This document shows, piece by piece, positions 1 to 64,000 of a stretch of DNA of 64,000 nt. Below the pieces are notes generated by a model that saw only the letters and a program-made list of their open reading frames with translations, did not search any database and was not told the DNA's origin. Each line of letters starts with the position of its first letter. Within the stretch, counting starts at the first letter, position 1. The translations under genes and the position numbers were made by a program. The DNA comes from Mustelus asterias (taxonomy: Eukaryota). The stretch covers positions 23,250,001 through 23,314,000 of the forward strand of contig NC_135809.1 of assembly GCF_964213995.1 (NCBI RefSeq). Direction: 5' to 3'.

Positions 1-139
1 CTTGGAATTGTTAAAGTAGGTGTAAATGGCATGTAAAAAATGCATGAACACATTAATGTCCGAATCATTGAAACTGTCAACAAACCTGTCAAAATCAGTT
101 ATCAAAATCGTCAGAAGCAGATATCAAAGGCGCCTATGC

Positions 140-471
140 AGGGAGAGGATGTTCCCGATTTGGGGGGGGAAGTCCAGAACCAGGGGTCACAGCCTGAGGA
201 TTCAAGGTAGACCATTAAGGACGGAGATGAGAAGACATTTCTTCACCCAAAGAGTGGTGAGCCTGTGGAATTCATTACCACAGGAAGTAGTTGATGCCAA
301 AACATTGAATGTATCCAAGAGGCAGCTAGATATAGCACTTGGAGTGAACGGGATCAAAGGTTATGGGGAGAAAGCAGGATTAGGCTATTGAGTTGGATGA
401 TCAGCCATGCTCGTAATGAATGGCGGAGCAGGCTTGAAGGGCCAAATGGCTCCTATCTTCTATGTTTCTAT
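140..471 (+). mobile_element. CR1/HER1 LINE 3' fragment
   Basis: ORF2 C-terminus SRTRGHSLRI...RRHFFTQRVVSLWNSLPQEVV, then CR1 3' UTR ending ttctatgtttctat. Confidence 0.9.
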
Positions 472-1869
472 CAAAGGGGACTATTACACTGTAAAGGCAT
501 TTAAAAGTTCTACCCTTTATATATTTGGAAAAAAATATCTGGAGTGTATGTTTTAGTTGCTTGCTATTTCACTCTGTTGATATAAGCCGAGAGTTTCCAT
601 TACTGCATTAATGCTGCATGACTGAGTTCACAACCATTCATTATTACAGGAGAGCCATTTTGCAATTTGATTGACAGCTACAAATGATAGTAGACCCTTG
701 ACGTGGGAGGAATTCCAATGCATGTTATAAGGGATTGTGCACTTGAATGAAATGTTTGTAAAAAAGCTTTATTTAGTTGAAGGAATGCAAATGCAGTAAA
801 TGGGTTTTTATGTCATAATAATGAAGGAAAAACCACTGAATTACATCAAGAAATATTGATCTTTAACTAAGAACTGAGAGGTTTTTAAAAAAATGGACAC
901 ACAAGCCACAGATGGCCAAGTGTGTAAAGTCAGTCACTGGCTGAATTGCTGGAGGGTGACACTCAGACAGTGGAAGTCCACCCTGTTTCCAGACAACGTT
1001 GCTTCTAAAACATACAGAAACGAATGGCCATCTCCTGTGGAGACAATGGGACATAATGGGAGATGAGTGACTTCTCATCAGTAAATATCTCATGAGTAAT
1101 GTGATTTGTGGATTCCGTCTTCCAGGAATATACAAAGACTGGCTTTTGGGATAACGCATGTGTATGCATGTCAGAATATATGTGACATTAACAAAGCAAT
1201 GCCAACCAGCAACAGCACCCCTGCAAAAGCTTTTCGCTGACCTATCGCTGTCTGCACCTCTCATGGTTGAAGTAACCCGAGTCAGCAAAGACCATGGCTG
1301 AAATGAAAACGGGCAAACTTCTCTGTGAAACTGCACAACACCGGAATCTCCGAATCGACTATTCACCTACTGCAGGTGAATCGACTATTCACCTACTGAA
1401 ATCTTGAATCTTAATGGCTGCAAAGCTCAATCATCTACTCCTCATGAACCAAGGACTGTTTCGTATACTTTTTTTTACTCACTAACTTTGGAATCAATTC
1501 TCACCTCTAATCTGCATGAATGGAAATGCATCGTTTTCTTGCCTGTAGGAGTTAATAAGCTATCATTAACTCAAAGTCTGGTGCGATTGGCTCCTCTTAA
1601 AACATAAAAATTGGGAGTGGGGAGAGGGAGTGATTTTTTTTGTTAGATAAGTGTTGTGACCAGCAAGGAGGGCGTTGAATAAAACAAGGGAGCCAATTCA
1701 TTCCCCCCTCACCCGGAGCATAACAATTTGGTGATATCCCAGCTGGATAGTAACATATTGAGGGTGACTTCACCCCAGGAATGGTCATAGCACAGACATC
1801 AAGGAGATGGAGTCCATACAGCGAACAGCTCTCACCCAATATGTACATTTAAGAATAGAATTTATTTTT

Positions 1870-2295
1870 TGATTTGATTTATTATTGTCACATGTATTAA
1901 CATACAATGAAAAGTATTGTTTCTTGCGCACTATACAGACAAAGCATACCGTTCATAGAGAAGGAAACAAGAGAGTGCAGAATGTAGTGTTACAGTCATA
2001 GTTAGGGTGTAGAGAAAAATCAACTTAATGCAAGGTAAGTCCATTCAAAAGTCTTTGACAGCAACAGGGAAGAAACTGTTCTCGAGTCGGTTGGTACATG
2101 ATCTCAGACTTTTGTATCTTTTTCCCGATGGAAGGTGAGCCAAATCTGTAAGAAATTGAATTAAAGCATTATTAGAGAGTTTAAAAGGGTTAGAATGAAG
2201 TTTCAGAAGCATAGAACGAGAGTAAAAGATAGACTTAGAAGGTATGCTGGGCACAGCTTGCAAGAAGTTGCCTCGCTCCAGCGCCATCTTGGAAA
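1870..2295 (-). mobile_element. Internally deleted (non-autonomous) Rex1/Babar-type LINE
   Basis: Minus strand starts ccAAGATGGCG, then jumps to Rex1-type C-terminus LPSGKRYKSLRSCTNRLENSFFP and a tail ending tgtgacaataataaatcaaatc. Confidence 0.75.
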
Positions 2296-2364
2296 GATTT
2301 ATTTAGGTGCTTTCCCACTCCCTGGTTTTGCTGATGTTGTGTAGCGAGCGCTGGACTTTGCTGT

Positions 2365-2727
2365 TCCATTGACTCTGTCTACACTTCCCACTGCCTCGGG
2401 AAAGCAGCCGGCACAATCAAGGACTCCATGCGCCCCGGACATTCTCTCTTCCACCTTCTTCCTTCGGAAAAAGATGCAAAAGTCTGAGGTCACGTGCCAG
2501 CCGACTCAAGAGCAGCTTCTTCCCTGCTGCCATCAGAGTTTTGAATGGGCCTACCTTGCGTTAAGTTGATCTTTCTCTACACCCTAGCTGTGACTGTAAC
2601 ACTCCATTCTGCACTCTCTCCTTCTCCCTGTGTACTCTATGAACAGTATGTTTTTGTTTGTGCAGCTAGCAAGAAACAATACTTGCTGTATACCAATACA
2701 TGTGGCAATAATAAATCAAATCAAATC
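2365..2727 (+). mobile_element. Rex1/Babar LINE 3' fragment
   Basis: Same ORF C-terminus and 3' UTR as 1870-2135 in the opposite orientation; ends aataataaatcaaatcaaatc. Confidence 0.8.
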
Positions 2728-2957
2728 GTAGATACCTGGTTATAACCAGAGCACAAATGAAGGTCAGCTCCTCACGACCTCCTGACAGAGTGGTCTTATC
2801 TTGACACAGATTTTCAGACACACATTTTTCTCATTCAGAAAGATTTGCGATGCCAGGTAGATCCAGTCAGTTATGTTCGGATGTGCCTGATAAAGGGAGA
2901 ACCGGAGGATTGCGATTGGCTGCAGTCTTATAAAGTGAAAGCACCAATAAAAAAAAA

Positions 2958-3291
2958 CATAGAATCCCTACAGTGCAAAAGGAGGCCATTCAGCCCACTA
3001 AGTCTGCACTGACTGTCCGACAGAGCATCTTACCTGGGCCATATCCCTGTAACCCAACGTATTTATCCCACTAATTCCCCCTACACATCTTGGGACACTA
3101 AAGGGCAATTTAGCCTATCCAGCCAACCTAACCCGCACATCTTTGGACGGCATGAGGAAACCGGAGCACCCGGAGGAAACTCATGCGGACACAGGGAGAA
3201 CATGCAAACTCTGTCAGACAGTCACGCAGGGCCAGAATTGAACCCGGGTCCCTGTCGCTGTGAGGCAACAGCGCTACCCACTGTGCCACCC
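2958..3291 (-). mobile_element. HE1-type V-SINE with CR1 tail
   Basis: tRNA-like head with A/B boxes, central gggtttcctccgggtgctccggtttcctc domain, tail ending ctgtagggattctatg. Confidence 0.9.
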
Positions 3292-3667
3292 ATCCTATTT
3301 CTTGAAGATTTGGAGCCAGAGTGAAGCTTCAAAAATGGAGCTCAGTGCCTCTTATTAATATCTTACAAGACTGGAGATATTCTGTGAAAATAAACTTGAT
3401 GAAGATTTATGAAGATGATAAATGCAATCCACCACTACTGATCCATCATTGAAACCACTTTGCAGCGATCTTCAATCTTGTTCATTCATTGGAAGAATCC
3501 ATTTATCACATCCATTTATCAACATTTGGAGAGACCATGGTGGAAACTGAGGATGTGCAACATTTAGATGTTAAATATAGAATTATCACTCCTTGGTCGA
3601 ATAAACATTCAAACACATTTTGCACTGTTAGCTATGCTTATTTTTAATTCGAAGCCACTCCAAGTAT

Positions 3668-4255
3668 ATCTGTGCTGGCATGGTCACATTCACCAGAAGG
3701 ATGACGGCCATCTACCCAAAATCCTGAAGAGTGAATTGGCCACTGGGTCGCGACCTCCTGGGTGTCCATACATTTGCTGCAAGGAGACCACCGTGTTCCA
3801 AACCCACGACTGCTATCATCTAGAAGGATAAGGGCAGCAGATATCTGGGAACATCACCACCCAGCAAGTTCCCCTCCAAGTCACTCACCATGCTCACTGG
3901 GAAATATGTCACCGTTCCTTCACTATTTCTGGGTCACAATCCTGGAACTTCCTTCCTAACATCACTGCCGCATGGATTACAGCGGTTCAAGAAGGCAGCT
4001 CACCACCACCTTCTCGACGGCAATTAGGGATGGACAGTCAATGCTGGCCTAGCCCAGCGACGCCCTCATGCCATAAATGAGTGAATTTTTAAAAAGCAAA
4101 ATATATGAAGATGGCAGTTATAGACCCTGACAACTGGGAAACAATCAGTGACTGTCATGATCTCTGGAGGCTGACAGTTTGGAAAGGTAATTGGAAGAGG
4201 TCAGCTCCGCTGGCCAAGAGGAGAAAGCGAGTGAATTGTGCACCTGTAGTACATT
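3668..4255 (+). mobile_element. RTE-clade LINE C-terminal fragment, split by an insertion at 3790-4095
   Basis: LCWHGHIHQKDDGHLPKILKSELATGSRPPG (RTE-type LRWxGHVxRM...GELxxGxRxxGRP); resumes after 4095 as MKMAVIDPDNWETISDCHDLWRLTVWKG. Confidence 0.7.
3790..4095 (+). mobile_element. 3' end of a second CR1-group LINE family ('family B')
   Basis: Homologous to the 3' end of the RT-encoding copy at 20378-21260 (caagttcccctccaagtc...ggcaattagggatgg...gaatttttaaaa). Confidence 0.8.
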
Positions 4256-4268
4256 GGCAGAGACTGTC

Positions 4269-4441
4269 CTGATGTGGAGATGCCGGCGTTGGACTGGGGT
4301 AAACACAGTAAGAAGTTTAACAACACCAGGTTAAAGTCCAACAGGTTTATTTGGTAGCAAAAGCCACACATTGAAAGCTTGTGTGGCTTTTGCTACCAAA
4401 TAAACCTGTTGGACTTTAACCTGGTGTTGTTAAACTTCTTA
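4269..4441 (-). mobile_element. Penelope-derived fold-back mini-element (copy 1, ribozyme core mostly deleted)
   Basis: Near-perfect palindrome ~4308-4442 plus a unique ~37-nt extension; TSD CAGAGACTGTC at 4258-4268 and 4442-4452. Confidence 0.75.
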
Positions 4442-4944
4442 CAGAGACTGTCATGCCAGAGCAGGGATCCTGAGCCACATCACGCAATGCTTAATGCAAG
4501 TTGACCACCATGGTGTAACCCATTATCTTACCAGATGGAACGTGTCCATGAAGCGGTTTTATTTTAGGCAGGCATCATGATCGGCGCAGGCTTGGAGGGC
4601 CAGCGGGCCTGTTCCTGTGCTGTACTGTTCTTAATTCTTTGAAATGATTTCGAGTTTTTTTAGAAAGTTTTTGGTAAATGATTAAAATTTCTAATATTTC
4701 ATTCTTGGCTCCATGCAGAATTGCTATCTGTCGCATGTATTCCTGTTGTCACAATTTATGTTAATTTTTCTGTTACAAATTGCTATATCCACATTTATAA
4801 TGGAAAATGTCGAAGTAATCTGGCTCTAGAATTCCTGCTCAAGATACTATTTGAAATTGTTTCTCATTTGCTATTATTTTTCAAACTGAAATTCTTAATG
4901 GCCAAAATAAGGGACTAGCCAAAATAAATGCATCCATTGAGTTG

Positions 4945-5190
4945 TTTCAGACGGCGATGAGGAGGAATTTCTTCTCTGAGAGTAGTGAATCCGTGGAATT
5001 CTTTACCACAGAGGGCTGGGTTGTTAACTACGCTCGAGGCTGAGATAGACAGATTTCTACTCAGTAAGGGAATCAAGGAGTATGGGGATAAGGCGGGAAA
5101 GTGGAGTTGAGGATTATCATATCAGATCAGTCATGATCCCATTGAATGGCAGAGCAGACTCGATGGGCCGAATGGCCTACTTCTATTCCT
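4945..5190 (+). mobile_element. CR1 LINE 3' fragment
   Basis: gatgaggaggaatttcttctct...gtggaattc motif and tail gggccgaatggcctacttct. Confidence 0.85.
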
Positions 5191-5774
5191 GGTTTTTATT
5201 TGAGGGACTGTCTCTAACAAAACCATGGGATTTGAAAGGTTACTTTTAGTCCAGAGCTGTAATGTTGTGATCTGAATTTGAATTGTGCAGTCTGATCATG
5301 TGTAATGTATCTAATTTCACAAGATGTATCCATCCCATTCAGCCAGCTTTATTTCTTTAGCTTCGAGCAGTTTCTAACAAAAGAAAATCAAAATTAATAG
5401 AAGAAAATCTGGGGTCAAATATCCAACTTTTATTGAGGTGAAATTGACATTGAATGAAATTGGGACTCGGGGCTGAATTTTAGACGGAGGCAGTGGCCAT
5501 GCCCAGTAGCTGGAAATCAGGTGGAGAAAGCTCGCCTCCGTCAGCTTGGGATACCACGACCAGATTTTACAATTAGCTGCCCAAGGTTGTGGCTTCTGTC
5601 TCCATCAAGCAGGATGTCCCAGCTCTCAAGAGCTGTTAGCCAGTCAGATGGCCAGTATCTCCCCAGTCTCAGAAGCTCCACCAAGAGTGCTCCCACTGTT
5701 AAGATGCAGTCAGTCTACAATCAGGAGTGTCAGTGAAGGATGGAGCTCAGGACACTGCCCCATAAGGAGGGATT

Positions 5775-6477
5775 CCACCCCGAGCCCCAATGGGAGTGAC
5801 CTCGCCCCGAGCCCCAATGGGAGTGACCCCACCCTGAGCCCCAATGGGAGTGACCCCACCCTGAGCCCCAATGGGAGTGACCCCACCCTGAGCCCCAATG
5901 GGAGTGACCCCACCCTGAGCCCCAATGGGAGTGACCCCACCCTGAGCCCCAATGGGAGTGACCCCACCCTGAGCCCCAATGGGAGTGACCCCACCCTGAG
6001 CCCCAATGGGAGTGACCCCACCCTGAGCCCCAATGGGAGTGACCCCACCCTGAGCCCCAATGGGAGTGACCCCACCCTGAGCCCCAATGGGAGTGACCCC
6101 ACCCTGAGCCCCAATGGGAGTGACCCCACCCTGAGCCCCAATGGGAGTGACCCCACCCTGAGCCCCAATGGGAGTGACCCCACCCTGAGCCCCAATGGGA
6201 GTGACCCCACCCTGAGCCCCAATGGGAGTGACCCCACCCTGAGCCCCAATGGGAGTGACCCCACCCTGAGCCCCAATGGGAGTGACCCCACCCTGAGCCC
6301 CAATGGGAGTGACCCCACCCTGAGCCCCAATGGGAGTGACCCCACCCTGAGCCCCAATGGGAGTGACCCCACCCTGAGCCCCAATGGGAGTGACCCCACC
6401 CTGAGCCCCAATGGGAGTGACCCCACCCTGAGCCCCAATGGGAGTGACCCCACCCGAACCCCAATGGGAATGATCCC
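5775..6477. repeat. 27-bp minisatellite, ~25-26 copies of GAGCCCCAATGGGAGTGACCCCACCCT
   Basis: Read directly; interior copies are identical and only the edge copies are degenerate; explains the 9-aa periodic ORFs. Confidence 0.97.
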
Positions 6478-7430
6478 AGGCTAAATCTGCAAGCCCTGGC
6501 AGCCTTGCCACATGGTCTGGCCACCCTTCTGCTCTTAGTAAAATAGCAGCAGTGGGCGGAGGTCCTTACCTCGGTACAATAGGCCTCTCCAAGCCTCAAT
6601 TTTCCTAATAGCAGGCAGATTGCCAGCAATTGGTAAAATACCGGTGGAGGCAGGCAGTTGTCTGGCACAGCTTTCCCCCCCCCCCCCCCCCCCCATCTCC
6701 CCCATCCTATTTTATACCCCACCCCCACCCCCACCCACTAGTCTATTTCTGAGATCAGGACTGAGCAAATTTCTGACTAATGTATGTGTGCCAATGTTCC
6801 TGCACGTGTGTGTTCCAATAAATATGACATAGCATGCCTGTTTAGAAAAGCGAGGCTGGGAAGAGAAAGAGGGAGAAAAATTGTCCTTCACGAAATGAAC
6901 TTAACTCTCAGATTTTGAAGCAACAGGATTATCTGCATCTTGATTTATCATTGACTTAAAATATCGATGTTTAACGTGTGCGTAACTGAGAGATTTGGAT
7001 TTCTTACAGCTGTAAAGCAGAGGGTAACAAAGGAAGAGGGAAAAATATAAAGAAAGGCAACTGGACAGTTTCCTTCCTCATTCTAATTTTAAAAAGGCTG
7101 CACAAGTTGAAAACAAACGGGGCATATTTTGAGGGAAAAGGATTGGAATGTCGGATGGGAGATGAATTTTGGAAACTGGTTGAGGGTGAGCCTCTCGCCA
7201 CCCTCCTTTGTGGGGACTGAGTGCGAGTGAACGAAGGGTTTTGGTTGCCATGAAGCTAAGGACTTGAATGGGTCGCTTAAAGGGGAAGATGTTGGGTTGT
7301 GATGAAGGAGAGGATAAGGTTAGAGGGCTGGGAAGGTGAGACCAAGGGTGTGATAGGAGTGCGTGGGGTATGTGGAAGAATGAATGATTTGGGCGGGGGA
7401 GACACTGAAGACCTCAATTTTCCAGGTCAC

Positions 7431-7461
<31 letters not shown>

Positions 7462-7794
7462 ATCTCAACTATAACCTGTGGCCATTGGAGCCTCCCTTCA
7501 CCACAACGCGTTACTCCTTACCACCCATAAACAAAGTAAAAGAAAGAAGAAGCAGAAGAGAAGGAGGGAGAGAGCGAGGGAGATGGGAGTGGAAACAGGG
7601 AAACAGCATGCTGAAGACCTCAAATGAGCAATCATATTCTCTGACTTTGCAATCCACATAACATTGAGCAGTAACTTCTTAACTATTTCTAACAAGCTCA
7701 TTAACACATTTACAATGGAGTCTGCCTATGAAAGGACATACCTTCAAATCCAGCTTTTTGAGCAAGATTTTGGCCACCTGTTTTACTGATGCAT

Positions 7795-8088
7795 GATGGC
7801 ACAATGGTTAGCGCTGCTGTCTCACAACGTCAGGCACCTGGGTTCAATTCGGCCTCGGGTGACTGTGTGGAGCTTTCATGGTCTCTCCGTGTCTGTGTGC
7901 GTTTCCTCCGGGTGCTCCGGTTTCCCCCCTCATTCCAAAAGACGAGCTGGTTAGGTGGATTGGCCATGCTAAATTCTCCCTCAGTGTACCTGAACAGGTG
8001 CCGCAGTGTGGCGACTAGGGGATTTTCACAGTAACTTCATTGCCATGTTAATGAAAGCCTACTTGTGACACTAATACATAAACTGAAC
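7795..8088 (+). mobile_element. V-SINE with alternative tail ('tail B')
   Basis: HE1 head and core, then ctaaattctccctcagtgtac...ttttcacagtaacttcattg...cttgtgacactaat. Confidence 0.85.
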
Positions 8089-8715
8089 TATCTCCTTATA
8101 TAGTTCAGTGTAAGAGTTTATTTGATAATCCCCTCTTGTGAGCTGCTTCAGGACGGTCTTACTACATTAAAGGTGATAACTAAATGATGATTATTGTTAA
8201 TTATAAACTTGTGTTTGTGAAGGTGCTGTAACGTTGACACTAATGGGAGTGTGTGGTTATAGCACGAGTGTTCATTTTCAATATAATGGAAATATCAAAG
8301 TGAGAACTAAAAGCATGTACTGATTTACATTTTAATGCATGAGTCCCGTTAACCTCTGACCTCTAGCCCTGTTTCACCTGAAGACCATTGCTGTTAACTC
8401 CCACAATGCAACAGCAAGATGGCTTCTACATCGTAGAAACCTAGCGAGATCTCTGATGTTAAAGGAGATGAAAGGCTGGGAATTGGTAATCTTTTCCATT
8501 ACATGTACTGCGTACAGAAATAGTGTAACAATGTACACCATTTAACCAAACTTTGTGCCGCCTCCTGGAAGAGCTAAGGCCAATTTTGGGAAAACTCGGG
8601 TAAACATTTACTTGACCCCTTTAAGCCAATCTGGAATAGGTGTATAAAACCGCAATAGTTCATTCTTATTATTATTCGTTGCAGTTAACTGACAACTCAA
8701 CTCTATAATTGGAAA

Positions 8716-8916
8716 TCATGATGTGGAGATGCCGGCGTTGGACTGGGGTGGGCACAGTAAGAAGTCTCACAACACCAGGTTAAAGTCCAACAGGTTTATT
8801 TGGAGTCACGGGCTTTCGGAATGTTGCTCCTTCCTCTGATGAAGGAGCAGCACTCCGAAAGCTTGTGATTCCAAATAAATCTGTTGGACTTTAACCTGGT
8901 GTTATGAGACTTCTCA
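8716..8916 (-). mobile_element. Penelope-derived fold-back mini-element (copy 2)
   Basis: Same inverted arms and extension as copy 1; imperfect TSD ctataattggaaa / ctataactgggaaa; CTGATGA...GAAA core at 8836-8860. Confidence 0.75.
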
Positions 8917-9459
8917 CTATAACTGGGAAAGTGGCTCATTCAGGCACCTGCCTAGCTGCTTTTTATAGGACAATAGCGAATCCATGCCCACCTCGAGCTT
9001 TGGTGGTCTGTAGGGCTGCAGTTCTGCAAAAGGAAATACTCGAAGCTAACTCTTCAGTGTTGATTTAACAGAGTTGCTGGGTTTGTTTTTTAAGAGGTGA
9101 TTTTGGTGGGGCTTGCAGAGACTGGGGGATAAACTCTGTCTGCCTGCTCAGGTGGTTTTAAAAGAACACATTCCATTAAAAGAAAAGCTGGGAGTTCTCC
9201 TCATTCCTAGCCCAAAATTATTCCCTCAACGAACACTTCCAAAAACATATTTGGGTGATTTTTTTTTCTCTCTTCCTGCACCTGGGTGTGTATATTGGAT
9301 TACACACAGGAAAATCAGATTTGAGAGGATCACATTGCCATAAGGGAAAGCCCCAGTTTTCCATCTATTTAAACTTGATGTTCTGTTCAATGAGAACTGG
9401 ACTTCCTACACTGCGATGGACTGCTGCCAGGATCTCTGGAATGTTGCCTGTCTGTGGCC

Positions 9460-9960
9460 ATCCCACTTTCTCACCAGCAGCTAAACGCTAATCCACACTT
9501 TCTTCACCTCCAGAATTGACTTCTCCACGGTGTTTTTTTTTTGCCGGACATCTGGTTCTCTTTACCCCCCTCCCCATTCCACCCATCACAAACTCCGGCT
9601 AATTCGGCGCTCCCTGGCCCATGGCTCTTTGGACTCGAGTGAATTGACTTCAAAGGCCTAGTTTCCAAACCCCTTCAGGGCCTTGCTTCACCCTCCGTGA
9701 CCGATCCTCTCCAGCTGTACATCTTCTCGACTCCTCTGAAACGGGATTGCTACTCATTCCCCACTCTTACCCTGCCTTCATCGGGGCTTTTGACCACTGT
9801 GTCCCAGTGCTTTGAAATTCCCTCCAAAAATCACTATTTTGCCGTTTTACTTCCAGCCTTTGAAAGTCTTTTTTTAAAAAAGCCCATCTCGGCATACATG
9901 TCATCACCGCTCTATCTTCCGTTCACTTTAAAAATTATTTTTTCCTCTGCTCCCTTGCTC
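9460..9960 (+). mobile_element. Degenerate L2-clade LINE 3' region
   Basis: ctaatccacactttcttcacctccagaattgac resembles the L2 LIHAFITSRxDY motif; downstream sequence is L2-like but heavily decayed. Confidence 0.5.
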
Positions 9961-10339
9961 CATCTCTTCTGTCCTATTATGCATATTTTGTTATGGACAG
10001 CAATAGAAAGTTATTAAGTTAACGTTGGCGTAACAAAGTACAGAAACAAAAAAGAGGTCAGCTAACTTACTGAAAATAGCTTCTGCATTTCGGACAGAGC
10101 TTGTAATCTCGAGCTTGTTAAGGCATTTGTAAATACTGTAACAACCTGGCTCTGAATAGTTATTATTTAATCTAATGTGTAGTGGAATTGAACCCTTAAA
10201 GCTTTTTGCTAATGACACAATGTGGCCAAGCAATATGTTTATGGGAGGCCAGTGTAATGAAGTCGTGGTCTGAAACTCTCTGTTTAGTACCTGTCAGTTT
10301 GGACTACTTCATCTAAATGTAATTGTTACAGACCAAGGG

Positions 10340-10620
10340 AGGACATTCTTTCTTCCACCTTCTTCCGTCGGGAAAAAGATACAAGGTCTGAGGTCACACA
10401 CCAGCCAACACAAGAACAGCTCCTTCCCTGCTGCCATCAGACGTTTGAATGGACCTACCTTACATTAAGTTGATCTTTCTCTACACCCTAGCTATGACTG
10501 TAACACTACATTCTGTACTCTCTCCTTTCCTTCTCTTTGAACAGTATGCTTTGTATAGCGCACAAGAAACAATACCTTTCACTGTATACCCAATACATGT
10601 GGCAATAATAAATAAAATCA
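10340..10620 (+). mobile_element. Rex1/Babar LINE 3' fragment
   Basis: Homologous to 2440-2727. Confidence 0.8.
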
Positions 10621-11769
10621 CAAAAGGTGGACTGGGACTTTTGTTACCTGTTTGAGAAAGGGGGCAGTTCCTTCCAAGGATCTTTCCTCGGTGTGCTGTG
10701 GCTTTCAATGAGATGCACTATCATGAAAATCCTGAAGTATAGGCCTGGATTTTCGCCAAGTTGGGGTGGTCCGGGAGTCCATTAAAAATGACAGCTGGGA
10801 CGTGTTTCTGGGTTTCCCAACCCCATTCCTGGGGCCTCCGTTTTTCAGGAGTACCTTTTAAGGGTGTGGACTGGTTCGGGTAAACCCTGACTTGGCCGGC
10901 TCCATGGTGGGGGGAGGTCAAGCCCTTCGCGATATTCATGGTGTTGAACTATGTCCTTCTCATGTCCCCCATATCAGGTATTCCCCCCCGCCCCCCCCCC
11001 CCCCCCGCCCCATCTCCCTATGGCCCTTCATGTCTACTATGCTAAGCTATACTCCGCCACCTGCCCCTTATGCCCACAATGCAGTCATGTCAAGTACTAC
11101 CATGCCCACTGATCCACAAGACACTGAGTACAACCTATAGTGATAATAGGTTGGATATAAAAAACTTCTTTAAAAAACTCCATCACCCAGACCCTATTTC
11201 TAGCAGAAACTGCAAGTACCCACAACTCTTAACCTTGTGTATTGTGCAATTGACAGCAAAGATCAGAGAGCCAGAGCTATCAATCAAGCAATATTTTCCT
11301 CAACAGCTCTGTTGTTTTAGTACTCTAAAGGATGTATGGACACTCAGCCAAGAGTACATAATCCATTACTCTATCGAAACACCTAACCCCCAGAGAAAAC
11401 ATTGCTTCCTTGACGGCTCTGGCTGTCAAGTCTCTTTTGTCAATGTCACAGTTTTTAACGCAAGATAGAGTGTAAATTGATGAGACTTATTAGACTGTCG
11501 TAAATACTTACTTTTTTCAAAAAGTGGAAAGTTATCCATGATGTTATGAACACATTCTATTGTCACAATGGGTTCATTGGTTCTATACAGTGTATAATTG
11601 GTGAATGAGCATGGAAGTGCCATAACTTTAAATGGGGGAGGGTTTGAAGGACCATAGTGGGTGGGTGGGGGCATACCTTGGCATGGGGGGCATTAGGGAC
11701 CCTAGTGATGGGGGGGAGATGTTACAGGCATACCACATGGTGTGTGGCTTAGGGGGAAAGTAGCGGTGA

Positions 11770-12460
11770 TGTTATTCCTTTGTCCTTCAGGGTAGTGGAT
11801 GCCAAGTGTTTGGGAGGTGTTGCTGAAGACGCAATGCTGATTTGTTGCAGTGCGTACTATAGACCATATAAATGGCAACTGGTGATAAAGTGGGTGGACA
11901 TATCAGCTGAAGTGCCCGTCAAACAGAATGCTTTGTCCTGGATGATGTGGAACTGTTTTGTTGCAGCTTCACCCATCCAGGCAGCTGGTGAGTATTTCAT
12001 GACACTTCTGACATTGTGCTTCTTGGGTGGTGGAAAGGTTCTGTGAAATCAGGACATGAGCCACTTGCCGTAGAAAACCCAGCCCCTAACTTGTTCAGGT
12101 AGCCACAGCATTTATGTTCCAGGATCAGTGAGGTTTCTCTCAACGGTGAGCCTCAGGATGTTGAAGTCGATGCTAAATAAGGCCAGTGATTGTCATGAGG
12201 TGATGGTCATTTTCTGTCACTCGAGGCACAAATGTAGCTTGTAATGTGTCAGTCAAACTGGGATGATGCATACGCTGTGCGGACTGAGGATCTGGCCTCC
12301 GCCATTACAAATGGAAATGGAATCGAAACTGCAGTGATCAGTGAACAGCTCGCTACTGACATTCTGATAGCAGGAAGGTCATTAATGAAGCTGCTGGAGA
12401 TAACTGTGACCTCCTGTAGTAATGTCTTGAGGTTCCAATTATTGGTCTCCGACCACAACC
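11770..12460 (-). mobile_element. Degenerate family-B CR1-group LINE (RT region)
   Basis: Reverse-complement similarity to 20400-20950; minus-strand SSFINDLPAIRMSV. Confidence 0.6.
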
Positions 12461-12488
12461 GTCCTCTTTTATTTAGTGTGACTTTATC

Positions 12489-12768
12489 ATAAAATCACGA
12501 CAGCGCAGAAGGAAGCCATTCAGCCCATCGAGTCTGCACCGAATCTCCAATAGAGCATTGTACCCAGCCCCCTAAACCCTGTGACCCCATGCATTTAATA
12601 ATACACCTAATCTACACAACTTTGGATATTGGGAGGAAAGTGGAGCACCCAGAGGAAACCCATGCAAACACTGGGAGAATTTGCAAGACTCCACAGTCAC
12701 CCAGGATCAGAATCATACCCGGGTCCCTGGCGCTGTGAGGCAGCAGTGCTAACTACTCTGCCACCGTG
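12489..12768 (-). mobile_element. HE1-type V-SINE
   Basis: Head, core and CR1 tail as in the other copies. Confidence 0.85.
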
Positions 12769-13153
12769 AGGTTCCTGGAGAGGACATGCCCCGAACTTCA
12801 TTGATTTAAGATTCTTGATGCAGAATTGACTCAATGTTGCCTCGATACCTTTTACCTCACTGCTGGTATTCAGCTCCCATGTCCATTACTGAACACGGTG
12901 TCAACAGCTAAGTGGTTCGCACACAACAAAACTGATTATTCGTGGGTAAGAACAGCTTGTTAACCTTGTTCTGTTGTTAATACATTCTGCTATCTTCCTT
13001 TATGTCTCTATTAACACCACCTCCAGTCCTCAACACTTCCTTCCTTTGTCTTGTGTCCTAAATATTTTTTTCCAATTTCTCCTTGCTCACGCATATCCCA
13101 GACCTACTATTTTATGGCAATTATGCTCTGCCCACTCTTAAACAATACAAAAC

Positions 13154-13645
13154 AGGGCAGCACAGTGGTTAGCACTGTTGCCTCACAGTTCCAGGGACCT
13201 GGGTTCATTTCCAGCCTTGGGTGACTATCTGTGTGGAGTTTGCACGTAGGTTAGATGGATTAGCCATGGTAAATGTGTGGGGTTACAGGGATAGAGTGGG
13301 GCAGGAGGACCTGGTTAAAATACTCTGTCAGAGAATCAGTGCAGACTCATAGGCCGAATGGCCTATTCATCCAGCAGTAAGCATCTTCAGTTGCGAGCAA
13401 TAAAAGAACTAACTTCAGAAAGTAAATCAAAGATAAAGGTTTAATCAAGAAACGTCATTACACCAACACTCAGGCCACGCCCTGAGCCACACAAGCTCCC
13501 CACAATCCCCATCTCCTTTCTATTTATACCTAGTCAGCTGACCCTCACAGCATATCACCATTGGTTACATTATAACAGATTCCAATGTTATCATTGAGTA
13601 CATGATAACATGGCCTCTTTGCACCATGGGGATTCTATGATTCTA
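13154..13645 (+). mobile_element. HE1-type V-SINE interrupted by a solo LTR
   Basis: Head gggcagcacagtggttagcactg; tail split at tggcc and resuming at 13611 as tggcctctttgcaccatggggattctatg. Confidence 0.8.
13364..13610 (-). mobile_element. Solo LTR (247 bp)
   Basis: 5-bp TSD TGGCC (13359-13363 and 13611-13615); minus strand begins TGTTATCAT, has TATAAA then ATTAAA, and ends GAATA (probably a mutated ...ACA). Confidence 0.7.
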
Positions 13646-13667
13646 AAATCTATCATAATAGATCTTC

Positions 13668-13800
13668 AAACCTGAAGTAGAGTCATACGGACTCGAAACT
13701 TTAACTCTGTTTTTTTTCTCCATAGATGCTGCCAGACCTGCTGAGTTTTTCCAGCATTTTCTGTTTTTATTTCAGATTTCCAGTATACGCAGTATTTTTG
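13668..13800 (+). mobile_element. Penelope-like element terminus (second family) with decayed hammerhead motif
   Basis: CTGAAGtA-GAGTC-atacg-GACTC-GAAA then ctccatagatgctgccagacctgctgagtttttccagc; related partial copy at ~26180-26275. Confidence 0.6.
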
Positions 13801-14094
13801 CCTTTATCATATCGTTGCCAACTCCAATCACTTTGATGATTGGGTGTAGGCTGATGGAGAAGTAACTGATCTGGTAGGAATTGTCCTACTTTTGTGTAGA
13901 CTGGATATTCCCAGGAAATTTCCACATTGATTTTTTTTATTCCAAAAATATATTTTATTCAGAGAACTTGTAAAAGTACATTTCAAATTGGAAATTACAG
14001 AAGGTGCAATAAAATTCATCTTTTCCCCATCCGGCATATTGCCCTCAGAGGAGCTTCAATACGGTTGCGATATTCTTGATATTGACATACATTC

Positions 14095-14431
14095 ATAGAA
14101 ATCATAGAAACCCTACAGTGCAGAAAGAGGCCATTTGGCCCATCGAGTCTGCACCGACCACAATCCCACCCAGGCCCTACTCCTTTATCCCTACATATTT
14201 ACCCGCTAATCCCTCTAAACTACGCATCTCAGGACACCAAGGGCAATTTTAGCATGGTCAATCAACCTAACCCGCACATCTTTGGACTGTGGGAGGAAAC
14301 CGGAGCACCCGGAGGAAACCCACGCAGACACGAGGAGAATGTGCAAACTCAACACAGACAGTGACCCGAGCCGGGAATCGAACCCAGGACCCTGGGGCTG
14401 TGAAGCAGCAGTGCTAACCACTGTGCTACCG
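14095..14431 (-). mobile_element. HE1-type V-SINE
   Basis: Full head, core and CR1 tail. Confidence 0.9.
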
Positions 14432-14979
14432 TCAATGTCAAACATGCAGTCTAAGGGACTCTACTTGGTTTCCAGCCTTTCAGTCCACTATGGCTGTATG
14501 GCCTTTGACAATGGTCTTTCCACATTTTGCTTCTGCAGTAGTTTCCCCGAAGCATTAGTGCCTCCCTTAACACGTCGTCCTGGATCGTGGAATGTGCCAG
14601 ATGTGGACAACTCCATCCACTGGAAGACCAGCAGTTTTCGGCCAGACCAAAGAGGATCTTTCACGGATTTAAATGGTCCTCCAGCACCAGTTGATATTTA
14701 TCTCAGTGTGCGTTTCTGGGAGCAGCCCGTAGAACACACGATCCTGCTTCTCGGAGCTGCTCGGAATGAACCTCGACAAAAATCACTGCATCTTTCTCTG
14801 GCCCTTCTTTGTAAATTCGGGAAGGACGTGGACAGCAGCCCTCAGGGTGGCTGTTGTGGGGGAATGTGTACAGGGTTGAAATCTGTGCTTTGCGTTTAAG
14901 ATCTAATGGGGGGCCCTTTCTCACCATCAGCCACGTTACATCTTGGTGCTTATTTGAAAGTTGTGATGATGAGGCAAGC

Positions 14980-16260
14980 AGCCAAATTACTTTTGACAGT
15001 CTGGTCAGGGAAGCATTTGACTTGTTCCAAGTTGTCGGGTAAATGCCAGTGCTGTAGTTGCATTGGAGCTGTTTAGACTGGGTTAGCAATAATTCTGCAG
15101 CATAGGTCTTCAGCATCACAACCAGGGTATTGTCAGGACTCATTGCTTTTGCTGTGTCTTGTACACTCGGCCATTTTTTTGACGCAGAGTGAATGAAATT
15201 GGCTTAAGACTGGTGTGTGTGATGGTGAGGATCTCAGAAAATGCTGTGAGCCTAAGCCTTGTCTTTTGCACTGTTCTGGGTCCTGTCACCATTGACAAAG
15301 GGACTGTTTATGGAGGTTCCTACTCATCAGTTGCTTAATTTTCCACCACCGTTCGTGATTAGATGTGGCAAGGTTGCAGTGCTTTGATTTGATCAGTTGG
15401 TTTGGGGTTGCTTGGCTCTGTCTGTGTTATGCTGCCTTTTCAGTTTAGCGTGCATGTAATCCTGTGTTTTAGCTTCACCAGGCTGCCACATGGTATCTGA
15501 TGGTACTTTTGGTATACTCTACACTTGGTTTGATAGAGAAGTAAGCTGAACCATGAGTTTACAAGTTGTTAGTGGTCTACAATCCCATTTGCTAATGGTT
15601 CACAGCAGCTAATGGGTGCCCAGTTTTCCTCTGCTAGCCCTGTTCTTAATCTTTCGCTTAGCAAGTTAGTGCCACACAACATGATGGATGGCGGCACGGT
15701 GGTTAGCACTGCTGCCTCACAGTGCCAGGGACCCGGGTTTGACTTCCAGCTTGGGTCACTGCCTGTGCGCAATCTGCACGTTCTCCCCGTGTCTGCGTGG
15801 GTTTCTTCCGGGTGCTCCGGTTTCCTCCCACAGTCCGAAAGACGCATAGATTGGGTGCATTGGCCATGCTAAATTCTCCCGAACAGGCGCCGGAGTGTGG
15901 CAACTAGGGGATTTTCACAGTAATTTAATTGCAGTGTTAATGTAAGCCTGCTTGTGACACTAATAAATAAACTTTAAAGGATGTTGTCCTTGAGATAAAA
16001 TCAGGAATTTATCTCCACAGGGACTGTATCACTGCTGCCATGACGGTCATTCATAGATGCATCTGTGACAGGCAGATTGGTGGGGTTGATGCCAGGTTGG
16101 TTACTCCCTTGCTTTGTTTCTCCAGCCATCCAGACTAGAAGCTGCGTCATTCAGGACTCGTTCAGTTGTGATACTCCTGAACCACTTTCAGTGATGGACA
16201 CTGACGTTGCATGTCCCAGAGTACATTCTGTGCCCTCCGCTCTTCCTCCAAGTGCATTCA
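14980..16260 (-). mobile_element. Degenerate CR1-group LINE ORF2 (EN to RT N-terminus), interrupted by a SINE
   Basis: Minus-strand PDNTLVVMLKTYAAEL...YSTGIYPTTW resembles the CR1 GPDxIxxxxLKxCAxEL...TGxxPxxW motif. Confidence 0.6.
15688..15977 (+). mobile_element. V-SINE, tail B
   Basis: HE1 head and core; tail ends cttgtgacactaataaataaacttt. Confidence 0.88.
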
Positions 16261-17454
16261 ACCTGGTCTTTCAACTTCCTTTTAATATAGTAACATCAAA
16301 GAAGGAGAAACATTGAATTATGTTAAACTTGCATTTTAGTATACTTTTATTACACGTTCTGCAAGTCTATCTAACCCATTTCTCAAAAATTATTTGTTTT
16401 ATTTCTCTTTTTTTCTCTCTCTCTCACTTCTATCCTTTCCTCTCGATCCATCAGATAACCCAATTTTAACACTGTCTTCGAAATGTTACAGAATCTCCAG
16501 CTTTTGCTGGAACCTGTGGTTCCCCAGTTCAGTGATGAAGCGGAGATGAAATTGCTCATTTATCGGCAGTCGGTTCATACAGGTGCAGTTTCAATGAAGG
16601 GCTGAGCTAAGTTAATATATGCACAGTTTTGGCGTGAGTCCAGATTTCAAAGTACACTTCAGACTGCAGGTGTGACTTGACAGGTTTTATTTTACAGTCT
16701 TCCCGTGTGAACTTGTCCTATAAAGGGATATTGGCTGACCTATCCCGCAGTTCATTACACGATCTCTGGTGTTGCCACACGGATCCTGGTGTGCGCACCT
16801 CAATGATCAAACCACGAAAGCTTCTCAGAACCTACTGCGTAAAATACCCTTACTTTGAACACGTTATCTGATGGGAAACAGGGCTCTGATAGCAATCAGT
16901 TTGGCAAAGTTGATGGCAGCTTGAACAAAAGCTGCTGCGGTGGTAATGTGATACAGACTGTGGTTAGTCTTTTAGCTGAATTGTATTTGATGATCTTTGG
17001 ATTGCATTCAATGCTTTAACAGACTTGGTGGTTTTTGTCTCTCTGCAACCACAAAATCTCTGCTATCTTGGTTTATGATGTCAGCTAAACAACTTAGCAC
17101 GGTTTTGTAATGCGCTTTCATTTATCATGTACTGTCAGAGTATTTGCTACTGTTCAGCAACTTGAATGCTCTCATCAAGGGCCAGTGTAGAACGCGTTTG
17201 AACCAGGCTGTTAGAGGAAGGAACTGAAGAGGGTAGGCCTAAAATGGAGGTATGTTGCTGCTCGGAATTTGGTAGACTGGAGCAAAAATGCTGTGACCAT
17301 TGCCAGATATCCACTATCTCTGCACGGACACTAACCTCATTAAGGTACTTTTATGATATTTAAACCAGGAACAGAAGTTGCTCCAGGTTATCCATTATAT
17401 TTAGTGTATATACTGGTGTATTTGCCTGTATGGTGGCTGCCATCCCAGTGTTTT

Positions 17455-17755
17455 AATTTAGTTTATATATTAGTGTCACAAGTAGACTTACATTAACACT
17501 GCAATGAAATTACTGTAAAAATCCCCTACTCGCCACACTCCAGCAGCACCTGTTTGGGTACACTGAGGGAGAATTTAGCATGGTCAATGCACCTAACCTG
17601 CACATCTTTCGGACTGTGGGAGGAAGCCGGAGCACCCGGAGCAAACCCACGCAGACATGGAGAATGTGCAGACTCTGCACAGATAGTCAACCAAGTCTGG
17701 AATTGAACCTGGGTCCCTGGTGCAGTGAGGCAGCAGTGCTAACCACTGTGGCACC
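17455..17755 (-). mobile_element. V-SINE, tail B
   Basis: Reverse complement of the tail-B SINE. Confidence 0.88.
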
Positions 17756-18204
17756 CTATGTGGTCGACATTGATGAACATTGACATGCATGTTGAAGGAA
17801 TCAGGGCTGTGTCTTGATCACTTTTTGTTAAACCGTGGTTGATTACAGTCAGTATAAATTAGCAATTATATTTACCTTTGAGCACTTTATATATTTATTT
17901 ATTTTGAAATCTAAACTGTTAGTGTCTTAACGACTGGAAACCAGGGTTGCAAACTCTGGTTGAAGGTATTCTAGGGGACTTGTCATGTGATGACCTTGAC
18001 TGCATTTCACCTGGCCGCTAGGTGTCAGTCCTTGTGACTTTACTGACCTTTATAACAGTGAGGTCCCCAGCAGTTCAGAATCTTTATCCATGGTTTTGTG
18101 TTAGCAGCAGATCTCTCGAGAACCTCAAAACCACCTGTGAGCACATGAAGAGGGGAACCAATTTCTCCATCTTTGCCCCCATTCATCAGTCTCCATCTCA
18201 TTAT

Positions 18205-18478
18205 TACGAGGGGGCATAACTATAGGGTTCGTGGTGGAAGATACAGGAAGGATATCAGAAGTAGGTTCTTTACGCAGAGAGTGGTTGGGGTGTGGAATGG
18301 ACTGCCTGCAGTGATAGTGGAGTCAGACACTTTAGGAACATTTAAGCAGTTATTGGATAGGCACATGGAGCACACCAGGATGATAGGGAGTGGGATAGCT
18401 TGATCTTGGTTTCAGATAAAGCTCGGCACAACATCGTGGGCCGAAGGGCCTGTTCTGTGCTGTACTGTTCTATGTTCA
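18205..18478 (+). mobile_element. Young CR1 3' fragment
   Basis: RGHNYRVRGGRYRKDIRSRFFTQRVVGVWNGLP; nearly identical to ~36303-36575. Confidence 0.92.
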
Positions 18479-18938
18479 TTCTTTCATCCTCACTTCCCAC
18501 CAACCCCAAAACTATAGACTTCCATGCTTTTGTAATCTATACCTCGAATGATAAAGGCAAGTTTCCCATATGCATTCTTCATCACCCTACTAACATGCCC
18601 TCCTGCCTTCAGAGATCTGTGGACAAACACGCCACGGTCCTTTGGTTCCACCGAACTTCCTAGTGTCCTGCCATTCATTGAATACTCCCTTGTCAAATTG
18701 CTCCTTCCAAAGTATATCACCTCTCACTTTTCAGCGTTAAATTCCATCTGCTGCTTATCTTCCTATTTGACTATCTTAAATATATCTTGTAGCCCAAGAT
18801 ATTCAGCCTCACTGTCAACCACCCGGTCAAATCTGTGTGCACACTTACTAATCCTATCCCCCACACATTCATCTATGCTGTTTTCATAAATGAAGAATAA
18901 TAGGGGACACAGCACAGATCCCTGTGGTACACCACTAG

Positions 18939-19287
18939 TGTGGAGATGCCGGCGTTGGACTGGGGTAAACACAGTAAGAAGTCTCACAACACCAGGTTAA
19001 AGTCCGACAGGTTTATTTGGTAGCACAAGCCACTAGCTTTCGAAGCGCTGCCCCTTCGTCAGCTGGAGTGGGAGTTCTGTTCACAAACAGGGCATATAAA
19101 GACACTAAACTCAATTTACATTATTTTTACGTTATATTTTGTAAATTGAGTTTGTGTCTTTATATGCCCTGTTTGTGAACAGAACTCCCACTTACCTGAT
19201 GAAGGGGCAGCGCTCCGAAAGCTAGTGGCTTGTGCTACCAAATAAACCTGTTGGACTTTAACCTGGTAAAGTGAGACTTCTTACTGT
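18939..19287 (-). mobile_element. Penelope-derived fold-back mini-element (copy 3, longest)
   Basis: ~150-bp inverted arms; exact 12-bp TSD GTACACCACTAG (18927-18938 and 19288-19299). Confidence 0.8.
19193..19227 (+). ncRNA. Minimal type I hammerhead ribozyme motif
   Basis: TAC-CTGATGA-A-GGGGC-agc-GCTCC-GAAA-GC-TA-GTG: stem I UAC/GUG, stem II, palindromic AGCU helix III; mirror copy on the minus strand at ~19031-19065; further cores at 8836-8867 and 26505-26539 (the last has GAAA changed to AAAA). Confidence 0.7.
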
Positions 19288-19485
19288 GTACACCACTAGA
19301 CCCTGGCTTCCAGTCACTAAAACACCCTTTTGTCTGGCTCCCTGGCTGTCACTCTGATTTATTTATTTATTAGTCACAAGTAGGCTTACATTAAACCATT
19401 AACCCATTTGTCAATGGGTTAGGGAGAAAGCCCCCATGAACGCGTCACCTTTCACCCCCACACGTTGTAGAGCATTCCAATACAG

Positions 19486-19536
19486 CAGTAGTTCCCGACC
19501 TTTTATATGTCATGACACACCGGTTGGGAACCTTTG
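19486..19536. mobile_element. 51-bp hAT/Charlie-like MITE remnant
   Basis: TIRs CAGTAGTTCCCGACC / GGTTGGGAACCTTTG; flanks CAATACAG and CAATGGAG (6/8 match) fit an 8-bp TSD. Confidence 0.55.
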
Positions 19537-19679
19537 CAATGGAGCAGAGTATCACACGCTAGCTGATTAAGGAGAATCACCACCACTGGATTTATGACTA
19601 GTTAGTAACTCCTTGCTTAATACTGTAGTTGTATTCCTGAAAAGTGCAACGTTAAATGAAACACCATTAAGCGAATCAG

Positions 19680-19988
19680 GTTTTATTTTATTTATTTCTT
19701 TATCAGTGTCATAAGCAGGCTTACATTAACACTGCAATGAAGTTACTGTGAAAATCCTCTAGTCGCCACACTCCAACGCCTGTTCGGGTACACTGAGGGA
19801 AAATTTAGCATGGCCAATGCACCTAACCAGCACGTCTTTTGGACTGTGGGTGGAAACCGGAGCACCCGGAGGAAACCCACGCAGACACAGGGAGAACGTG
19901 CAGATTCCACACAGACAGTGACCCAAGTCGGGAATCGAACCCGGGTCCTGGTGCTGTGTGGCATCAGTGTTAACCACTGTGCCACCCT
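19680..19988 (-). mobile_element. V-SINE, tail B
   Basis: Full head, core and tail B. Confidence 0.9.
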
Positions 19989-20377
19989 TGCAGCCAATGT
20001 AAAAGATGGAGTTAGGTTCTGAAAGACCATCTCATCAGAAATAAAATCACCCTGTAAGCGGAAATATTTTACATTGCTAAATTCTTATATTGGTAAATTA
20101 AATAACTTGACTTTTTCAGTCCCCGACCCTCTGCTATTTTTCTCATTAATTTCCTTCGTTGATCCATCTTCAGGGAATTGCTCCCTAAGCGACAAGCAAC
20201 TGACTCCAGTCTGCCGATGGAGAAATCATGCATTTCTCTGAATAGCTGGGAATACGAGCTGCTTTCCTGGTGCCCTAACAACAATCCCCACCTCACTTTG
20301 ATTCAATTGATCCTCGATTTATCTTCCACTTGTCTGTCGATTCAGTATGGCCCTGGTGTTTCTTTTTCCAGTTATGT

Positions 20378-21260
20378 TCAAGTGGGGATGTTCGCCGATG
20401 ATTGCACAATGTTCAGCACCATTCGTGTCTCCTCAGATACTGAAGCAGTCCATGTTCAAATGCAACAAGATCTGAACAATATTCAGGCTTGGGCTGACAA
20501 GTGGCAAGTAACATTCACGCCGCACAAATGGCAGGCAATGACCATCACCAATAAGAGACACTAACCACTGCCCCTTGACATTCAATGGTGTTACCATCAC
20601 TGAACCCCCCCAACTGTCAACATCCTTGGAGTTACCATTGACAAGCAAGTTAACTGGACTCACCACATTAACACAGTGGCTACAGGAGCAGGTCAGAGGC
20701 TAGTAATACTGTGGCGAGTAACTCACCTCCTGACTCCCCAAAGCCTGTCCACCATCTACACGACACAAGTCAGGAGTGTGATGGAATATTCCCCACTTGC
20801 CTGGATGGGTGCAGCTCCAACAACACTCAAGAAGCATGACACCATTCAGGACAAAGCTGCCCGCTTGATTGGCACCACATCTACGAACATTCAATCCCTC
20901 CACTACCTACGGTCAGTAGCAGCAGTGTGTATTATCTACAAGATGCACTGCATCAATTCACCAAAGATCTTTAGACAGCACCTTCCAAATCCACGACTCT
21001 TCCACTTGATGGACAAGGGCAGCAGATAAATGGGAAGACCACCACCTGGCAAGTTCCCCTCCAAGTCACCCACCATCCTGACTTCGGAATATATCACCAT
21101 TCCTTCACAGTTGTTGGGTCAAAATCCTGGAATTTCCTCCCTAATGACATTGTGGGTCAACCCACAGAACATTGACTGCAGCTCATAGCAAGGGCAACTA
21201 GGGATGGCAATAAATGCAGGCCAGCCAGCGACACCCACGTCCCACGAATGAATTTTTAAA
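20378..21260 (+). mobile_element. Family-B CR1-group LINE, RT C-terminal half plus 3' UTR
   Basis: VGMFADDCTMF (RT catalytic motif), WADKWQVTF, VRSVMEYSPLAW; interrupted by stops and frameshifts. Confidence 0.88.
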
Positions 21261-21261
21261 A

Positions 21262-22290
21262 ATGTTGGAGTTTTATAGAAGTTTGGCAAGGCCATGGCTA
21301 GAGCACTGTGCACAGTTCTGGTCACCACATTATAGGAAGGATGTGATTGCACTGGAGGGGGTGCAGAGGAGATTCACCAGGATGCTGCCTGGGACGGAAC
21401 ATTTAAGTTATGAAGAGAGATTAGATAGGCTATGGTTATTTACACTGGAGCAGAAAAGACAGAGCTGTGATCTGATCGAGGATAGTACTGCGGATAGTTG
21501 GGAACCTGTCTCGGGGGCAGGGAATTCATATGGTGTTCGTGGAAGTGGAAATGACTAGGGTTGGGAAGCATTTTCCGATCAGGGCCATTGTGATCTCCTG
21601 GACTCGTTTCGATCGCCTCAGGGGGTCGGAGAGGAATTTCCCAGATTTTTTTTTCCCCATATTGGCCCTGGGGTTTTTCACTCTGGGTTTTCGCCTCTCC
21701 CTGGAGATCACATGGTCAGGAATGGGGGGGTGGGGGTGAGTTAATAGGTTGTAATGAACAAAGCATCGTAGCTGTGAGGGACAGCTCGGTGGATAGGATA
21801 TTGGTATGTAGATAGGCTGGAAAATTGGGCGGGGATCCTGGATTCAGGATTCAATCCTGGACCGGGGAGCGGTGCGGGCTTGGAGGGCCGAAGGGCCTGT
21901 TCCTGTGCTGTATTGTTCTTTGTTCTTTGAGGTGTATAAGATTATGTGGGACATGGACAGAGTAGATAAGGAGCAGCTGTCCCAGTTAGCTGAAAGGTCA
22001 GTCACGAGGGGACATAGGTTCAAGGTCAGGGACAGGAGATTTAGGGGAATGTGAGGAAAAACTTTTTACCCAGAGGGTGGTGACGGTTTGGAATGTGCTA
22101 CCTGGGAGGGTGGTAGAAGCGGGTTGCCTCACATCCTTTTAAAAATTACCTGGATGAGCATTTGGCACATTATAACATTCAAGGCTGTGGGCCAAGAGTT
22201 GGTAAACGGGATTAGGTGGGAGATCAAGTGTTTCTTGAGTGTCGGTGCAGACTCGATGGGCCGAAGGGCCTCTTCTGCACTGTGATTCTA
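21262..22290 (+). mobile_element. CR1 3' fragment with a nested CR1-tailed insertion (21481-21928)
   Basis: RPWLEHCAQFWSPHYRKD...DLIE is interrupted at gag|g and resumes EVYKIM at 21929. Confidence 0.85.
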
Positions 22291-23074
22291 TTTGTTTGCA
22301 AAATGCATAAATAAAAGATAACAAAGTGGGAATGCATGGCGGAAGTGATTACAGTGGGCAGGAGCACCACATGAAATAATATTTATAGAATGGGTTGACA
22401 TTTCACATGAGTGTAAAAATCTCATACAAATTAATTTGTATGAAATGTTGCCTCAACTGTGTCAGTTCAACTAAATTGGTTTCAATCTCATTTACATTTG
22501 TTAGAGATTGTGAGTGTAAAATAGCACAGGATGAGAATTGGATTTAAACATTTTATGAACAAGGCTGTTTTTATACCAAATCACTTATTTGTTCAGGTCT
22601 ATACAAATATTTCATCAATTTTGTAAAAGACATTGACCCTGATTTTTTTGGCACAGCCACTCCGAAATCGGGGCGGGCGAGGCTCACTGAACGGCATTCC
22701 CTGTTGGCCTTGGGCGTGATCTTACCAGCCTCAGGTGGCTGTGCCGGTAAAATCAGGGCCATTTTTTGACATTGACTTGGAGCTGTTGCTGTGCATTAGT
22801 AACATAGGAAAGAGAAAAATGGTACTTTTGACCAGTATCTGTTTTTATATTTTAGTTTCCATTCTGTTAGGGATGGCTACTGGAATGCTGCCACCCCGCC
22901 CGCCACAGAATCGGAGCGGGCGAAGGGGGGGGGGGAACAATGGGAATGTCCATTCACCTCGGGTGGGAATTTCTGGTGTCTCAAAGCCGTAAAATCCCAC
23001 CTGACGTGTGTTTAAATACAATTCAGTTTAAAAGTCCCCCGAATGGGGAAGAGTACCTCAGAAGAATTCACAAA

Positions 23075-23281
23075 GGGTGGGATTTTCCAGCCCTTCCCAC
23101 TGGTGGAAACTTCCAGTCCCGCCAAAGGTGACTCCCGTCAAAACTTCCCCGGCGACAGGGCAGGCCAGCCACACACAACGCAGTAGAGATCAGCAGGGCC
23201 GGAAGATTCCGCCAATGGCGGCCAATGACGAACCACCACCACCACTGCCGGTTCCGTGGGGGTGGGGTGAAAATGCTGCCC
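23075..23281. mobile_element. GC-rich MITE-like element
   Basis: Termini GGGTGGGATTTTC...GAAAATGCTGCCC; related copies at 25550-25757, 38473-38581, 22865-23001 and 40410-41174. Confidence 0.55.
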
Positions 23282-23481
23282 AAGGTTCCTGATGCATAAT
23301 TTTTCCGATCCATTCTGAGGAAGCTGATCAGTTTAAAATCAGTCTGATTTAGGCGGCACCTTCTTATCACTGCACAAATCACTAGTGAATGACGAATAAC
23401 ATCTATTTATCACTCTGCCTGTGCAGAATTGAATTGAGTGTAAGTTGTGGAGATGCTTTCCAGCTTCTGGATATGATGTTT

Positions 23482-24200
23482 AGAACAAAGAACAGTACAG
23501 CACAGGAACAGGCCCTTCAGCCCACCGTGTCTGTGCTGACACAGATGCCTCTCTAATCTAATATTTTCTTGCCTCTATATAGTCCATATAACTCTGTTGC
23601 CTGCCCATTCATGTATCTATCCAGATGCCCCTTGAATGTTGTTATAGAATCTGCTGCTACCACCTCCTCTAGCATCGCGTTCCAGGCATTCACCACCCTC
23701 TGTGTGGAAAACTTGCCCCTTATATCTCTTTTAAACTTTCCCCCTCTCACCTTCAACTAATGCCCCCGAGTAATTGACACTTCAACCCTGGGAAAAAGAC
23801 TGACTACCCACTCTATCTAAGCCTGTCATAATTTTGCAAACCTCTCCCCTCATCCTCTGACGCACCAATGAAAAAAATCCAAGTTTGTTCAACCTTATAA
23901 CAGGAACTCTCTTTCTGATGTTCGGACTTGTAAAGTATGCAACATTCAAACACTACTGCGCAAGTGGCACAGGATAGCAGCGCCAATACATTGATCATTT
24001 CCAAACCAGGCAACATCCTGGTAAATCTCTTCTGCACCCTTTCCAACGCATCAACATCCTTCCAGTAGTGTGGCGACCAGAATTGTACACAAAATTCCAA
24101 ATGCGGCCGAACCAAAGTCTTATACCGATGCAACATAATTTTTCAATTGCTGTACTCAACGCCCCGACCGATGAAGGCCAGCATGCCATACGCCGCCTTG
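23482..24200 (-). mobile_element. CR1 3' fragment containing a locally templated ~105-bp insert
   Basis: YKTLVRPHLEFCVQFWSPHY...GLE, then foreign sequence 23895-24000, then CR1 resumes; tail near 23482. Confidence 0.88.
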
Positions 24201-24702
24201 TCGTTGTAATACATTCTAAAGCAACTGACCTAAACCTAATTCCAAAGATGAAGGAAGGCATAATTTTGCAAGTTTTGCATTGATAGAATTCTCCTTTGTA
24301 ATTTAGACAGTGGTTTTGACTTGGTTGGAGTCAGGATGAAAATTGCCACAATATTTTGATTTGCACACAGCTGTTGAAGTGTTCCTTTTCATCTTTCGTG
24401 GCCAGGGGAGTTTTAAACTTTATAACAGGAACTCTCTGATGTTCGGACGTGTAAAGTATGCAACATTCAAACACTACCGCGCAAGTGGCACAGGATAGCA
24501 GCGCCAATACATTGATCATTTTAGGAGGAAGCAGGCAGGTGGGGAGGGTTGGCTGCACAAAAATGCGTTCCGAGCAAACAGTACCGCTGTTGGCGTCAAT
24601 GCTGGCATGTTTACCGACAGCATATTTGTGATACAACAAAGCACAAAGGAATGCCTGGGCCTAAAGAGATGAGGAGCAGCATTGGTGGCAGTGATTACTT
24701 AG

Positions 24703-24913
24703 TAAGAAGTCTCACCAACACCAGGTTAAAGTCCAACAAGTTTATTTGGAATCGTGAGCTTTCGGCGCGCTGCTCCTTCATCAGTAGCACTCACCTGCTA
24801 ATGGGGCAGCACTCTGAAAGCTCGTGATTCCAAATAAACCTGTTGGATTTTAACCTGGTGTTGTGAGACTTCTCACTGTGCCCACTCCAGTCCAACACCG
24901 GCATCTCCACATC
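24703..24913 (+). mobile_element. Penelope-derived fold-back mini-element (copy 4)
   Basis: Opposite orientation to the other copies; TSD GTGATTAC(T/G)TAG at 24691-24702 and 24914-24925. Confidence 0.75.
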
Positions 24914-25289
24914 GTGATTACGTAGACTAATACCCAGTGCCAAAGAGTCAGAATGAATGCATGTTTAAAATCTCCACGCACCTAATCTGAGCCACACCGG
25001 ACAGCGAGGTGTCGAGTGAAGGTTTTGTCTTTGTTTCCTTGTCAGAGATAACAATCAGACAGAAGAGTGTCTAATGGCTACAGTGGGGTGCAGCATTGGT
25101 GAGCGAAGATTGGAAGGAATGTGCATCAAGGTGAACTGTTTGGAAAGAGTGTGCACTTGTGTTATTTGTGAATTGTTTATTTATTTTAAAACTTTCCAAA
25201 TAGGGTTATCTACAGGGAAAAAATATCTTCATTGCTCAGTTGGCAGCAGCTTGCCTCAGGGCTGGAAAAGCTATGGGTTTCACCCATGT

Positions 25290-25910
25290 GGGAGCTGTGG
25301 CTCAGTTGGGTAGTACTCTTGCTTCCGAGTCAGAGTGCTGTGGGTTCAAGTCCCACACTGGAGACCTGGGCCCTAAAATCTAAGCAGACACTCCAGTTCA
25401 GTGCTGAGGGACCACTGCCCTGTCGAAGGGTGCTGACAGATGAGACATCTGCCTCCTCGGGCCGATGTCAAGGACCTTACAGCACGATTTTGAAGAAGAC
25501 CAGGGCATGGCTTCATGGTATCCTGGTCAATACTTAACCCTTAATTGATGGACGGGATCTTCCAGCCCTTCCTGCTGGCAGGATATTCTGGTCCCGCCAA
25601 AGTCAAACCCCCCCCCCTGCCCCCGCGGCAGGACAGGGTGAGCCACACAAATGCCCGTAGACTTTGGCAGGACCAGAATATCCCACCAGCGGCCAAAAAC
25701 TCACACGTCAACCACAGGAAAACCTGCCGCGCAGGGGGGGAGCCGGGAAACCTAGCCAAGATCACTAATGGATTATCTGGTCGCAGGAGGAGTTTGCTGC
25801 GTGCAACTTGGCTGCCGGTGCCCTACAGTACAACAGTGACATTGCATCAAGAGTTCATTAGCTCTAAAGCGCTTTGCGACATCATGTGGTCTTGAAAGAG
25901 TCTTTCTTTA
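25290..25910 (+). mobile_element. DeuSINE (SacSINE1-like), split by a MITE at ~25550-25757
   Basis: tRNA head tggctcagttgg...gggttcaagtccc; Deu-like domain ttttgaagaaga...tcctggtcaata...gattatctggtc...tgcaacttggctgcc; L2-type tail aaagcgcttt. Confidence 0.7.
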
Positions 25911-26391
25911 CTCACACAGGGACTTCAGCGCTTCATGTGGGTTGGCATTTCAGCACAATTCGAAGGTAGTGCTGCATTATGGATGTGACATCCTCCAGAT
26001 GAGACGTTGTGTTACTGACCCTATGGCACTATTTGCACAAGGAGCAAGAAATCCTGCCACTGTCTTAACCCTCCAAAAACCAGCACCTACAAAAACATTT
26101 ATGTAGAGGGAATAACGAGGCAATGTTTGTATTGGCTCTATTATAATTTCCAATCATTTGGTAAAAGTACTGTACTACATAGGGGCAACCTCTAGACTTG
26201 AAACATTGGCTCTACTCTCTCTCCACAGATGCTGTTAGACCTGCTGAGATTTTCCAGCATTTTCGGTTTTTGTACTCAAAAGCTTGGAATGGCTTAACGG
26301 GCAATGCTTTTGTCTTTAGCAACATAATGGATTTCTCGCTTCTTATATTTTTTTTTCTGAAGTATTTTTTCTCTTCCCTTAATTAAATTGA

Positions 26392-26592
26392 TGTGGAGTT
26401 GCCGGCGTTGGACTGGGGTAGGCACAGTAAGTAGCCTCACAACACCAGGTTAAAGTCCAACAGGTTTATTTGGTAGCACGAGCTTTCGGAGCGCATCAGG
26501 CACTCACCTGATGAAGGAGCGATGCTCCAAAAGCTCGTGCTACCAAATAAGCCTGTTGGACTTTAACCTGATGTTGAGAGACTTCTTACTGT
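26392..26592 (-). mobile_element. Penelope-derived fold-back mini-element (copy 5)
   Basis: TSD CCTTAATTA(A/G)ATTGA at 26377-26391 and 26593-26607; hammerhead-like core at 26505-26539. Confidence 0.75.
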
Positions 26593-28054
26593 CCTTAATT
26601 AGATTGAACATTTTAATTCAGAATTCCATTGAGTTGAAAAGATGTCTCATTTCCAGTCTAGGATATGGTGAAGCTCATTCTTACAACAGACTGGAAAACG
26701 AGTGCGCCCAGTGGCTGCTCCAGTGGGATACCAAGCAGCTAACAAAAAGCAGCCCGGGGCTGTATACCCACCACTTGTTGCACTGTTGTTGCTTCCAGGT
26801 CTGGGGACATGGGAGGTTTTCTTGCAGATTTGTTAGAATAATAAAGTTGGAGTGTGTCGAGAACAAAACGTGCGGCATTTTAAAGAAATCCTAACTGCAC
26901 AGGGCTTTGGCCTCGAGGTCATTTTGCACTGGCAGAAAATTCCTTTTCTGTTAAGTATGATTTGAAGAGCTTCCAAGACTTTACCTCAATTTCATTGAAG
27001 CAACAATACGACTATCACTGTGCGGTGTTGGATTTCACCCTCGCTGCACTATTCAAACCGTTTCGGGCATAGCATTTCTTTGTTTTTGGTATAAATTAGT
27101 ACAGTGTGCAATTTGATACTTGGTCTCGCACAGTATTAAACAATATATTTCAACAATGCAAAATGGCCAGAGGGTGTTGTCCTCGCAAATCCTGTTCCTT
27201 TTGATGCGAGGGAACCGAGTATTTAAAGGGTTAAATCTTTCGGAAGGACCCAGAAAGCCAATAACTCTGGCTACAACCTGAGGCACTTGTTAATAAGGTC
27301 TGCGACTTCAATTGTTACCAGGTTTCGAAGCAATGTGTAAATCCTGCCTTTTTTTTTTCGTGAATGACAATTAGAAATATATCGCACTCAATCTGTTTTC
27401 CTGAAACCATTCATAAAAATCAGATGGCGGGGCCTGGCCGGGAGTTTACTCCATGCTGGGGTGAGGAGGGTGGGTGGGGGGGGATAAGCAATAGCGAGCT
27501 CCCTGCCCCCGCCCTGTTCTGTCTCTGCAGTCATGGATGGTCCATTTGTTGAGATTAGGGGAGGATTGAGTGCTTTTTGGAGGGCAGCTGGTAAAATTAC
27601 TTTGACACATACTGGGCTCAGAGCCAGCGCTGGCCTTGATTCAGACATTGTCTTTCCCCTCATTGAACTGTCAGGACCTAATTCATGGAAAATAAAGTCA
27701 GTGAACTGGCAGCTCCCTCAGAGCATTTCTCTTAGCCACGGCATGCAGAAGTCAAATGAATTCAGACTGCGCAACCAAAGCCCTTTTTTTCCTCCCCCCT
27801 TTAGTATAACATTTCTGATTTGAGGGGATTCAGGGATATACAGGTGCTTGTTTACAGGTTAGCAAGAAATGAGAGGTTTGCGGGACGGGTGGGAGTGTTC
27901 TGGAAGGATGTATTTGACTGTGAATATTAAGCCAAGGTTGTTCCGCATTATGTTGTACTTGACGTGCTGCTATGCTTACAATTAAGGAAAGTGAAAAACA
28001 GCATGAATGCTTGATGGAATCTAACTGTACTTTGTTTCTTTCCCCCCCCCTCAG

Positions 28055-28087
28055 CCACAGCAAGAGGTCCAGAAGAAGCCTGCTCAG
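28055..28087 (+). CDS. HMGA2: HMGA2 exon 4 (33 nt, PQQEVQKKPAQ)
   Basis: Branch-like CTAAC at 28021, pyrimidine tract, CAG acceptor and GT donor at 28088; peptide matches human HMGA2 exon 4 PQQVVQKKPAQ at 10 of 11 residues, phase 0/0. Confidence 0.93.
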
Positions 28088-29679
28088 GTAGTGTGGACTT
28101 TTTATTGTAATCGGAGCGCTTTAGAATAAGGTTTAGGCGAACAGATATCTGGAATAAGGAGTTGGAGAGCCTGGACTGCTTTCTAAGTTGGAGTTAATAA
28201 GAAGGACATGAGCTCATGTGGGCTTCCTAATCTCAGCTGTCTGAGGAAATAGTGATAAATTGTATAAACATGGGGACTACATGGAAGTTCATGGAGGATA
28301 ATGTAAATCTTACACTACATTCTGAGGAATCTCTTCCTTTTCCATCTGTTTCCTTTACTGTATCCTAACAGATGTCTTTACCATGTGGTAGTCTGGATCA
28401 GTTTAAAAAACTTCTGATCTTGTTGTAGACTTTGGGGTTTCTGGAGGTTACATACACATGGCCTTTTTACTTCAGCTAACCTTTTCTTACATCGGAAGAG
28501 TTTGGTAACTGGAAAGGGAGAGGCTGATTCCACAGTTGGTTCACCTTCTCGTTGGTGCAGTGAGGATAAACCAAGTGGCGGGAAAGTCAGGAGACTGAAG
28601 CTAACATGTCCCGATCCTAAAGAAACGCACTGCTCAGTTGAGAATCAATGTCAAAAACACACAGGACTCGAACAGCATAATGTCTGCATTCATTTCAAAG
28701 CATCAGCATTACTACAATTCCTTGGCTATAAGCTATGGGAGATATTATAGTACCAGCAATTCTGGTTAACCCTCCATAGACTTCCAACATTTGTCTTCCA
28801 TATTGAGGACGTCTCTTTTTAAATGGGACATTTTATTTCCCAGCATTAACTATTAGTGACATCAGGAAACATGTGCACATTTGTTTTATAGGAGTTATTT
28901 AATACATTTGGTGAAATATTATTGTTTCCTTTACCTTCCTCCCCCACCCACGCTCCAAAGGGGTCCTGTTCCTGTTATACTGACAAACCGTTCAATTACT
29001 GAGTCCCTCGCAGACATTCCTGATCTCGTTCATAAGTGGGAGCCACGCATGCGCTTTCTAGCTGGGGACAATATTCAATAGCAGAGATCCTGGCCTCTCC
29101 CTCCCACCTGGCACTGCAGTAAGTATCTGATTTCACCAACCGAACAGTTAGGGGTGCATCTTCCACACTGATTCACAATCCTTGTGAATTTTGTTTAGTC
29201 AACTTGACACATGGAAATCCCATCACCTCCTCCAAGAGTCTCCATCCCAAGTCTCCGCAGAATAGGTTTTCTGTTTGTGCAGTACAGCGTGCGTGTCCGC
29301 TCCGTGTAGGAACACAACTAGCGGGAGCACTTGTGATCTTTCCCCTGCTTGACGAGCAGAGATCACTCTACTCACTTGGGCACTGGCTTGCAGAAATATC
29401 TGGATTAAATGGGAAGAGTTATAAGCCCCCAGTGGCAGATCTACCGCTCTCCAGGGTCCATTAGTGAGTCAGAGTGGCTGGACAAATATCAAAAATGCAC
29501 CAGAAATGTATTTATTCGTACACAAGGTCAAAAAAGACTTTGTAGTCTATCGGAGAAGCCCTGAATGCTAATATCTTTCGGTCCCTCGCAAAAATTTATC
29601 TAATTTTCCCACATCTGGTTCCTTGCACAGTCCATTCCACACTTTGGCATCTTTGAAATCTAACCTGTTGGAAGCAGGT

Positions 29680-30320
29680 TGAGCTTAAGACCATATAAAA
29701 TTATACGGGGCCAGGATGCAGTGCTTTGGAAGGACCTGTTTCCTTTAGCAGAGAGATTTAAAGTAATTGGCAGATGGATGAATCATAGAATAGGATCCCT
29801 ACAGTGCCCATCGGGTCTGCACCCAACACAATCCCACCCAGACCCTGATCCCATAACCCCTCATATTTACCCTGACACTAGGGTCAATTTAGCATGGCCA
29901 ATCAACCTAACCCGCACATCTTTGGACTGTGGGAGGAAACCGGAGCACCCGGAGGGAAGCCACGCAGACACGGGGAGAACATGCAGTGATCCAAGGCCAG
30001 AATTGAACCCGGGACCCTGGCGATGTGGGGCAGCAGTGCTAACCACTGTGTCACCGCGCCGCCCAAAAGTGGAACTGAGGGGAAATATTGTCACAGGGTT
30101 GGGGGTGCCTCAAAGTCACTGCCTGAAAGGATGGGGGAGGGAGGATCCCTCATTGCATTTTTTAAAAAAAACTTGGATATGAGCCTGGAAGTGCTGTAAT
30201 CTACAGGGCTACCAGTCTAAGAGCTGGATGGTGGGATCAGTGTTGAACATTTTTTTTTGGACCAGCACCAAAATGATGGGCCGAATGGCCTCCGGTAATG
30301 TCATAGATTTCCTATGTTTC
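29680..30320 (+). mobile_element. Old CR1 3' fragment split by an HE1 SINE (29780-30065, minus)
   Basis: YKIIRG..LFPLAE before the SINE and CR1 3' UTR after it. Confidence 0.7.
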
Positions 30321-30699
30321 TATGGCCCTGACTCTGGAGTTAGTGGAAATCCTAAACAGATTGGGGCTTGATTTATTTGCTCTCTTAAAGAATTGTGAAT
30401 GGTATCTCCACTAAATCTCCTCCAGACTAAACAATCTTGAGACTCCCCACATAGCTTAAATGGATTAAGTATCATATCGGTTCTGTTTTTGGTTTTTTTA
30501 TCAATTATAGGACATCTATCTTCAGGTTGTGGAAAGACCCTAACCAGGATTACTTTTATCATACCTGTCCGAGTTCAGTAATGTATGTACTGGGTTTTCC
30601 CACTGGAAAAGTGATTTTCCTTCTCATTTAACCAAAATGTCTAAAGAGATTATGCAGATACCTCATGGTCCCAAGTCCTCTACATTTAGATGGCACTTG

Positions 30700-31027
30700 A
30701 GAATCATAGAACCCTTACAGTGCAGAAGGAGGCCATTTGGCCCAACGAGGCTGCACTGACTACAATCCCACCTCGGCCCAATCCCCATAACCCCATGCAT
30801 TTACCCTAGCTAGTCCCCCTGACACTAAGGGGCAATTTAGCACGGCCAATCCACCTAACCCACACATCTTTGGACCGTGGGAGGAAACCGGAGCACCCGG
30901 AGGAAACCCATGCAGGCACGGGGAGAATGTGCAAGCTCTACACAGACAGTGACCCAAGCCGGGAATCGAACCTGGGTCCCTGGCACTGTGAGGCAGCAGT
31001 GCTAACCACTGTGCCATCGTGCCACCC
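30700..31027 (-). mobile_element. HE1-type V-SINE
   Basis: Full length. Confidence 0.9.
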
Positions 31028-31435
31028 GTCCCTGTGATTTTTTTCTGTTTTCCTTCATTACGTGCACAAATAAACTAGAAACTGATATATGAACAAGTAA
31101 ACCATTTCCGTCAATGTTTACACTTGCATGGATAAAAATTACTTAAAGTTGAAGTTTTTAATGGTAATTACTGACAACACAGCAGGGAGCCATTCGGCCC
31201 ATTGTGTCCATGTCAGCTCTCTGCAAGGCCAGTCCAGGTAGTTCCACTTTCCTGCTCTTTCCCTCTGCCCCTGCAATCTTTTTTTCCCTCTTTTACACTT
31301 GCCCAATTTCCTTTTGAAAGCTTCAGTTGAATCTGCCTCCACCAGACGATGCATTCCAGGTCAGAGCCAGCGACGACAAAACATGTCTGGTCGTGTTACC
31401 TTTAGCTCTTTTGGAAAGCACCTCAAGTCTTATTT

Positions 31436-31757
31436 GGGCAGCACGGTGGCACAGTGGTTAGCACTGCTGCCTCGCAGGGCCAGGGACCCAGGTTCAATCC
31501 CAACCTTGGGTCACTGTCTGTGTGGAGGTTGCACATTCTCCCCGTGTCTGTGTGGGTTTTCTTCGGGTGCTCCGGTTTCCTCCCACAGTCCAAAGATGTG
31601 CGGGTTAGGTTGATTGGCCATGCTAAATTTTCCCTTAGTATCAGGAGGACTAGCAGGATAAATGTGTGCGGTTACAGGGATAGGGCCTGGGTGGGATGGT
31701 TGTCGGTGCAGGCTTGATGAGCCGAATGGCCTCCTCCTGCACTGTAGGGATTCTATC
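31436..31757 (+). mobile_element. HE1-type V-SINE; a second 3' half follows at 31828-31948
   Basis: Full length; inverted relative to 30700-31027. Confidence 0.9.
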
Positions 31758-32834
31758 CCTTGTCATTTGCGACCCTTCTAGCAATGGGAACAGTACTTTG
31801 CACATCCAAAAGGTGTGCAGGTTATTTTGACAGGCCATGCTAAATTGCGCCTTAGTGTCAGTAAATCCGTGGGGTTGCGGGAATAGGGGCTAGGTGGGAT
31901 TGTTGTCGGTACAGGCTTGACGGCTTCCTTCTGCACTGCAGGGATTGTAAGTCTTTTTGTAGTTTTTTAAATTGTTTTTGTTTTGCAGGGGTGGGACCTT
32001 GAGAATGTGCAGAAGATGTTACTTTTGACAAAGAATAATTGGTTGCCGCATGTTACCACATGAATAAAATTTACTTGCATACATGTGAAGCCTGTACATG
32101 TATGTAAAAAACATTGTTCCAGCTTCTCCATGCCTGCTGTCCAATGCATGTATTTAGGACCAAGCTGAATTTCTATATAGTTTACGGTTTTTTTGCAATC
32201 AGAGAGGCAGACCATGTGCTGCTAACAGTCCCAAAGCAGTTAACACTCATTGAAATTGGCAATGAGAAGGAAGGGTTGGCTAAGAAATGCTTTTATTAAT
32301 GGAACAAATGAATAATTATTGACCTTCCATTTTCATTGCAACAAATTTAACCCATTTCGTTTGAAACTGGTGACCTGTACGATGTAGCAATTTTTTAACT
32401 AATCCCAATTCTCCTTCAATCGAAAGCCTTGATTGGAGCTAAAAGGTTAGACTTAGTTGAAATTCGAAGTACATGGGAACCATACTAAAAAGCAACATTC
32501 ACATGGCCCCCAAGGCCACACAGTTACGGTGCGTGGGATCAGCTGTCAAAATGTCCCATGTGTTCCCTGTGAATGGAGGTGCAATGTGTTGGAAGGGGGA
32601 GGTCTAAGAGTTTTGTTCTGGGGCCCAGAGGAGCACATTTGCTGCTCGTGGCCCCACAAGGATATTTTAAAGAGGAAGTTATACTTGCGTTTTTGGGGGG
32701 CCATCTCTGCCTCCAAACATGAAGTTCACTGCCGTTTTGTCCTCCCAGTAAACATGATGCTGTCATTCGGGCCCAACAGATGAGTCTACAAAATGTACAC
32801 CACAAAATGCAATTTTTAATTCTTCAATGAGGTT

Positions 32835-33180
32835 GGGGTGGCACAGTGGTTAGCACTGCTGCCTCACAGCTCCGGGTACCCAGGTTCGATTCCAGCCTTG
32901 GGCGACTGTCAGACTGTGCGGAGTCTGCACATTCTCCCCGTGTCTCCGTGGGTTTCCTCCAGGTGCTCCGGTTTCGTCCAACAGTCCAAAGATGTGCAGC
33001 TTAGGTGGATTGGCCATGCTAAATTGCCCCTAGTGTCCAAAGATGTCTAGGTGAGATGAATTAGCCATAGTTACTATACTGGGTAACAGGGATAGGGTGG
33101 AGGGGGTGGAATGCTTTTTTGAAGAGTCAGTGTAGTCTTGATGGGCTGAATGGCCTCTTGCTGCACTGTAAGGATTCATG
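32835..33180 (+). mobile_element. HE1-type V-SINE
   Basis: Head, core and tail. Confidence 0.88.
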
Positions 33181-33465
33181 CTTGAGATTTTAGAAGTTGA
33201 TAAGGTGGTCAGTCTAGTCTAGATAAGTACCACTCATGGGGGCAGTTGAGGCTGCAGACTTAGTGATTTGTTCAGTTTTCATGCATCGGTTGAGGTGCAG
33301 TTAACTTGCTATTGGACAGGTTTGACTGATGACAAACGTGTCAAAGCAAAAGATTAGGTAGTAGTTATTTTTAAGAAAGGTCACAGCCATGTAAGGATAC
33401 AGAGGCCATCTTATTTTGGGAGGAGGGGTGGAGGAAGCAGAGACCATCTTTTTTTGGGGAAGGGG

Positions 33466-33685
33466 TCATAGAAACTAGAAGCAGGAATAGACCATTCGGC
33501 CCTTCGAGCCTGCTCCACCATTCATCTTGATCATGGTTGATCATCTAATTCAATATCCTGATCTCCCCCCCCCTCCTCCCATATACCTTGATCCCTTTAG
33601 CCCCGAGAGCTATATCTTCTTGAAATCAGGCAACATTTGATGGGTAAGCCTTTGTGGGTAAAGAAATTTCTCCTCACCTCAGTTC
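33466..33685 (-). mobile_element. CR1 3' end
   Basis: Reverse complement of the CR1 3' UTR seen at 51238-51390. Confidence 0.8.
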
Positions 33686-34415
33686 AGGGTTGGGGGCGGG
33701 AAGGCTGCAGGCAGGAAATTGTCTTCCATTTGTGTTTTCCCCTCTCTTTTTGTGTTGATAGTTTTGTTTCCCCTGTGGCGGCTGCTGCTGCTATCATTTG
33801 GAGAGTCTTGTGAGAGACACCATCGAGCCCTGCGGTGAGGGAGCTGCATTAACATCTGTAGATGCAGTGAAATAACCCCGGGGTTTCCCTACATGCGTCC
33901 GTCCAACTGTGCACATTTATCTGGCTCCCTCTCACTGCCTGCTTGGGTAACTGCTCCAAACCAGTTTCACCCAAATCTGTCACTCATGCTCCCTGTCGCA
34001 ATATAACCAGAAAAGAAACAGGGAAGGAAGTGAATCAGAATTCTTTGAAACTTTCCATGATTTATATGTGAAGAATCCTGGCCAGAGACGCTTGTTTTTA
34101 AAATGTAAACTATTCCCAGTTTGGAGACTAATGCTTGTAGCACCTGCCCCACCCTTTAACTCTCCAAAATAAACATTTTTCCTGTAACTTATTAAATGCT
34201 GGGGGGCAGTTTTAAACCTGGGAGACTTTCTGTCGAGGGATAGGGTTCTGTGGAGGCAGGGTGTGACGGACATGAGGAATTTAGATTGTATGTTCTGGGA
34301 AAATTTGAGATCTGAGCTATGCTAACTTGTGTGCCTCACTAGCACTCTGCCGGTGTCAAAATAGGTGGTCTTGGCCACCTGTCACCACATAGGCAGAGGT
34401 GGGGAAGGTACATAA

Positions 34416-34688
34416 TTCAAGATGGTGCCAGCGCGTGGTGACTTCTTGCGAGCTGCCCCCAGCATATCCTCTAATTCTATCTTTTACTCTTTCTATGCTT
34501 TTAAAACTCTTACTCTTATAAACTCTATCTATTTCAATCTCTACCCCCTAGCTATGAGTATAACACTACATTCTGCAGCCACTCCTTTCCTTCTCCCCTA
34601 TGTACTCTATGAACGATATGCTTTGTATAGCATGCAAGAAACAATACTTTTCACTGTATCCCAATACATGTGACAGTAAATCAAATCA
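34416..34688 (+). mobile_element. Internally deleted Rex1-type element (5' end fused to 3' UTR)
   Basis: caAGATGGtG start homologous to 2190-2295 (minus); 3' part homologous to 2580-2727. Confidence 0.72.
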
Positions 34689-34772
34689 GTCTGCCTTCCT
34701 CTCAAGGGTGGGGTGGGGGTTACAACAACATCCAGGCAGAGGAGCCCATAGATTTCCTGAGGAGAAACAAGG

Positions 34773-35078
34773 CGGGCGACACGGTGGCAGTGGTTCGCAC
34801 CGCTGCCTCACAGCACCAGGGACCTGAGTTCAATTCCGGCCTCAGGTCACTGTCTGTGCAGAGTTTGCACATTCTCCCCGTGTCCGCGTGGGTTTCCTCC
34901 ATTGCTTCGGTTTCCTGCCACAGTCCAAAGATGTGCAGGTTAGGTTGATTGGCCATGCTCAATTGAGCCTTGGTCAGGGGGGTTAGCAGGGTAAATATGT
35001 GGGGTTCCAGGAATGGGGCCTGGGTAGGATTGTTGTCGGTGGGCTGAATGGCCTCCTTCTGCATTGTAGGGATTCTAT
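34773..35078 (+). mobile_element. HE1-type V-SINE
   Basis: Head, core and tail. Confidence 0.88.
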
Positions 35079-35588
35079 GAAGAGTTCCAGTTCCCTTGGA
35101 ACAATACCCCAGAGAAGAGACGATGGAGAGGAACGACATCAAGGCCCCAAAAAGGAAAGTTTTGGCCTTGTTCACCTTCCCAGCACATTTCAATCCTGAC
35201 TTCAGCCTGCTGAGGAAGCTGCAGCAACTTTCCCACTTGGGCCCGAGTTAGAATCATCCTGGATCTGCACACTTCAAGAAAGGCTTGCTGATTTTGGGCA
35301 GGCATCTTAGCTACCCCTCCAGAAGCCTGAGTAAAAATCACAGTTGAAAGGATTTGGGAGCTTTCTGGCGGGTAAATAACCTGGGGCTCTTCAACACTTT
35401 CTCCCTCCTTTTCCAGTGGACTGAGAAGAGCTGGGTCTGGAAGCTGAGATTCTTATATTAGCACATTCTCATCTCAATGTCAGCATTAACTCGATTCAGA
35501 ATTGCTTTTGATATAAGTTACATTTTGGTGGCACATAGAAGAGTTTTATGTGCTTCTTGAGCAATAAATATGATGCGGTATTTGTTCA

Positions 35589-35945
35589 GGGGGAGGCAAT
35601 GGCGTAATGGTATGGCCACTGGATTAGTAATCAGACGCTGAGTAAGATCTGGGGACCCGGGTTCGAATCCCGCCACAGCAGATGGTGATATTTGAATTCA
35701 ATAAAAAATCTGAAATTAAGAGTCAACTGATGACCATGAAACTGTTGTTTATTGCCGTTAAAAACACACATCTAGTTCACTCTATCCTTTAGGGAAGGAA
35801 ATCTGCCGTCCTTGCCCAGTCTGGCCTACATGAGACTACAGAGCCAAAACAGCGCACTTGATTCTGAAATGGAGGGCAATTAGGGATGGGCAATAAATGG
35901 TGGGCCCACACAGTGACACCCACATCCCGCAAATGAATTTTAAAA
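35589..35945 (+). mobile_element. tRNA-derived SINE with family-B LINE tail
   Basis: A box tggcgtaatgg, B box gggttcgaatccc; 3' end gggcaattagggatgggcaataaat...cccacatccc...aatgaattttaaaa shared with 21190-21260. Confidence 0.8.
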
Positions 35946-35984
35946 ATTCATTCAGAGGGAATATAATTAATTAATTCCTCTATT

Positions 35985-36577
35985 GGTTGGAGTTTAAGAG
36001 CCGTGGGGTTATGCTGCAACTGTACAGGACCTTGGTGAGACCACATTTGGAATATTGTGTGCAGTTCTGGTCACCTCACTATAAGAAGGATGTGGAAGCG
36101 CTGGAAAGAGTGCAGAGGAGATTTACCAGGATGCTGCCTGGTTTGGAGGGGAGGTCTTATGAGGAAAGGTTGAGGGAGCTAGGGCTGTTCTCTCTGGAGC
36201 GGAGGAGGCTGAGGGGAGACTTAATAGAGGTTTATAAAATGATGAAGGGGATAGATAGAGTGAACGTTCAAAGACTATTTCCTCGGGTGGATGGAGCTAA
36301 TACAAGGGGGCATAACTATAGGGTTCGTGGTGGGAGATACAGGAAGGATATCAGAGGTAGGTTCTTTACGCAGAGAGTGGTTGGGGTGTGGAATGGACTG
36401 CCTGCAGTGATAGTGGAGTCAGACACTTTAGGAAAATTTAAGCGGTTATTGGATAGGCACATGGAGCACACCAGGATGATAGGGAGTGGGATAGCTTGAT
36501 CTTGGTTTCAGATAAAGCTCGGCACAACATCATGGGCCGAAGGGCCTGTTCTGTGCTGTACTGTTCTATGTTCTATG
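35985..36577 (+). mobile_element. Young CR1 3' fragment with an uninterrupted 170-aa ORF2 C-terminus
   Basis: LYRTLVRPHLEYCVQFWSPHYKKD...FFTQRVVGVWNGLP; tail ttctatgttctatg. Confidence 0.95.
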
Positions 36578-36689
36578 ATAGTCAAAAAATAACCAATCTC
36601 AAAAGGGATGTTTGTGGCTTACACAGACTATGTAACTGATCCTGAACCTTCACCTTTCATTAGTTATTTGCTGCTCTGTTCTTTTTTTA

Positions 36690-37101
36690 AACTTTTTTTT
36701 ATTCATTCGTGGGACATGGGTGTCGCTGGCTGTCCAGCATTTATCGCCCGCCCCTAGTTGCCCTTGAGAAGGTGGTGGTGAGCTAACTGAGTGGCTTGCT
36801 AGGCCATTTCAGAGGGTAGTTGAGAATCAACCACATTTTTGTGGCTTTGTAGTCACACGTAGGCCAGACCTGGTAAGGACAGCAGATTTCCTTCCCTAAC
36901 GGACATCAGTGAACCAGATGGGCTTTTCCGACAATCGGCAATGGTTTCATGGTCATCAGTAGATTCTTAATTCCAGATATTTTTTATTGAATTCAAATTC
37001 CACCATCTGCCGTGGAGGGATTCAAACCCAGGTCCCCAGAACATTATCTGGCTTTCTGGATTAATAGTCGAGCGATAATACCACTAGGCCCTCACCTCCC
37101 C
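36690..37101 (-). mobile_element. tRNA-derived SINE with family-B tail (inverted partner of 35589-35945)
   Basis: Reverse-complement homology over its full length. Confidence 0.8.
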
Positions 37102-37259
37102 GATTGAAAATGTTTCCATTTTTAACACACAATGCAACAAACCCCAAAAATCCCGTACAGCACCGAATAATCATCTTTCACAAGTACGTACAAAAAGAGA
37201 CTCTCAAAAATCGAAAGTTAGTTCAGATTACTTATTGTCATTGGCACCTCCTTTTACAC

Positions 37260-37561
37260 GGATAATGAAAGGATATTTCAAAGAGTGGGCGATATCAGGA
37301 TAACCGGATATAGCCATGGGCACATGGCACAGCGGTGCACACTCTTGCCGACAGGATAACCGAGACAGAGCTACACCGCAAATGGAAAACGCTGTAGGAT
37401 TAAACACAGCAAAGCGGGGCCTAACTCGGCACTGCCAAACATCCAGATAATGAAAGGATATCCCAGAGAGAGAAAAAGGAACACCAGAATAAGGCCATAG
37501 ACACCTAACGTGGTGTGACAGTGCCCACTCTCGCACGCAGGATAACCGCAACAGAGCTACA
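37260..37561. repeat. Diverged tandem duplication, period ~185 bp
   Basis: gataatgaaaggatat at 37261 and 37446; caggataaccg..acagagctaca ending at 37375 and 37561. Confidence 0.7.
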
Positions 37562-38112
37562 TAACCTTATTGGAGTGGCTGAGAAACTGTGGAGCCCCAA
37601 GTAGTTCTCACACTCCGCAGATTTATTCTGTTTTTATAAAGAATTGCTCCAGTTTGCTCCATAGAACTGGTGATTTTGATCTGTCGTTTGAATTACTCTA
37701 ATTAAGGCAGTGGATTCCAACAGTTTTCAGCACCATACCCAGCTGTTAGGAATCAACCTGTCAGAAGAACTGGGATTGAACCAAGATACTAATGAGTGGA
37801 ATGGTAGTGAAAAATGATGTGGCCGATTATAACCTGTTTTGCTTGGTGCTAACAGCTTCAAACCCGTGTCAGGAGCCTCAGCAGCCTGTAATCGGCTGAC
37901 ACTATTTTGAAAGGGGGAGGGTCGATCGCTCAATGTCCAAAGGACCTGCCTGTTTCTGGGGCCATTTCAAAAGACACGTGGTATCTCGAGGACCCAGATA
38001 ACCATGTTAGATTGGAAACAGTTGGATGATACAATATGTAAACTTCCATCCTTCACACAGGCTACAGAGGGGTAACTTTGATCTTTTTTGAGGGACTTGG
38101 AGAACCACTTAG

Positions 38113-38428
38113 GATCATAGAGTGCAGAATGAGGCCATTTGGCCCATCGAGGCTGCACTGACCACAATCCCACCCAGGCCCTATCCCCAAAACCTCCATG
38201 CATTTACTCTAGTTAGTCCCCCTGACACTGAAGGGCAATTTAGCACAGCCAATGCACCTAACCTGCACACCTTTGGACTGTGGGAGGAAACCAGAGCACC
38301 CGGAGGAAACCCACGCAGACACGGGGAGAACGTGCAAACTCCGCACAGACAGTGACCCAAGCTGGGAATCGAACCCGGGTCTCTGGCGCTGTGAGGCAGC
38401 CGTGCTAACCACTGTGCCACCATGCCGC
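38113..38428 (-). mobile_element. HE1-type V-SINE
   Basis: Full length. Confidence 0.9.
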
Positions 38429-38989
38429 CCCCGATCAAGACGATGGTCAGAATTCCACGACGTCGCTCACAGCTGGGATTCTCCAGTCCTGCTGCAGTGG
38501 ACAGAATTTTGGCCGAGCCTCAAGTTCTCCGTTCTCGCTGCCAGCGGTGGTGGGGTGATTGATGTCAGAGAATTCCAACCAATGTCACAGTATTGTGATG
38601 TTCCTAGCTGGGTTAGTTTGGAAATCACAGCTGCAATGAGGTTAAGACCTCATTGTGTCGGATCAGCAGTTTGGGTCTCCCCAGCTTCCAGTGTAACGTG
38701 AAGTCCGAAGACTAATGTGGCTCTGTTTACACTCCAGCCATGGCATCATGGTGAAGTGGAACCCGCCTTGGTGCTGCATTTAATGTTGCCATCTAAGTAC
38801 ACTTTGAGCAGCTTAAAGGACTGCTGCTTAACTGGACAGTGTCTCATTCAGCCAGTGCCTCCGTTCACAGGCTGACACGTCAGTGCAGAGAGCCGGAGAA
38901 TGATGTTAGACCGAGGGCCCACCTGCCTCCTCGGGATCATGTAAACGTTCCCATGGTAACATTCTCAGAAGCAAGTGCGGTGGAGTTTT

Positions 38990-39200
38990 CTCCAGTGTCG
39001 AGGCCAACTATGTCCTTAGTAAACACCACGCGCACAGATTATCTGCTGCTGATTGTTGTCATTGTGGGAGCTTGCTGTGCACAAATTGGCTGCTGTGTTC
39101 TATGAATTAAAATAGTGATCACGCTTCTAGAGTATTTCATTGGTTTTAAAGTGCTTTGAGGTTGTGAAGGACACCATAAAACTGCAAATCTTTTTCTTTA
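38990..39200 (+). mobile_element. DeuSINE 3' fragment
   Basis: cagattatctg...tgtgggagcttgctgtgcacaaattggctgct...aaagtgctttgag. Confidence 0.65.
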
Positions 39201-39696
39201 ATTGCCCCAGAAAGCATTGAAAGGCTAATTGGTATTATATGTATATATTAATAGAATCCTTACAATGCAGAAGAAGGCCATTCAGCCCATCGACCCTGCA
39301 CCAACAACAATCTCACCCTATCCTGATAACCCTATGTGTTTACCCTGCTAACGGGCAATTTAGCATGGCCAGTTAACCTAACCCGCACGTCTTTAGACTG
39401 TGGGAGGAAACCCACGCAGACACGGGAATAACATGCAATCTCCACATAGACAGTCATGCCCTCCGCCCATCCCACACCCTGCTTTCCCTGTTCCCCTCTA
39501 TGCAGTAAAGAAAACAAGAGTACAGTGAGGTTGCTGAAGTTACTTCTGACATTTTCCATCTGTAGCAATTTGCATTTATATAGCGCCCCATTGCATTTCC
39601 CAGAGCAGCCAAATACAATGAATAATTTCACATACAGTCATGGTGGGGAGTTTTCCCAGGGATTTGGAAGTCCAGGAAACTCAGGGAAAGTTGCGT

Positions 39697-39993
39697 TGGC
39701 ACAATGGTTAGCACTGCTGCTGCGCAGTGCCAGGGAGCCAGGTTCAATTCCAGCCTCGGGTGACTGTCTGTATGGAGTTTGCACGTTCTCCCCGTATCTG
39801 TGTGGGTTTCCTCCCACACTCCAAAGATGTGTGAGTTAGGTGGATTGGCCATGCTAAATTGCCCCTTTGTGTCAGAGGGATGAGCAGGGTAAATACATTG
39901 GGTTATGGGGATAGGGCATGGGTGAGATTGTGGTCGGTGCAGGCTCAGTGGGCCGAATGGCCTCCTTCTGCACTGTAGGGATTCTATGATTCT
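39697..39993 (+). mobile_element. HE1-type V-SINE; partial inverted copy at 39250-39455
   Basis: Head, core and tail. Confidence 0.88.
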
Positions 39994-41507
39994 GTGTAGG
40001 AGATCAGCTGACCCTGGTGCAGACTGGACATCAAACTGGCAATGTCCGAGATCTGTATGTCTCATCAACTCGCCTGTGAAGCTGGCTGAGCCATTGGGCA
40101 TTAATACTCATTCTTTGACTTGGACACACGGACTTCTAATTTGATTATCCAAACTTTGCTGTGAAATCTCCAGAGGCCTTTAGATAAGAGGAGAATGACA
40201 TTCAACCTGAAAGGCTGCAAATGTAGTATCCATCTGCCACAGTATTAAAGGAGGTCACTGTAAATGTGCCATTGGACATATTTATACACCCCTGTAGACC
40301 ACATAAATTTAAAGAAACCCATTCGTGAAAAATGTTGCTGCATTGATGGCGCTTCAGTATTTGACAATTCTTGGACCTGTTTTCCAAAATAACCCTAAAG
40401 AAGCCCAAGGGGTTGGATTTTTCAGAGCACCATATTCCCCGCACCCACTGTCCCCACCCCACCCCCTTGACTGAAAAGGCAGTCATCAGCCCACCCACCC
40501 AAAAACCAGGTGTCATAGAGGTTTACAGCATGGAAACAGGCCCTTTGGCCCAACTTGTCCATGCCGCCCTTTTTTTTTCTAAACCCCTAAACTAATCCCA
40601 ATTGCCCGCATTTGGCCCATATCCCTCTATATCCATCTTACCCATGTAACTGTCCAAATACTTTTTAAAAGACAAAATTGTATCCGCCTCTACTACTACC
40701 TCTGGCAGCTTGGCCAGTCAGGTTGGACGGCAACTCTGTCATCCCAGCATCACCAGGGCCAAGTGATAGCCACAGCTGGGACTACGGGACTACAGGCAGT
40801 AAACAAGCCCAGACGCGTCCAGGCCAGGCTGTCAAACCTCGGATAGTGGGGGGGGGGGGAATAGTATTAAGGGGGGTGCTTCTGATTGGCACAGGGGATC
40901 CTGCAAAGTAGTCCCCCCCCCCCCCCCTCCTTGTCTGACAGCAGCGTGTGCAGAGAAAGCTGTGGGTTACCTGCCTTTCTCTGCCACAGGTAAAATGGCG
41001 GTCAGTAGGCCGAGGGTGGGTAGGCTGCCTGACACCTGCCCCCTTCCGTACCCTCCACACTATGGAGAGAGGTTGGGGATGGCAGAAAGGCATTGGGAAG
41101 GCCATCTGCTTTATTTTACCCGTAAGCACCCCCTCCCCACCCCCCACACCCAAGTATGCTGGTGAGTCCAGCCCATGACATTCAAGCTGCCCTGTGGTGG
41201 ATTTACCTCGATCACATAATGTTGTTGATATTTTGGTACATTCTGCATGTGAGGAGTAGCCCTATTGAGAGTTCACAGCTGAAGTCTGGGCAGTGAACCC
41301 CTGCGTTCCATCTGTATTTGGCAAAATGATGTGAGGACAGCGAACAATAGAGGGTGGGAGCCTGGCCCAAGCCAATGGTCCCATGCTATTAGTTACTGTC
41401 CGGGGGGAGGAACACCAAGGGCAGGACTGGAGGCAGTGAAGTCAGATGAGACTGGTAAGGCTCAGGGGCTCCTGTGGGTTTGGGGGCTTCATCTGATCAA
41501 GGTGAGA

Positions 41508-41580
41508 GCCTTGTTAGCACCGTAAGCAACGCATCAGATTCCTAATCTGAAGGTCCTGAGTTTGCGCCTCATATGGAGCA
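41508..41580 (+). pseudogene. Elongator tRNA-Met pseudogene (anticodon CAT changed to CCT)
   Basis: 73 nt, colinear with the recalled vertebrate tRNA-Met GCCTCGTTAGCGCAGTAGG...TCAGTCTCATAATCTGAAGGTCGTGAGTTCG...CCTCACACGGGGCA; several differences are CpG-decay type; followed by TTTGCTTTT. Confidence 0.8.
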
Positions 41581-41588
41581 TTTGCTTT

Positions 41589-42160
41589 TAGAATTCAATC
41601 CGGATAAGTGTGAGGTGATGCACTTGGGCAGGACAAACAAGGCAAAGGAATACGTGATGAATGGCAGGAACCAGAAAGCACCGAAGATCAGAGGGTTCCT
41701 TAAGGTAGCAGAGCAGGTGGATAAAGTGGTTAAGAAAGCATATGGTATACTTGCTTTTATTAGCCGAGGCATAGAGTTTTAAGAGCAGGGAGGTTGTGCT
41801 GGAACTATATAAAAAGTTGGATTGGCCACAGCGAGAGTACAGTGTGCATTTCTGGAATCCGCATTATAGGAGGAATGTGATCGCACTGGAAAGGCTGCAG
41901 AGGAGATTTACCAGGATGTTGCTTGGGCTGGAGACTTTTAGTTATGAAGAGAGATTGGATAGACTGGGGTTATTTTCCTTGGAACAGAGGATACTGAGAT
42001 ATGATTGAGATGTGTAAAATTGTGAGGGGCATAGAGTAGACAGGAAGAAACTTTTCCCCTTGGTGGAGGGATCAATGACCAAAGGTCATAGATTTAAGGT
42101 AAGGGGCAGGAGGTTTAAAGGAGATGTGAGGAAAAACCTTTTCACCTGTTGGGAGCCTGG
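41589..42160 (+). mobile_element. CR1 ORF2 fragment
   Basis: EFNPDKCEVMHLG, KKAYGILAFISRGIEF, RRFTRML. Confidence 0.9.
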
Positions 42161-42204
42161 AAGTATCTGAATTCTCTGCCTGCTGGCTACAGGCACTTAG
42201 TTAT

Positions 42205-43030
42205 AATTTATTTATTTATTTTGTGAATAAGTCCCTCAGCCAAACAGCTTCTTCCAGTCCTGCTGTGTTGAGTGTGGATAGGCCTCCGCTGATTCTGTGG
42301 ACTGGACACTCTTCTACAATGTGCTGCAGAGTTTGCTCTCTCCCACAGGGACACGGGGGACTAGCACTAATGCCCCATCTGTGGAGGTTGGCCAAGCAGG
42401 GATCATGGACAGTCCTGAACCTGTTACGGGTGGATCACTCTTTTCTTGGAAGATTGAAGCCAGGCAGCTGTTGGGTTGGGTTTGAGACCAGGTACTTTGT
42501 ATCCAATGATTCCTATTCATTTGTCCAGGTGGAATTTGTGTTGAAGTCCTGTGTGGGAGGTTTTATCTAGATGGGCTTTCTTGATGGGAGTCGTAGCTTG
42601 AATGTACTGAATAGATTAGCATGAAGTGACAGGTGACCGGGGGTTGGGGGGGGGGGGGTCCATGGTGAACTTTTTCTATCATTTTCCGGGTTGTTGCAAG
42701 TCAGCGGATATATGGAGGAGTGATGTTTGCCAGGACAGGGAGCCAAGAAGCTGATGTTGAGTGTTGTATTCCAGTAATGATACACGTGATAGCATTCAGC
42801 TGGGTGTCAGCTCTGTGGAGGTGTGTGAGGGTGGGTCCATGAGCATGTGGGTGGTTGATCTTGACCAGATAGGTGCGCAGTATTCTGCTACTGAGTATGA
42901 GTGTGCCAGTGCTGAGGTTCAGAGACTGGTGGCAGCAGCACCTCACATTGAACCGACTAGTTTGGTAGCAAGCTGTTTCTGGGCTTGACCTTGGCTGCAC
43001 TTGTTTTTAGGTGTCTCCAGAAGGTCAGTG
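42205..43030 (-). mobile_element. Vingi/Ingi-clade LINE 3' fragment
   Basis: Minus strand: DTQLNAITCIITG...WLPVLANITPPYIR and NRFRT...LHRWG...CPCGREQTLQHIVEECP (C-terminal zinc knuckle); (AAAT)n tail. Confidence 0.7.
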
Positions 43031-45064
43031 TCCTGTTAATCATAATAGATTAGCTAGAAGATCACTGCTCGGGTATTTGATGTCAACTGGGCTAGTAATC
43101 TAGAGGCTACAGTTGCCTTTGGCGATTGGGGTTTCAGACCTTTGTTGGAAAGCAAACAAGGGTGTTAGTTGCAAACATGATCAGACTTGGTTGTGAACCT
43201 CGAAGAGCCCACACTCACTCACTATCTAGAATTGCACATGTTGTATGACTATTTGGGTGTAGCATTGGATGGCTTCCGATGCACACAGATCCATACCACA
43301 AGAGTCAGGAGCAGAGGGAAGAAAATTGAGAAAGAAAATGTCCAAGGACCATACTTGCGGAATAAATACGAATCAATAATAGTCTGCTTTTTATTTAATT
43401 TTCACCAATTAAATTCCAGATTTCAGCAGGTGCCTGCGACAACAAACCTCTCCCCACCAGTTCCCAGGGACTTTTCCTCCCTCATCTGTTCAGACATATA
43501 AACCTTTATTTTTGGAATATTTGCCTGAAGGATATACAGTATGTTCTAAATTACTAATTGCGTTTTGTAATGGAATGTTACCAAAGCAGTTTCAGCTGTA
43601 CCACATGCCACATCATCAAAGAGCTTCGCAATGGCGTATCGGGGATGATGCCTCTCCGTACTGATTGGTATTGAGGAGATTTTTAGCTACACAGGCCAGG
43701 TAACCTTTGTTACTCTGAAGTAACATTGCAGTTGTTTGATCTGGCCTCATTGTGCACATGATAAGTTTTCTCTTTTTTTGCTGCTTTTAAGGAAATATTT
43801 CTTTGAGTTTTATGAATGATTAGTAATTCTTGTAAGCCAGGAGTGGTAGTGTGCCATGCGGTTTATTGTGCCAATGTGAGCGTGGAAAATGGTGAGAAAA
43901 ACCAAAGCGCATTTTAAAACTAACCAGGCTTGATCCTATCCTCCCGTGAGTTCCACACAAGAGCAGTTCCCAGTCCAGATCACTGGCCATCAGGCATAGG
44001 AACCTTGACAGTTTTTTTTGGCCAAGCACTGGCTTGTCATTTCTGAACCAAAATGAGAGGTTTTCATCAGTGAAGTAGCCATCATGAGGCCAGTCTCGCA
44101 CTCTCCCAGCTTCTGTTTAGGGTGTTACTGATAAGCACACAAAAGTAGATCAACCCCTTCCTCATCCCTGCACTCGGATACAGCCTAGAGAGAAAGATAA
44201 TTCGGGAAAGAGAGAAATATCCTGAAATAAAACAAAACTATTAGAATTGAACCAAATCCAAGTAGCTTTTGTAACCAGGGTGACCCCTGTTCCTGACCCA
44301 AAATGCTTACTCCGGGACAAGATGAGACTGACTGATCCATTGGGTTTGCCCCATTCTGGCATGGTGTAACCTCTCTGGACACCATTATCCATTCCCACAT
44401 GGCCATGTAATCTCCTGAGAGAGATTTTTAAAAAATATGTCAAATTATGGCAAGTCTTTGACTCCTAATGCTTATCAGGCAAATTCCAGGAAATTACCAT
44501 GACTGGGTAATGTACCCTGCCCATCTTCGAGAGGTAGATGCATTTGGCACTGACAGGAACGTGTCGAATTTGCAACGAGTTCACACTCCCTGTAACTTAT
44601 TGTAGAGATCAACAACTCTGCAAAGATAAATACCCCCTAGAATCTAACCCAGTTCCATGCTTTCATAACTTCTAATTATGTCCTTTGCTTCACCCTAATC
44701 TATCAAACTCAATTAGCCTATTCACTTGGAGCGGGTCTAATCCTGTTATTATTTAAAAGGCTCCAATCATATCTCTTCAAAGTCTACATCTTTCTGAAGT
44801 ATCTAGCCCCAGCTCTGTCAATTCTGCTAAAAGACGTAACCTAGTGACCTTCCTCTGAACCTTTTCCAGACCCCCTCTATATTCTCCATCACAACAGTAT
44901 TAAAATGCATTTGGCATATTCACAAATTACGGAGATTCACTTTACATTAAAAATCTGTGCTTTGAAGGTCAGTTAAATTTCTAAATGTGAATATCCATCA
45001 GCCATGGTGATTGTGAATTTTGTAGACTCGGGGAATTTTGCTTTTTGTTTTAAATGGGTCATCA

Positions 45065-45417
45065 TGGAGGCCTGGATAGAGTGGACGTGGAGAGGATGTT
45101 TCCACTAGTAGGAAAAACGAACCAGAGGGCACAACCTCAGGCTAAAGGGGCGATCCTTTAAAGCAGAGATGAGGAGGAATTTCTTCAGTCAGAGAGTGGT
45201 GAATCTGTGGAAATCTTTGCCGCAGAAGGCTGTGGAGGCCAGGTCATTGAGTGTCTTTCAGACAGAGATAGATAGGTTTTTGATTAATAAGGGGATCAGG
45301 GGTTATGGGGAAAAGGCAGGAGAATGGGGATGAGAAAAATATCAGCCAAGATCGAATGGCAGAGCAGACTTGATGGGCCGAGTGGCCTACCTCTGCTCCT
45401 ATGTCTTATGGTCTTAA
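45065..45417 (+). mobile_element. CR1 3' fragment
   Basis: gatgaggaggaatttcttcagtcagagagtggtgaatctgtgg; tail cctatgtcttatggtctta. Confidence 0.9.
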
Positions 45418-46719
45418 ATAGACAGCAATGTAATCGTGATTCAAAAGGTACAGTTCTACATGGAATTTAAAGTGGATGAATTATTTTCTTTTGCTTTCGA
45501 TTTGGGGATATGAATAATGCCTATCCATGCTTCCAATTGAATTACATTCTTGCTCTTTTGCTCATTTCAGCTCGTCACTTCAGATAAATCTGAATAAAAC
45601 TGTACAACTGTCAAACATTAATGTGTTGAAACCTATTCAGTGAAAGACAACTAATTCTTTTATTGAAATTTAGACCATTCCAAGTCTATTTTCCATTCAA
45701 GGAACCTTGGAAGTGCGCAGGTTCAAATTTGACTAAATATAACTTACCCCCAGTCACATTGGCAGATTTACCAAATCTCCCACAGTTTAGTTTCCTCTTC
45801 ATCATTAAAGGTCATTTTCTAATCTACAGCACATATAATTTGTATCTATAATCCTAGTGCCAATAAGCATGCCTCAACTTTGCGAACAGCCATTTCAGGT
45901 ATCAGATGGTGTGCTGGTACTTATTTGCCTGCCAATTGGATGAGATTTCAAAGCACTGGTGTGTTATCCAACTATGTTAACGGTAATGTTTTGAGGCAGG
46001 CTGAATGAATGAATTTCATTTGAGAAACATTCTAGAAGATAGTTGAGTCTGTTAAAGTCAGTGCCCCGTGAGGTTAGTAGGTTGTTAGATCCTGCGCTAT
46101 TGGGACACTGTAGTGGATAAACCAGAGTCTGGCTGTCAAGGGCAAACCCACATATACAAAATGAATGTTGGGTGAACTAGCCAATGTCTTGCCTGGAAAC
46201 TATGTTGACTTGTTTGTACTGGGCAAGGAATATGTATATCCACTGGATCACCATGTCTTTTTAGAATGTAAATGTTAATTGAAGAGGCTGGGGCAGAGGG
46301 CAGCCGACACTTGACTTTGTCCTCTTTAGTCCATCTGCGGCTTTGATCAGGCTACATCTTTCTCTGTTGCTTGTCCCCCAGAGAGTCTCCTAGGGTCATG
46401 GCCTGCAGCCTAGTCAAGAGGCATTAGCCTACTGGCTTAAATATTTGAGGCCCTCAGGTTAGCAGGGGGGCCTTCACTTCATGCACTCCACATTTCCCAC
46501 ATAACCTAAAGCAGACTAAACAAAAGTTGGTGTGAAATCCGATGGCTGGGTGCAGTTAAAGTAATATGTTGAAACTGTCCTCCATTCATTTAATACTGTG
46601 TGTTTGTATCCTGGATTTACACCCTTTTCGGTCTTTGGGATCATGGAAACCTTTGAAAAAGGGATTGCAGAGCAGTGGCCTGTGATTAAAACCTAGTGTT
46701 TTTTCTCCGTGCTGCTCTT

Positions 46720-46867
46720 NNNNNNNNNNNNNNNNNNNNNNNNNNNNNNNNNNNNNNNNNNNNNNNNNNNNNNNNNNNNNNNNNNNNNNNNNNNNNNNNN
46801 NNNNNNNNNNNNNNNNNNNNNNNNNNNNNNNNNNNNNNNNNNNNNNNNNNNNNNNNNNNNNNNNNNN
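46720..46867. other. Assembly gap (148 N)
   Basis: Run of n. Confidence 1.
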
Positions 46868-47421
46868 AAGAGAGTTATAAATTGTGTCAGCTAGCAGCCC
46901 AGACAAAATGAAGCCATGTGGAAAATCAAATCTATTTAACTATGAAACTGTTGCAAGCCATTTTAAGGTGGTCATCTTTGGCAGTTCTCAGTTTATGAGG
47001 TGACAAATGTTAAACCACATAATGCAGTCTTTTGCTTTACTTTTTTTTGTCAGGCAAATAAAAGTTAAAATATTTTGCCATTTTTGGACCTGGTTATTTT
47101 AGTGGGGGGATGGCGGCTTGTTAGGAGTTGAACGCCGACTAGATTTGACGGGTGTAAATATTTGATAACTCGATTAAATAATTTACCATGTCCAGGTATG
47201 AGAGTCCTATTTTCAGTAAAACTTTTTTAAGGCCTTTAAGTTCGCAAACATGGCAATGATATCAGCTGGAGGAGATTTATGGCGGTTTGGCTGGTATTTA
47301 ATCAATGTACTTTCTCGCAAATCTGGGGTTAAGCATGTCCGAAATACTCAGCAATTAAAAAAATAGCAGCCTTGCTTGTCGAGCTAGTCAGTGTAGAAAG
47401 GGAAGGGCAAGGACATATCAC

Positions 47422-47714
47422 AGTGGCACGGTGGTTAGCACTGCTGTCTCACAGCACCAAGGACCTGGGTTCGATTCCTGGCTTGGGTGACTGTCTGTGT
47501 GGAGACTGCACATTCCCCTGTGTCTGCATGGGTTTCCTCCGGTTGTTCCGGTGCCCTCCCACAGTCCGAAAGACGTGCTGGTTAAGTGCATTGGGCATGC
47601 TAAATTCTCTCTCGGTGTACCCAAACAGGCGCCGGAGTGTGGCGGCTAGGGGTTTTTCCCAGTAACTTCATTGCAGTGTTAATGTAAGCTACTTGTGATT
47701 GATAAATAAACTTT
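47422..47714 (+). mobile_element. V-SINE, tail B, ending ~55 nt upstream of HMGA2 exon 5
   Basis: Head, core and tail B; contributes AATAAA at ~47705. Confidence 0.88.
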
Positions 47715-47768
47715 ATATTATTCAAAAGGAATCTGTCTGACAATATGCAAATTTGTTTTTGTCCGCAG

Positions 47769-47804
47769 GAAGAGGGTGAAGGAACATCCACAGAGGAAGA
47801 TTAA
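47769..47804 (+). CDS. HMGA2: HMGA2 exon 5 coding part (acidic tail EEGEGTSTEED*)
   Basis: Acceptor tttgtttttgtccgCAG; phase 0 joins exon 4; ends EED-stop like human EETEETSSQESAEED; let-7 8mer begins 21 nt after the stop. Confidence 0.9.
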   Translation, partial: EEGEGTSTEED

Positions 47805-47824
47805 GAAACCACCCTATTTTACTT

Positions 47825-50252
47825 CTACCTCATTCAGCAGTTGGGTCTTTTGAAGGGAGAAGACACTACCTTGACCACTTATTTTTTTTTTTATTCCCAG
47901 TTAACATTGGTCTGTCCACTTTATCCTGCGGAGAAACACATCCTCTGAAAGACTTTTGCTATCCACCTTTTTGTTTTTGTAATCCCTTCACAGTCCCAGG
48001 TTTAGTGATTAAAACACTGCTGTAAACACAGGGGACACAGATTAATGATGCAACATTTAATTACTGTTTTCTTTTTTTTAAATTCTTAACATACTTATAG
48101 TTTATTGAGCTGCTGAGTAAGGGTGAGTGGGTCAAAAAAAAAGTTATATTTTTCACTGAAATGCACAAAATAATGCAAGAAAACGTCATTTACCTAGCAC
48201 ATAATATGGGCATTTTGAGAGAACATGCTTTTCTGTTTTAAAATGGATGGGCTTTAATAGCACCGACACCCACCCCTTGACTTAGTGTACACCCTGTATA
48301 GAACACCAAAGATGAGGGATAGGCACTGCTCTTATAGGAACTTTTTAGTAGACTTTTTTAAAAAATTGATTTTCACTTACTCTAATTTCAGGAAGATCCT
48401 GGGGCTGATTTTTTTTTTTAACATATATTTAATTCTGCTGTTAACACCTAAAAAATTATATTCAGTAACTGAAGGGAAGGATGAAAAATCGACACACTTT
48501 TTTTTACAAGTCGGTAGGGTTAACAAACAAATCAAGAAATTCCACTTCAGTGTAAGTCACTGAAACTTGGAAAGGGAACTAATTATTCTTCTTCAGCCAG
48601 TCAACAAGAACCACATATATTATATATATCTATATATATTGTATAGGTGGCTTTACCTCTGATGCACTGCTATGTGGATGGATCCAGCAAACACATTTCT
48701 CGATTCAGCAAACACATGCCGTGACATTGATCTTCAAGTTATTCCTCCTCCATCCAGCCAATCCACAAGAATACTCAGTTAAACCAGCACTTTTAGTGAC
48801 AGTTGCAATATTACCCTATTATCTGTAACTACCTCTGATTGATTCAATTAGTTTGACAGTCTCTTGGGTACATGCTGCTATACACATACAATGCAGGAGA
48901 TTTTTTTTTCGGTTGAATGGATGGTTAAACGCTGATAGCTGATTTTTAAAAAATTTTAAATTCATTTTACGTTTTGCAGTCTAAATATGAAAAGAGGAAA
49001 CAAGAATACCTGAAAGCATTTTTTTTGTATTGCAATTTAATTGCCGAATCTTTACCAGGTTACCGATTCCCAGTTTGTGCGACTCATTTTCCGTTTGAAC
49101 TTTTAACTTGAATACAATTTTTTTTTACAGAATTACTCAATGATTTTTAATAGAACTTTTTTTTGCTTATGTTACAATTAATAACGTGAAAATATCTCTA
49201 TTGCTTTTATTTTTCATTTTTATGGGTAATGTTTTAAATATAACTCCCGTTTGTACCTCAAATGAATTCAAGGCAAGTGGACTAATCAATTGACCAAACC
49301 TACCTCCAGACATTTTAAAAAAAGAATGAACTTGTTACTATCAAACATCAGTTTTAAAATGTTATTAAAATTTTAGGACTGCAACTAATCCCTAATCAAA
49401 GTATTTTTGTAAAAAAAATAAGAAAAAATAACCTTGGATACAAAAGCATTTTAAATTACCTTCGATTCCGAAACCTTCTGAGGAAACTTGAAGCTTTGTA
49501 GGTGGGAAGCAACAAACTCAGTTCTTTTGTATAATTCAATCAAGAATATGTGTTTAAATTAGTAGATTGTAAGAAACGTACTTGATTCATATTTTCATGT
49601 ATTTTACACAAATGTGATTTTTTTTTCTCTTTTTTTCTCATTTTTGTAATGTCTCGACCAGATGTGTTTTTAAAATGCTTCTTAGAGTTTTATCTCGCTT
49701 TCTGCTTGTCGATATCGCTACTTTTGAACATTGAATAGGCCGGCGAGAAAGGGAGGGTGTAGTTTCTCAGGAGAATCTGTGACAGGAAGGCTTCAGTGTT
49801 GAGCCAAAGTACGACCAAAGCTGACCCCGTCGGGCTTCCATCTGAATTTGTAAAACCCTTGGCACGCAGTGTGGTGCATGCCCGGCCTGTACGTCGAAGG
49901 CTGAGGTATTATCGAGCTGCGTTTCCACCAAATTGTTCAATAATTGTATCCCCCCTCCCCCCCCCCCCCACCCCCACCCCCACCCCCACCAAACAAATGA
50001 CTGCCTTGTGTTTTCTGTAAGAAAAACACACGCACGCTTCTTGTGATTTGTTTGAGACGTCACTTCACCTATTTTGATTTAAGAGAACTCTGACCTTGGT
50101 TTTGGTCTAATGCATACTAAGGAAGCCTTTGGTCACTTGTTGGACATTTAGCTCTGGGAAGCCTCTCAAACGCTTGATGTTTATCATGTATTTCTCTCTA
50201 TGTTGTACAATCAATTACACACTACTACCTCTTGGGGCCTACTGTTACCTCA
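47825..50252 (+). promoter_or_regulatory. Seven let-7/miR-98 seed matches
   Basis: CTACCTCA 47825; TACCTC 48654; CTACCTC 48829; TACCTCA 49254; CTACCTC 49300; CTACCTC 50225; TACCTCA 50246. Confidence 0.88.
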
Positions 50253-50600
50253 ATTCCAAGCTGAAAATCTACTCAACTGTGTATGGCCAGTGGACCAGAG
50301 AGAGCATCATAAATTTTTTATACATAGTTTATTTTTTTGGGAGATAAATTTTATATGACTGTTCTCTCCTGACTGGTCGCCTCAAAATAAGACTGGACGT
50401 TTAACTTTTCGCTATTTTACAAAATAGTAGTCTTGGTTTGCAGGGGGAAGTCTGATAATGTTAGACTGCAAATCCTACTCTCCCTGTACCTTGAATGTCT
50501 AACTTTATTGCTTTGCTATTCACTTAGAGAAGCTGTCTGATTGTACTTGGAAATGCTTGCTTGCTGAAAAGGTTCGGATTATCACTGTCTGTTCAGCACA

Positions 50601-50606
50601 AATAAA
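50601..50606 (+). terminator. Polyadenylation signal AATAAA of HMGA2
   Basis: Canonical hexamer at the end of the TE-free UTR, followed by GU/U-rich sequence. Confidence 0.75.
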
Positions 50607-50754
50607 TCTAAGAACCTCTGTGATCCCCATGTTGATTCTTAGACTTTTAGTCATTTTAATACTGGCAAACGCATCCCTGAGAGATTTTTTTTTAAACCAA
50701 TGAAAGTAGAACTTACAATATTTGGGACTAAAAGTGATTCCTGTAGTTTTCAAA

Positions 50755-51390
50755 GAATGTTCTCGATGGTGGGGGAGTCCAGAACTAGGGGTCACGATTC
50801 CAGGATAAGGGGTAAACCTTTCAGAACTGAGGTGAGGAGAAATTTCTTCACCCAGAGGGTGATGAATGTGTGGAATTCACTACCACGGAAAATAGTTGAG
50901 GCCAAAACGTTGATTTCAAGAAGAAATTCAGGTGGCACGGTGGCACAGTGCTTAGCGCTGCTGCCTCAGCGCCAGGGACCCAGGTTCGATTCCCGGCTTG
51001 GGTCACTGTCTGTGTGGAGTTTGCACATTCGCCCCGTGTCTGCGTGGGTTACCTCCGGTTTCCTCCCACAGTCCAAAGATGTGCAGGTAAGGTGGATTGG
51101 CCATGCTAAATTGCCCCTTAATGTCAGGGGGACTAGCTAGGGTAAATGTATGGGGTTATGGGGATAGGGCCTGGGTGGGATTGTGGTTGGTGCAGACTTG
51201 ATGGGCCAAATGACCTTCTGCACTGTAGGATTCTATGAAATTAGATATAGCTCTTGGGGCTAAAGGGATCAAGGGATATGGGGGAAGGGGGGGAATCAGG
51301 ATATTGAATTTGATGATCAGCCATTATCGTAATGAATGGTGGAACAGGCTTGAAGGGCTGAATGGCCTACTCCTGCTTCTAGTTTCTATA
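50755..51390 (+). mobile_element. CR1 3' fragment split by an HE1 SINE (50930-51237, +)
   Basis: ESRTRGHDSRIRG..RRNFFTQRVMNVWNSLP; gaaatt occurs on both sides of the SINE. Confidence 0.88.
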
Positions 51391-52713
51391 GCATTTGAAT
51401 GATCTCCCCAGTTAGAAACTCAAACTCAATCTGTGTTTCAGTTTATTGAGGCTGATTTATAAGTAGGAACTATCAGTCTCTTTCACAAGGGTGGGAGGAA
51501 ATTACAGGGATGCACTATACAATGTAAATATATGCTATGTTATTTGATTATTAAAGAGCTCAAACTTTTCTTCATATTTGAAAACATCAGTATCTGATTC
51601 GGAGACCTCTCGCAGGGAAGCAGCCATATTAAATGGAATATTCCCTGGAGAAGAGATGGGAAAATAAGACCTTCTTAGCACACTTGGTCAATGCCAGAAG
51701 TGTAGACATCAGGACAAGCTGCAGTACTCTGCCAGTCACATTCTCAGTCCACATTCACTGTTGAGTTTCTATAACATGAAGAATAACTACTTCTGAAGGT
51801 AGCTGTTATCCTAATGTGGAGTCAAACAACACAGAGAGAAGGAGAGAAGTTTAAAACAAAATACACCCACACAAACGATTTGAAGAAGGCTCATTGAGTT
51901 GAATTATAGTTCTGGGATCCAACCTGGAAGTGGCCGTGACAGCATCCTGGACATTTTCAAGGAGGTGACTAAGAAAGAGGCCATCTCCAGGAGTCCGTCC
52001 AATAAAGGTTGGTGCGTGGGCTTTGCAGCCAAGGGCTAGTGGGGTTGTCTGAGACTGTGGAAGGCCCGCAGCCCCCACCAGAGGAGGTGGGCACTGCTGC
52101 TGTGGTTGGGGGACCGTGAGTGTGCCTCAAAATGGAGGCTGCGACTGAAGACTCATACTTGGAGCAAACTTGGCCACACTTGTCAGGTTCATCCTAGTGG
52201 AGGTGGCGCGTCTCCAGTAGGATGGCCTGTGCTGCTGCCACGACCCTTGCAGCCCAGTGGATCCAACTGATGCAGCCCCTTCACTCTCTCCACACCAACT
52301 GGTGGCAGCCAGCATACCATCATCCTACAGTGTGGTAGAGGTAGGAATATACTGGCAGAGCAGCACATTGGCTGCTAGGAAATTGTCGGTCTGGCCATCT
52401 CCACCTCAGAGGATGAAAATTCAGCCTATTTGAGCTTCCCTTCATTCTGGTTTAATGCCATTGACCATTGCTTGGCCGAGGAGGCTTGTAGATAACTCTC
52501 ACTCTCCGTTCCACCAGGGCCAGTTTTCTTACTGTTAGTGTATGCCAGTAGCTCAGGGGAACTTGTGCATGTTTCTGTCTCTTTGTCACCAGTAAAAGCT
52601 TCGTTCTTCTTGTTGGTGACGTAGTGAGGAATCCATCAGGTTGAAACGCCAGGCTGAATTATCAAATCCGAATAGTCCGCCATGTTCTTCGTTATTTGGG
52701 AATTTGAAACACG

Positions 52714-53182
52714 CTGTGGTTAGCACTGCTGCCTCCCAACACCAGGCACCCACGTTCAATTCTGGCCTCAGGTGGCTGTGTGGGGTCTGCACATTCTCCC
52801 TGTGTCTGCGTGGCTTTCCCCTGGGTGCACCGTTTTCCTTCCACACTCCAAAGATGCGCGAGGTAGGTGGATTGGCCATGCTAAATTGCCCCTTGATGCC
52901 AGGGGGACTAGCTAGGGTAAATGCATGGGGTTATGGGGATATGACCTGGGTGAGATTGTGGTCGGTGCAGGCTCGATGGGCCGAGTGGCCTCCTGCATTG
53001 TAGGGATTCTATGATTCTCCCACAGTCCGAAAAATGTGCTGGTTAGGTGCGTTGGCTATGCTAAATTCTCCCTCAGTGTACCTGACCTGATGCCGGAGTG
53101 TGGCGACTCGGGGATTTTCACAGTAACTTCATTGCGTTGTTAATGTAAGCCAACTTGTGACACTAATAAATAAACTTAAACT
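52714..53182 (+). mobile_element. HE1 SINE (CR1 tail) directly followed by the 3' half of a tail-B SINE
   Basis: ...gggattctatgatt|ctcccacagtccgaaa...cttgtgacactaataaataaacttaaactt. Confidence 0.85.
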
Positions 53183-53454
53183 TATTTTGGATTCTAAAGT
53201 CAGCTGCAATTCGTCACAGTGAAATGAAAAGATTGAGCTACCCAAATTGGGAGACTTTATGACAGGTTTTCCATTAGTTTGACCTTGTGCCATGTCAGAC
53301 AGGGTGCACTCAGCCCTGTGATAAGGGGACGATGTTGAAAATCCATGTAGTGGCACTTTTGATCTGATCGCCAAAAGGCAACCTGGCACATTATTTAGCT
53401 TTAGTGTTAAACGCTTGCAGCTATTCAAAATTTGAAATTGTATTCCAAGTAAAT

Positions 53455-56400
53455 AAAATGCTGGCGGGGAGATTTGTTAGAGCCACTCGGGAGGGTTTAA
53501 ACTAGTTTGGCGGAGGGTGGGGGGGGGGGGGGGGGGGGATGGGACCCAAAGCAGTAGGGAGACAGAAGAGAAGGTTAAGGACAGCACAAAAGTTAAAGAG
53601 AGCACATTAAATAGTAACGGCAGTGTCAGTAATCCTAGTACCAAACAATCAGGCAAAAGCAAGACAGAGCGCAAGGGAAGTCCAAATTAAACTGCATTCA
53701 TTTCAATGCAAGAGGCCTGACGGGCAAGGCAGATGAACTCAGAGCATGGATGGGTACGTGGGACTGGGATATTATAGCAATTACTGAAATATGGCTAAGG
53801 GAAGGACAGGACTGGCAGCTCAATGTTCCAGGGTACTGATGCTATAGGAAAGATAGAACCGGAGGTAAAAGAGGAGGGGGAGTTGCACTTTTGATTAAGG
53901 AAAACACGGCAGTACTGAGGGGATATTTCCGAGGGTTGAACTGAGAAATAAGAAGGGGAAATCACTTTGATAGGGTTGTACTATAGGCCCCCAAATAGTC
54001 GGCAGGAAATTGAGGAACAAATATGTCAGGAGATTACAGATAACTCCAAGAAAAATAGTAGAAGATTTTAACTTTCTCAACATTAACTGGGCCAGCCATA
54101 GTATTAGAGGGTTGGATGGAGAGAAATTTGTTGAGTGTATTCAGGAGGAATTTCTCATTCAGTATGTGGATGGCCCGACCAAAGAGGGGGAAAAACTTGA
54201 CCTCCTCTTGGGAAATAAGGAAGGGCAGGTGACAGAAGTGTTAGTGAAGGATCACTTTGGGACCAGTGACCATAATTCCATTAGTTTTAAGATAGCTATG
54301 GAGAAAGATAGGTCTGGTGCAAAAGTTAAAATTCTAAATTGGGGCAAGGCCAATTTTGATGGTATCAGGCAGGAACTTTCAATAGTTAATTGGGGGAGTC
54401 TGTGGGAAGGAAAAGGGACGTCTGGTAAGTGGGAGGCTTTCAAAAGTGTGTTAACCAGGGTTCAGGGTAAGCACATTCCTCTTAGAGTGAAGGGCAAGGC
54501 TGGTAGAAGTTGGGAACCCTGGATGACTCGGGATATTGAGGCCCTGGTCAAGAAGAAGGAGGCACATGACATGTATAGGCAGCTGCGATCAAGTGAATCC
54601 CTTGAAGAGAATAGGGGGTGTAGGAATAGAGTTGAGAGAAATCAGGAGGGCAAAAAGGGAACACGAGATTGTTTTGGCAGATAAGGCAAAGGAGAATCCA
54701 ACGAGCTTCTACAAATACATAAACAAGTAACAAGGGAGAGAGTAGAGCCTCTTAAGGATCAACAAGGTCATCTATGTGTGGATCCACAAGAGATGGGTGA
54801 GATCCTAAGTGAATATTTCTCATCAGTATACACTGTTGAGAAAACCATGGATGTCAGGGAATTTGGGGAAATAAATAGTAATGTCTTGAGGAGTGTACAT
54901 ATAACAGAGAAGGAGGCGCTGGAAGTCTTAAAACGCATCAAGGAAGATAAATCCTCAGGACCGAATGAAGTGTATCCCAGGACACTGGGAGGCTAGGGAG
55001 GAAATTGCGGGTCCCCTAGCAGAGATATTTGAATCATTGATAGTCACAGGTGAGGTGCCTGAAGATTGGAAGGTGGCAAATGTGCCTTTGTTTAAGAAGG
55101 GCTGCAGGGAAAAGCCTGGGAACTACAGGCCACTGAGCCTCACATTTGTAGTGGATAAGTTGTTGGAAGGTATTTTGAGAGACAGGATCTCCAGGCATTT
55201 AGAGATGCAAGGACTGATTAGGGACAGTCAGCATAGCTTTGTGAGTGGAAAATCATGTCTCACAAATGGTTTTTTGAAGGGGTAACCAAGAAGGTAGATG
55301 AGGGCAGTGCAGTTGATGTTGTCTACAAGGACTTTAGCAAGGCCTTTGACAAGGTAGCACATTGTAGCTTGTTGCATAAGGTTAAATCTCATGGGATCCA
55401 GGGTGAGGTAGCCAAATGGATACAAAATTGGCTTGATGTCAGAAGACAGAGGGTGGTTGTAGAGGACTGTTTTTCAAACTGGAGGCCTGTGACCAGTGGT
55501 GTGCCTCAGGGATCGGTGCTGGGTCCATTGTTATTTGTCATTTGTATTAATGATTTAGATGAGAATTTAGTAGCATGGTTAGTAAGTTTGCAGATGACAC
55601 CAAGATTGGTGGCATAGTGGAGAGTGAAGAAGGTTATTTAGGATTGCAACGGGATCTTGATCAATTGGGCTAGTGGGCTGACGAATGGCTGATGGAGTTT
55701 AATTTAGATAAATGTGAGGTGATGCATTTTGGTCGATCGAACCAGGGCAGGACTTACTCAGTTAATGGTAGGGTGTTGGGGAGAGTTACAGAACAGAGAG
55801 ATCTAGGTGTACAGGTTCATAGATTCTTGAAAGTGGAGTCACAGGTGGACAGAGTGGTGAAGAAGGCATTCGGCATGCTTGGTTTCATTGGTCAAAACAT
55901 TGAATACAGGAGCCGGGACGTCTTGAAGTTGTACAAGACATTGGTAAGGCCACACTTGGAATAATGTGTACAGTTCTGGTCACCCTATTATAGAAAGGAT
56001 ATTATTAAACTAGAAAGAATGCCAAAAAGAATTACTAGGATGCTACTGGTACTTGATGGTTTGAGTTATAAGGAGAGATTGGATAGACTGGGACTTTTTT
56101 CTCTGGAGTGTAGGAAACTTAGGGGTGATCTTATAGCAGTCTATAAAATAATGAGGTGCATAGATCAGCTAGATAGTCAATATCTTTTCCCAAAGGTAGG
56201 GGAGTCTAAAACTAGAGGGCATAGGTTTAAGGTGAAAGGGGAGAGATACAAAAGGGTCCAGAGGGGCAATTCTTTCACAGAGGGTGGTGAGTATCTGGAA
56301 CAAGCTGCCAGAAATAGTAGTAGAGGCAGATACTATTTTGTCTTTTAAAAAGCGTTCAGTTTCATGGGTAAGATCGGTATAGAGGGATATGGGCCAAATG

Positions 56401-56498
56401 CAGACAATTGAGACTAGTGTAGGGGTTTTAAAAAAGGGGCAGCATGGACAAGTTGGGCCAAAGGGCCTGTTTCCATGCAGTAAACCCCTATGACTCTA
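53455..56498 (+). mobile_element. CR1/HER1 LINE: ORF1 end, near-complete disrupted ORF2 (APE + RT), and 3' UTR
   Basis: LAGRFVRATREGLN*; DFNFLNINW, LDLLL, GTSDHN (APE); [28 protein letters not shown] (RT); multiple stops and frameshifts. Confidence 0.95.
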
Positions 56499-56983
56499 AG
56501 TAACAGTTTATTGTGCTTTATCACACATTAAAAGATCAATGTCACATCTCACCACTTGTAAGAACTATCTCATGCTTGGGTCTTTTAATAGCAAGATGAG
56601 AGATTGGTATGCATGAGAGTTTGTGTTTCGTTTTAAAAATGTGTGTGAAAGAGAAAGCAAGGCTGTCATTTTCTGCTGCTTCTGACTTTGAGGATGTGAA
56701 TGGGTCTTACCAGTGGCTGCCGATTTAGGGATAAATTGCGCTTGCAATTAGCATCTAATCAACCACAGGATATGCCTATTTACAACAATTTAACCAGGGA
56801 GCTTTAAAGCAATAGGAGGTGACATACAGCTCATTAACAGCAGACATTATACTGTGCAATCAATGTTACAATGCTCCTATCCTCCTCAGGCCTCCTGTGA
56901 ACACCACCATGGAAGTTACCATTAACATTCCCCCCGAGCTTAATCAATGTACAACATGATCCAGATTGATTTCAAGTTGCTAC

Positions 56984-57277
56984 TGTGGTGAACCATCGTT
57001 GGTTCACCACTGGGGTTGTTATTTTGTTACTGTTGGGCTAGGGTGTTGTTGTTATGGGGGTTGTACTATGTTGTTGGGTTAGGGTGTTTACCTGTCCTAA
57101 GTGTTATCATGGCACACTCCAGTGGGGTTCCGCCTCCGGTGGCAGGGTATAAGACCCCCTGCTCCGGCAGGACCCCTTCAGTCTGAACGGGTGAATTTGT
57201 GTTCGTAGTTTCATTGTTAATGTATTAAAGCCTTCAGTTCTAAAGCCTTGTTTCCGGGTGCTCATTGAGGTGCATCA
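56984..57277 (+). repeat. 5' LTR
   Basis: TATAAG at 57148, Inr-like TCAGT at 57178, ATTAAA at 57224; direct repeat of 60021-60314. Confidence 0.95.
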
Positions 57278-57299
57278 ATTTAATACATTAACTGAGAAT

Positions 57300-58270
57300 A
57301 TGGAACAGATCCTAAAACCGGATCGTCTGACACTGGACCCACGTGCGGTCGGTGCAGCTAACACGTTCGAACATTGGTGGAAGTGCTTCGAGGACTACCT
57401 GGCAGCCTCGGTAGCTATCACTACAGACACTGATAGACTCCAGGTCCTCCACGCAAGGGTAAGCGACACGATTTACCTAGCCATTCGTGCAGCTTCCACT
57501 TACCAGGGTGCCGTCGAGCTCCTAAAGAATAGGTACATTACGCCACCCAACGAGATTCACGCTCGTTATCTCCTCGCTACACGACGTCGGCAGTCGGGCG
57601 AGACCATAGAAGACTACGCCAATGAACTCCTGCAGCTTGCCAAGGGTTGTGACTGTAAGGATGTCTCCGCCGAGCAGTACATGCAAGACCTCGCCCGAGA
57701 CGCGTTCGTAGCAGGGGTAGGGTCCTCGTATATCAGACTTAAATTATTAGAAAAGGGGAAACTCAACTTGACCCAGGCAATGGGGATGGCCGTGAGGTTG
57801 GAGGCGGCGTCGAAGAGCTTGGCGCTGTACCCCGAGGACCACGTGCAGTCAACGTGGTTGGAGCAAACTCTGCTCCCTCCTCGCCCCGCGAACCCGCGCT
57901 CCCAGATCGATTCGCGACGGCGGCAGCTTCAGGTGGCCAGCGATGCTATTTTTGCGGTGGGGCTAAGCATCCACGGCAACAGTGTCCGGCAAGAACGGCA
58001 ATCTGCAGCCAGTGCGGTAAAAAAGGCCACTACGGCAAAGTCTGCAGGTCCAAACCTAAAAACGGCAGTGCAGCTTGTAACCCTCCAGAACGGAGACAAT
58101 CTCCTTCGACGTCGCAGTACCCACGAGGTCCGACCACGTGCGATCCCAGGACGGCGCCATCGTGGCTGACAGAGGAGGAGGAAGACCACCAGGAGTCGCT
58201 GCGCTTGGAGCCCTCGGCCACATGCGATTCATGGGGGCGGCCATCATGGTCCACGACGACTAGGAGCGAC
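57300..58270 (+). pseudogene. gag: gag, frameshifted before the two zinc knuckles and truncated before protease
   Basis: MEQILKPDRLTLDP...RDAFVAG...IRLKLLE; CYFCGGAKHPRQQC and CSQCGKKGHYGKVC lie in the -1 frame. Confidence 0.85.
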
Positions 58271-58298
58271 CAGACAATGACAAAAAAAATAATAGGAT

Positions 58299-59747
58299 TC
58301 ACAAGTCCAGACGGTCTGGAGGACCACACCGACGCTGCGATCTTCTCAACACCGGTTGCGAAACCGGAGCAGGTGCTTGCGGTGGCTCTCTCAAAGCAAC
58401 ATCTGGCTGTCCCCTCAAAGACTCCCGGGCCGGCCGGCCCTGATGAGGCGATGGTGTAGGGGATCCTGGAACGTTTGGTGGTGGTGGTGGTGGTGGTGAT
58501 GATGGTGGCGCCGATCTCCGAGTCTCAGGCAAGCTGTACATGGGAGTAAAAGTGTTATGCACTGGTCCCGGTGCTGACCGCGCCACGTCTGGGGAAGTAA
58601 TGAGGAGTAGTGGATCTGTGACTGGGGGAATAGGAGCGACAGGAGTTGCTACGTCCCCTGCGGGCGCCAGGTCTCTAATGGAGACAGTGTCCTCTCGCCC
58701 GTCAGGATATGCCACATAGGCATACTGAGGGTTGGCGTGGAGGAGTTGGACCGGTTCGACCAAGGGGTCGGACTTGCGAGCCCTCACATGGCGCCGCAGA
58801 AGGACGGGTCCTGGGTACGTCAACCAGGCTGGCAATGAGGTCCCCGAGGACGACTTCCGAGGGAATGAGAACATCCTCTCGTGGGGAGTAGCATTGGTTG
58901 CCGTACACAGGAGGGAGCGGATAGAATGGAGCGCAGTAGGAAGGACCTCCTGCCACCGGGAGACTGGAAGGCCCTTGGATTTCAGTGCCAGTAGGACAGC
59001 CTTCCAGACTGTAGCATTCTCCCTTTCCACCTGTCCGTTACCCCTAGGGTTGTAGCTCGTGGTTCTACTAGAGGCAATCCCGAATGAGAGCAGGAATTGC
59101 CTCAAGTCGTTGCTCATGAACGACGAGCCCCTGTCGCTATGAATATAGCAGGGGTACCCGAACAGGGTAAAAAGCTCACTGAATGCCTTGATGACGGTGG
59201 CAGTCGACGTGCCCGCACAGGGGAAAACAAACGGAAACCGGGAAAATTCGTCTATTATGTTAAGAAAATAGACATTCCGATCCGTTGAGGGAAGGGGGCC
59301 CTTAAAATCTACACTCAGCCTCTCAAAAGGGCGAGTGGCCTTGACCAAATGTGCCCGGTCTGGTCGATAAAAGTGTGGTTTGCATTCTGCGCAAATCCGA
59401 CAACTTCTAGTAACTGACCTGACCTCCTCCACCGAGTAGGGTAGGTTGCGGGCTTTTATGAAGTGGTAGAGTCTGGTGACTCCAGGATGACACAGATCAT
59501 TGTGGAGAGCCTTCAAGCGGTCCTCCTGCATGATGGCGCATGTTCCGCGCGAGAGGGCATCCGAGGGCTCATTGAGCTTCCCTGGACGATACATAATATC
59601 GTAATTATAGGTGGAGAGCTCAATTCTCCACCGCAAGATCTTATCGTTCTTGATCTTGCCCCTCTGCGTGTTACTGAACATAAACGCCACGGATCGTTGA
59701 TCCGTGATCAGGGTGAACCGCTTCCCCGCCAAGTAATGGCGCCAGTG
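58299..59747 (-). pseudogene. pol: Inverted pol fragment: RNase H C-terminus plus complete integrase, stop-free
   Basis: HWRHYLAGKRFTLITDQ; HHCC motif LHNDLCH...CRIC; DDE motifs SVDFKG, HSDRGSSF, NGQVERENAT. Confidence 0.92.
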
Positions 59748-60020
59748 TCATCACCACCACCACCACCACCAAACGTTCCAGGATCCCCTACACCATCGCC
59801 TCATCAGGGCCGGCCGGCCCGGGAGTCTTTGAGGGGACAGCCAGATGTTGCTTTGAGAGAGCCACCGCAAGCACCTGCTCCGGTTTCGCAACCGGTGTTG
59901 AGAAGATCGCAGCGTCGGTGTGGTCCTCCAGACCGTCTGGACTTGTGAATCCTGTTATTTTTTTTGTCATTGTCTGTTTTCATCCACCCCGCCACCTTTG
60001 GTTCCTAAAGGAGGGGTGAA

Positions 60021-60314
60021 TGTGGTGAACCATCGTTGGTTCACCACTGGGGTTGTTATTGTGTTACTGTTGGGCTAGGGTGTTGTTGTTATGGGGGTTG
60101 TACTATGTTGTTGGGTTAGGGTGTTTACCTGTCCTAAGTGTTATCATGGCACACTCCAGTGGGGTCCCGCCTCCGGTGGCAGGGTATAAGACCCCCTGCT
60201 CCGGCAGGACCCCTTCAGTCTGAACGGGTGAATTTGTGTTAGTAGTTTCATTGTTAATGTATTAAAGCCTTCAGTTCTAAAGCCTTGTTTCCGGGTGCTC
60301 ATTGAGGTGCATCA
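60021..60314 (+). repeat. 3' LTR
   Basis: Follows the PPT; ends TGCATCA then TSD GCTAC. Confidence 0.95.
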
Positions 60315-61529
60315 GCTACCCAGTGTAATGCGTCATAAATTGATATTTTGTAATGGAACAATTGATCCTGGACTACATCTTCTGCCTCAGTAGGTGTCAG
60401 GTGTGGGGGAAATGTGGTAAAGTTACTCGAATACGCGCTTTGCTTCATTCCTGCTTCCCCCGCAGGTCAGTTTCTGTCGAAGGATGAGCGCTTGCTGAAG
60501 GAAAGACCAGGTCGGCAGTTTGCACTGCAGGAAAACTGGGGATGAGGCTAAGTCTCATCACCATCAGAAACGGGTTGATTGAACACTTGAACAAGTCTCA
60601 GTTGATCAAAGAGAGTCTTTGTAGATTTATGAAGGTTATATCTAACTAATCTAGTTGCAATTTATTTTGAGGGGGTCACTTTTGTTATGATCTCCGAAGA
60701 GATCAAGGGCTATGGGGAGAGAGCGGGTAAATGGAGTTGAAATCAACCATGATTGAATGGTGGAGTGGACTCGATGGGCCGAATGGCCTTACTTCCGCTC
60801 CTATGTCTTATGGTCTTATGGAGACCGATAACTTTCAAAGAGAGATTTGAACTTTCAGTTACTGGCTGAAAGAATGACATGGCAAAATTTCACTTTAACT
60901 GTAACAAATGACTAAAATTAGGATGAACCAAACATTTCTTATTATGGGCAACTCCCAAATGTCACGGCTCTGCCAGCTCCTCAAATGAGCAATGCACCAA
61001 GCACCATTCCCTCGCCTTCTCCCCATAACCCTGCACATTCTTCCTTTTCAGATAATCCAATTTCTTCTTGAACCTGCCTGCACCACATTCTCAGGCGGCA
61101 CATTCCTGATCTTAACCACTCACTACATTGAAAAGGTTTCTCCTCATGTCTCCACTGCTTCTGCCAATTACCTGCAATCTGACCTCTCAATATCAGTCAT
61201 AGAAGTTTACAGCATGAAAACAGGCCCTTCGACTCAACTTGTCTATGCCGCCCAGTGGCAACAGTTTTCCCCAATCTGTTCATGACTTCAAACGCCTCTT
61301 TTTCAAATCTCAATGATTAATGTGAAACACATTAACACTACATTCAGACTAAAGTGTTGTCCAGCTGTCTTTGACCCCAACTTTCTTGTATGTTAGAAGT
61401 AAATTGACAGTTTACAATACAACTGTTTACAACCCAGTACCTTCAACACCTTTCTAGGCCTTTGGGAGACTTGGAGTCTATTCATTATACACTCGAGAGA
61501 CTGCTGCCATTGTCTCCAAGTGTAAATAT

Positions 61530-63720
61530 AGGACAGGAAAATAGAAAAACTTGGTGGGAGTAGGCTCTGTTAATGAAGGATGAGTTGGGTACAGTAGTGA
61601 GTAATGATCTTGGTTGAGAAGATCAGAATATAGAATCAGTTTGGGTGAAGATAAGAAATGGCAATGGAATGAAGTTAATAGAGAGAGTGCCCCTACCAGT
61701 AACTACACTGTAGGATGGAGTATAAATCAAGACATAATGGGGGCTTGCAAGAAAGGTACTACAATAATCATGGGAAATTTTAATCTTCATATAGATTAGA
61801 CAAATCAAATTGGTAAAGGTAACCTGGGAGTTCATAGAGTCTAGGCTCTTAGAACAATACATAATGGAACCAACCTGGGAACAGGCAATTTTAGATCTGG
61901 CAATGTGTAATGAAACAAAATTTATTAGAGATAGTAAAGGATCCTCAAGGTAAAAATGATCATAATGTGATAGAACTTTGCATTCAATTTGATGGTGAGA
62001 AATCTGGGACTGAATCTAGTGTCAGAAACTTAAATAAAGGTAATTACAAGAGTATGAAGACTAAAGTGGAATGGGAAATGGGTTAAAAAGTAAGATGGTA
62101 GATGAGTGGTGGCAGGCATTAAAAAATATATTTCATAAATTTCAATAAAGATATAATGCATTAAGAAAGAAAGACTATCTGAGAAGGATGCACCATCCGT
62201 GGCTAACTAAAGAAGTTAAGGATGGTATCAAATTGAAAGGAAAGACGTACAATACTGCAAAGATTAGTGGTAAGCCAGAGACTGGAAAAATTTAGAAACC
62301 AGCAAAGGATGACTAAAATAAGAAAGGAGAAATTGAAGTATGAGAGATCTAGCACAGAATATAAAACAGACAGTAAAAGCTTCCACAGTAAAGAAAATAA
62401 TAGCAAAAGTGAGTGTTGGTCTCTTAAGGCAAGGCTGAGAAAGGTGGGGCCAAATGGGAAGGAGGAATATAAAACAATCATGATCACTGGGGAAAAACAT
62501 GCTGGTGATTCTAGAATGACTAATGGCCAGCATCCTAGGATCTCCAAGGAAATAGCAGCAGAGATAGTGGCTGCATTGGTTAGATCTTCAAAATTTCCTC
62601 GATTCTGGAAAAGTCCCAGCGGATTGAAAAAGCACAAATGTAACACCACTGATCCAGAAAGGAGGGAGACAGAAAGCGGGAAACAATTTGACAGTTAGTC
62701 TAATAATGCCATCGGGAAAATGCTAGAATTCATTATTAAGGAGTAATAGCAGGACATTTAGGAAATTGTAATGCAGAAACAACATGGTTTTGTGAAAGGA
62801 TAATTGTATTTGATAGATTTATTAGTGTCCTTTAAGGATGTAGCAAGCAGGGTGGATAAAGGGGAACCAGTAGATGTAGTGTATGTAGAATTGAAAAAGG
62901 TATACAATAAAGTGCCATATCAAAGGTTACAGAACAAGAGCACCTTGTATGGAGGGTGATATATTTATGTGGAAGGGGGATTGGCGAATTAACAGGAAAC
63001 AGTGTCAGGATAATTTCCAGGTTGACAAACTGTAACTTTTGGCTTGCTGCAAGGATCGGTGCTGGTGCCTCAACTATTTATGATCTATATTAATGACTTG
63101 GATGAAGAGACTGACTGTATTGTAGCCAAATTTGCATTGGCAGGTAGAAAAGTAAGTCGTGAGGAGCATACAAAGAATCTGCAAAGGAATATATACATAT
63201 AAATATAGGTAGTACAGAGAAGGTTCAGGAGGTTGATTCCTGGGAATGGAGGGATTGTCTTATGAGAAAAGGGTGAGCAGGTTGCACATTGGAGTTTAGC
63301 AGATGCGAAGTAATTTTTACTGAAATGTAGAAGGTTCTGAGGGGGCTTGACAGGATAGTGGATGTTCCCTCTTGTAGTGAAATCTAAAACTAGAAGGCGC
63401 CATTTAAAAATAATGGCTTTCCCATTTCAGACAGCGCTGAGGAGGAATTTTGTCTCTTTCGAATTCTATTCCCTAGAGAGCAGTGGGGGCTGGGTCAGTG
63501 AATATATTCAAAGCCGAGTCGAACAGATTTTTATCGACAAGAGAGGGGGCAGACAGGAAAGTGGGGTTGAGGCCACAATTTAAATCATTGATTGGTGGAG
63601 AATGCTTGATGGACAGAGTGGCCTACTACTCCTCTTATTATGATCTTAGGAGCACCCATGATTTAGTTGAATGGCAAACAGGCTCCAGGGGGTGAATGGC
63701 TACTCTTCTTCCCACATCTT
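61530..63720 (+). mobile_element. Old, heavily degenerate CR1 ORF2 plus 3' UTR
   Basis: IIMGNFNLHID; caaggatcggtgctggtgcct (QGSVL); attaatgacttggat; CR1 tail; short CR1 tails also at ~60700-60820 (+) and ~60980-61255 (-). Confidence 0.85.
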
Positions 63721-64000
63721 GGTGTACAGAGGCTGGCTGAGGAGGCCAGGCATTGCTTGGAGAGAGCCATATGCAAGGACTTTCAGACAAAAGTACTGCA
63801 GAGGTCTGGCCTGGTGAGAATACCTTGATTATATTTTATATTTGCAGGCAGTTAAGAAGCCGCCTTTTCCACTGCTGCAGCAGAGCTCCTGGGTCACTTC
63901 TGGTGTGAAATGCGTGAAGGTCCCCAGCAAAAGCAGACAAGCTCACTTACTGTATATTAGTGGCTCCAAAAATGGAAAATGGCCAGGTGCAGTGTGATGC

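Follow-up and report, generated by a model that had tools for sequence, protein, structure and literature searches.

Fold-back insertions of an abundant Penelope-like retrotransposon in a shark genome: a possible record of two-sided priming on one RNA

Five short palindromic insertions lie in a 64-kb stretch of the Mustelus asterias genome (the window), and they raise two questions: whether they form a mini-element family of their own, and how an integration can leave two opposed copies side by side. Each insertion is 175-350 bp long and consists of two arms placed head-to-head, with a ~37-nt tail on one arm and none on the other. The fold-back centre is unique to each copy, and the target-site duplications (TSDs) of copies 1-5 measure 14, 10, 12, 12 and 15 bp with 0-1 mismatch, some overlapping the element ends by 1-3 nt. 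Arm positions below are relative to the ATG of the parent element.

4269-4442: copy 1, whole
4258..4271: left TSD of copy 1 (right copy 4442-4455; 14 bp, 1 mismatch)
4269..4370, minus strand: tail-bearing arm of copy 1, starting at -100, the predicted cut; hammerhead core absent
4373..4442, plus strand: tail-less arm of copy 1, -107 to -38, from GAAA on
8716-8918: copy 2, whole
8703..8712: left TSD of copy 2 (right copy 8917-8926; 10 bp, 1 mismatch)
8716..8833, minus strand: tail-bearing arm of copy 2, starting at -125; core incomplete
8836..8918, plus strand: tail-less arm of copy 2, starting at core C3 (-130), without the stem I 5' strand
18939-19289: copy 3, whole
18927..18938: left TSD of copy 3 (right copy 19288-19299; 12 bp, perfect)
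18939..19121, minus strand: tail-bearing arm of copy 3, starting near -186; stem I mismatch adjoining the core
19135..19289, plus strand: tail-less arm of copy 3, starting near -192; contains TATA-like and Inr-like motifs
24701-24915: copy 4, whole, in reversed orientation
24691..24702: left TSD of copy 4 (right copy 24914-24925; 12 bp, 1 mismatch)
24701..24784, minus strand: tail-less arm of copy 4, starting at core C3 (-130)
24788..24915, plus strand: tail-bearing arm of copy 4, starting at -137; core mutated
26390-26592: copy 5, whole
26377..26391: left TSD of copy 5 (right copy 26593-26607; 15 bp, 1 mismatch)
26390..26500, minus strand: tail-bearing arm of copy 5, matching the parent to ~-115, followed at the junction by a short piece derived from the core
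26501..26592, plus strand: tail-less arm of copy 5, starting at -137; its hammerhead has A in place of G12

Truncated copies of an RT/GIY-YIG parent

The original prediction, made from the window alone, had described five fold-backs with one-sided tails, TSDs and a different centre of symmetry in every copy. All of this was confirmed, with TSDs of 10-15 bp instead of 11-15 bp, and the window yielded no sixth copy. Its density of about once per 5 kb was true solely of the chosen 22-kb interval: a blind genome sample of 1.4 Mb, which included 37 fold-backs, yielded 84 insertions, or 1 per ~17 kb. At this rate ~3.8 copies are expected per 64 kb, so five in the window are ordinary. The proposed setting in an intron 3 was not confirmed, as no host exon could be recognized, a Pfam scan of 146 of the 199 non-repeat frames giving no host gene match.

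Each of the five elements is a 5'-truncated, ORF-less copy of an abundant Penelope-like element (PLE). The autonomous parent that the original prediction called for was found, which supports the Penelope identity: a ~3-kb element, present in ~2x10^5 copies (extrapolated), with a natural unit of 2,986 bp. Its single ORF, absent from the window copies, encodes a reverse transcriptase (RT; PF00078, E 1e-11) plus a GIY-YIG endonuclease (EN; E 6e-5) at the C-terminus, and is joined to the same terminus as the window insertions. The tail ends at the ATG of this ORF, and tandem junctions read tail followed directly by ATG. As expected of an EN+ PLE, partial tandems that form pLTRs were present, and so were inverted copies truncated at the 5' end. 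The translated linker between RT and EN reads CX4CxxC, which fits the CX2-5CxxC definition of the Neptune and Nematis clades (PMC8557442); by this linker the parent appears to be of Neptune/Nematis type, an assignment that spans both clades. The combination of inverted pLTR, tail and TSD, like the minimal hammerhead, is an already published PLE feature.

We found no support for a distinct ORF-less mini-element family. Fold-back sizes were continuous, spanning 94-1878 bp among blind fold-backs and reaching ~3.4 kb at targeted loci, and a separate short-only subfamily was rejected because every subfamily includes long members. The window stubs are the short end of this continuous 5'-truncation series, and they were likely dead on arrival.

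The hammerhead motif

Only one intact minimal type I hammerhead was recognized in the window, from its sequence and family covariation. It lies in the plus-strand arm of copy 3.

19193..19227, plus strand: intact hammerhead, helix III palindromic, predicted cut after 19224
19193-95/19225-27: stem I, TAC/GTG
19196-19202: core
19204-08/19212-16: stem II
19217-20: GAAA

The arms in general had been said to carry CAC-CTGATGA...GTG, yet the motif was complete in this one of the 10 window arms. In the others the stem I 5' strand or some of the core is missing, or mutations are present: copy 1 is coreless, the plus arm of copy 4 has core changes, G12 is A in the plus arm of copy 5, and stem I is mismatched in the minus arm of copy 3. 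The predicted cut after A19224 was correctly placed on the motif.

Across the family, 91% of stem cells were paired, compared with 27-50% in slid controls, and both sides had changed in 6 of 9 stem pairs, in rows pre-selected for a near-intact core (5 arms dropped). The core boxes and the palindromic helix III were retained, and stems I and II, whose conservation across copies the original prediction had staked itself on, were conserved by pairing with compensatory changes. An Rfam search returned no hammerhead family match; its microRNA-precursor matches were below threshold, caused by the hairpins, and rejected. Monomer folding of the motif was no better than that of shuffled sequences (z +0.9, -1.0 and -0.45), as expected of a minimal motif.

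Arm pairing, insertion ends and a possible mechanism

In the blind sample, all 37 fold-backs had one arm with a 30-40 bp tail and one without, as did one more fold-back, in block A22, that the pairing rule had missed; a replication sample covered 200 kb. At targeted loci the rule was broken in 10 of 53 pairs, five of which abut a tandem copy and five of which do not. TSDs of 10-16 bp flanked 33/37 blind fold-backs, compared with 3/300 shuffled flank pairs. The proposal that the inversion forms afresh at each integration was supported, since centre and TSD are peculiar to each copy. The 3' ends of the arms were bimodal, near -37 and 0. Their 5' ends were coupled, lying within 15 nt of each other in 20/37 pairs (6.9 on permutation; 0/20,000), and identical far-upstream ends included -483/-483 and -606/-606; other pairs had very unequal ends. 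Junctions carried more than 3 nt of filler in 22/37 cases and overlapped in 7/37, some showed short inverted microhomologies, and a few junction types recurred.

Insertion ends were concentrated in a hot spot between -130 and -147, immediately 5' of the ribozyme (25/81 insertions, 4-6x the flank rate). In a held-out test it recurred (5/14, p=0.015), but not significantly against the 5' side alone (p=0.11). Among arms extending to at least -130, hand counts put the end between -130 and -140 in 57/100 of the old branch and 16/100 of the young branch. Inversion breakpoints had been predicted to fall close to the ribozyme; the clustering is real, but its main peak is 30-45 nt away from the cut on the 5' side, so cleavage was rejected as the cause of that peak. 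A TATA-like box stands 29-32 nt upstream of an Inr-like A at -136 in 17/33 long copies and is absent in 16/33, and one subfamily lacking it ends at ~-143, just behind a small hairpin. According to PMC2377424, the D. virilis promoter is TATA-less. Of 12 starts at -136, 11 follow a G, about half of these being explained by the partner arm, and a test for cap-derived G over the whole hot spot was negative (22/76 vs 25/88). Judging from these motifs, the A at -136 is probably the RNA start.

A smaller group of arms started at the predicted cut: 1,148, against 137, 343 and 156 at -103, -101 and -95, with pattern controls that differ in the bases allowed. This peak was not visible in the blind sample (3/81). 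A deletion subfamily behind these starts was rejected, with 2 matches to deletion variants. In PMC11167929, RNA ends at the ribozyme cut were not found and cleavage was dispensable in vitro.

We favour, with a probability of roughly 0.55, two-sided priming on one RNA, in which both nicked strands are copied and run off at a probable start site. The enzyme would nick the two DNA strands at sites ~10-16 bp from each other. From one 3'-OH, cDNA synthesis would begin at the end of the tail (-1); from the other it would begin ~37 nt deeper, in most cases with the same RNA as template. Head-to-head joining of the two cDNAs would follow, frequently through filler or microhomology. Synthesis would in many cases run off the RNA 5' end, probably at A-136, which would account for the modal stub of ~200 bp; in the youngest branch, RNA that the hammerhead had already cut may be the source of a few percent of arms. 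The bimodal 3' ends fit what an anole PLE shows in vitro, where RT starts at two sites and both strands are extended (PMC11167929).

Comparison of the arms bears on the number of templates. Loop II type was the same in 28/30 adjacent pairs, where chance gives ~1/3 (hand count), while rare variants between arms were shared in 20 cases and unshared in 161, and the arms were mutual nearest matches in only 9/33 pairs. Arm identity is thus moderate evidence for a single template, and conversion between arms could mimic shared variants. We consider it unlikely, though a serious alternative, that priming used two RNAs, or the 5' and 3' pLTRs of one tandem transcript, with the hot spot reflecting an RT pause or a protein roadblock at the ribozyme's 5' edge. 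The 6/30 adjacent pairs that differ at a diagnostic site, all at least 0.6 kb apart, agree with this reading, as do the very unequal pairs, the TATA-less subfamily and the negative cap-G test; by itself it leaves the identical ends at -483 and -606 unexplained, and a pause caused by structure should fall at the stems' 3' foot (-99, -108), not past them.

Self-priming, in which a cDNA folds back on itself or primes on an antisense template (PMC3846280), would account for the coupled ends, the inverted microhomologies and the overlapping junctions. However, the tail-less arm was longer by more than 15 nt in 10/37 pairs (the tailed arm in 7/37) and reached further 5' by more than 100 nt in five; at one locus (L047), a 442-nt tailed arm is joined to a near-full-length tail-less arm of ~2.95 kb within a 13-14 bp TSD. 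Copying yields nothing longer than the template and adds no tail, so self-copying by one strand is excluded in these cases, and the filler at 22 junctions is also unfavourable. Simple snap-back is excluded as the sole mechanism; it survives for the subset whose tailed arm is at least as long, and is improbable as a general account. A self-propagating MITE-like or retrozyme-like family, its fold-back unit transcribed, cleaved as a hammerhead dimer and re-inserted, is very improbable: 28/37 blind fold-backs measure 360 bp or less, a few junction types recur and PLE-derived retrozymes exist (bioRxiv 2026.07.22.740005), but centres are mostly unique, sizes continuous and long members ubiquitous, the arms stand head-to-head and the unit forms no tandem arrays, and 9/10 window arms lack an intact ribozyme.

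Extending two-sided priming to the whole insertion cycle is more tentative. The ~10^5 stubs in the genome may record a two-subunit RT that primes both nicks on one RNA at two tail sites. The modal ~200-bp fold-back would then arise from copying the element's 5' UTR, in 'strong-stop' fashion, as far as a TATA/Inr start at -136, and the smaller class starting exactly at the cut would reflect in vivo cleavage by a metazoan minimal hammerhead.

Significance and comparison with known systems

The five copies are ordinary and their structure is published; their value is as part of a large natural record of an open question in PLE insertion. The formation of tandem and inverted PLE structures was called unexplained in PMC8557442, and self-priming was proposed in PMC3846280. 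In mostly open-access literature we found nothing on this family, or on PLE twin priming or start-site run-off. The end statistics yield three predictions (one RNA with two starts, transcription start at -136, cleavage at -99) that could be addressed by mapping RNA 5' ends and with the PLE system already available in vitro. If true, the class of arms beginning at the cut would count as evidence that transposon RNA is cleaved in vivo by a metazoan minimal hammerhead. At 1 insertion per ~17 kb, many of them fold-backs, these elements also matter for repeat annotation and for false microRNA-like hairpins.

Pen2/Pen2a of Adineta vaga (PMC3846280; scheme in PMC8557442) share the head-to-head inverted copy, one-end tail, TSD and partial tandems, as well as a pLTR with TATA- and Inr-like motifs (PMC3846280). 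Their TSDs are 8-10 bp (PMC3846280), compared with 10-16 bp in the shark element, which has ~10^5 copies, mostly ORF-less stubs. The shark tail lies wholly upstream of the ATG, whereas it is inside the ORF in Pen2a and PAc. With Neptune/Nematis C-terminal EN+ PLEs (PMC8557442) it shares a single ORF running from RT through the CX2-5CxxC linker to GIY-YIG.

Like published minimal hammerheads, the shark motif is of type I, with CUGANGA, an extra nucleotide before G10.1-C11.1, a palindromic helix III and covarying families; dual motifs on opposite strands, 100-700 bp apart, had already been noted. It differs in its 5-bp stem II and 3-4-bp stem I, with cleavage predicted, and in the genomic excess of copies starting at the cut. 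For PAc (Poseidon, Anolis carolinensis), PMC11167929 likewise describes two RT start sites bounding the tail, cleavage and extension of both strands, and a predicted dimer; its main text offers no model of head-to-head products.

In L1 twin priming, both nicked strands prime on one RNA and leave an inversion within one TSD. The shark fold-backs resemble this in their inversion, single TSD and probable two-strand priming on one RNA. The L1 segments are non-overlapping, whereas the two shark arms are copies of one 3' region, begun at fixed points ~37 nt from each other.

Fold-back insertions in the window and the genome

Inspection of the window sequence recovered all five insertions where the original prediction had placed them. 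Each consists of two arms of one shared terminus joined head-to-head, with a ~37-nt tail on only one arm and a TSD at its flanks:

4269-4442: copy 1, 14-bp TSD
8716-8918: copy 2, 10-bp TSD
18939-19289: copy 3, 12-bp TSD
24701-24915: copy 4, reversed orientation, 12-bp TSD
26390-26592: copy 5, 15-bp TSD

No sixth copy of the terminus was found elsewhere in the 64-kb window.

The M. asterias genome was then sampled blind: 30 blocks, each of 40 kb, were placed at round-number positions, and five held-out blocks were added. This sample contained 121 arms, arranged as 37 head-to-head pairs plus 47 singles, and a further pair was recognised later. The rate of ~84 insertions per 1.4 Mb extrapolates to roughly 2x10^5 in the 3.68-Gb genome, and a single 30-mer from the youngest branch of the Penelope-like element (PLE) family already has 45,289 exact occurrences. 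Five insertions in 64 kb are therefore ordinary, and the proposed special local density was not upheld. Blind fold-backs ranged from 94 to 1,878 bp (28 of the 37 were ≤360 bp), and the window copies lie at the small end of this single size series; they are not the distinct mini-element family originally envisaged. Ends were scored for 81 insertions, after two cut by block edges and a duplicate arm had been dropped; 56 of the 81 did not reach the ORF. A TSD of 10-16 bp was present at 33 of the 37 blind pairs, compared with 3 of 300 shuffled flank pairs. The TSD often overlapped the tail by its final 1-4 nt, which suggests a short microhomology between primer and template.

No host gene was matched by the 146 of 199 non-repeat window frames scanned against Pfam. 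The window also contains the following features:

1868-2725, 30809-31654, 39251-39987: long inverted-repeat structures unrelated to the PLE terminus, perhaps MITE-like, perhaps LINE ends in inverted arrangement
5510-6737: tandem repeat in which each strand has long open frames
35975-36496, 50643-51137, 53974-54681, 62237-62695: CR1/L2-like LINE fragments
46720-46867: 148 consecutive N, not part of the fold-back copies
57195-59945: degraded gypsy-like LTR retroelement frames, resembling those flanking three other loci (L002, L042, L048)

Parent element and hammerhead

In other genomic copies, the terminus continues upstream into a frame with RT (Pfam RVT_1, E 1e-11) and GIY-YIG (E 6e-5) matches and a CX4CxxC linker, bearing out the predicted PLE class and parent. 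A linker of this type marks Neptune/Nematis elements (PMC8557442). A natural full-length unit of 2,986 bp, frameshifted and preceded by a partial tandem copy, lies at about 40.015-40.020 Mb of contig C22 of this genome (G000; loci L197-L198). Where copies lie in tandem, the end of the tail falls exactly at the ATG, from which the parent landmarks are counted back:

-36 to -1: tail
-100/-99: predicted cut
-130: hammerhead C3
about -340: ORF stop

The hammerhead assigned to the arms held as a motif, but not as a set of intact ribozymes. Stems I and II were 91% paired in 57 arms (48 distinct) chosen for a near-intact core, with five dropped, compared with 27-50% in slid controls. Both-sided changes occurred at six of nine pairs, including a stem I C-G to U-A change in 12 rows. 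Among the window arms, copy 3 alone has a complete hammerhead, in its + arm at 19193-19227, where the cut is predicted to follow position 19224; copy 1 lacks a hammerhead core, and the remaining arms are truncated or mutated.

On the opposite strand, the stem I/core stretch (19190-19198, with equivalents in all copies) matches the 5' splice donor consensus, and by sequence the fold-backs could be a source of cryptic donors in either orientation. This match is probably not under selection, as one subfamily lacks the donor-like stretch.

Mirror formation and the ends of copying

Exactly one arm was tailed in all 37 blind pairs. This rule held for 43 of 53 cases in targeted loci; five others adjoin a tandem copy and five are exceptions. 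Arm ends were coupled, lying ≤15 nt apart in 20 of the 37 blind pairs versus 6.9 expected (rho 0.68), and loop II type agreed in 28 of 30 adjacent pairs by hand count among the first 100 matches listed (chance about 1/3). We infer that priming took place twice, in most cases on the same RNA. Two findings count against a single template: six of the same 30 adjacent pairs, again among the first 100 matches listed, differed at a diagnostic site, and the arms had rare variants in common only to a modest degree (20 shared against 161 unshared; 11 of 33 pairs). Self-copying of one strand, the self-priming idea of PMC3846280, cannot be the only route, because the tail-less arm was longer by >15 nt in 10 of the 37 blind pairs (the tailed arm in 7) and, at targeted locus L047, a ~2.95-kb tail-less arm is joined to a 442-nt tailed arm within one TSD. 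Rare head-to-head pairs with the tail on neither arm or on both, and with no TSD found (targeted loci L004 and L021), are possibly compound insertions.

The first reading, that inversion forms afresh near the ribozyme, was right. Seven of the ten window arms have 5' ends at -107 to -137. In the blind sample, 25 of the 81 scored insertions ended at -147 to -120, 4-6 times the rate of flanking intervals. This interval was picked on the first sample (20/67) and noted before the held-out analysis, in which it took 5 of 14 insertions (p=0.015 when compared with the two flanks together, 0.11 when compared with just the 5' flank). In hand counts among the first 100 matches listed for each branch, old-branch arms reaching -130 ended by -140 in 57 cases versus 6 in the following 24 nt; the young-branch counts were 16 and 8.

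At the hot-spot edge, position -136 is an Inr-like A; in 17 of 33 long copies a TATA-like box lies 29-32 nt upstream of it, in line with the usual TATA-to-start spacing. RT might initiate internally in the 5' UTR and run off at the cap, which would yield arms of ~100 and ~136 nt. PLE transcripts begin in the pLTR (PMC2377424, PMC8557442), where TATA and Inr motifs have been noted (PMC3846280). An RT pause, rather than run-off at the RNA start, is a live rival for this edge, as the cap-G test across the hot spot was negative overall. Hammerhead cleavage did not make the edge, since it sits 5' of the ribozyme.

A further class starts at the predicted cut itself. When arms of the youngest branch were counted that have three bases unlike the parent just upstream, 1,148 started at the cut (-99) versus 137 at -103, 343 at -101 and 156 at -95, with two deletion variants. 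The excess is several-fold and amounts to a few percent of all 45,289 arms, but its size is uncertain because the base choices permitted differ between controls and because partners of -99 matches account for some of those at -101. No such peak was visible in the blind sample (3/81), and the tailed arm of copy 1 (start -100) is not clean evidence, because its partner arm spans the cut. Among the first 100 listed starts at the cut site, 32 follow AAA, and several pair with a partner across a short A run. From the sequence pattern, this looks like untemplated A addition following run-off from a cut RNA end.

Relation to known elements

The insertions are real and belong to an already known kind of element: inverted 5'-truncated copies, a one-sided tail, a TSD and a minimal hammerhead are published PLE traits (PMC8557442, PMC3846280 and PMC4209133). 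The literature searched, mostly other than subscription papers, gave no account of this M. asterias family or of PLE twin priming or run-off. The value of these data lies in a testable record of an unsolved PLE mechanism, not in the five copies themselves. The motif agrees with the minimal hammerheads of PMC4209133, which reports low in vitro activity and also dual motifs that lie on opposite strands at distances of 100-700 bp. In an anole PLE (PMC11167929), two RT start sites and two-strand extension correspond to the 3' ends of the two arms here. Retrozymes are tandem PLE derivatives (bioRxiv 10.64898/2026.07.22.740005), whereas the present fold-backs are not tandem.

What the first reader, a model, noticed from the sequence alone, without database searches (positions are those of the whole stretch)
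57216..57292. tRNA-independent LTR element: the PBS position is complementary to its own LTR
Seen: there is no TGG-starting tRNA PBS after the 5' LTR. Instead TTTAATACATTAAC (57279-57292, one nt after the LTR end) is the exact reverse complement of GTTAATGTATTAAA (57216-57229), which lies ~36 nt after the putative start site and includes the ATTAAA poly(A) signal. Established: Tf1/sushi-group elements self-prime using the extreme 5' end of their RNA. Inference: this Mag-like element may self-prime from an internal R segment or from the 3' R copy, and the same pairing would mask the 5' poly(A) signal, a dual-function switch I do not recognise as described.
Basis: partly seen in the sequence, partly recalled or inferred. 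Interest (0 to 1): 0.75.

Follow-up and report, generated by a model that had tools for sequence, protein, structure and literature searches.

The report
Self-priming Gypsy retrotransposon, primer ends fossilised
This shark jumping gene and dozens of related families lack the usual tRNA landing site and carry instead a sequence that pairs exactly with their own end-repeat, and mis-copied insertions in the genome suggest that they likely start DNA synthesis with a roughly 50-base piece probably cut from the front of their own RNA.

Summary
Observation confirmed. A young, internally rearranged Ty3/gypsy copy (LTRs 56984-57277 and 60021-60314, 5-bp TSD) has no tRNA-type PBS; one base after the LTR, 14 nt are the exact complement of LTR 57216-57229. 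Intact copies share this. The layout (arm ending A|RCC, U5, CA, one base, exact complement) recurs with different letters in 31 families from this genome and metagenomes. Added here: 31 independent aberrant insertions in three shark families continue from the PBS as an inverted LTR, 18 with clean TSDs; they mark this site as the PBS copied on plus-strand strong-stop DNA. Eight of 19 truncation points lie within 10 nt of the arm's 3' end, and one copy stops at the predicted start site. This favours cleavage of the 5' R copy, releasing a primer of about 50 nt, over priming by the 3' R copy. Poly(A)-signal masking is predicted for this family but is not clade-wide (canonical signal in 18 of 31). 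It works like Tf1 but lacks the chromodomain; clade name untested; no RNA data. The scan noted this clade before on other DNA. New variant of a known mechanism.

The parts
56979..56983 (.). left target-site duplication (GCTAC)
56984..57277 (+). 5' LTR, 294 nt, TG...CA
   Evidence: 3 differences from the 3' LTR
57148..57154 (+). TATA-like box, 32 nt before the predicted start
   Evidence: sequence; same spacing of 31-33 nt in two sister families; function inferred
57178..57182 (+). initiator-like TCAGT; predicted +1 at 57180 and predicted 5' end of the primer
   Evidence: conserved in three shark families; one aberrant sister-family copy stops here (L389); not mapped on RNA
57216..57229 (+). 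primer arm in R, ending in the ATTAAA hexamer (57224-57229); predicted cut between 57229 and 57230
57230..57271 (+). second stem directly 3' of the arm (GCCT at 57230-57233 with AGGT at 57268-57271)
   Evidence: such a stem in 22 of 31 families against a mean of 6.2 (max 12) in 500 shuffles
57278..57278 (+). single spacer base between LTR end and PBS
   Evidence: one base in 68 of 72 loci with a duplex
57279..57292 (+). PBS: exact complement of the arm
   Evidence: 96 of 100 listed family copies identical; 494 in all
57300..58270 (+). gag region, broken by a frameshift in this copy; two CCHC-type knuckles in the second frame
58271..59747 (-). inverted 3' part of pol (end of RNase H, integrase); protease and RT are missing; 229-nt inverted duplication (58271-58499 with 59748-59976)
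60007..60020 (+). polypurine tract and the bases before the 3' LTR
   Evidence: sequence; same in intact copies
60021..60314 (+). 3' LTR, with the second arm copy and poly(A) signal at 60253-60266
60315..60319 (.). right target-site duplication (GCTAC)

Best explanation
The 14 bases after the LTR pair exactly with a segment of the element's own LTR and likely serve as its primer-binding site, with the primer probably being the first ~50 bases of the element's own RNA, predicted to be cut off just after the paired segment. Steps: (1, inferred) transcription starts at the TCAGT motif; (2, predicted) the arm at +37 to +50 folds onto the PBS, next to a small stem in U5, and in this family buries the 5' poly(A) hexamer; (3, inferred by analogy with Tf1) the element's RNase H cuts at AAA|GCC; (4, supported by fossil errors) RT extends the new 3' end across the spacer base and U5, giving a strong-stop DNA of about 49 nt that ends at the cut; (5, inferred) it jumps to the 3' R copy using the 15-30 nt between hexamer and poly(A) site; (6, supported by fossil errors) plus-strand strong-stop DNA copies the primer, so its 3' end is complementary to its own arm and now and then folds back or anneals to another arm, producing the inverted-LTR insertions.
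For: Shown: no TGG-type PBS in intact single-ORF copies. Same layout in 72 of 97 upstream regions, reduced to 31 families; Watson-Crick pairing at depths 9-12 in 27-30 of 31 against 0.34-0.71 for swapped partners, falling to background by depth 16; arm 3' end always A, followed by R in 30, C in 29 and C in 28 of 31. Compensated variants inside families, e.g. L326 with several changed bases in both LTRs and the leader. G-U in 6 of 403 arm cells but 16 of 88 cells of the U5 stem, as expected if the PBS is copied from the primer. All 6 window-family junctions that leave the normal leader right after the PBS carry the base that extends the complement; a control two bases further on found 0. 31 independent insertions continue as inverted LTR; 24 stop exactly at LTR base 1; 18 have a 5-bp TSD; 5 are pure LTR-plus-inverted-U3-R fold-backs with TSD. 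In L331/L366 the direct LTR piece has no arm, yet the arm's complement follows the LTR end. 8 of 19 truncated direct LTRs begin within -10 to +2 of the predicted cut, 1 of 19 near the predicted start. L381/L398 records a U5-only minus strand joined straight to pol. L389 (TSD AACAG) copies the arm and R and stops at the initiator. Established: Tf1 cDNA keeps a DNA copy of its PBS at the 3' end (PMC11042837, passages).
Against: No RNA run was listed, so start site, cut and poly(A) site are unmapped. The L389 end point rests on one copy and has a 3-nt microhomology. The -10 to +2 window was chosen after seeing the data, so the binomial values (5e-6 and 6e-5) are indicative only; loss of long palindromes from genome or assembly could add bias. 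Two copies (L379/L402, L405/L410) run on through the PPT into pol, which 3'-end priming or inversion between the repeats would also give. The test for copy-correction of single changes was inconclusive: leader-only variants persist uncompensated in 3 of 4 window-family variants and recur in family 2. Families were first picked for an exact run of 8 or more, which biases the G-U count. No TATA at a fixed distance was found in the 28 non-shark families, so the primer's 5' extent is unknown there.
Confidence: 0.72

Rival explanations
1. The 3' R copy primes: the RNA circularises, the poly(A) tail and about 20 nt are cut or trimmed back to the duplex, and the genome's own 3' end is extended.
For: Both LTRs carry the arm. 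It explains directly why the arm usually ends at the poly(A) hexamer. Inverted copies run past the predicted start into U3 without a break, and two go on into pol.
Against: It predicts strong-stop DNA that ends at the cap; truncation points lie near the arm end (8 of 19) rather than the start (1 of 19, and that one abuts a SINE fragment). 24 of 31 inverted copies stop exactly at LTR base 1, the end of plus-strand strong-stop DNA. A local hairpin with a 23-75 nt loop should out-compete a 4.4-kb contact (inference).
Confidence: 0.14
2. A separate short RNA from the LTR (a transcript ended early at the 5' poly(A) signal, or made from a solo LTR) is trimmed to the arm and primes in trans.
For: Gives the same primer sequence and the same fold-back products; LTR copies are very numerous (1,714 candidates).
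Against: The template would keep its 5' R, so strong stop should end at the cap, not at the arm. Trans priming would loosen the match between each family's arm and PBS, which is tight across subfamilies.
Confidence: 0.06
3. The duplex is only an RNA structure that hides the 5' poly(A) signal (as the HIV-1 poly(A) hairpin is recalled to do), and a tRNA fragment or other host RNA primes.
For: Folding buries the 5' hexamer (unpaired probability 0-0.04) more than the 3' one (0.19-0.82); 18 of 31 arms end in AATAAA or ATTAAA.
Against: 13 of 31 arms lack a canonical hexamer yet pair perfectly; the duplex starts one base after the LTR in 68 of 72 loci; at least seven different PBS sequences in one host each match their own LTR; best match to 18 distinct host tRNA-like genes was 6 nt (a small and Thr-biased sample); fold-back insertions start exactly here.
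Confidence: 0.04
4. Plain Tf1 arrangement: transcription starts at the arm's first base, so the primer is the extreme 5' 14-16 nt.
For: Tf2 uses alternative start sites (PMC5341516, passages); no fixed TATA in the non-shark families.
Against: TATA plus initiator lie 67-70 and 36-38 nt upstream of the arm in three shark families of 52-55% Gag identity; L389 stops at the initiator.
Confidence: 0.1

Closest known systems
Tf1/Tf2 (S. pombe), Tj1, Tosmo and the Tf1/sushi group of chromoviruses
   Same: Ty3/gypsy element; PBS directly after the 5' LTR is complementary to its own LTR, not to a tRNA; neighbouring helix beside the primer duplex; PBS copied onto the cDNA end (PMC7175516, PMC4600332, 10.1101/2022.12.06.519325, PMC11042837: passages).
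   Different: Tf1's primer is the first 11 nt of the RNA; here the paired 9-19 nt end about 50 nt after the predicted start and often at the poly(A) hexamer, leaving a strong-stop DNA of only 24-76 nt. No chromodomain.
Tcn1 chromoviruses and TAR (Houba, Osr-1) Copia elements of plants
   Same: Self-priming predicted by the same criterion, 10 or more nt after the LTR complementary to the LTR (PMC6317226, passages).
   Different: Other lineages and hosts; the passages read do not place the primer relative to the start site or the poly(A) signal.
Mag lineage (A, B, C clades) and Cigr-1 of animal Ty3/gypsy elements
   Same: Single gag-pol ORF, two CCHC-type knuckles, no chromodomain, relatives named from sharks, rays, a sea anemone, a tunicate, nematodes and a damselfly.
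   Different: No reference sequence could be compared; a likeness in size to Cigr-1 is recalled, not tested. The papers read on these clades say nothing on self-priming (PMC6238403, PMC2774666: no such passage).
Fungal GalEa hairpin site and biv-TRIM
   Same: LTR elements without a tRNA PBS (PMC6934838, passages).
   Different: Their inverted repeats lie inside the internal domain, not between LTR and leader.

Membership tests
Ty3/gypsy LTR retrotransposon | Domain order protease, RT, RNase H, integrase between TG...CA LTRs with PPT and TSD | tested here: met
   (best solved relative is Ty3 RT)
tRNA-primed LTR elements | PBS starting TGG, complementary to a tRNA 3' end | tested here: not met
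half-tRNA-primed elements | PBS complementary to an internal tRNA segment, constant within a host | tested here: inconclusive
   best match 6 nt, but only 18 distinct tRNA-like genes sampled; PBS varies with each family's LTR
Tf1/sushi group | PBS complementary to the element's own LTR | tested here: met
Tf1/sushi group | Primer is the extreme 5' end of the transcript | tested here: inconclusive
   predicted start lies 36-38 nt upstream of the arm in three shark families; not mapped on RNA
Tf1/sushi group | Three-duplex 'pretzel' around the primer | tested here: inconclusive
   central duplex plus one adjacent U5 stem in 22 of 31 families; a third conserved duplex was not sought
Tf1/sushi group | Chromodomain at the integrase C-terminus | tested here: not met
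   no chromodomain model at E up to 0.1 on the intact 1,360-aa polyprotein
Tf1/sushi group | RT phylogeny within chromoviruses | not tested
   no reference sequences were available; Ty3 match E 1e-54, far weaker than in-clade hits
Tf1/sushi group | Primer released by the element's RNase H | not testable with these tools
   needs biochemistry
Mag lineage | Two CCHC arrays in Gag (recalled as typical) | tested here: met
   sequence of P0008; motif found in most full-length relatives
Mag lineage | RT/RNase H phylogeny with Mag, SURL, CFG1, Hydra2-1 | not tested

The most novel reading that the evidence does not exclude
A widespread, non-chromovirus animal Gypsy clade evolved self-priming independently of Tf1, with an internal cut at a conserved A|RCC junction that frees a capped ~50-nt primer and removes the 5' poly(A) signal from the template in one step; thousands of genomic copies include enough reverse-transcription errors to read both ends of the primer and the strong-stop point from DNA alone.
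Probability: 0.5. Interest if true: 0.75.

Novelty: new variant of a known kind. Interest (0 to 1): 0.62.

Why it matters
In the papers read, self-priming in animals is credited to the Tf1/sushi chromoviruses only. A second, very abundant animal clade doing it with a different geometry would change how PBS type maps on the Gypsy tree and bears on whether hairpin priming is ancestral or keeps re-evolving. It also explains why PBS-dependent annotation misses or misjudges these elements. The fossil errors give a way to map primer and strong-stop ends in organisms with no experimental system, and give exact coordinates for RNA tests.

Tried and rejected
No RNA holder listed; four contig runs of unknown kind gave no usable ends. 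Viral contigs held no relative. Host tRNA comparison covered only 18 distinct genes. Copy-correction test on 94 family-2 copies (86 kept after dropping 8 with unalignable gag) and 4 window-family variants: subfamilies are compensated as clades, but leader-only changes recur, so inconclusive. Of 97 upstream regions, 25 failed the exact-run search; 10 of these show the layout with a mismatch or on short contigs, 15 are truncated, too short or show nothing. The profile search of protein representatives (7,847 hits) gave no names or DNA and was not used further. A fixed TATA-to-arm distance was not found outside the shark families. Eight literature searches returned no description of priming in this clade; Lin and Levin 1997 and Atwood-Moore 2006 were not held, two guessed identifiers for the Cigr-1 paper failed, and Butler 2001, the Jule paper, Repbase and GyDB entries were not seen, so an earlier description cannot be excluded. 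No supplements were read.

Full report
1. The observation. The sequence at 57279-57292 is the exact reverse complement of 57216-57229 and of 60253-60266. It begins one base after the CA that ends a 294-nt LTR; the two LTRs differ at 3 positions and GCTAC flanks the element on both sides. No TGG lies between the LTR and the gag ATG at 57300. A TATA-like box and a TCAGT motif 32 nt later put the predicted start at 57180, so the paired arm is at +37 to +50 and ends in ATTAAA.

2. The element. The window copy is defective: gag is frameshifted, protease and RT are missing, and the integrase region is inverted. It belongs to a young family in a cartilaginous-fish genome (nearest named proteins come from sharks and rays): 494 junctions with intact flanks, 96 of the 100 listed identical. 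Copies with one uninterrupted ORF of 1,365-1,395 codons have the same leader, so the missing tRNA PBS is not decay. The polyprotein has Ty3/gypsy domain order, two CCHC-type knuckles and no chromodomain hit at E up to 0.1. Its RT-RNase H region has relatives at 58-82% identity named from sharks, rays, a sea anemone, a tunicate, nematodes and a damselfly. I could not place it against Mag, SURL or Cigr-1 references.

3. Conservation with changed letters. Two sister families in the same genome (Gag identity 52-55%) have the same order: TATA, 31-33 nt, initiator, 36-38 nt, arm of 15-16 nt, GCC, about 50 nt, CA, one A, exact complement; subfamilies change arm and PBS together. A Gag profile fetched 80 metagenome loci and a polyprotein alignment 8 MAG loci. 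Of 97 upstream regions examined (80 metagenome, 6 MAG, 11 from this genome), 72 have an exact duplex of 8 or more next to a CA, with a one-base gap in 68; in the long contigs the partner LTR confirms that this CA is the LTR end. Of the 25 misses, 10 show the layout with a mismatch or on a short contig and 15 are truncated, too short or blank. A crude clustering leaves 31 families (3 shark, 28 of unknown host). Pairing is Watson-Crick in 27-30 of 31 at depths 9-12, beyond the selection threshold, against 0.34-0.71 for swapped partners, and falls to background by depth 16. 27 of 31 have exact runs of 13 or more; shuffles give 0.011%. The arm always ends in A and is followed by R-C-C in nearly all. 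A second stem starts directly after the arm in 22 of 31 (shuffles: mean 6.2, max 12) and tolerates G-U (16 of 88 cells), while the arm hardly does (6 of 403; biased by the way families were picked).

4. Poly(A) masking. In this family folding buries the 5' hexamer and leaves the 3' one partly open. But AATAAA or ATTAAA ends the arm in only 18 of 31 families; others end in GTTAAA, TTTAAA, TGTAAA, GAAGA or ATAGA and pair just as well, and three of them have a canonical signal further downstream, outside the duplex. Masking is therefore a likely side benefit in part of the clade, not the conserved job, and no switch is shown.

5. Fossil errors of reverse transcription. If the arm is the primer, plus-strand strong-stop DNA ends in the arm's complement and can fold back on, or anneal to, an arm (Tf1 cDNA is reported to keep such a PBS tail: PMC11042837, passages). 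In the window family all 6 junctions that leave the normal leader directly after the PBS have the base that extends the complement; a control two bases further on found none. With the sister families (36 of 37 matches examined; all 23) there are 33 loci, 31 independent events after removing two duplicates, where the leader is replaced by an inverted copy of R and mostly U3. 24 stop exactly at LTR base 1, 2 run on through the PPT into pol, 5 stop earlier. 18 have a 5-bp TSD read from the flanks, so they were made before integration; 5 consist only of an LTR, the spacer base and inverted U3-R. In L331/L366 the direct LTR piece lacks the arm, yet the arm's complement follows the LTR end, which is simplest if the primer was attached to the minus strand being copied. 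This is the strongest evidence that the site is the PBS and the primer has the arm's sequence.

6. Which copy primes. In 19 events the direct LTR is 5'-truncated. Eight begin within -10 to +2 of the predicted cut (one exactly at it, L407), one begins near the predicted start and abuts a SINE fragment. I read these as jumps onto, or from, the 3' end of minus-strand strong-stop DNA; L381/L398 shows a U5-only minus strand joined straight to pol. A strong stop at the arm's end fits cleavage of the 5' R copy, not priming by the 3' copy or in trans, which would run to the cap. L389 (TSD AACAG) copies arm and R and stops at the initiator before jumping to the 3' untranslated region, which fits a primer of 52 nt that reaches back to the cap; it is one copy with a 3-nt microhomology. 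The window for the count was chosen after the fact, and the two copies that run into pol are also compatible with the 3' model.

7. What failed. No RNA run was listed. A test of whether single changes are copied from arm to PBS was inconclusive: one window-family variant is compensated in both LTRs and leader, three are leader-only, and leader-only changes recur in family 2. The tRNA comparison was small.

8. Relation to what is known. It works like Tf1: self-complementary PBS, adjacent helix, primer copied onto the cDNA end (passages of PMC7175516, PMC4600332, PMC5341516, PMC11042837 and bioRxiv 10.1101/2022.12.06.519325). It is not filed in the Tf1/sushi group: no chromodomain, and the primer's paired part is predicted to be internal. 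Self-priming is also predicted for plant Tcn1 and TAR elements (PMC6317226, passages). Eight searches found no account of priming in this clade; key older papers, Repbase and GyDB were not available, and passages only were read of PMC3601003, PMC6934838, PMC6238403, PMC3587641, PMC2774666 and PMC10886601. The scan has noted what appears to be the same clade in other genomes (e1-7857539, e1-8039920, e1-7941792) and one fold-back copy (e1-9507202); those are unchecked notes, not support.

9. Verdict. Real, clade-wide and very probably self-priming (about 0.9 for the arm as primer 3' end, 0.72 for the 5'-R cleavage version). New variant of a known mechanism; the added value is the fossil map of primer and strong-stop ends. 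Interest 0.62.

Noticed in passing
window 56985-57010 and 60022-60047: A 26-nt near-perfect palindrome opens each LTR.
   Followed up: no
window 58271-59976: The window copy is itself rearranged: pol 3' part inverted with a 229-nt inverted duplication, between 99% identical LTRs and a clean TSD; probably another template-switch product.
   Followed up: partly
G000:C1:197104862-197139709: Four family-2 junctions at about 5.2-kb spacing and a fifth in the opposite orientation: a tandem array, recalling PBS-mediated tandem insertion of Tf1, or a local duplication.
   Followed up: no
L229-L322, arm and leader: Recurrent T>G and A>C changes at one TpA in arm and PBS, scattered over the gag tree; cause unknown.
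   Followed up: partly
L409:4010-4200: A fold-back copy that rejoins a PBS of the other subfamily type before gag, suggesting co-packaging of two RNAs.
   Followed up: no
L191-L198: Gypsy elements of this clade sit in bacterial MAG contigs, most likely animal contamination of those assemblies.
   Followed up: no
window 5622-6596: Tandem array with a 27-nt period.
   Followed up: no
window 50926-51004: The only tRNA call in the window overlaps a copy of an abundant short repeat; probably a SINE head.
   Followed up: no
window 18202-18477 and 36298-36573: 276-nt direct repeat, 97% identical, 18 kb apart.
   Followed up: no
31 families: The arm has a loose sequence bias beyond its A-rich end (T at -14 in 27, G at -9 in 25 of 31), so something other than pairing constrains it.
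   Followed up: no

Follow-up and report, generated by a model that had tools for sequence, protein, structure and literature searches.

A 3,331-bp LTR element at 56984-60314 of the window (the whole 64,000-nucleotide stretch of Mustelus asterias DNA analysed here) is a Ty3/gypsy LTR retrotransposon copy whose interior carries a large deletion together with an inverted duplication, as evidenced by its LTRs, target-site duplication, RNase H to integrase order and polypurine tract (Table 1). The structure is confirmed in the assembly and is probably real DNA. As a defective LTR element with deletion and inverted duplication, it belongs to a known type of accident that happens repeatedly, given that an independent case, L109, was found in the same family and that inversions make up 1-2% of HIV-1 and HTLV-1c proviruses. 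As for its origin, we give about an even chance to a scenario in which reverse transcriptase would have switched templates twice among family RNAs, with a result that is probably a neutral accident.

When aligned to a single ordinary family member of 4,723 bp, the element follows positions 1-1291 in the forward direction, then 4385-2907 in reverse and 4157-4723 forward again, with 1,615 bp missing and 229 bp present twice in opposite orientation; from the family layout it follows that the lost part would be PR-RT-RNase H. The two LTRs (294 bp each, TG...CA ends) differ at 3 positions in 294. The duplicated stretch, family positions 4157-4385 and not within the LTR, forms inverted arms of 229 nt (58271-58499 and 59748-59976) that are 99% complementary with 1,248 nt between them. 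Alignment of the arms revealed one substitution and one 3-nt unit as the only differences, the 3-nt unit extending arm 1 to approximately 58502. This agrees with the preliminary description, made from the sequence alone, in which gag was cut near 58270, pol ran in reverse over 58271-59747, the native 3' end resumed at 59748, inverted repeats of about 230 bp differed by one substitution and one ACC unit, and the LTRs, polypurine tract and target-site duplication were intact; a frameshift in gag near 57.9 kb is additional. The ACC (proline) repeat of the integrase tail (58479-58502 and 59748-59771) ranges from 4 to 8 units across copies and is missing from the oldest lineages sampled.

The inverted piece is 99.6% like young copies and contains an open frame at 58299-59747. 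Pfam analysis of the 482-aa minus-strand frame matched RT_RNaseH at residues 1-47 (the last 47 aa of the domain), Integrase_H2C2 at 74-124 and rve at 138-234, with no chromodomain match in this integrase frame and no match in either gag piece. The Atlas similarity neighbours of the element are gypsy-type pol clusters, and the two CCHC knuckles of gag are a feature that we take to be linked to the Mag clade. A TATA-like word is present in the element. The rearranged copy is non-coding.

Table 1 Features of the rearranged element and of the upstream gene end (window coordinates).
Feature	Position	Strand	Remarks
Last exon and 2.8-kb 3' UTR, HMGA2-like gene	47769-50606	+	AATAAA at 50601
Target-site duplication, left copy GCTAC	56979-56983	+	5 bp
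5' LTR, 294 bp	56984-57277	+	starts with 11-bp hairpin
LTR word ending ATTAAA, predicted self-primer	57216-57229	+	complementary to primer site
Primer-binding site	57279-57292	+	14-nt perfect complement of 57216-57229; without tRNA-type TGG
gag, two CCHC knuckles	57300-58273	+	frameshift near 57.9 kb; ends at left joint
Left joint	58271-58273	.	CAG, 3-bp microhomology; one genome copy
Inverted-repeat arm 1	58271-58502	-	reversed integrase tail and 3' untranslated stretch
Inverted piece: RNase H end, integrase, 3' untranslated stretch	58271-59749	-	family 2907-4385
Three synonymous older-sub-lineage variants	59724-59732	-	within 26 bp of right joint
Right joint	59738-59749	.	9/12 bases common; one genome copy
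Inverted-repeat arm 2	59748-59976	+	native integrase tail and 3' untranslated stretch
Polypurine tract	60007-60020	+	precedes 3' LTR
3' LTR	60021-60314	+	59748-60314 (567 bp) identical to six sampled loci
Target-site duplication, right copy GCTAC	60315-60319	+	matches left copy

The family to which the element belongs is large, with 1,804 matches of a 28-nt gag word in the 3.68-Gb genome (877 forward and 927 reverse) and 1,591 matches of an RNase H word. Fetched copies are approximately 88% to 99.8% identical to a ruler copy, and the rearranged element falls in the youngest group, its parts being 98.5%, 99.6% and 99.5% identical to the same ruler. A census was taken of the first 100 of the 1,804 gag matches (93 on contig C1 and 7 on C2), which sees only copies retaining the gag word. 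Eighty-three aligned end to end in one piece and 17 otherwise (deletions, insertions, duplications, truncations or split alignments); one of the 100, L109 (G000:C1:75397086-75402586), carries an internal inversion with 241-bp arms at 98.8%. This inverted-duplication element (L109:143-5076) reads 1-2774 forward, 3068-2534 backward and 3073-4723 forward, with arms about 290 bp apart and microhomologies of at least 7 bases at both joints, which differ from those of the window element. It is a young copy with a CATCC target duplication and zero LTR differences, and it is an independent inverted-duplication case; since its LTRs are identical, such inversions can exist at or soon after insertion. 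The rate of 1 in 100 scales to about 18 hairpin copies in the genome (95% range 0.5-98). The arm lengths of L109 and the window element (229 bp) are similar, in two cases only.

Among the best 20 matches to the element, L004, L015, L017 and L018 are likewise rearranged. L018 (G000:C6, L018:1234-3059) is a fold-back that keeps only the half running from RNase H through the 3' LTR; where an LTR end is missing, a 32-bp inverted piece derived from the purine tract and the beginning of the LTR takes its place. CTCTC occurs on both of its flanks, which is weak as a target duplication because it lies within a CT repeat, and the 11-bp terminal hairpin of the LTR itself seems to supply the CA end. In L004 (G000:C160, L004:3971-4263), LTR positions 1-246 are joined directly to the reverse of 309-249, turning at the primer word, and this junction looks like a fossil self-primed first strand or a switch on the 14-bp inverted repeat. 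L015 (G000:C9:69607000-69616999) is a tandem array of the element in which three or more units, each about 4,019 bp long (family 694-4723), follow one another head to tail. Taken with L109 and L018, the window copy makes it possible to estimate roughly how often inversions occur in a young LTR family (about 1 in 100) and supplies the sequences at their joints.

No tRNA primer site is present in the element, and the sequence that follows the 5' LTR is the exact complement of the LTR word ending ATTAAA. A complement of 13-15 nt was found at 138 of 144 LTR-leader joints (loci L001-L155), compared to 8 nt or less with shuffled leaders, and the middle of the word co-varies on both sides across more than 10 variants, with AATAAA in older lineages. 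According to one study, self-priming is recognised by at least 10 nt located 0-5 bp after the 5' LTR and complementary to an LTR word (PMC6317226), and this is the arrangement found in the family. Self-priming via the LTR word is thus likely from the sequence pattern, and primer pairing could hide the poly(A) signal of the 5' LTR. A literature search, thin on subscription journals and supplements, returned no report of self-priming through a poly(A) word.

Both inner joints lie on short sequence likenesses. At the left joint, CAG can be read both as the continuation of gag and as part of the reversed 3' untranslated stretch, while at the right joint 9 of 12 bases (GGCGCCA...TC) are common to the reversed RNase H and the integrase tail; two template switches are therefore likely, given the 3-bp and imperfect 12-bp microhomologies, although microhomology joints can arise by reverse transcription or by repair, as stated in PMC13427564. 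The preliminary description had proposed counting other genomic copies with the same junctions, and with up to one mismatch allowed each joint gave a single match in the genome. The mobilisation that it had also envisaged is not borne out, as the whole-genome joint search found no daughter copies in the assembly; neither a second haplotype nor an empty site was found there, the flank being matched once. The three synonymous variants close to the right joint occur in none of 26 young copies and are carried by older lineages, suggesting that at least one further template was probably read. The break of L018 lies within 1 bp of the right joint, but L018 was chosen via this element, and an RNase H hot spot is not claimed. 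A genome-wide pattern for foreign sequence before the RNase H site, built to include both known cases and expected to detect about one-third of random joints, gave five matches, namely the two known cases and three small indels.

On the basis of these joints, the favoured template-switching route may be outlined as follows. One switch would leave a strand that ends in RNase H; this strand would re-pair with the integrase tail through the GGCGCCA..TC similarity and copy onward to the LTR, leaving 229 bp duplicated in inverted orientation; another switch, at CAG, would join the inverted product to LTR-gag, and integrase would insert the rearranged product with normal ends. Frequent switching between co-packaged RNAs is also what would be expected to yield the gag haplotype-block mosaics seen in the young copies. 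Across 45 of these, 21 shared variable sites were counted in LTR-gag (57278-58273 region) versus 1 in 1.24 kb of RNase H-integrase, a pattern suggesting that recombination has been frequent and that one type of pol has recently swept through the family; none of the 45 matches the window copy at all 21 sites. Two candidate parents were rejected. The RNase H variant gave 14 exact matches, the window locus and 13 older copies, and a gag variant gave 130 matches, of which all 20 fetched come from a lineage with a similarity of about 94%. In the lineages with which single variants are shared, similarity amounts only to about 94% or 88-95%.

The distribution of substitutions counts against template switching and gives some weight to later repair, a possible though tentative explanation in which a resident copy of greater age would have broken once inserted, and sequence from younger family members would have patched its middle and 3' end, leaving a neutral dead copy. 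The patch would have come from genomic copies or folded-back cDNA, its left side joined by microhomology and its right side by homology. Indeed, 8 private substitutions were found in the 5' 1,291 bp (5' LTR and gag) versus 2-3 in the remaining 2,046 bp, the latter all in the inverted piece and 0 in the last 567 bp; in 20 unselected plain young copies the means for the same three parts are 1.75, 2.0 and 0.65, with a 5' maximum of 4. Ancestral variants at 58146 and 58167 are retained in the 5' part. The three LTR differences (57024, 57129 and 57204) all lie in the 5' LTR and are absent from the sampled young copies, no other copy of the assembly has any two of them together, and outside this locus the 5' part is matched at 98.8% at most. 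Template switching would thus call for an older parent RNA for the 5' part that has no donor in the assembly, whereas repair would explain these variants without any lost parent. A post-integration origin is favoured for HTLV-1 in PMC13427564.

Repair is weakened by the test of uneven load, which is post hoc and gives P values from 0.010 to 0.13 by counting rule, the upper value, not significant, applying if the three older-lineage variants are added to the count of the inverted piece. Furthermore, the nearest sampled matches to the 5' part (L009 and L059) match the 3' part too, and L109 is the same kind of product with identical LTRs. Differences between LTRs and between arms can also mislead as clocks, as the window copy illustrates. 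LTR mismatches in the 20 young copies number 0 in 11, 1 in 6, 2 in 2 and 3 in 1, and it has been proposed that a single provirus can derive its LTRs from two different RNAs (PMC9278108). The divergence of the arms had been read as placing the rearrangement at about the time of insertion; this dating does not hold, because both arm differences are family polymorphisms, the arm-1 base (58293) being found in one other copy and the longer ACC repeat in several.

It is unlikely that the inner joints arose artificially in the assembly or the library, for example from a chimeric or fold-back read in an 1,800-copy repeat. Amplification chimeras give inversions at microhomologies too, each joint is unique in the genome, and among the matches listed from four contig sets no contig spans either joint, the right one lying in skipped repeat; but the arms differ from each other, unlike those of a fold-back read, the target duplication matches, the locus has variants of its own and lies within a 140-Mb contig with single-copy flank, and L109 independently displays the same kind of structure. 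Contigs of run X1, which may be the assembled sample, enter the LTRs from both flanks with no difference, over flank-LTR overlaps of only 24 and 25 bases, below the 31-base bar.

Upstream of the element, the exon at 47769-47804 encodes EEGEGTSTEED* and its 3' UTR contains four let-7 seed matches (47825, 48829, 49300 and 50225), a gene end that presumably belongs to HMGA2. The preliminary description had placed an HMGA2 poly(A) site about 6.4 kb before the element in the same sense; the gene end and its AATAAA at 50601, 6.38 kb before the LTR, were found. Ten further AATAAA/ATTAAA hexamers lie between this signal and the LTR, although hexamers alone prove no termination. Decayed LINE pieces, which we take to be CR1-type, flank the element at 53974-56495 and 61600-63430 (endonuclease- and RT-like frames).

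The preliminary description had further regarded the element as a potential hairpin and antisense silencer analogous to Mu killer. Its structural part stands as a prediction, since in the predicted fold of a transcript through the element all 229 of 229 arm-1 bases are paired and 1.25 kb of antisense integrase is carried; a role like that of Mu killer is poorly supported. For such a role the locus would have to be transcribed, from the LTR or by read-through, and the stem and antisense integrase would give rise to siRNA or piRNA measurably repressing the family in trans, which we consider improbable. LTR ends, a TATA-like word and a purine tract are present, and the arms are 99-100% matched to the youngest copies. 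Inverted LTR pieces yield 21-23-nt RNAs in mouse oocytes (PMC6944382) and one Mu killer copy silenced about three-quarters of high-copy plants in two generations (PMC3440606). Against this, the window copy has more LTR differences than 19 of 20 young copies, suggesting that insertion of the family continued, provided that the rearrangement is not much younger than the 5' LTR. The arms consist of integrase tail and 3' untranslated stretch and miss the promoter, the element is one of the estimated 18 hairpin copies, and full-length Dicer makes little siRNA in mouse somatic cells (PMC6944382). Antisense read-through from host genes is likely to be common already, because copies lie in both orientations genome-wide (877 and 927). 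Hairpin or antisense RNA from this locus would add little beyond approximately 1,800 scattered copies, perhaps tens of other hairpin copies among them, and the copy is probably neutral. As matters stand, the window element is a dead copy of the ordinary sort, though a clean example.

A broader version of the idea, to which we assign a similarly low probability, is that error-prone copying turns about 1 in 100 copies into hairpin loci and that this scattered pool, the window element among its members, supplies the dsRNA starting small-RNA silencing of the family in the vertebrate germ line; if true, the retrotransposon would be breeding its own Mu killers. A literature search thin on subscription journals and supplements found no account of an LTR retrotransposon with an internal inversion that works as a silencer in an animal. 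Were hairpin copies to make small RNAs, they would provide a way for an LTR family in animals to become silenced initially without any insertion in a piRNA cluster, and this could be put to the test through the unique joints.

Several known systems resemble the window element in part. Inversions were recorded in 2 sequenced HIV-1 proviruses, 1.3% for each class (PMC9278108), and in 1.9% of HTLV-1c proviruses (PMC13427564). These defective proviruses share with the window element intact ends, a large internal deletion, an inverted piece and short microhomologies, as well as a frequency of about 1-2% of copies and an origin debated between reverse transcriptase switching and later repair. In contrast to them, the window element is a germ-line Ty3/gypsy copy, and its inverted piece overlaps the retained 3' end, giving the 229-bp inverted repeat. 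In its priming the family resembles Tf1/Sushi-type elements, which have no tRNA primer site and 13-15 nt after the 5' LTR that pair with an LTR word (PMC6317226 and PMC3601003). It differs from them in that the word ends in a poly(A) hexamer and in having two CCHC knuckles and no chromodomain match, the clade assignment being provisional; the first bases of the LTR, TGTGGTG, agree with TGTGGYG, the motif of CsRN1, rather than with those of Mag A or Mag C (Table 3 of PMC3601003). Like LTRIS_Mm in Gm17821 of mouse oocytes, the window element is an inverted repeat of transposon origin which, if transcribed in a vertebrate germ line, could be cut by Dicer, but the mouse repeat consists of two insertions in a transcribed locus with sequenced small RNAs (PMC6944382), whereas the one described here arose within a single element. 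Mu killer of maize is, as here, internally deleted and partially duplicated in inverted orientation, with an adjoining host gene for read-through (PMC3440606). Its duplication spans about 1.3 kb from the 5' end of the transposase together with both terminal repeats, and its silencing in trans is shown (PMC3440606), whereas the window element has 229-bp arms of integrase tail and 3' untranslated stretch and belongs to a retrotransposon of about 1,800 copies.
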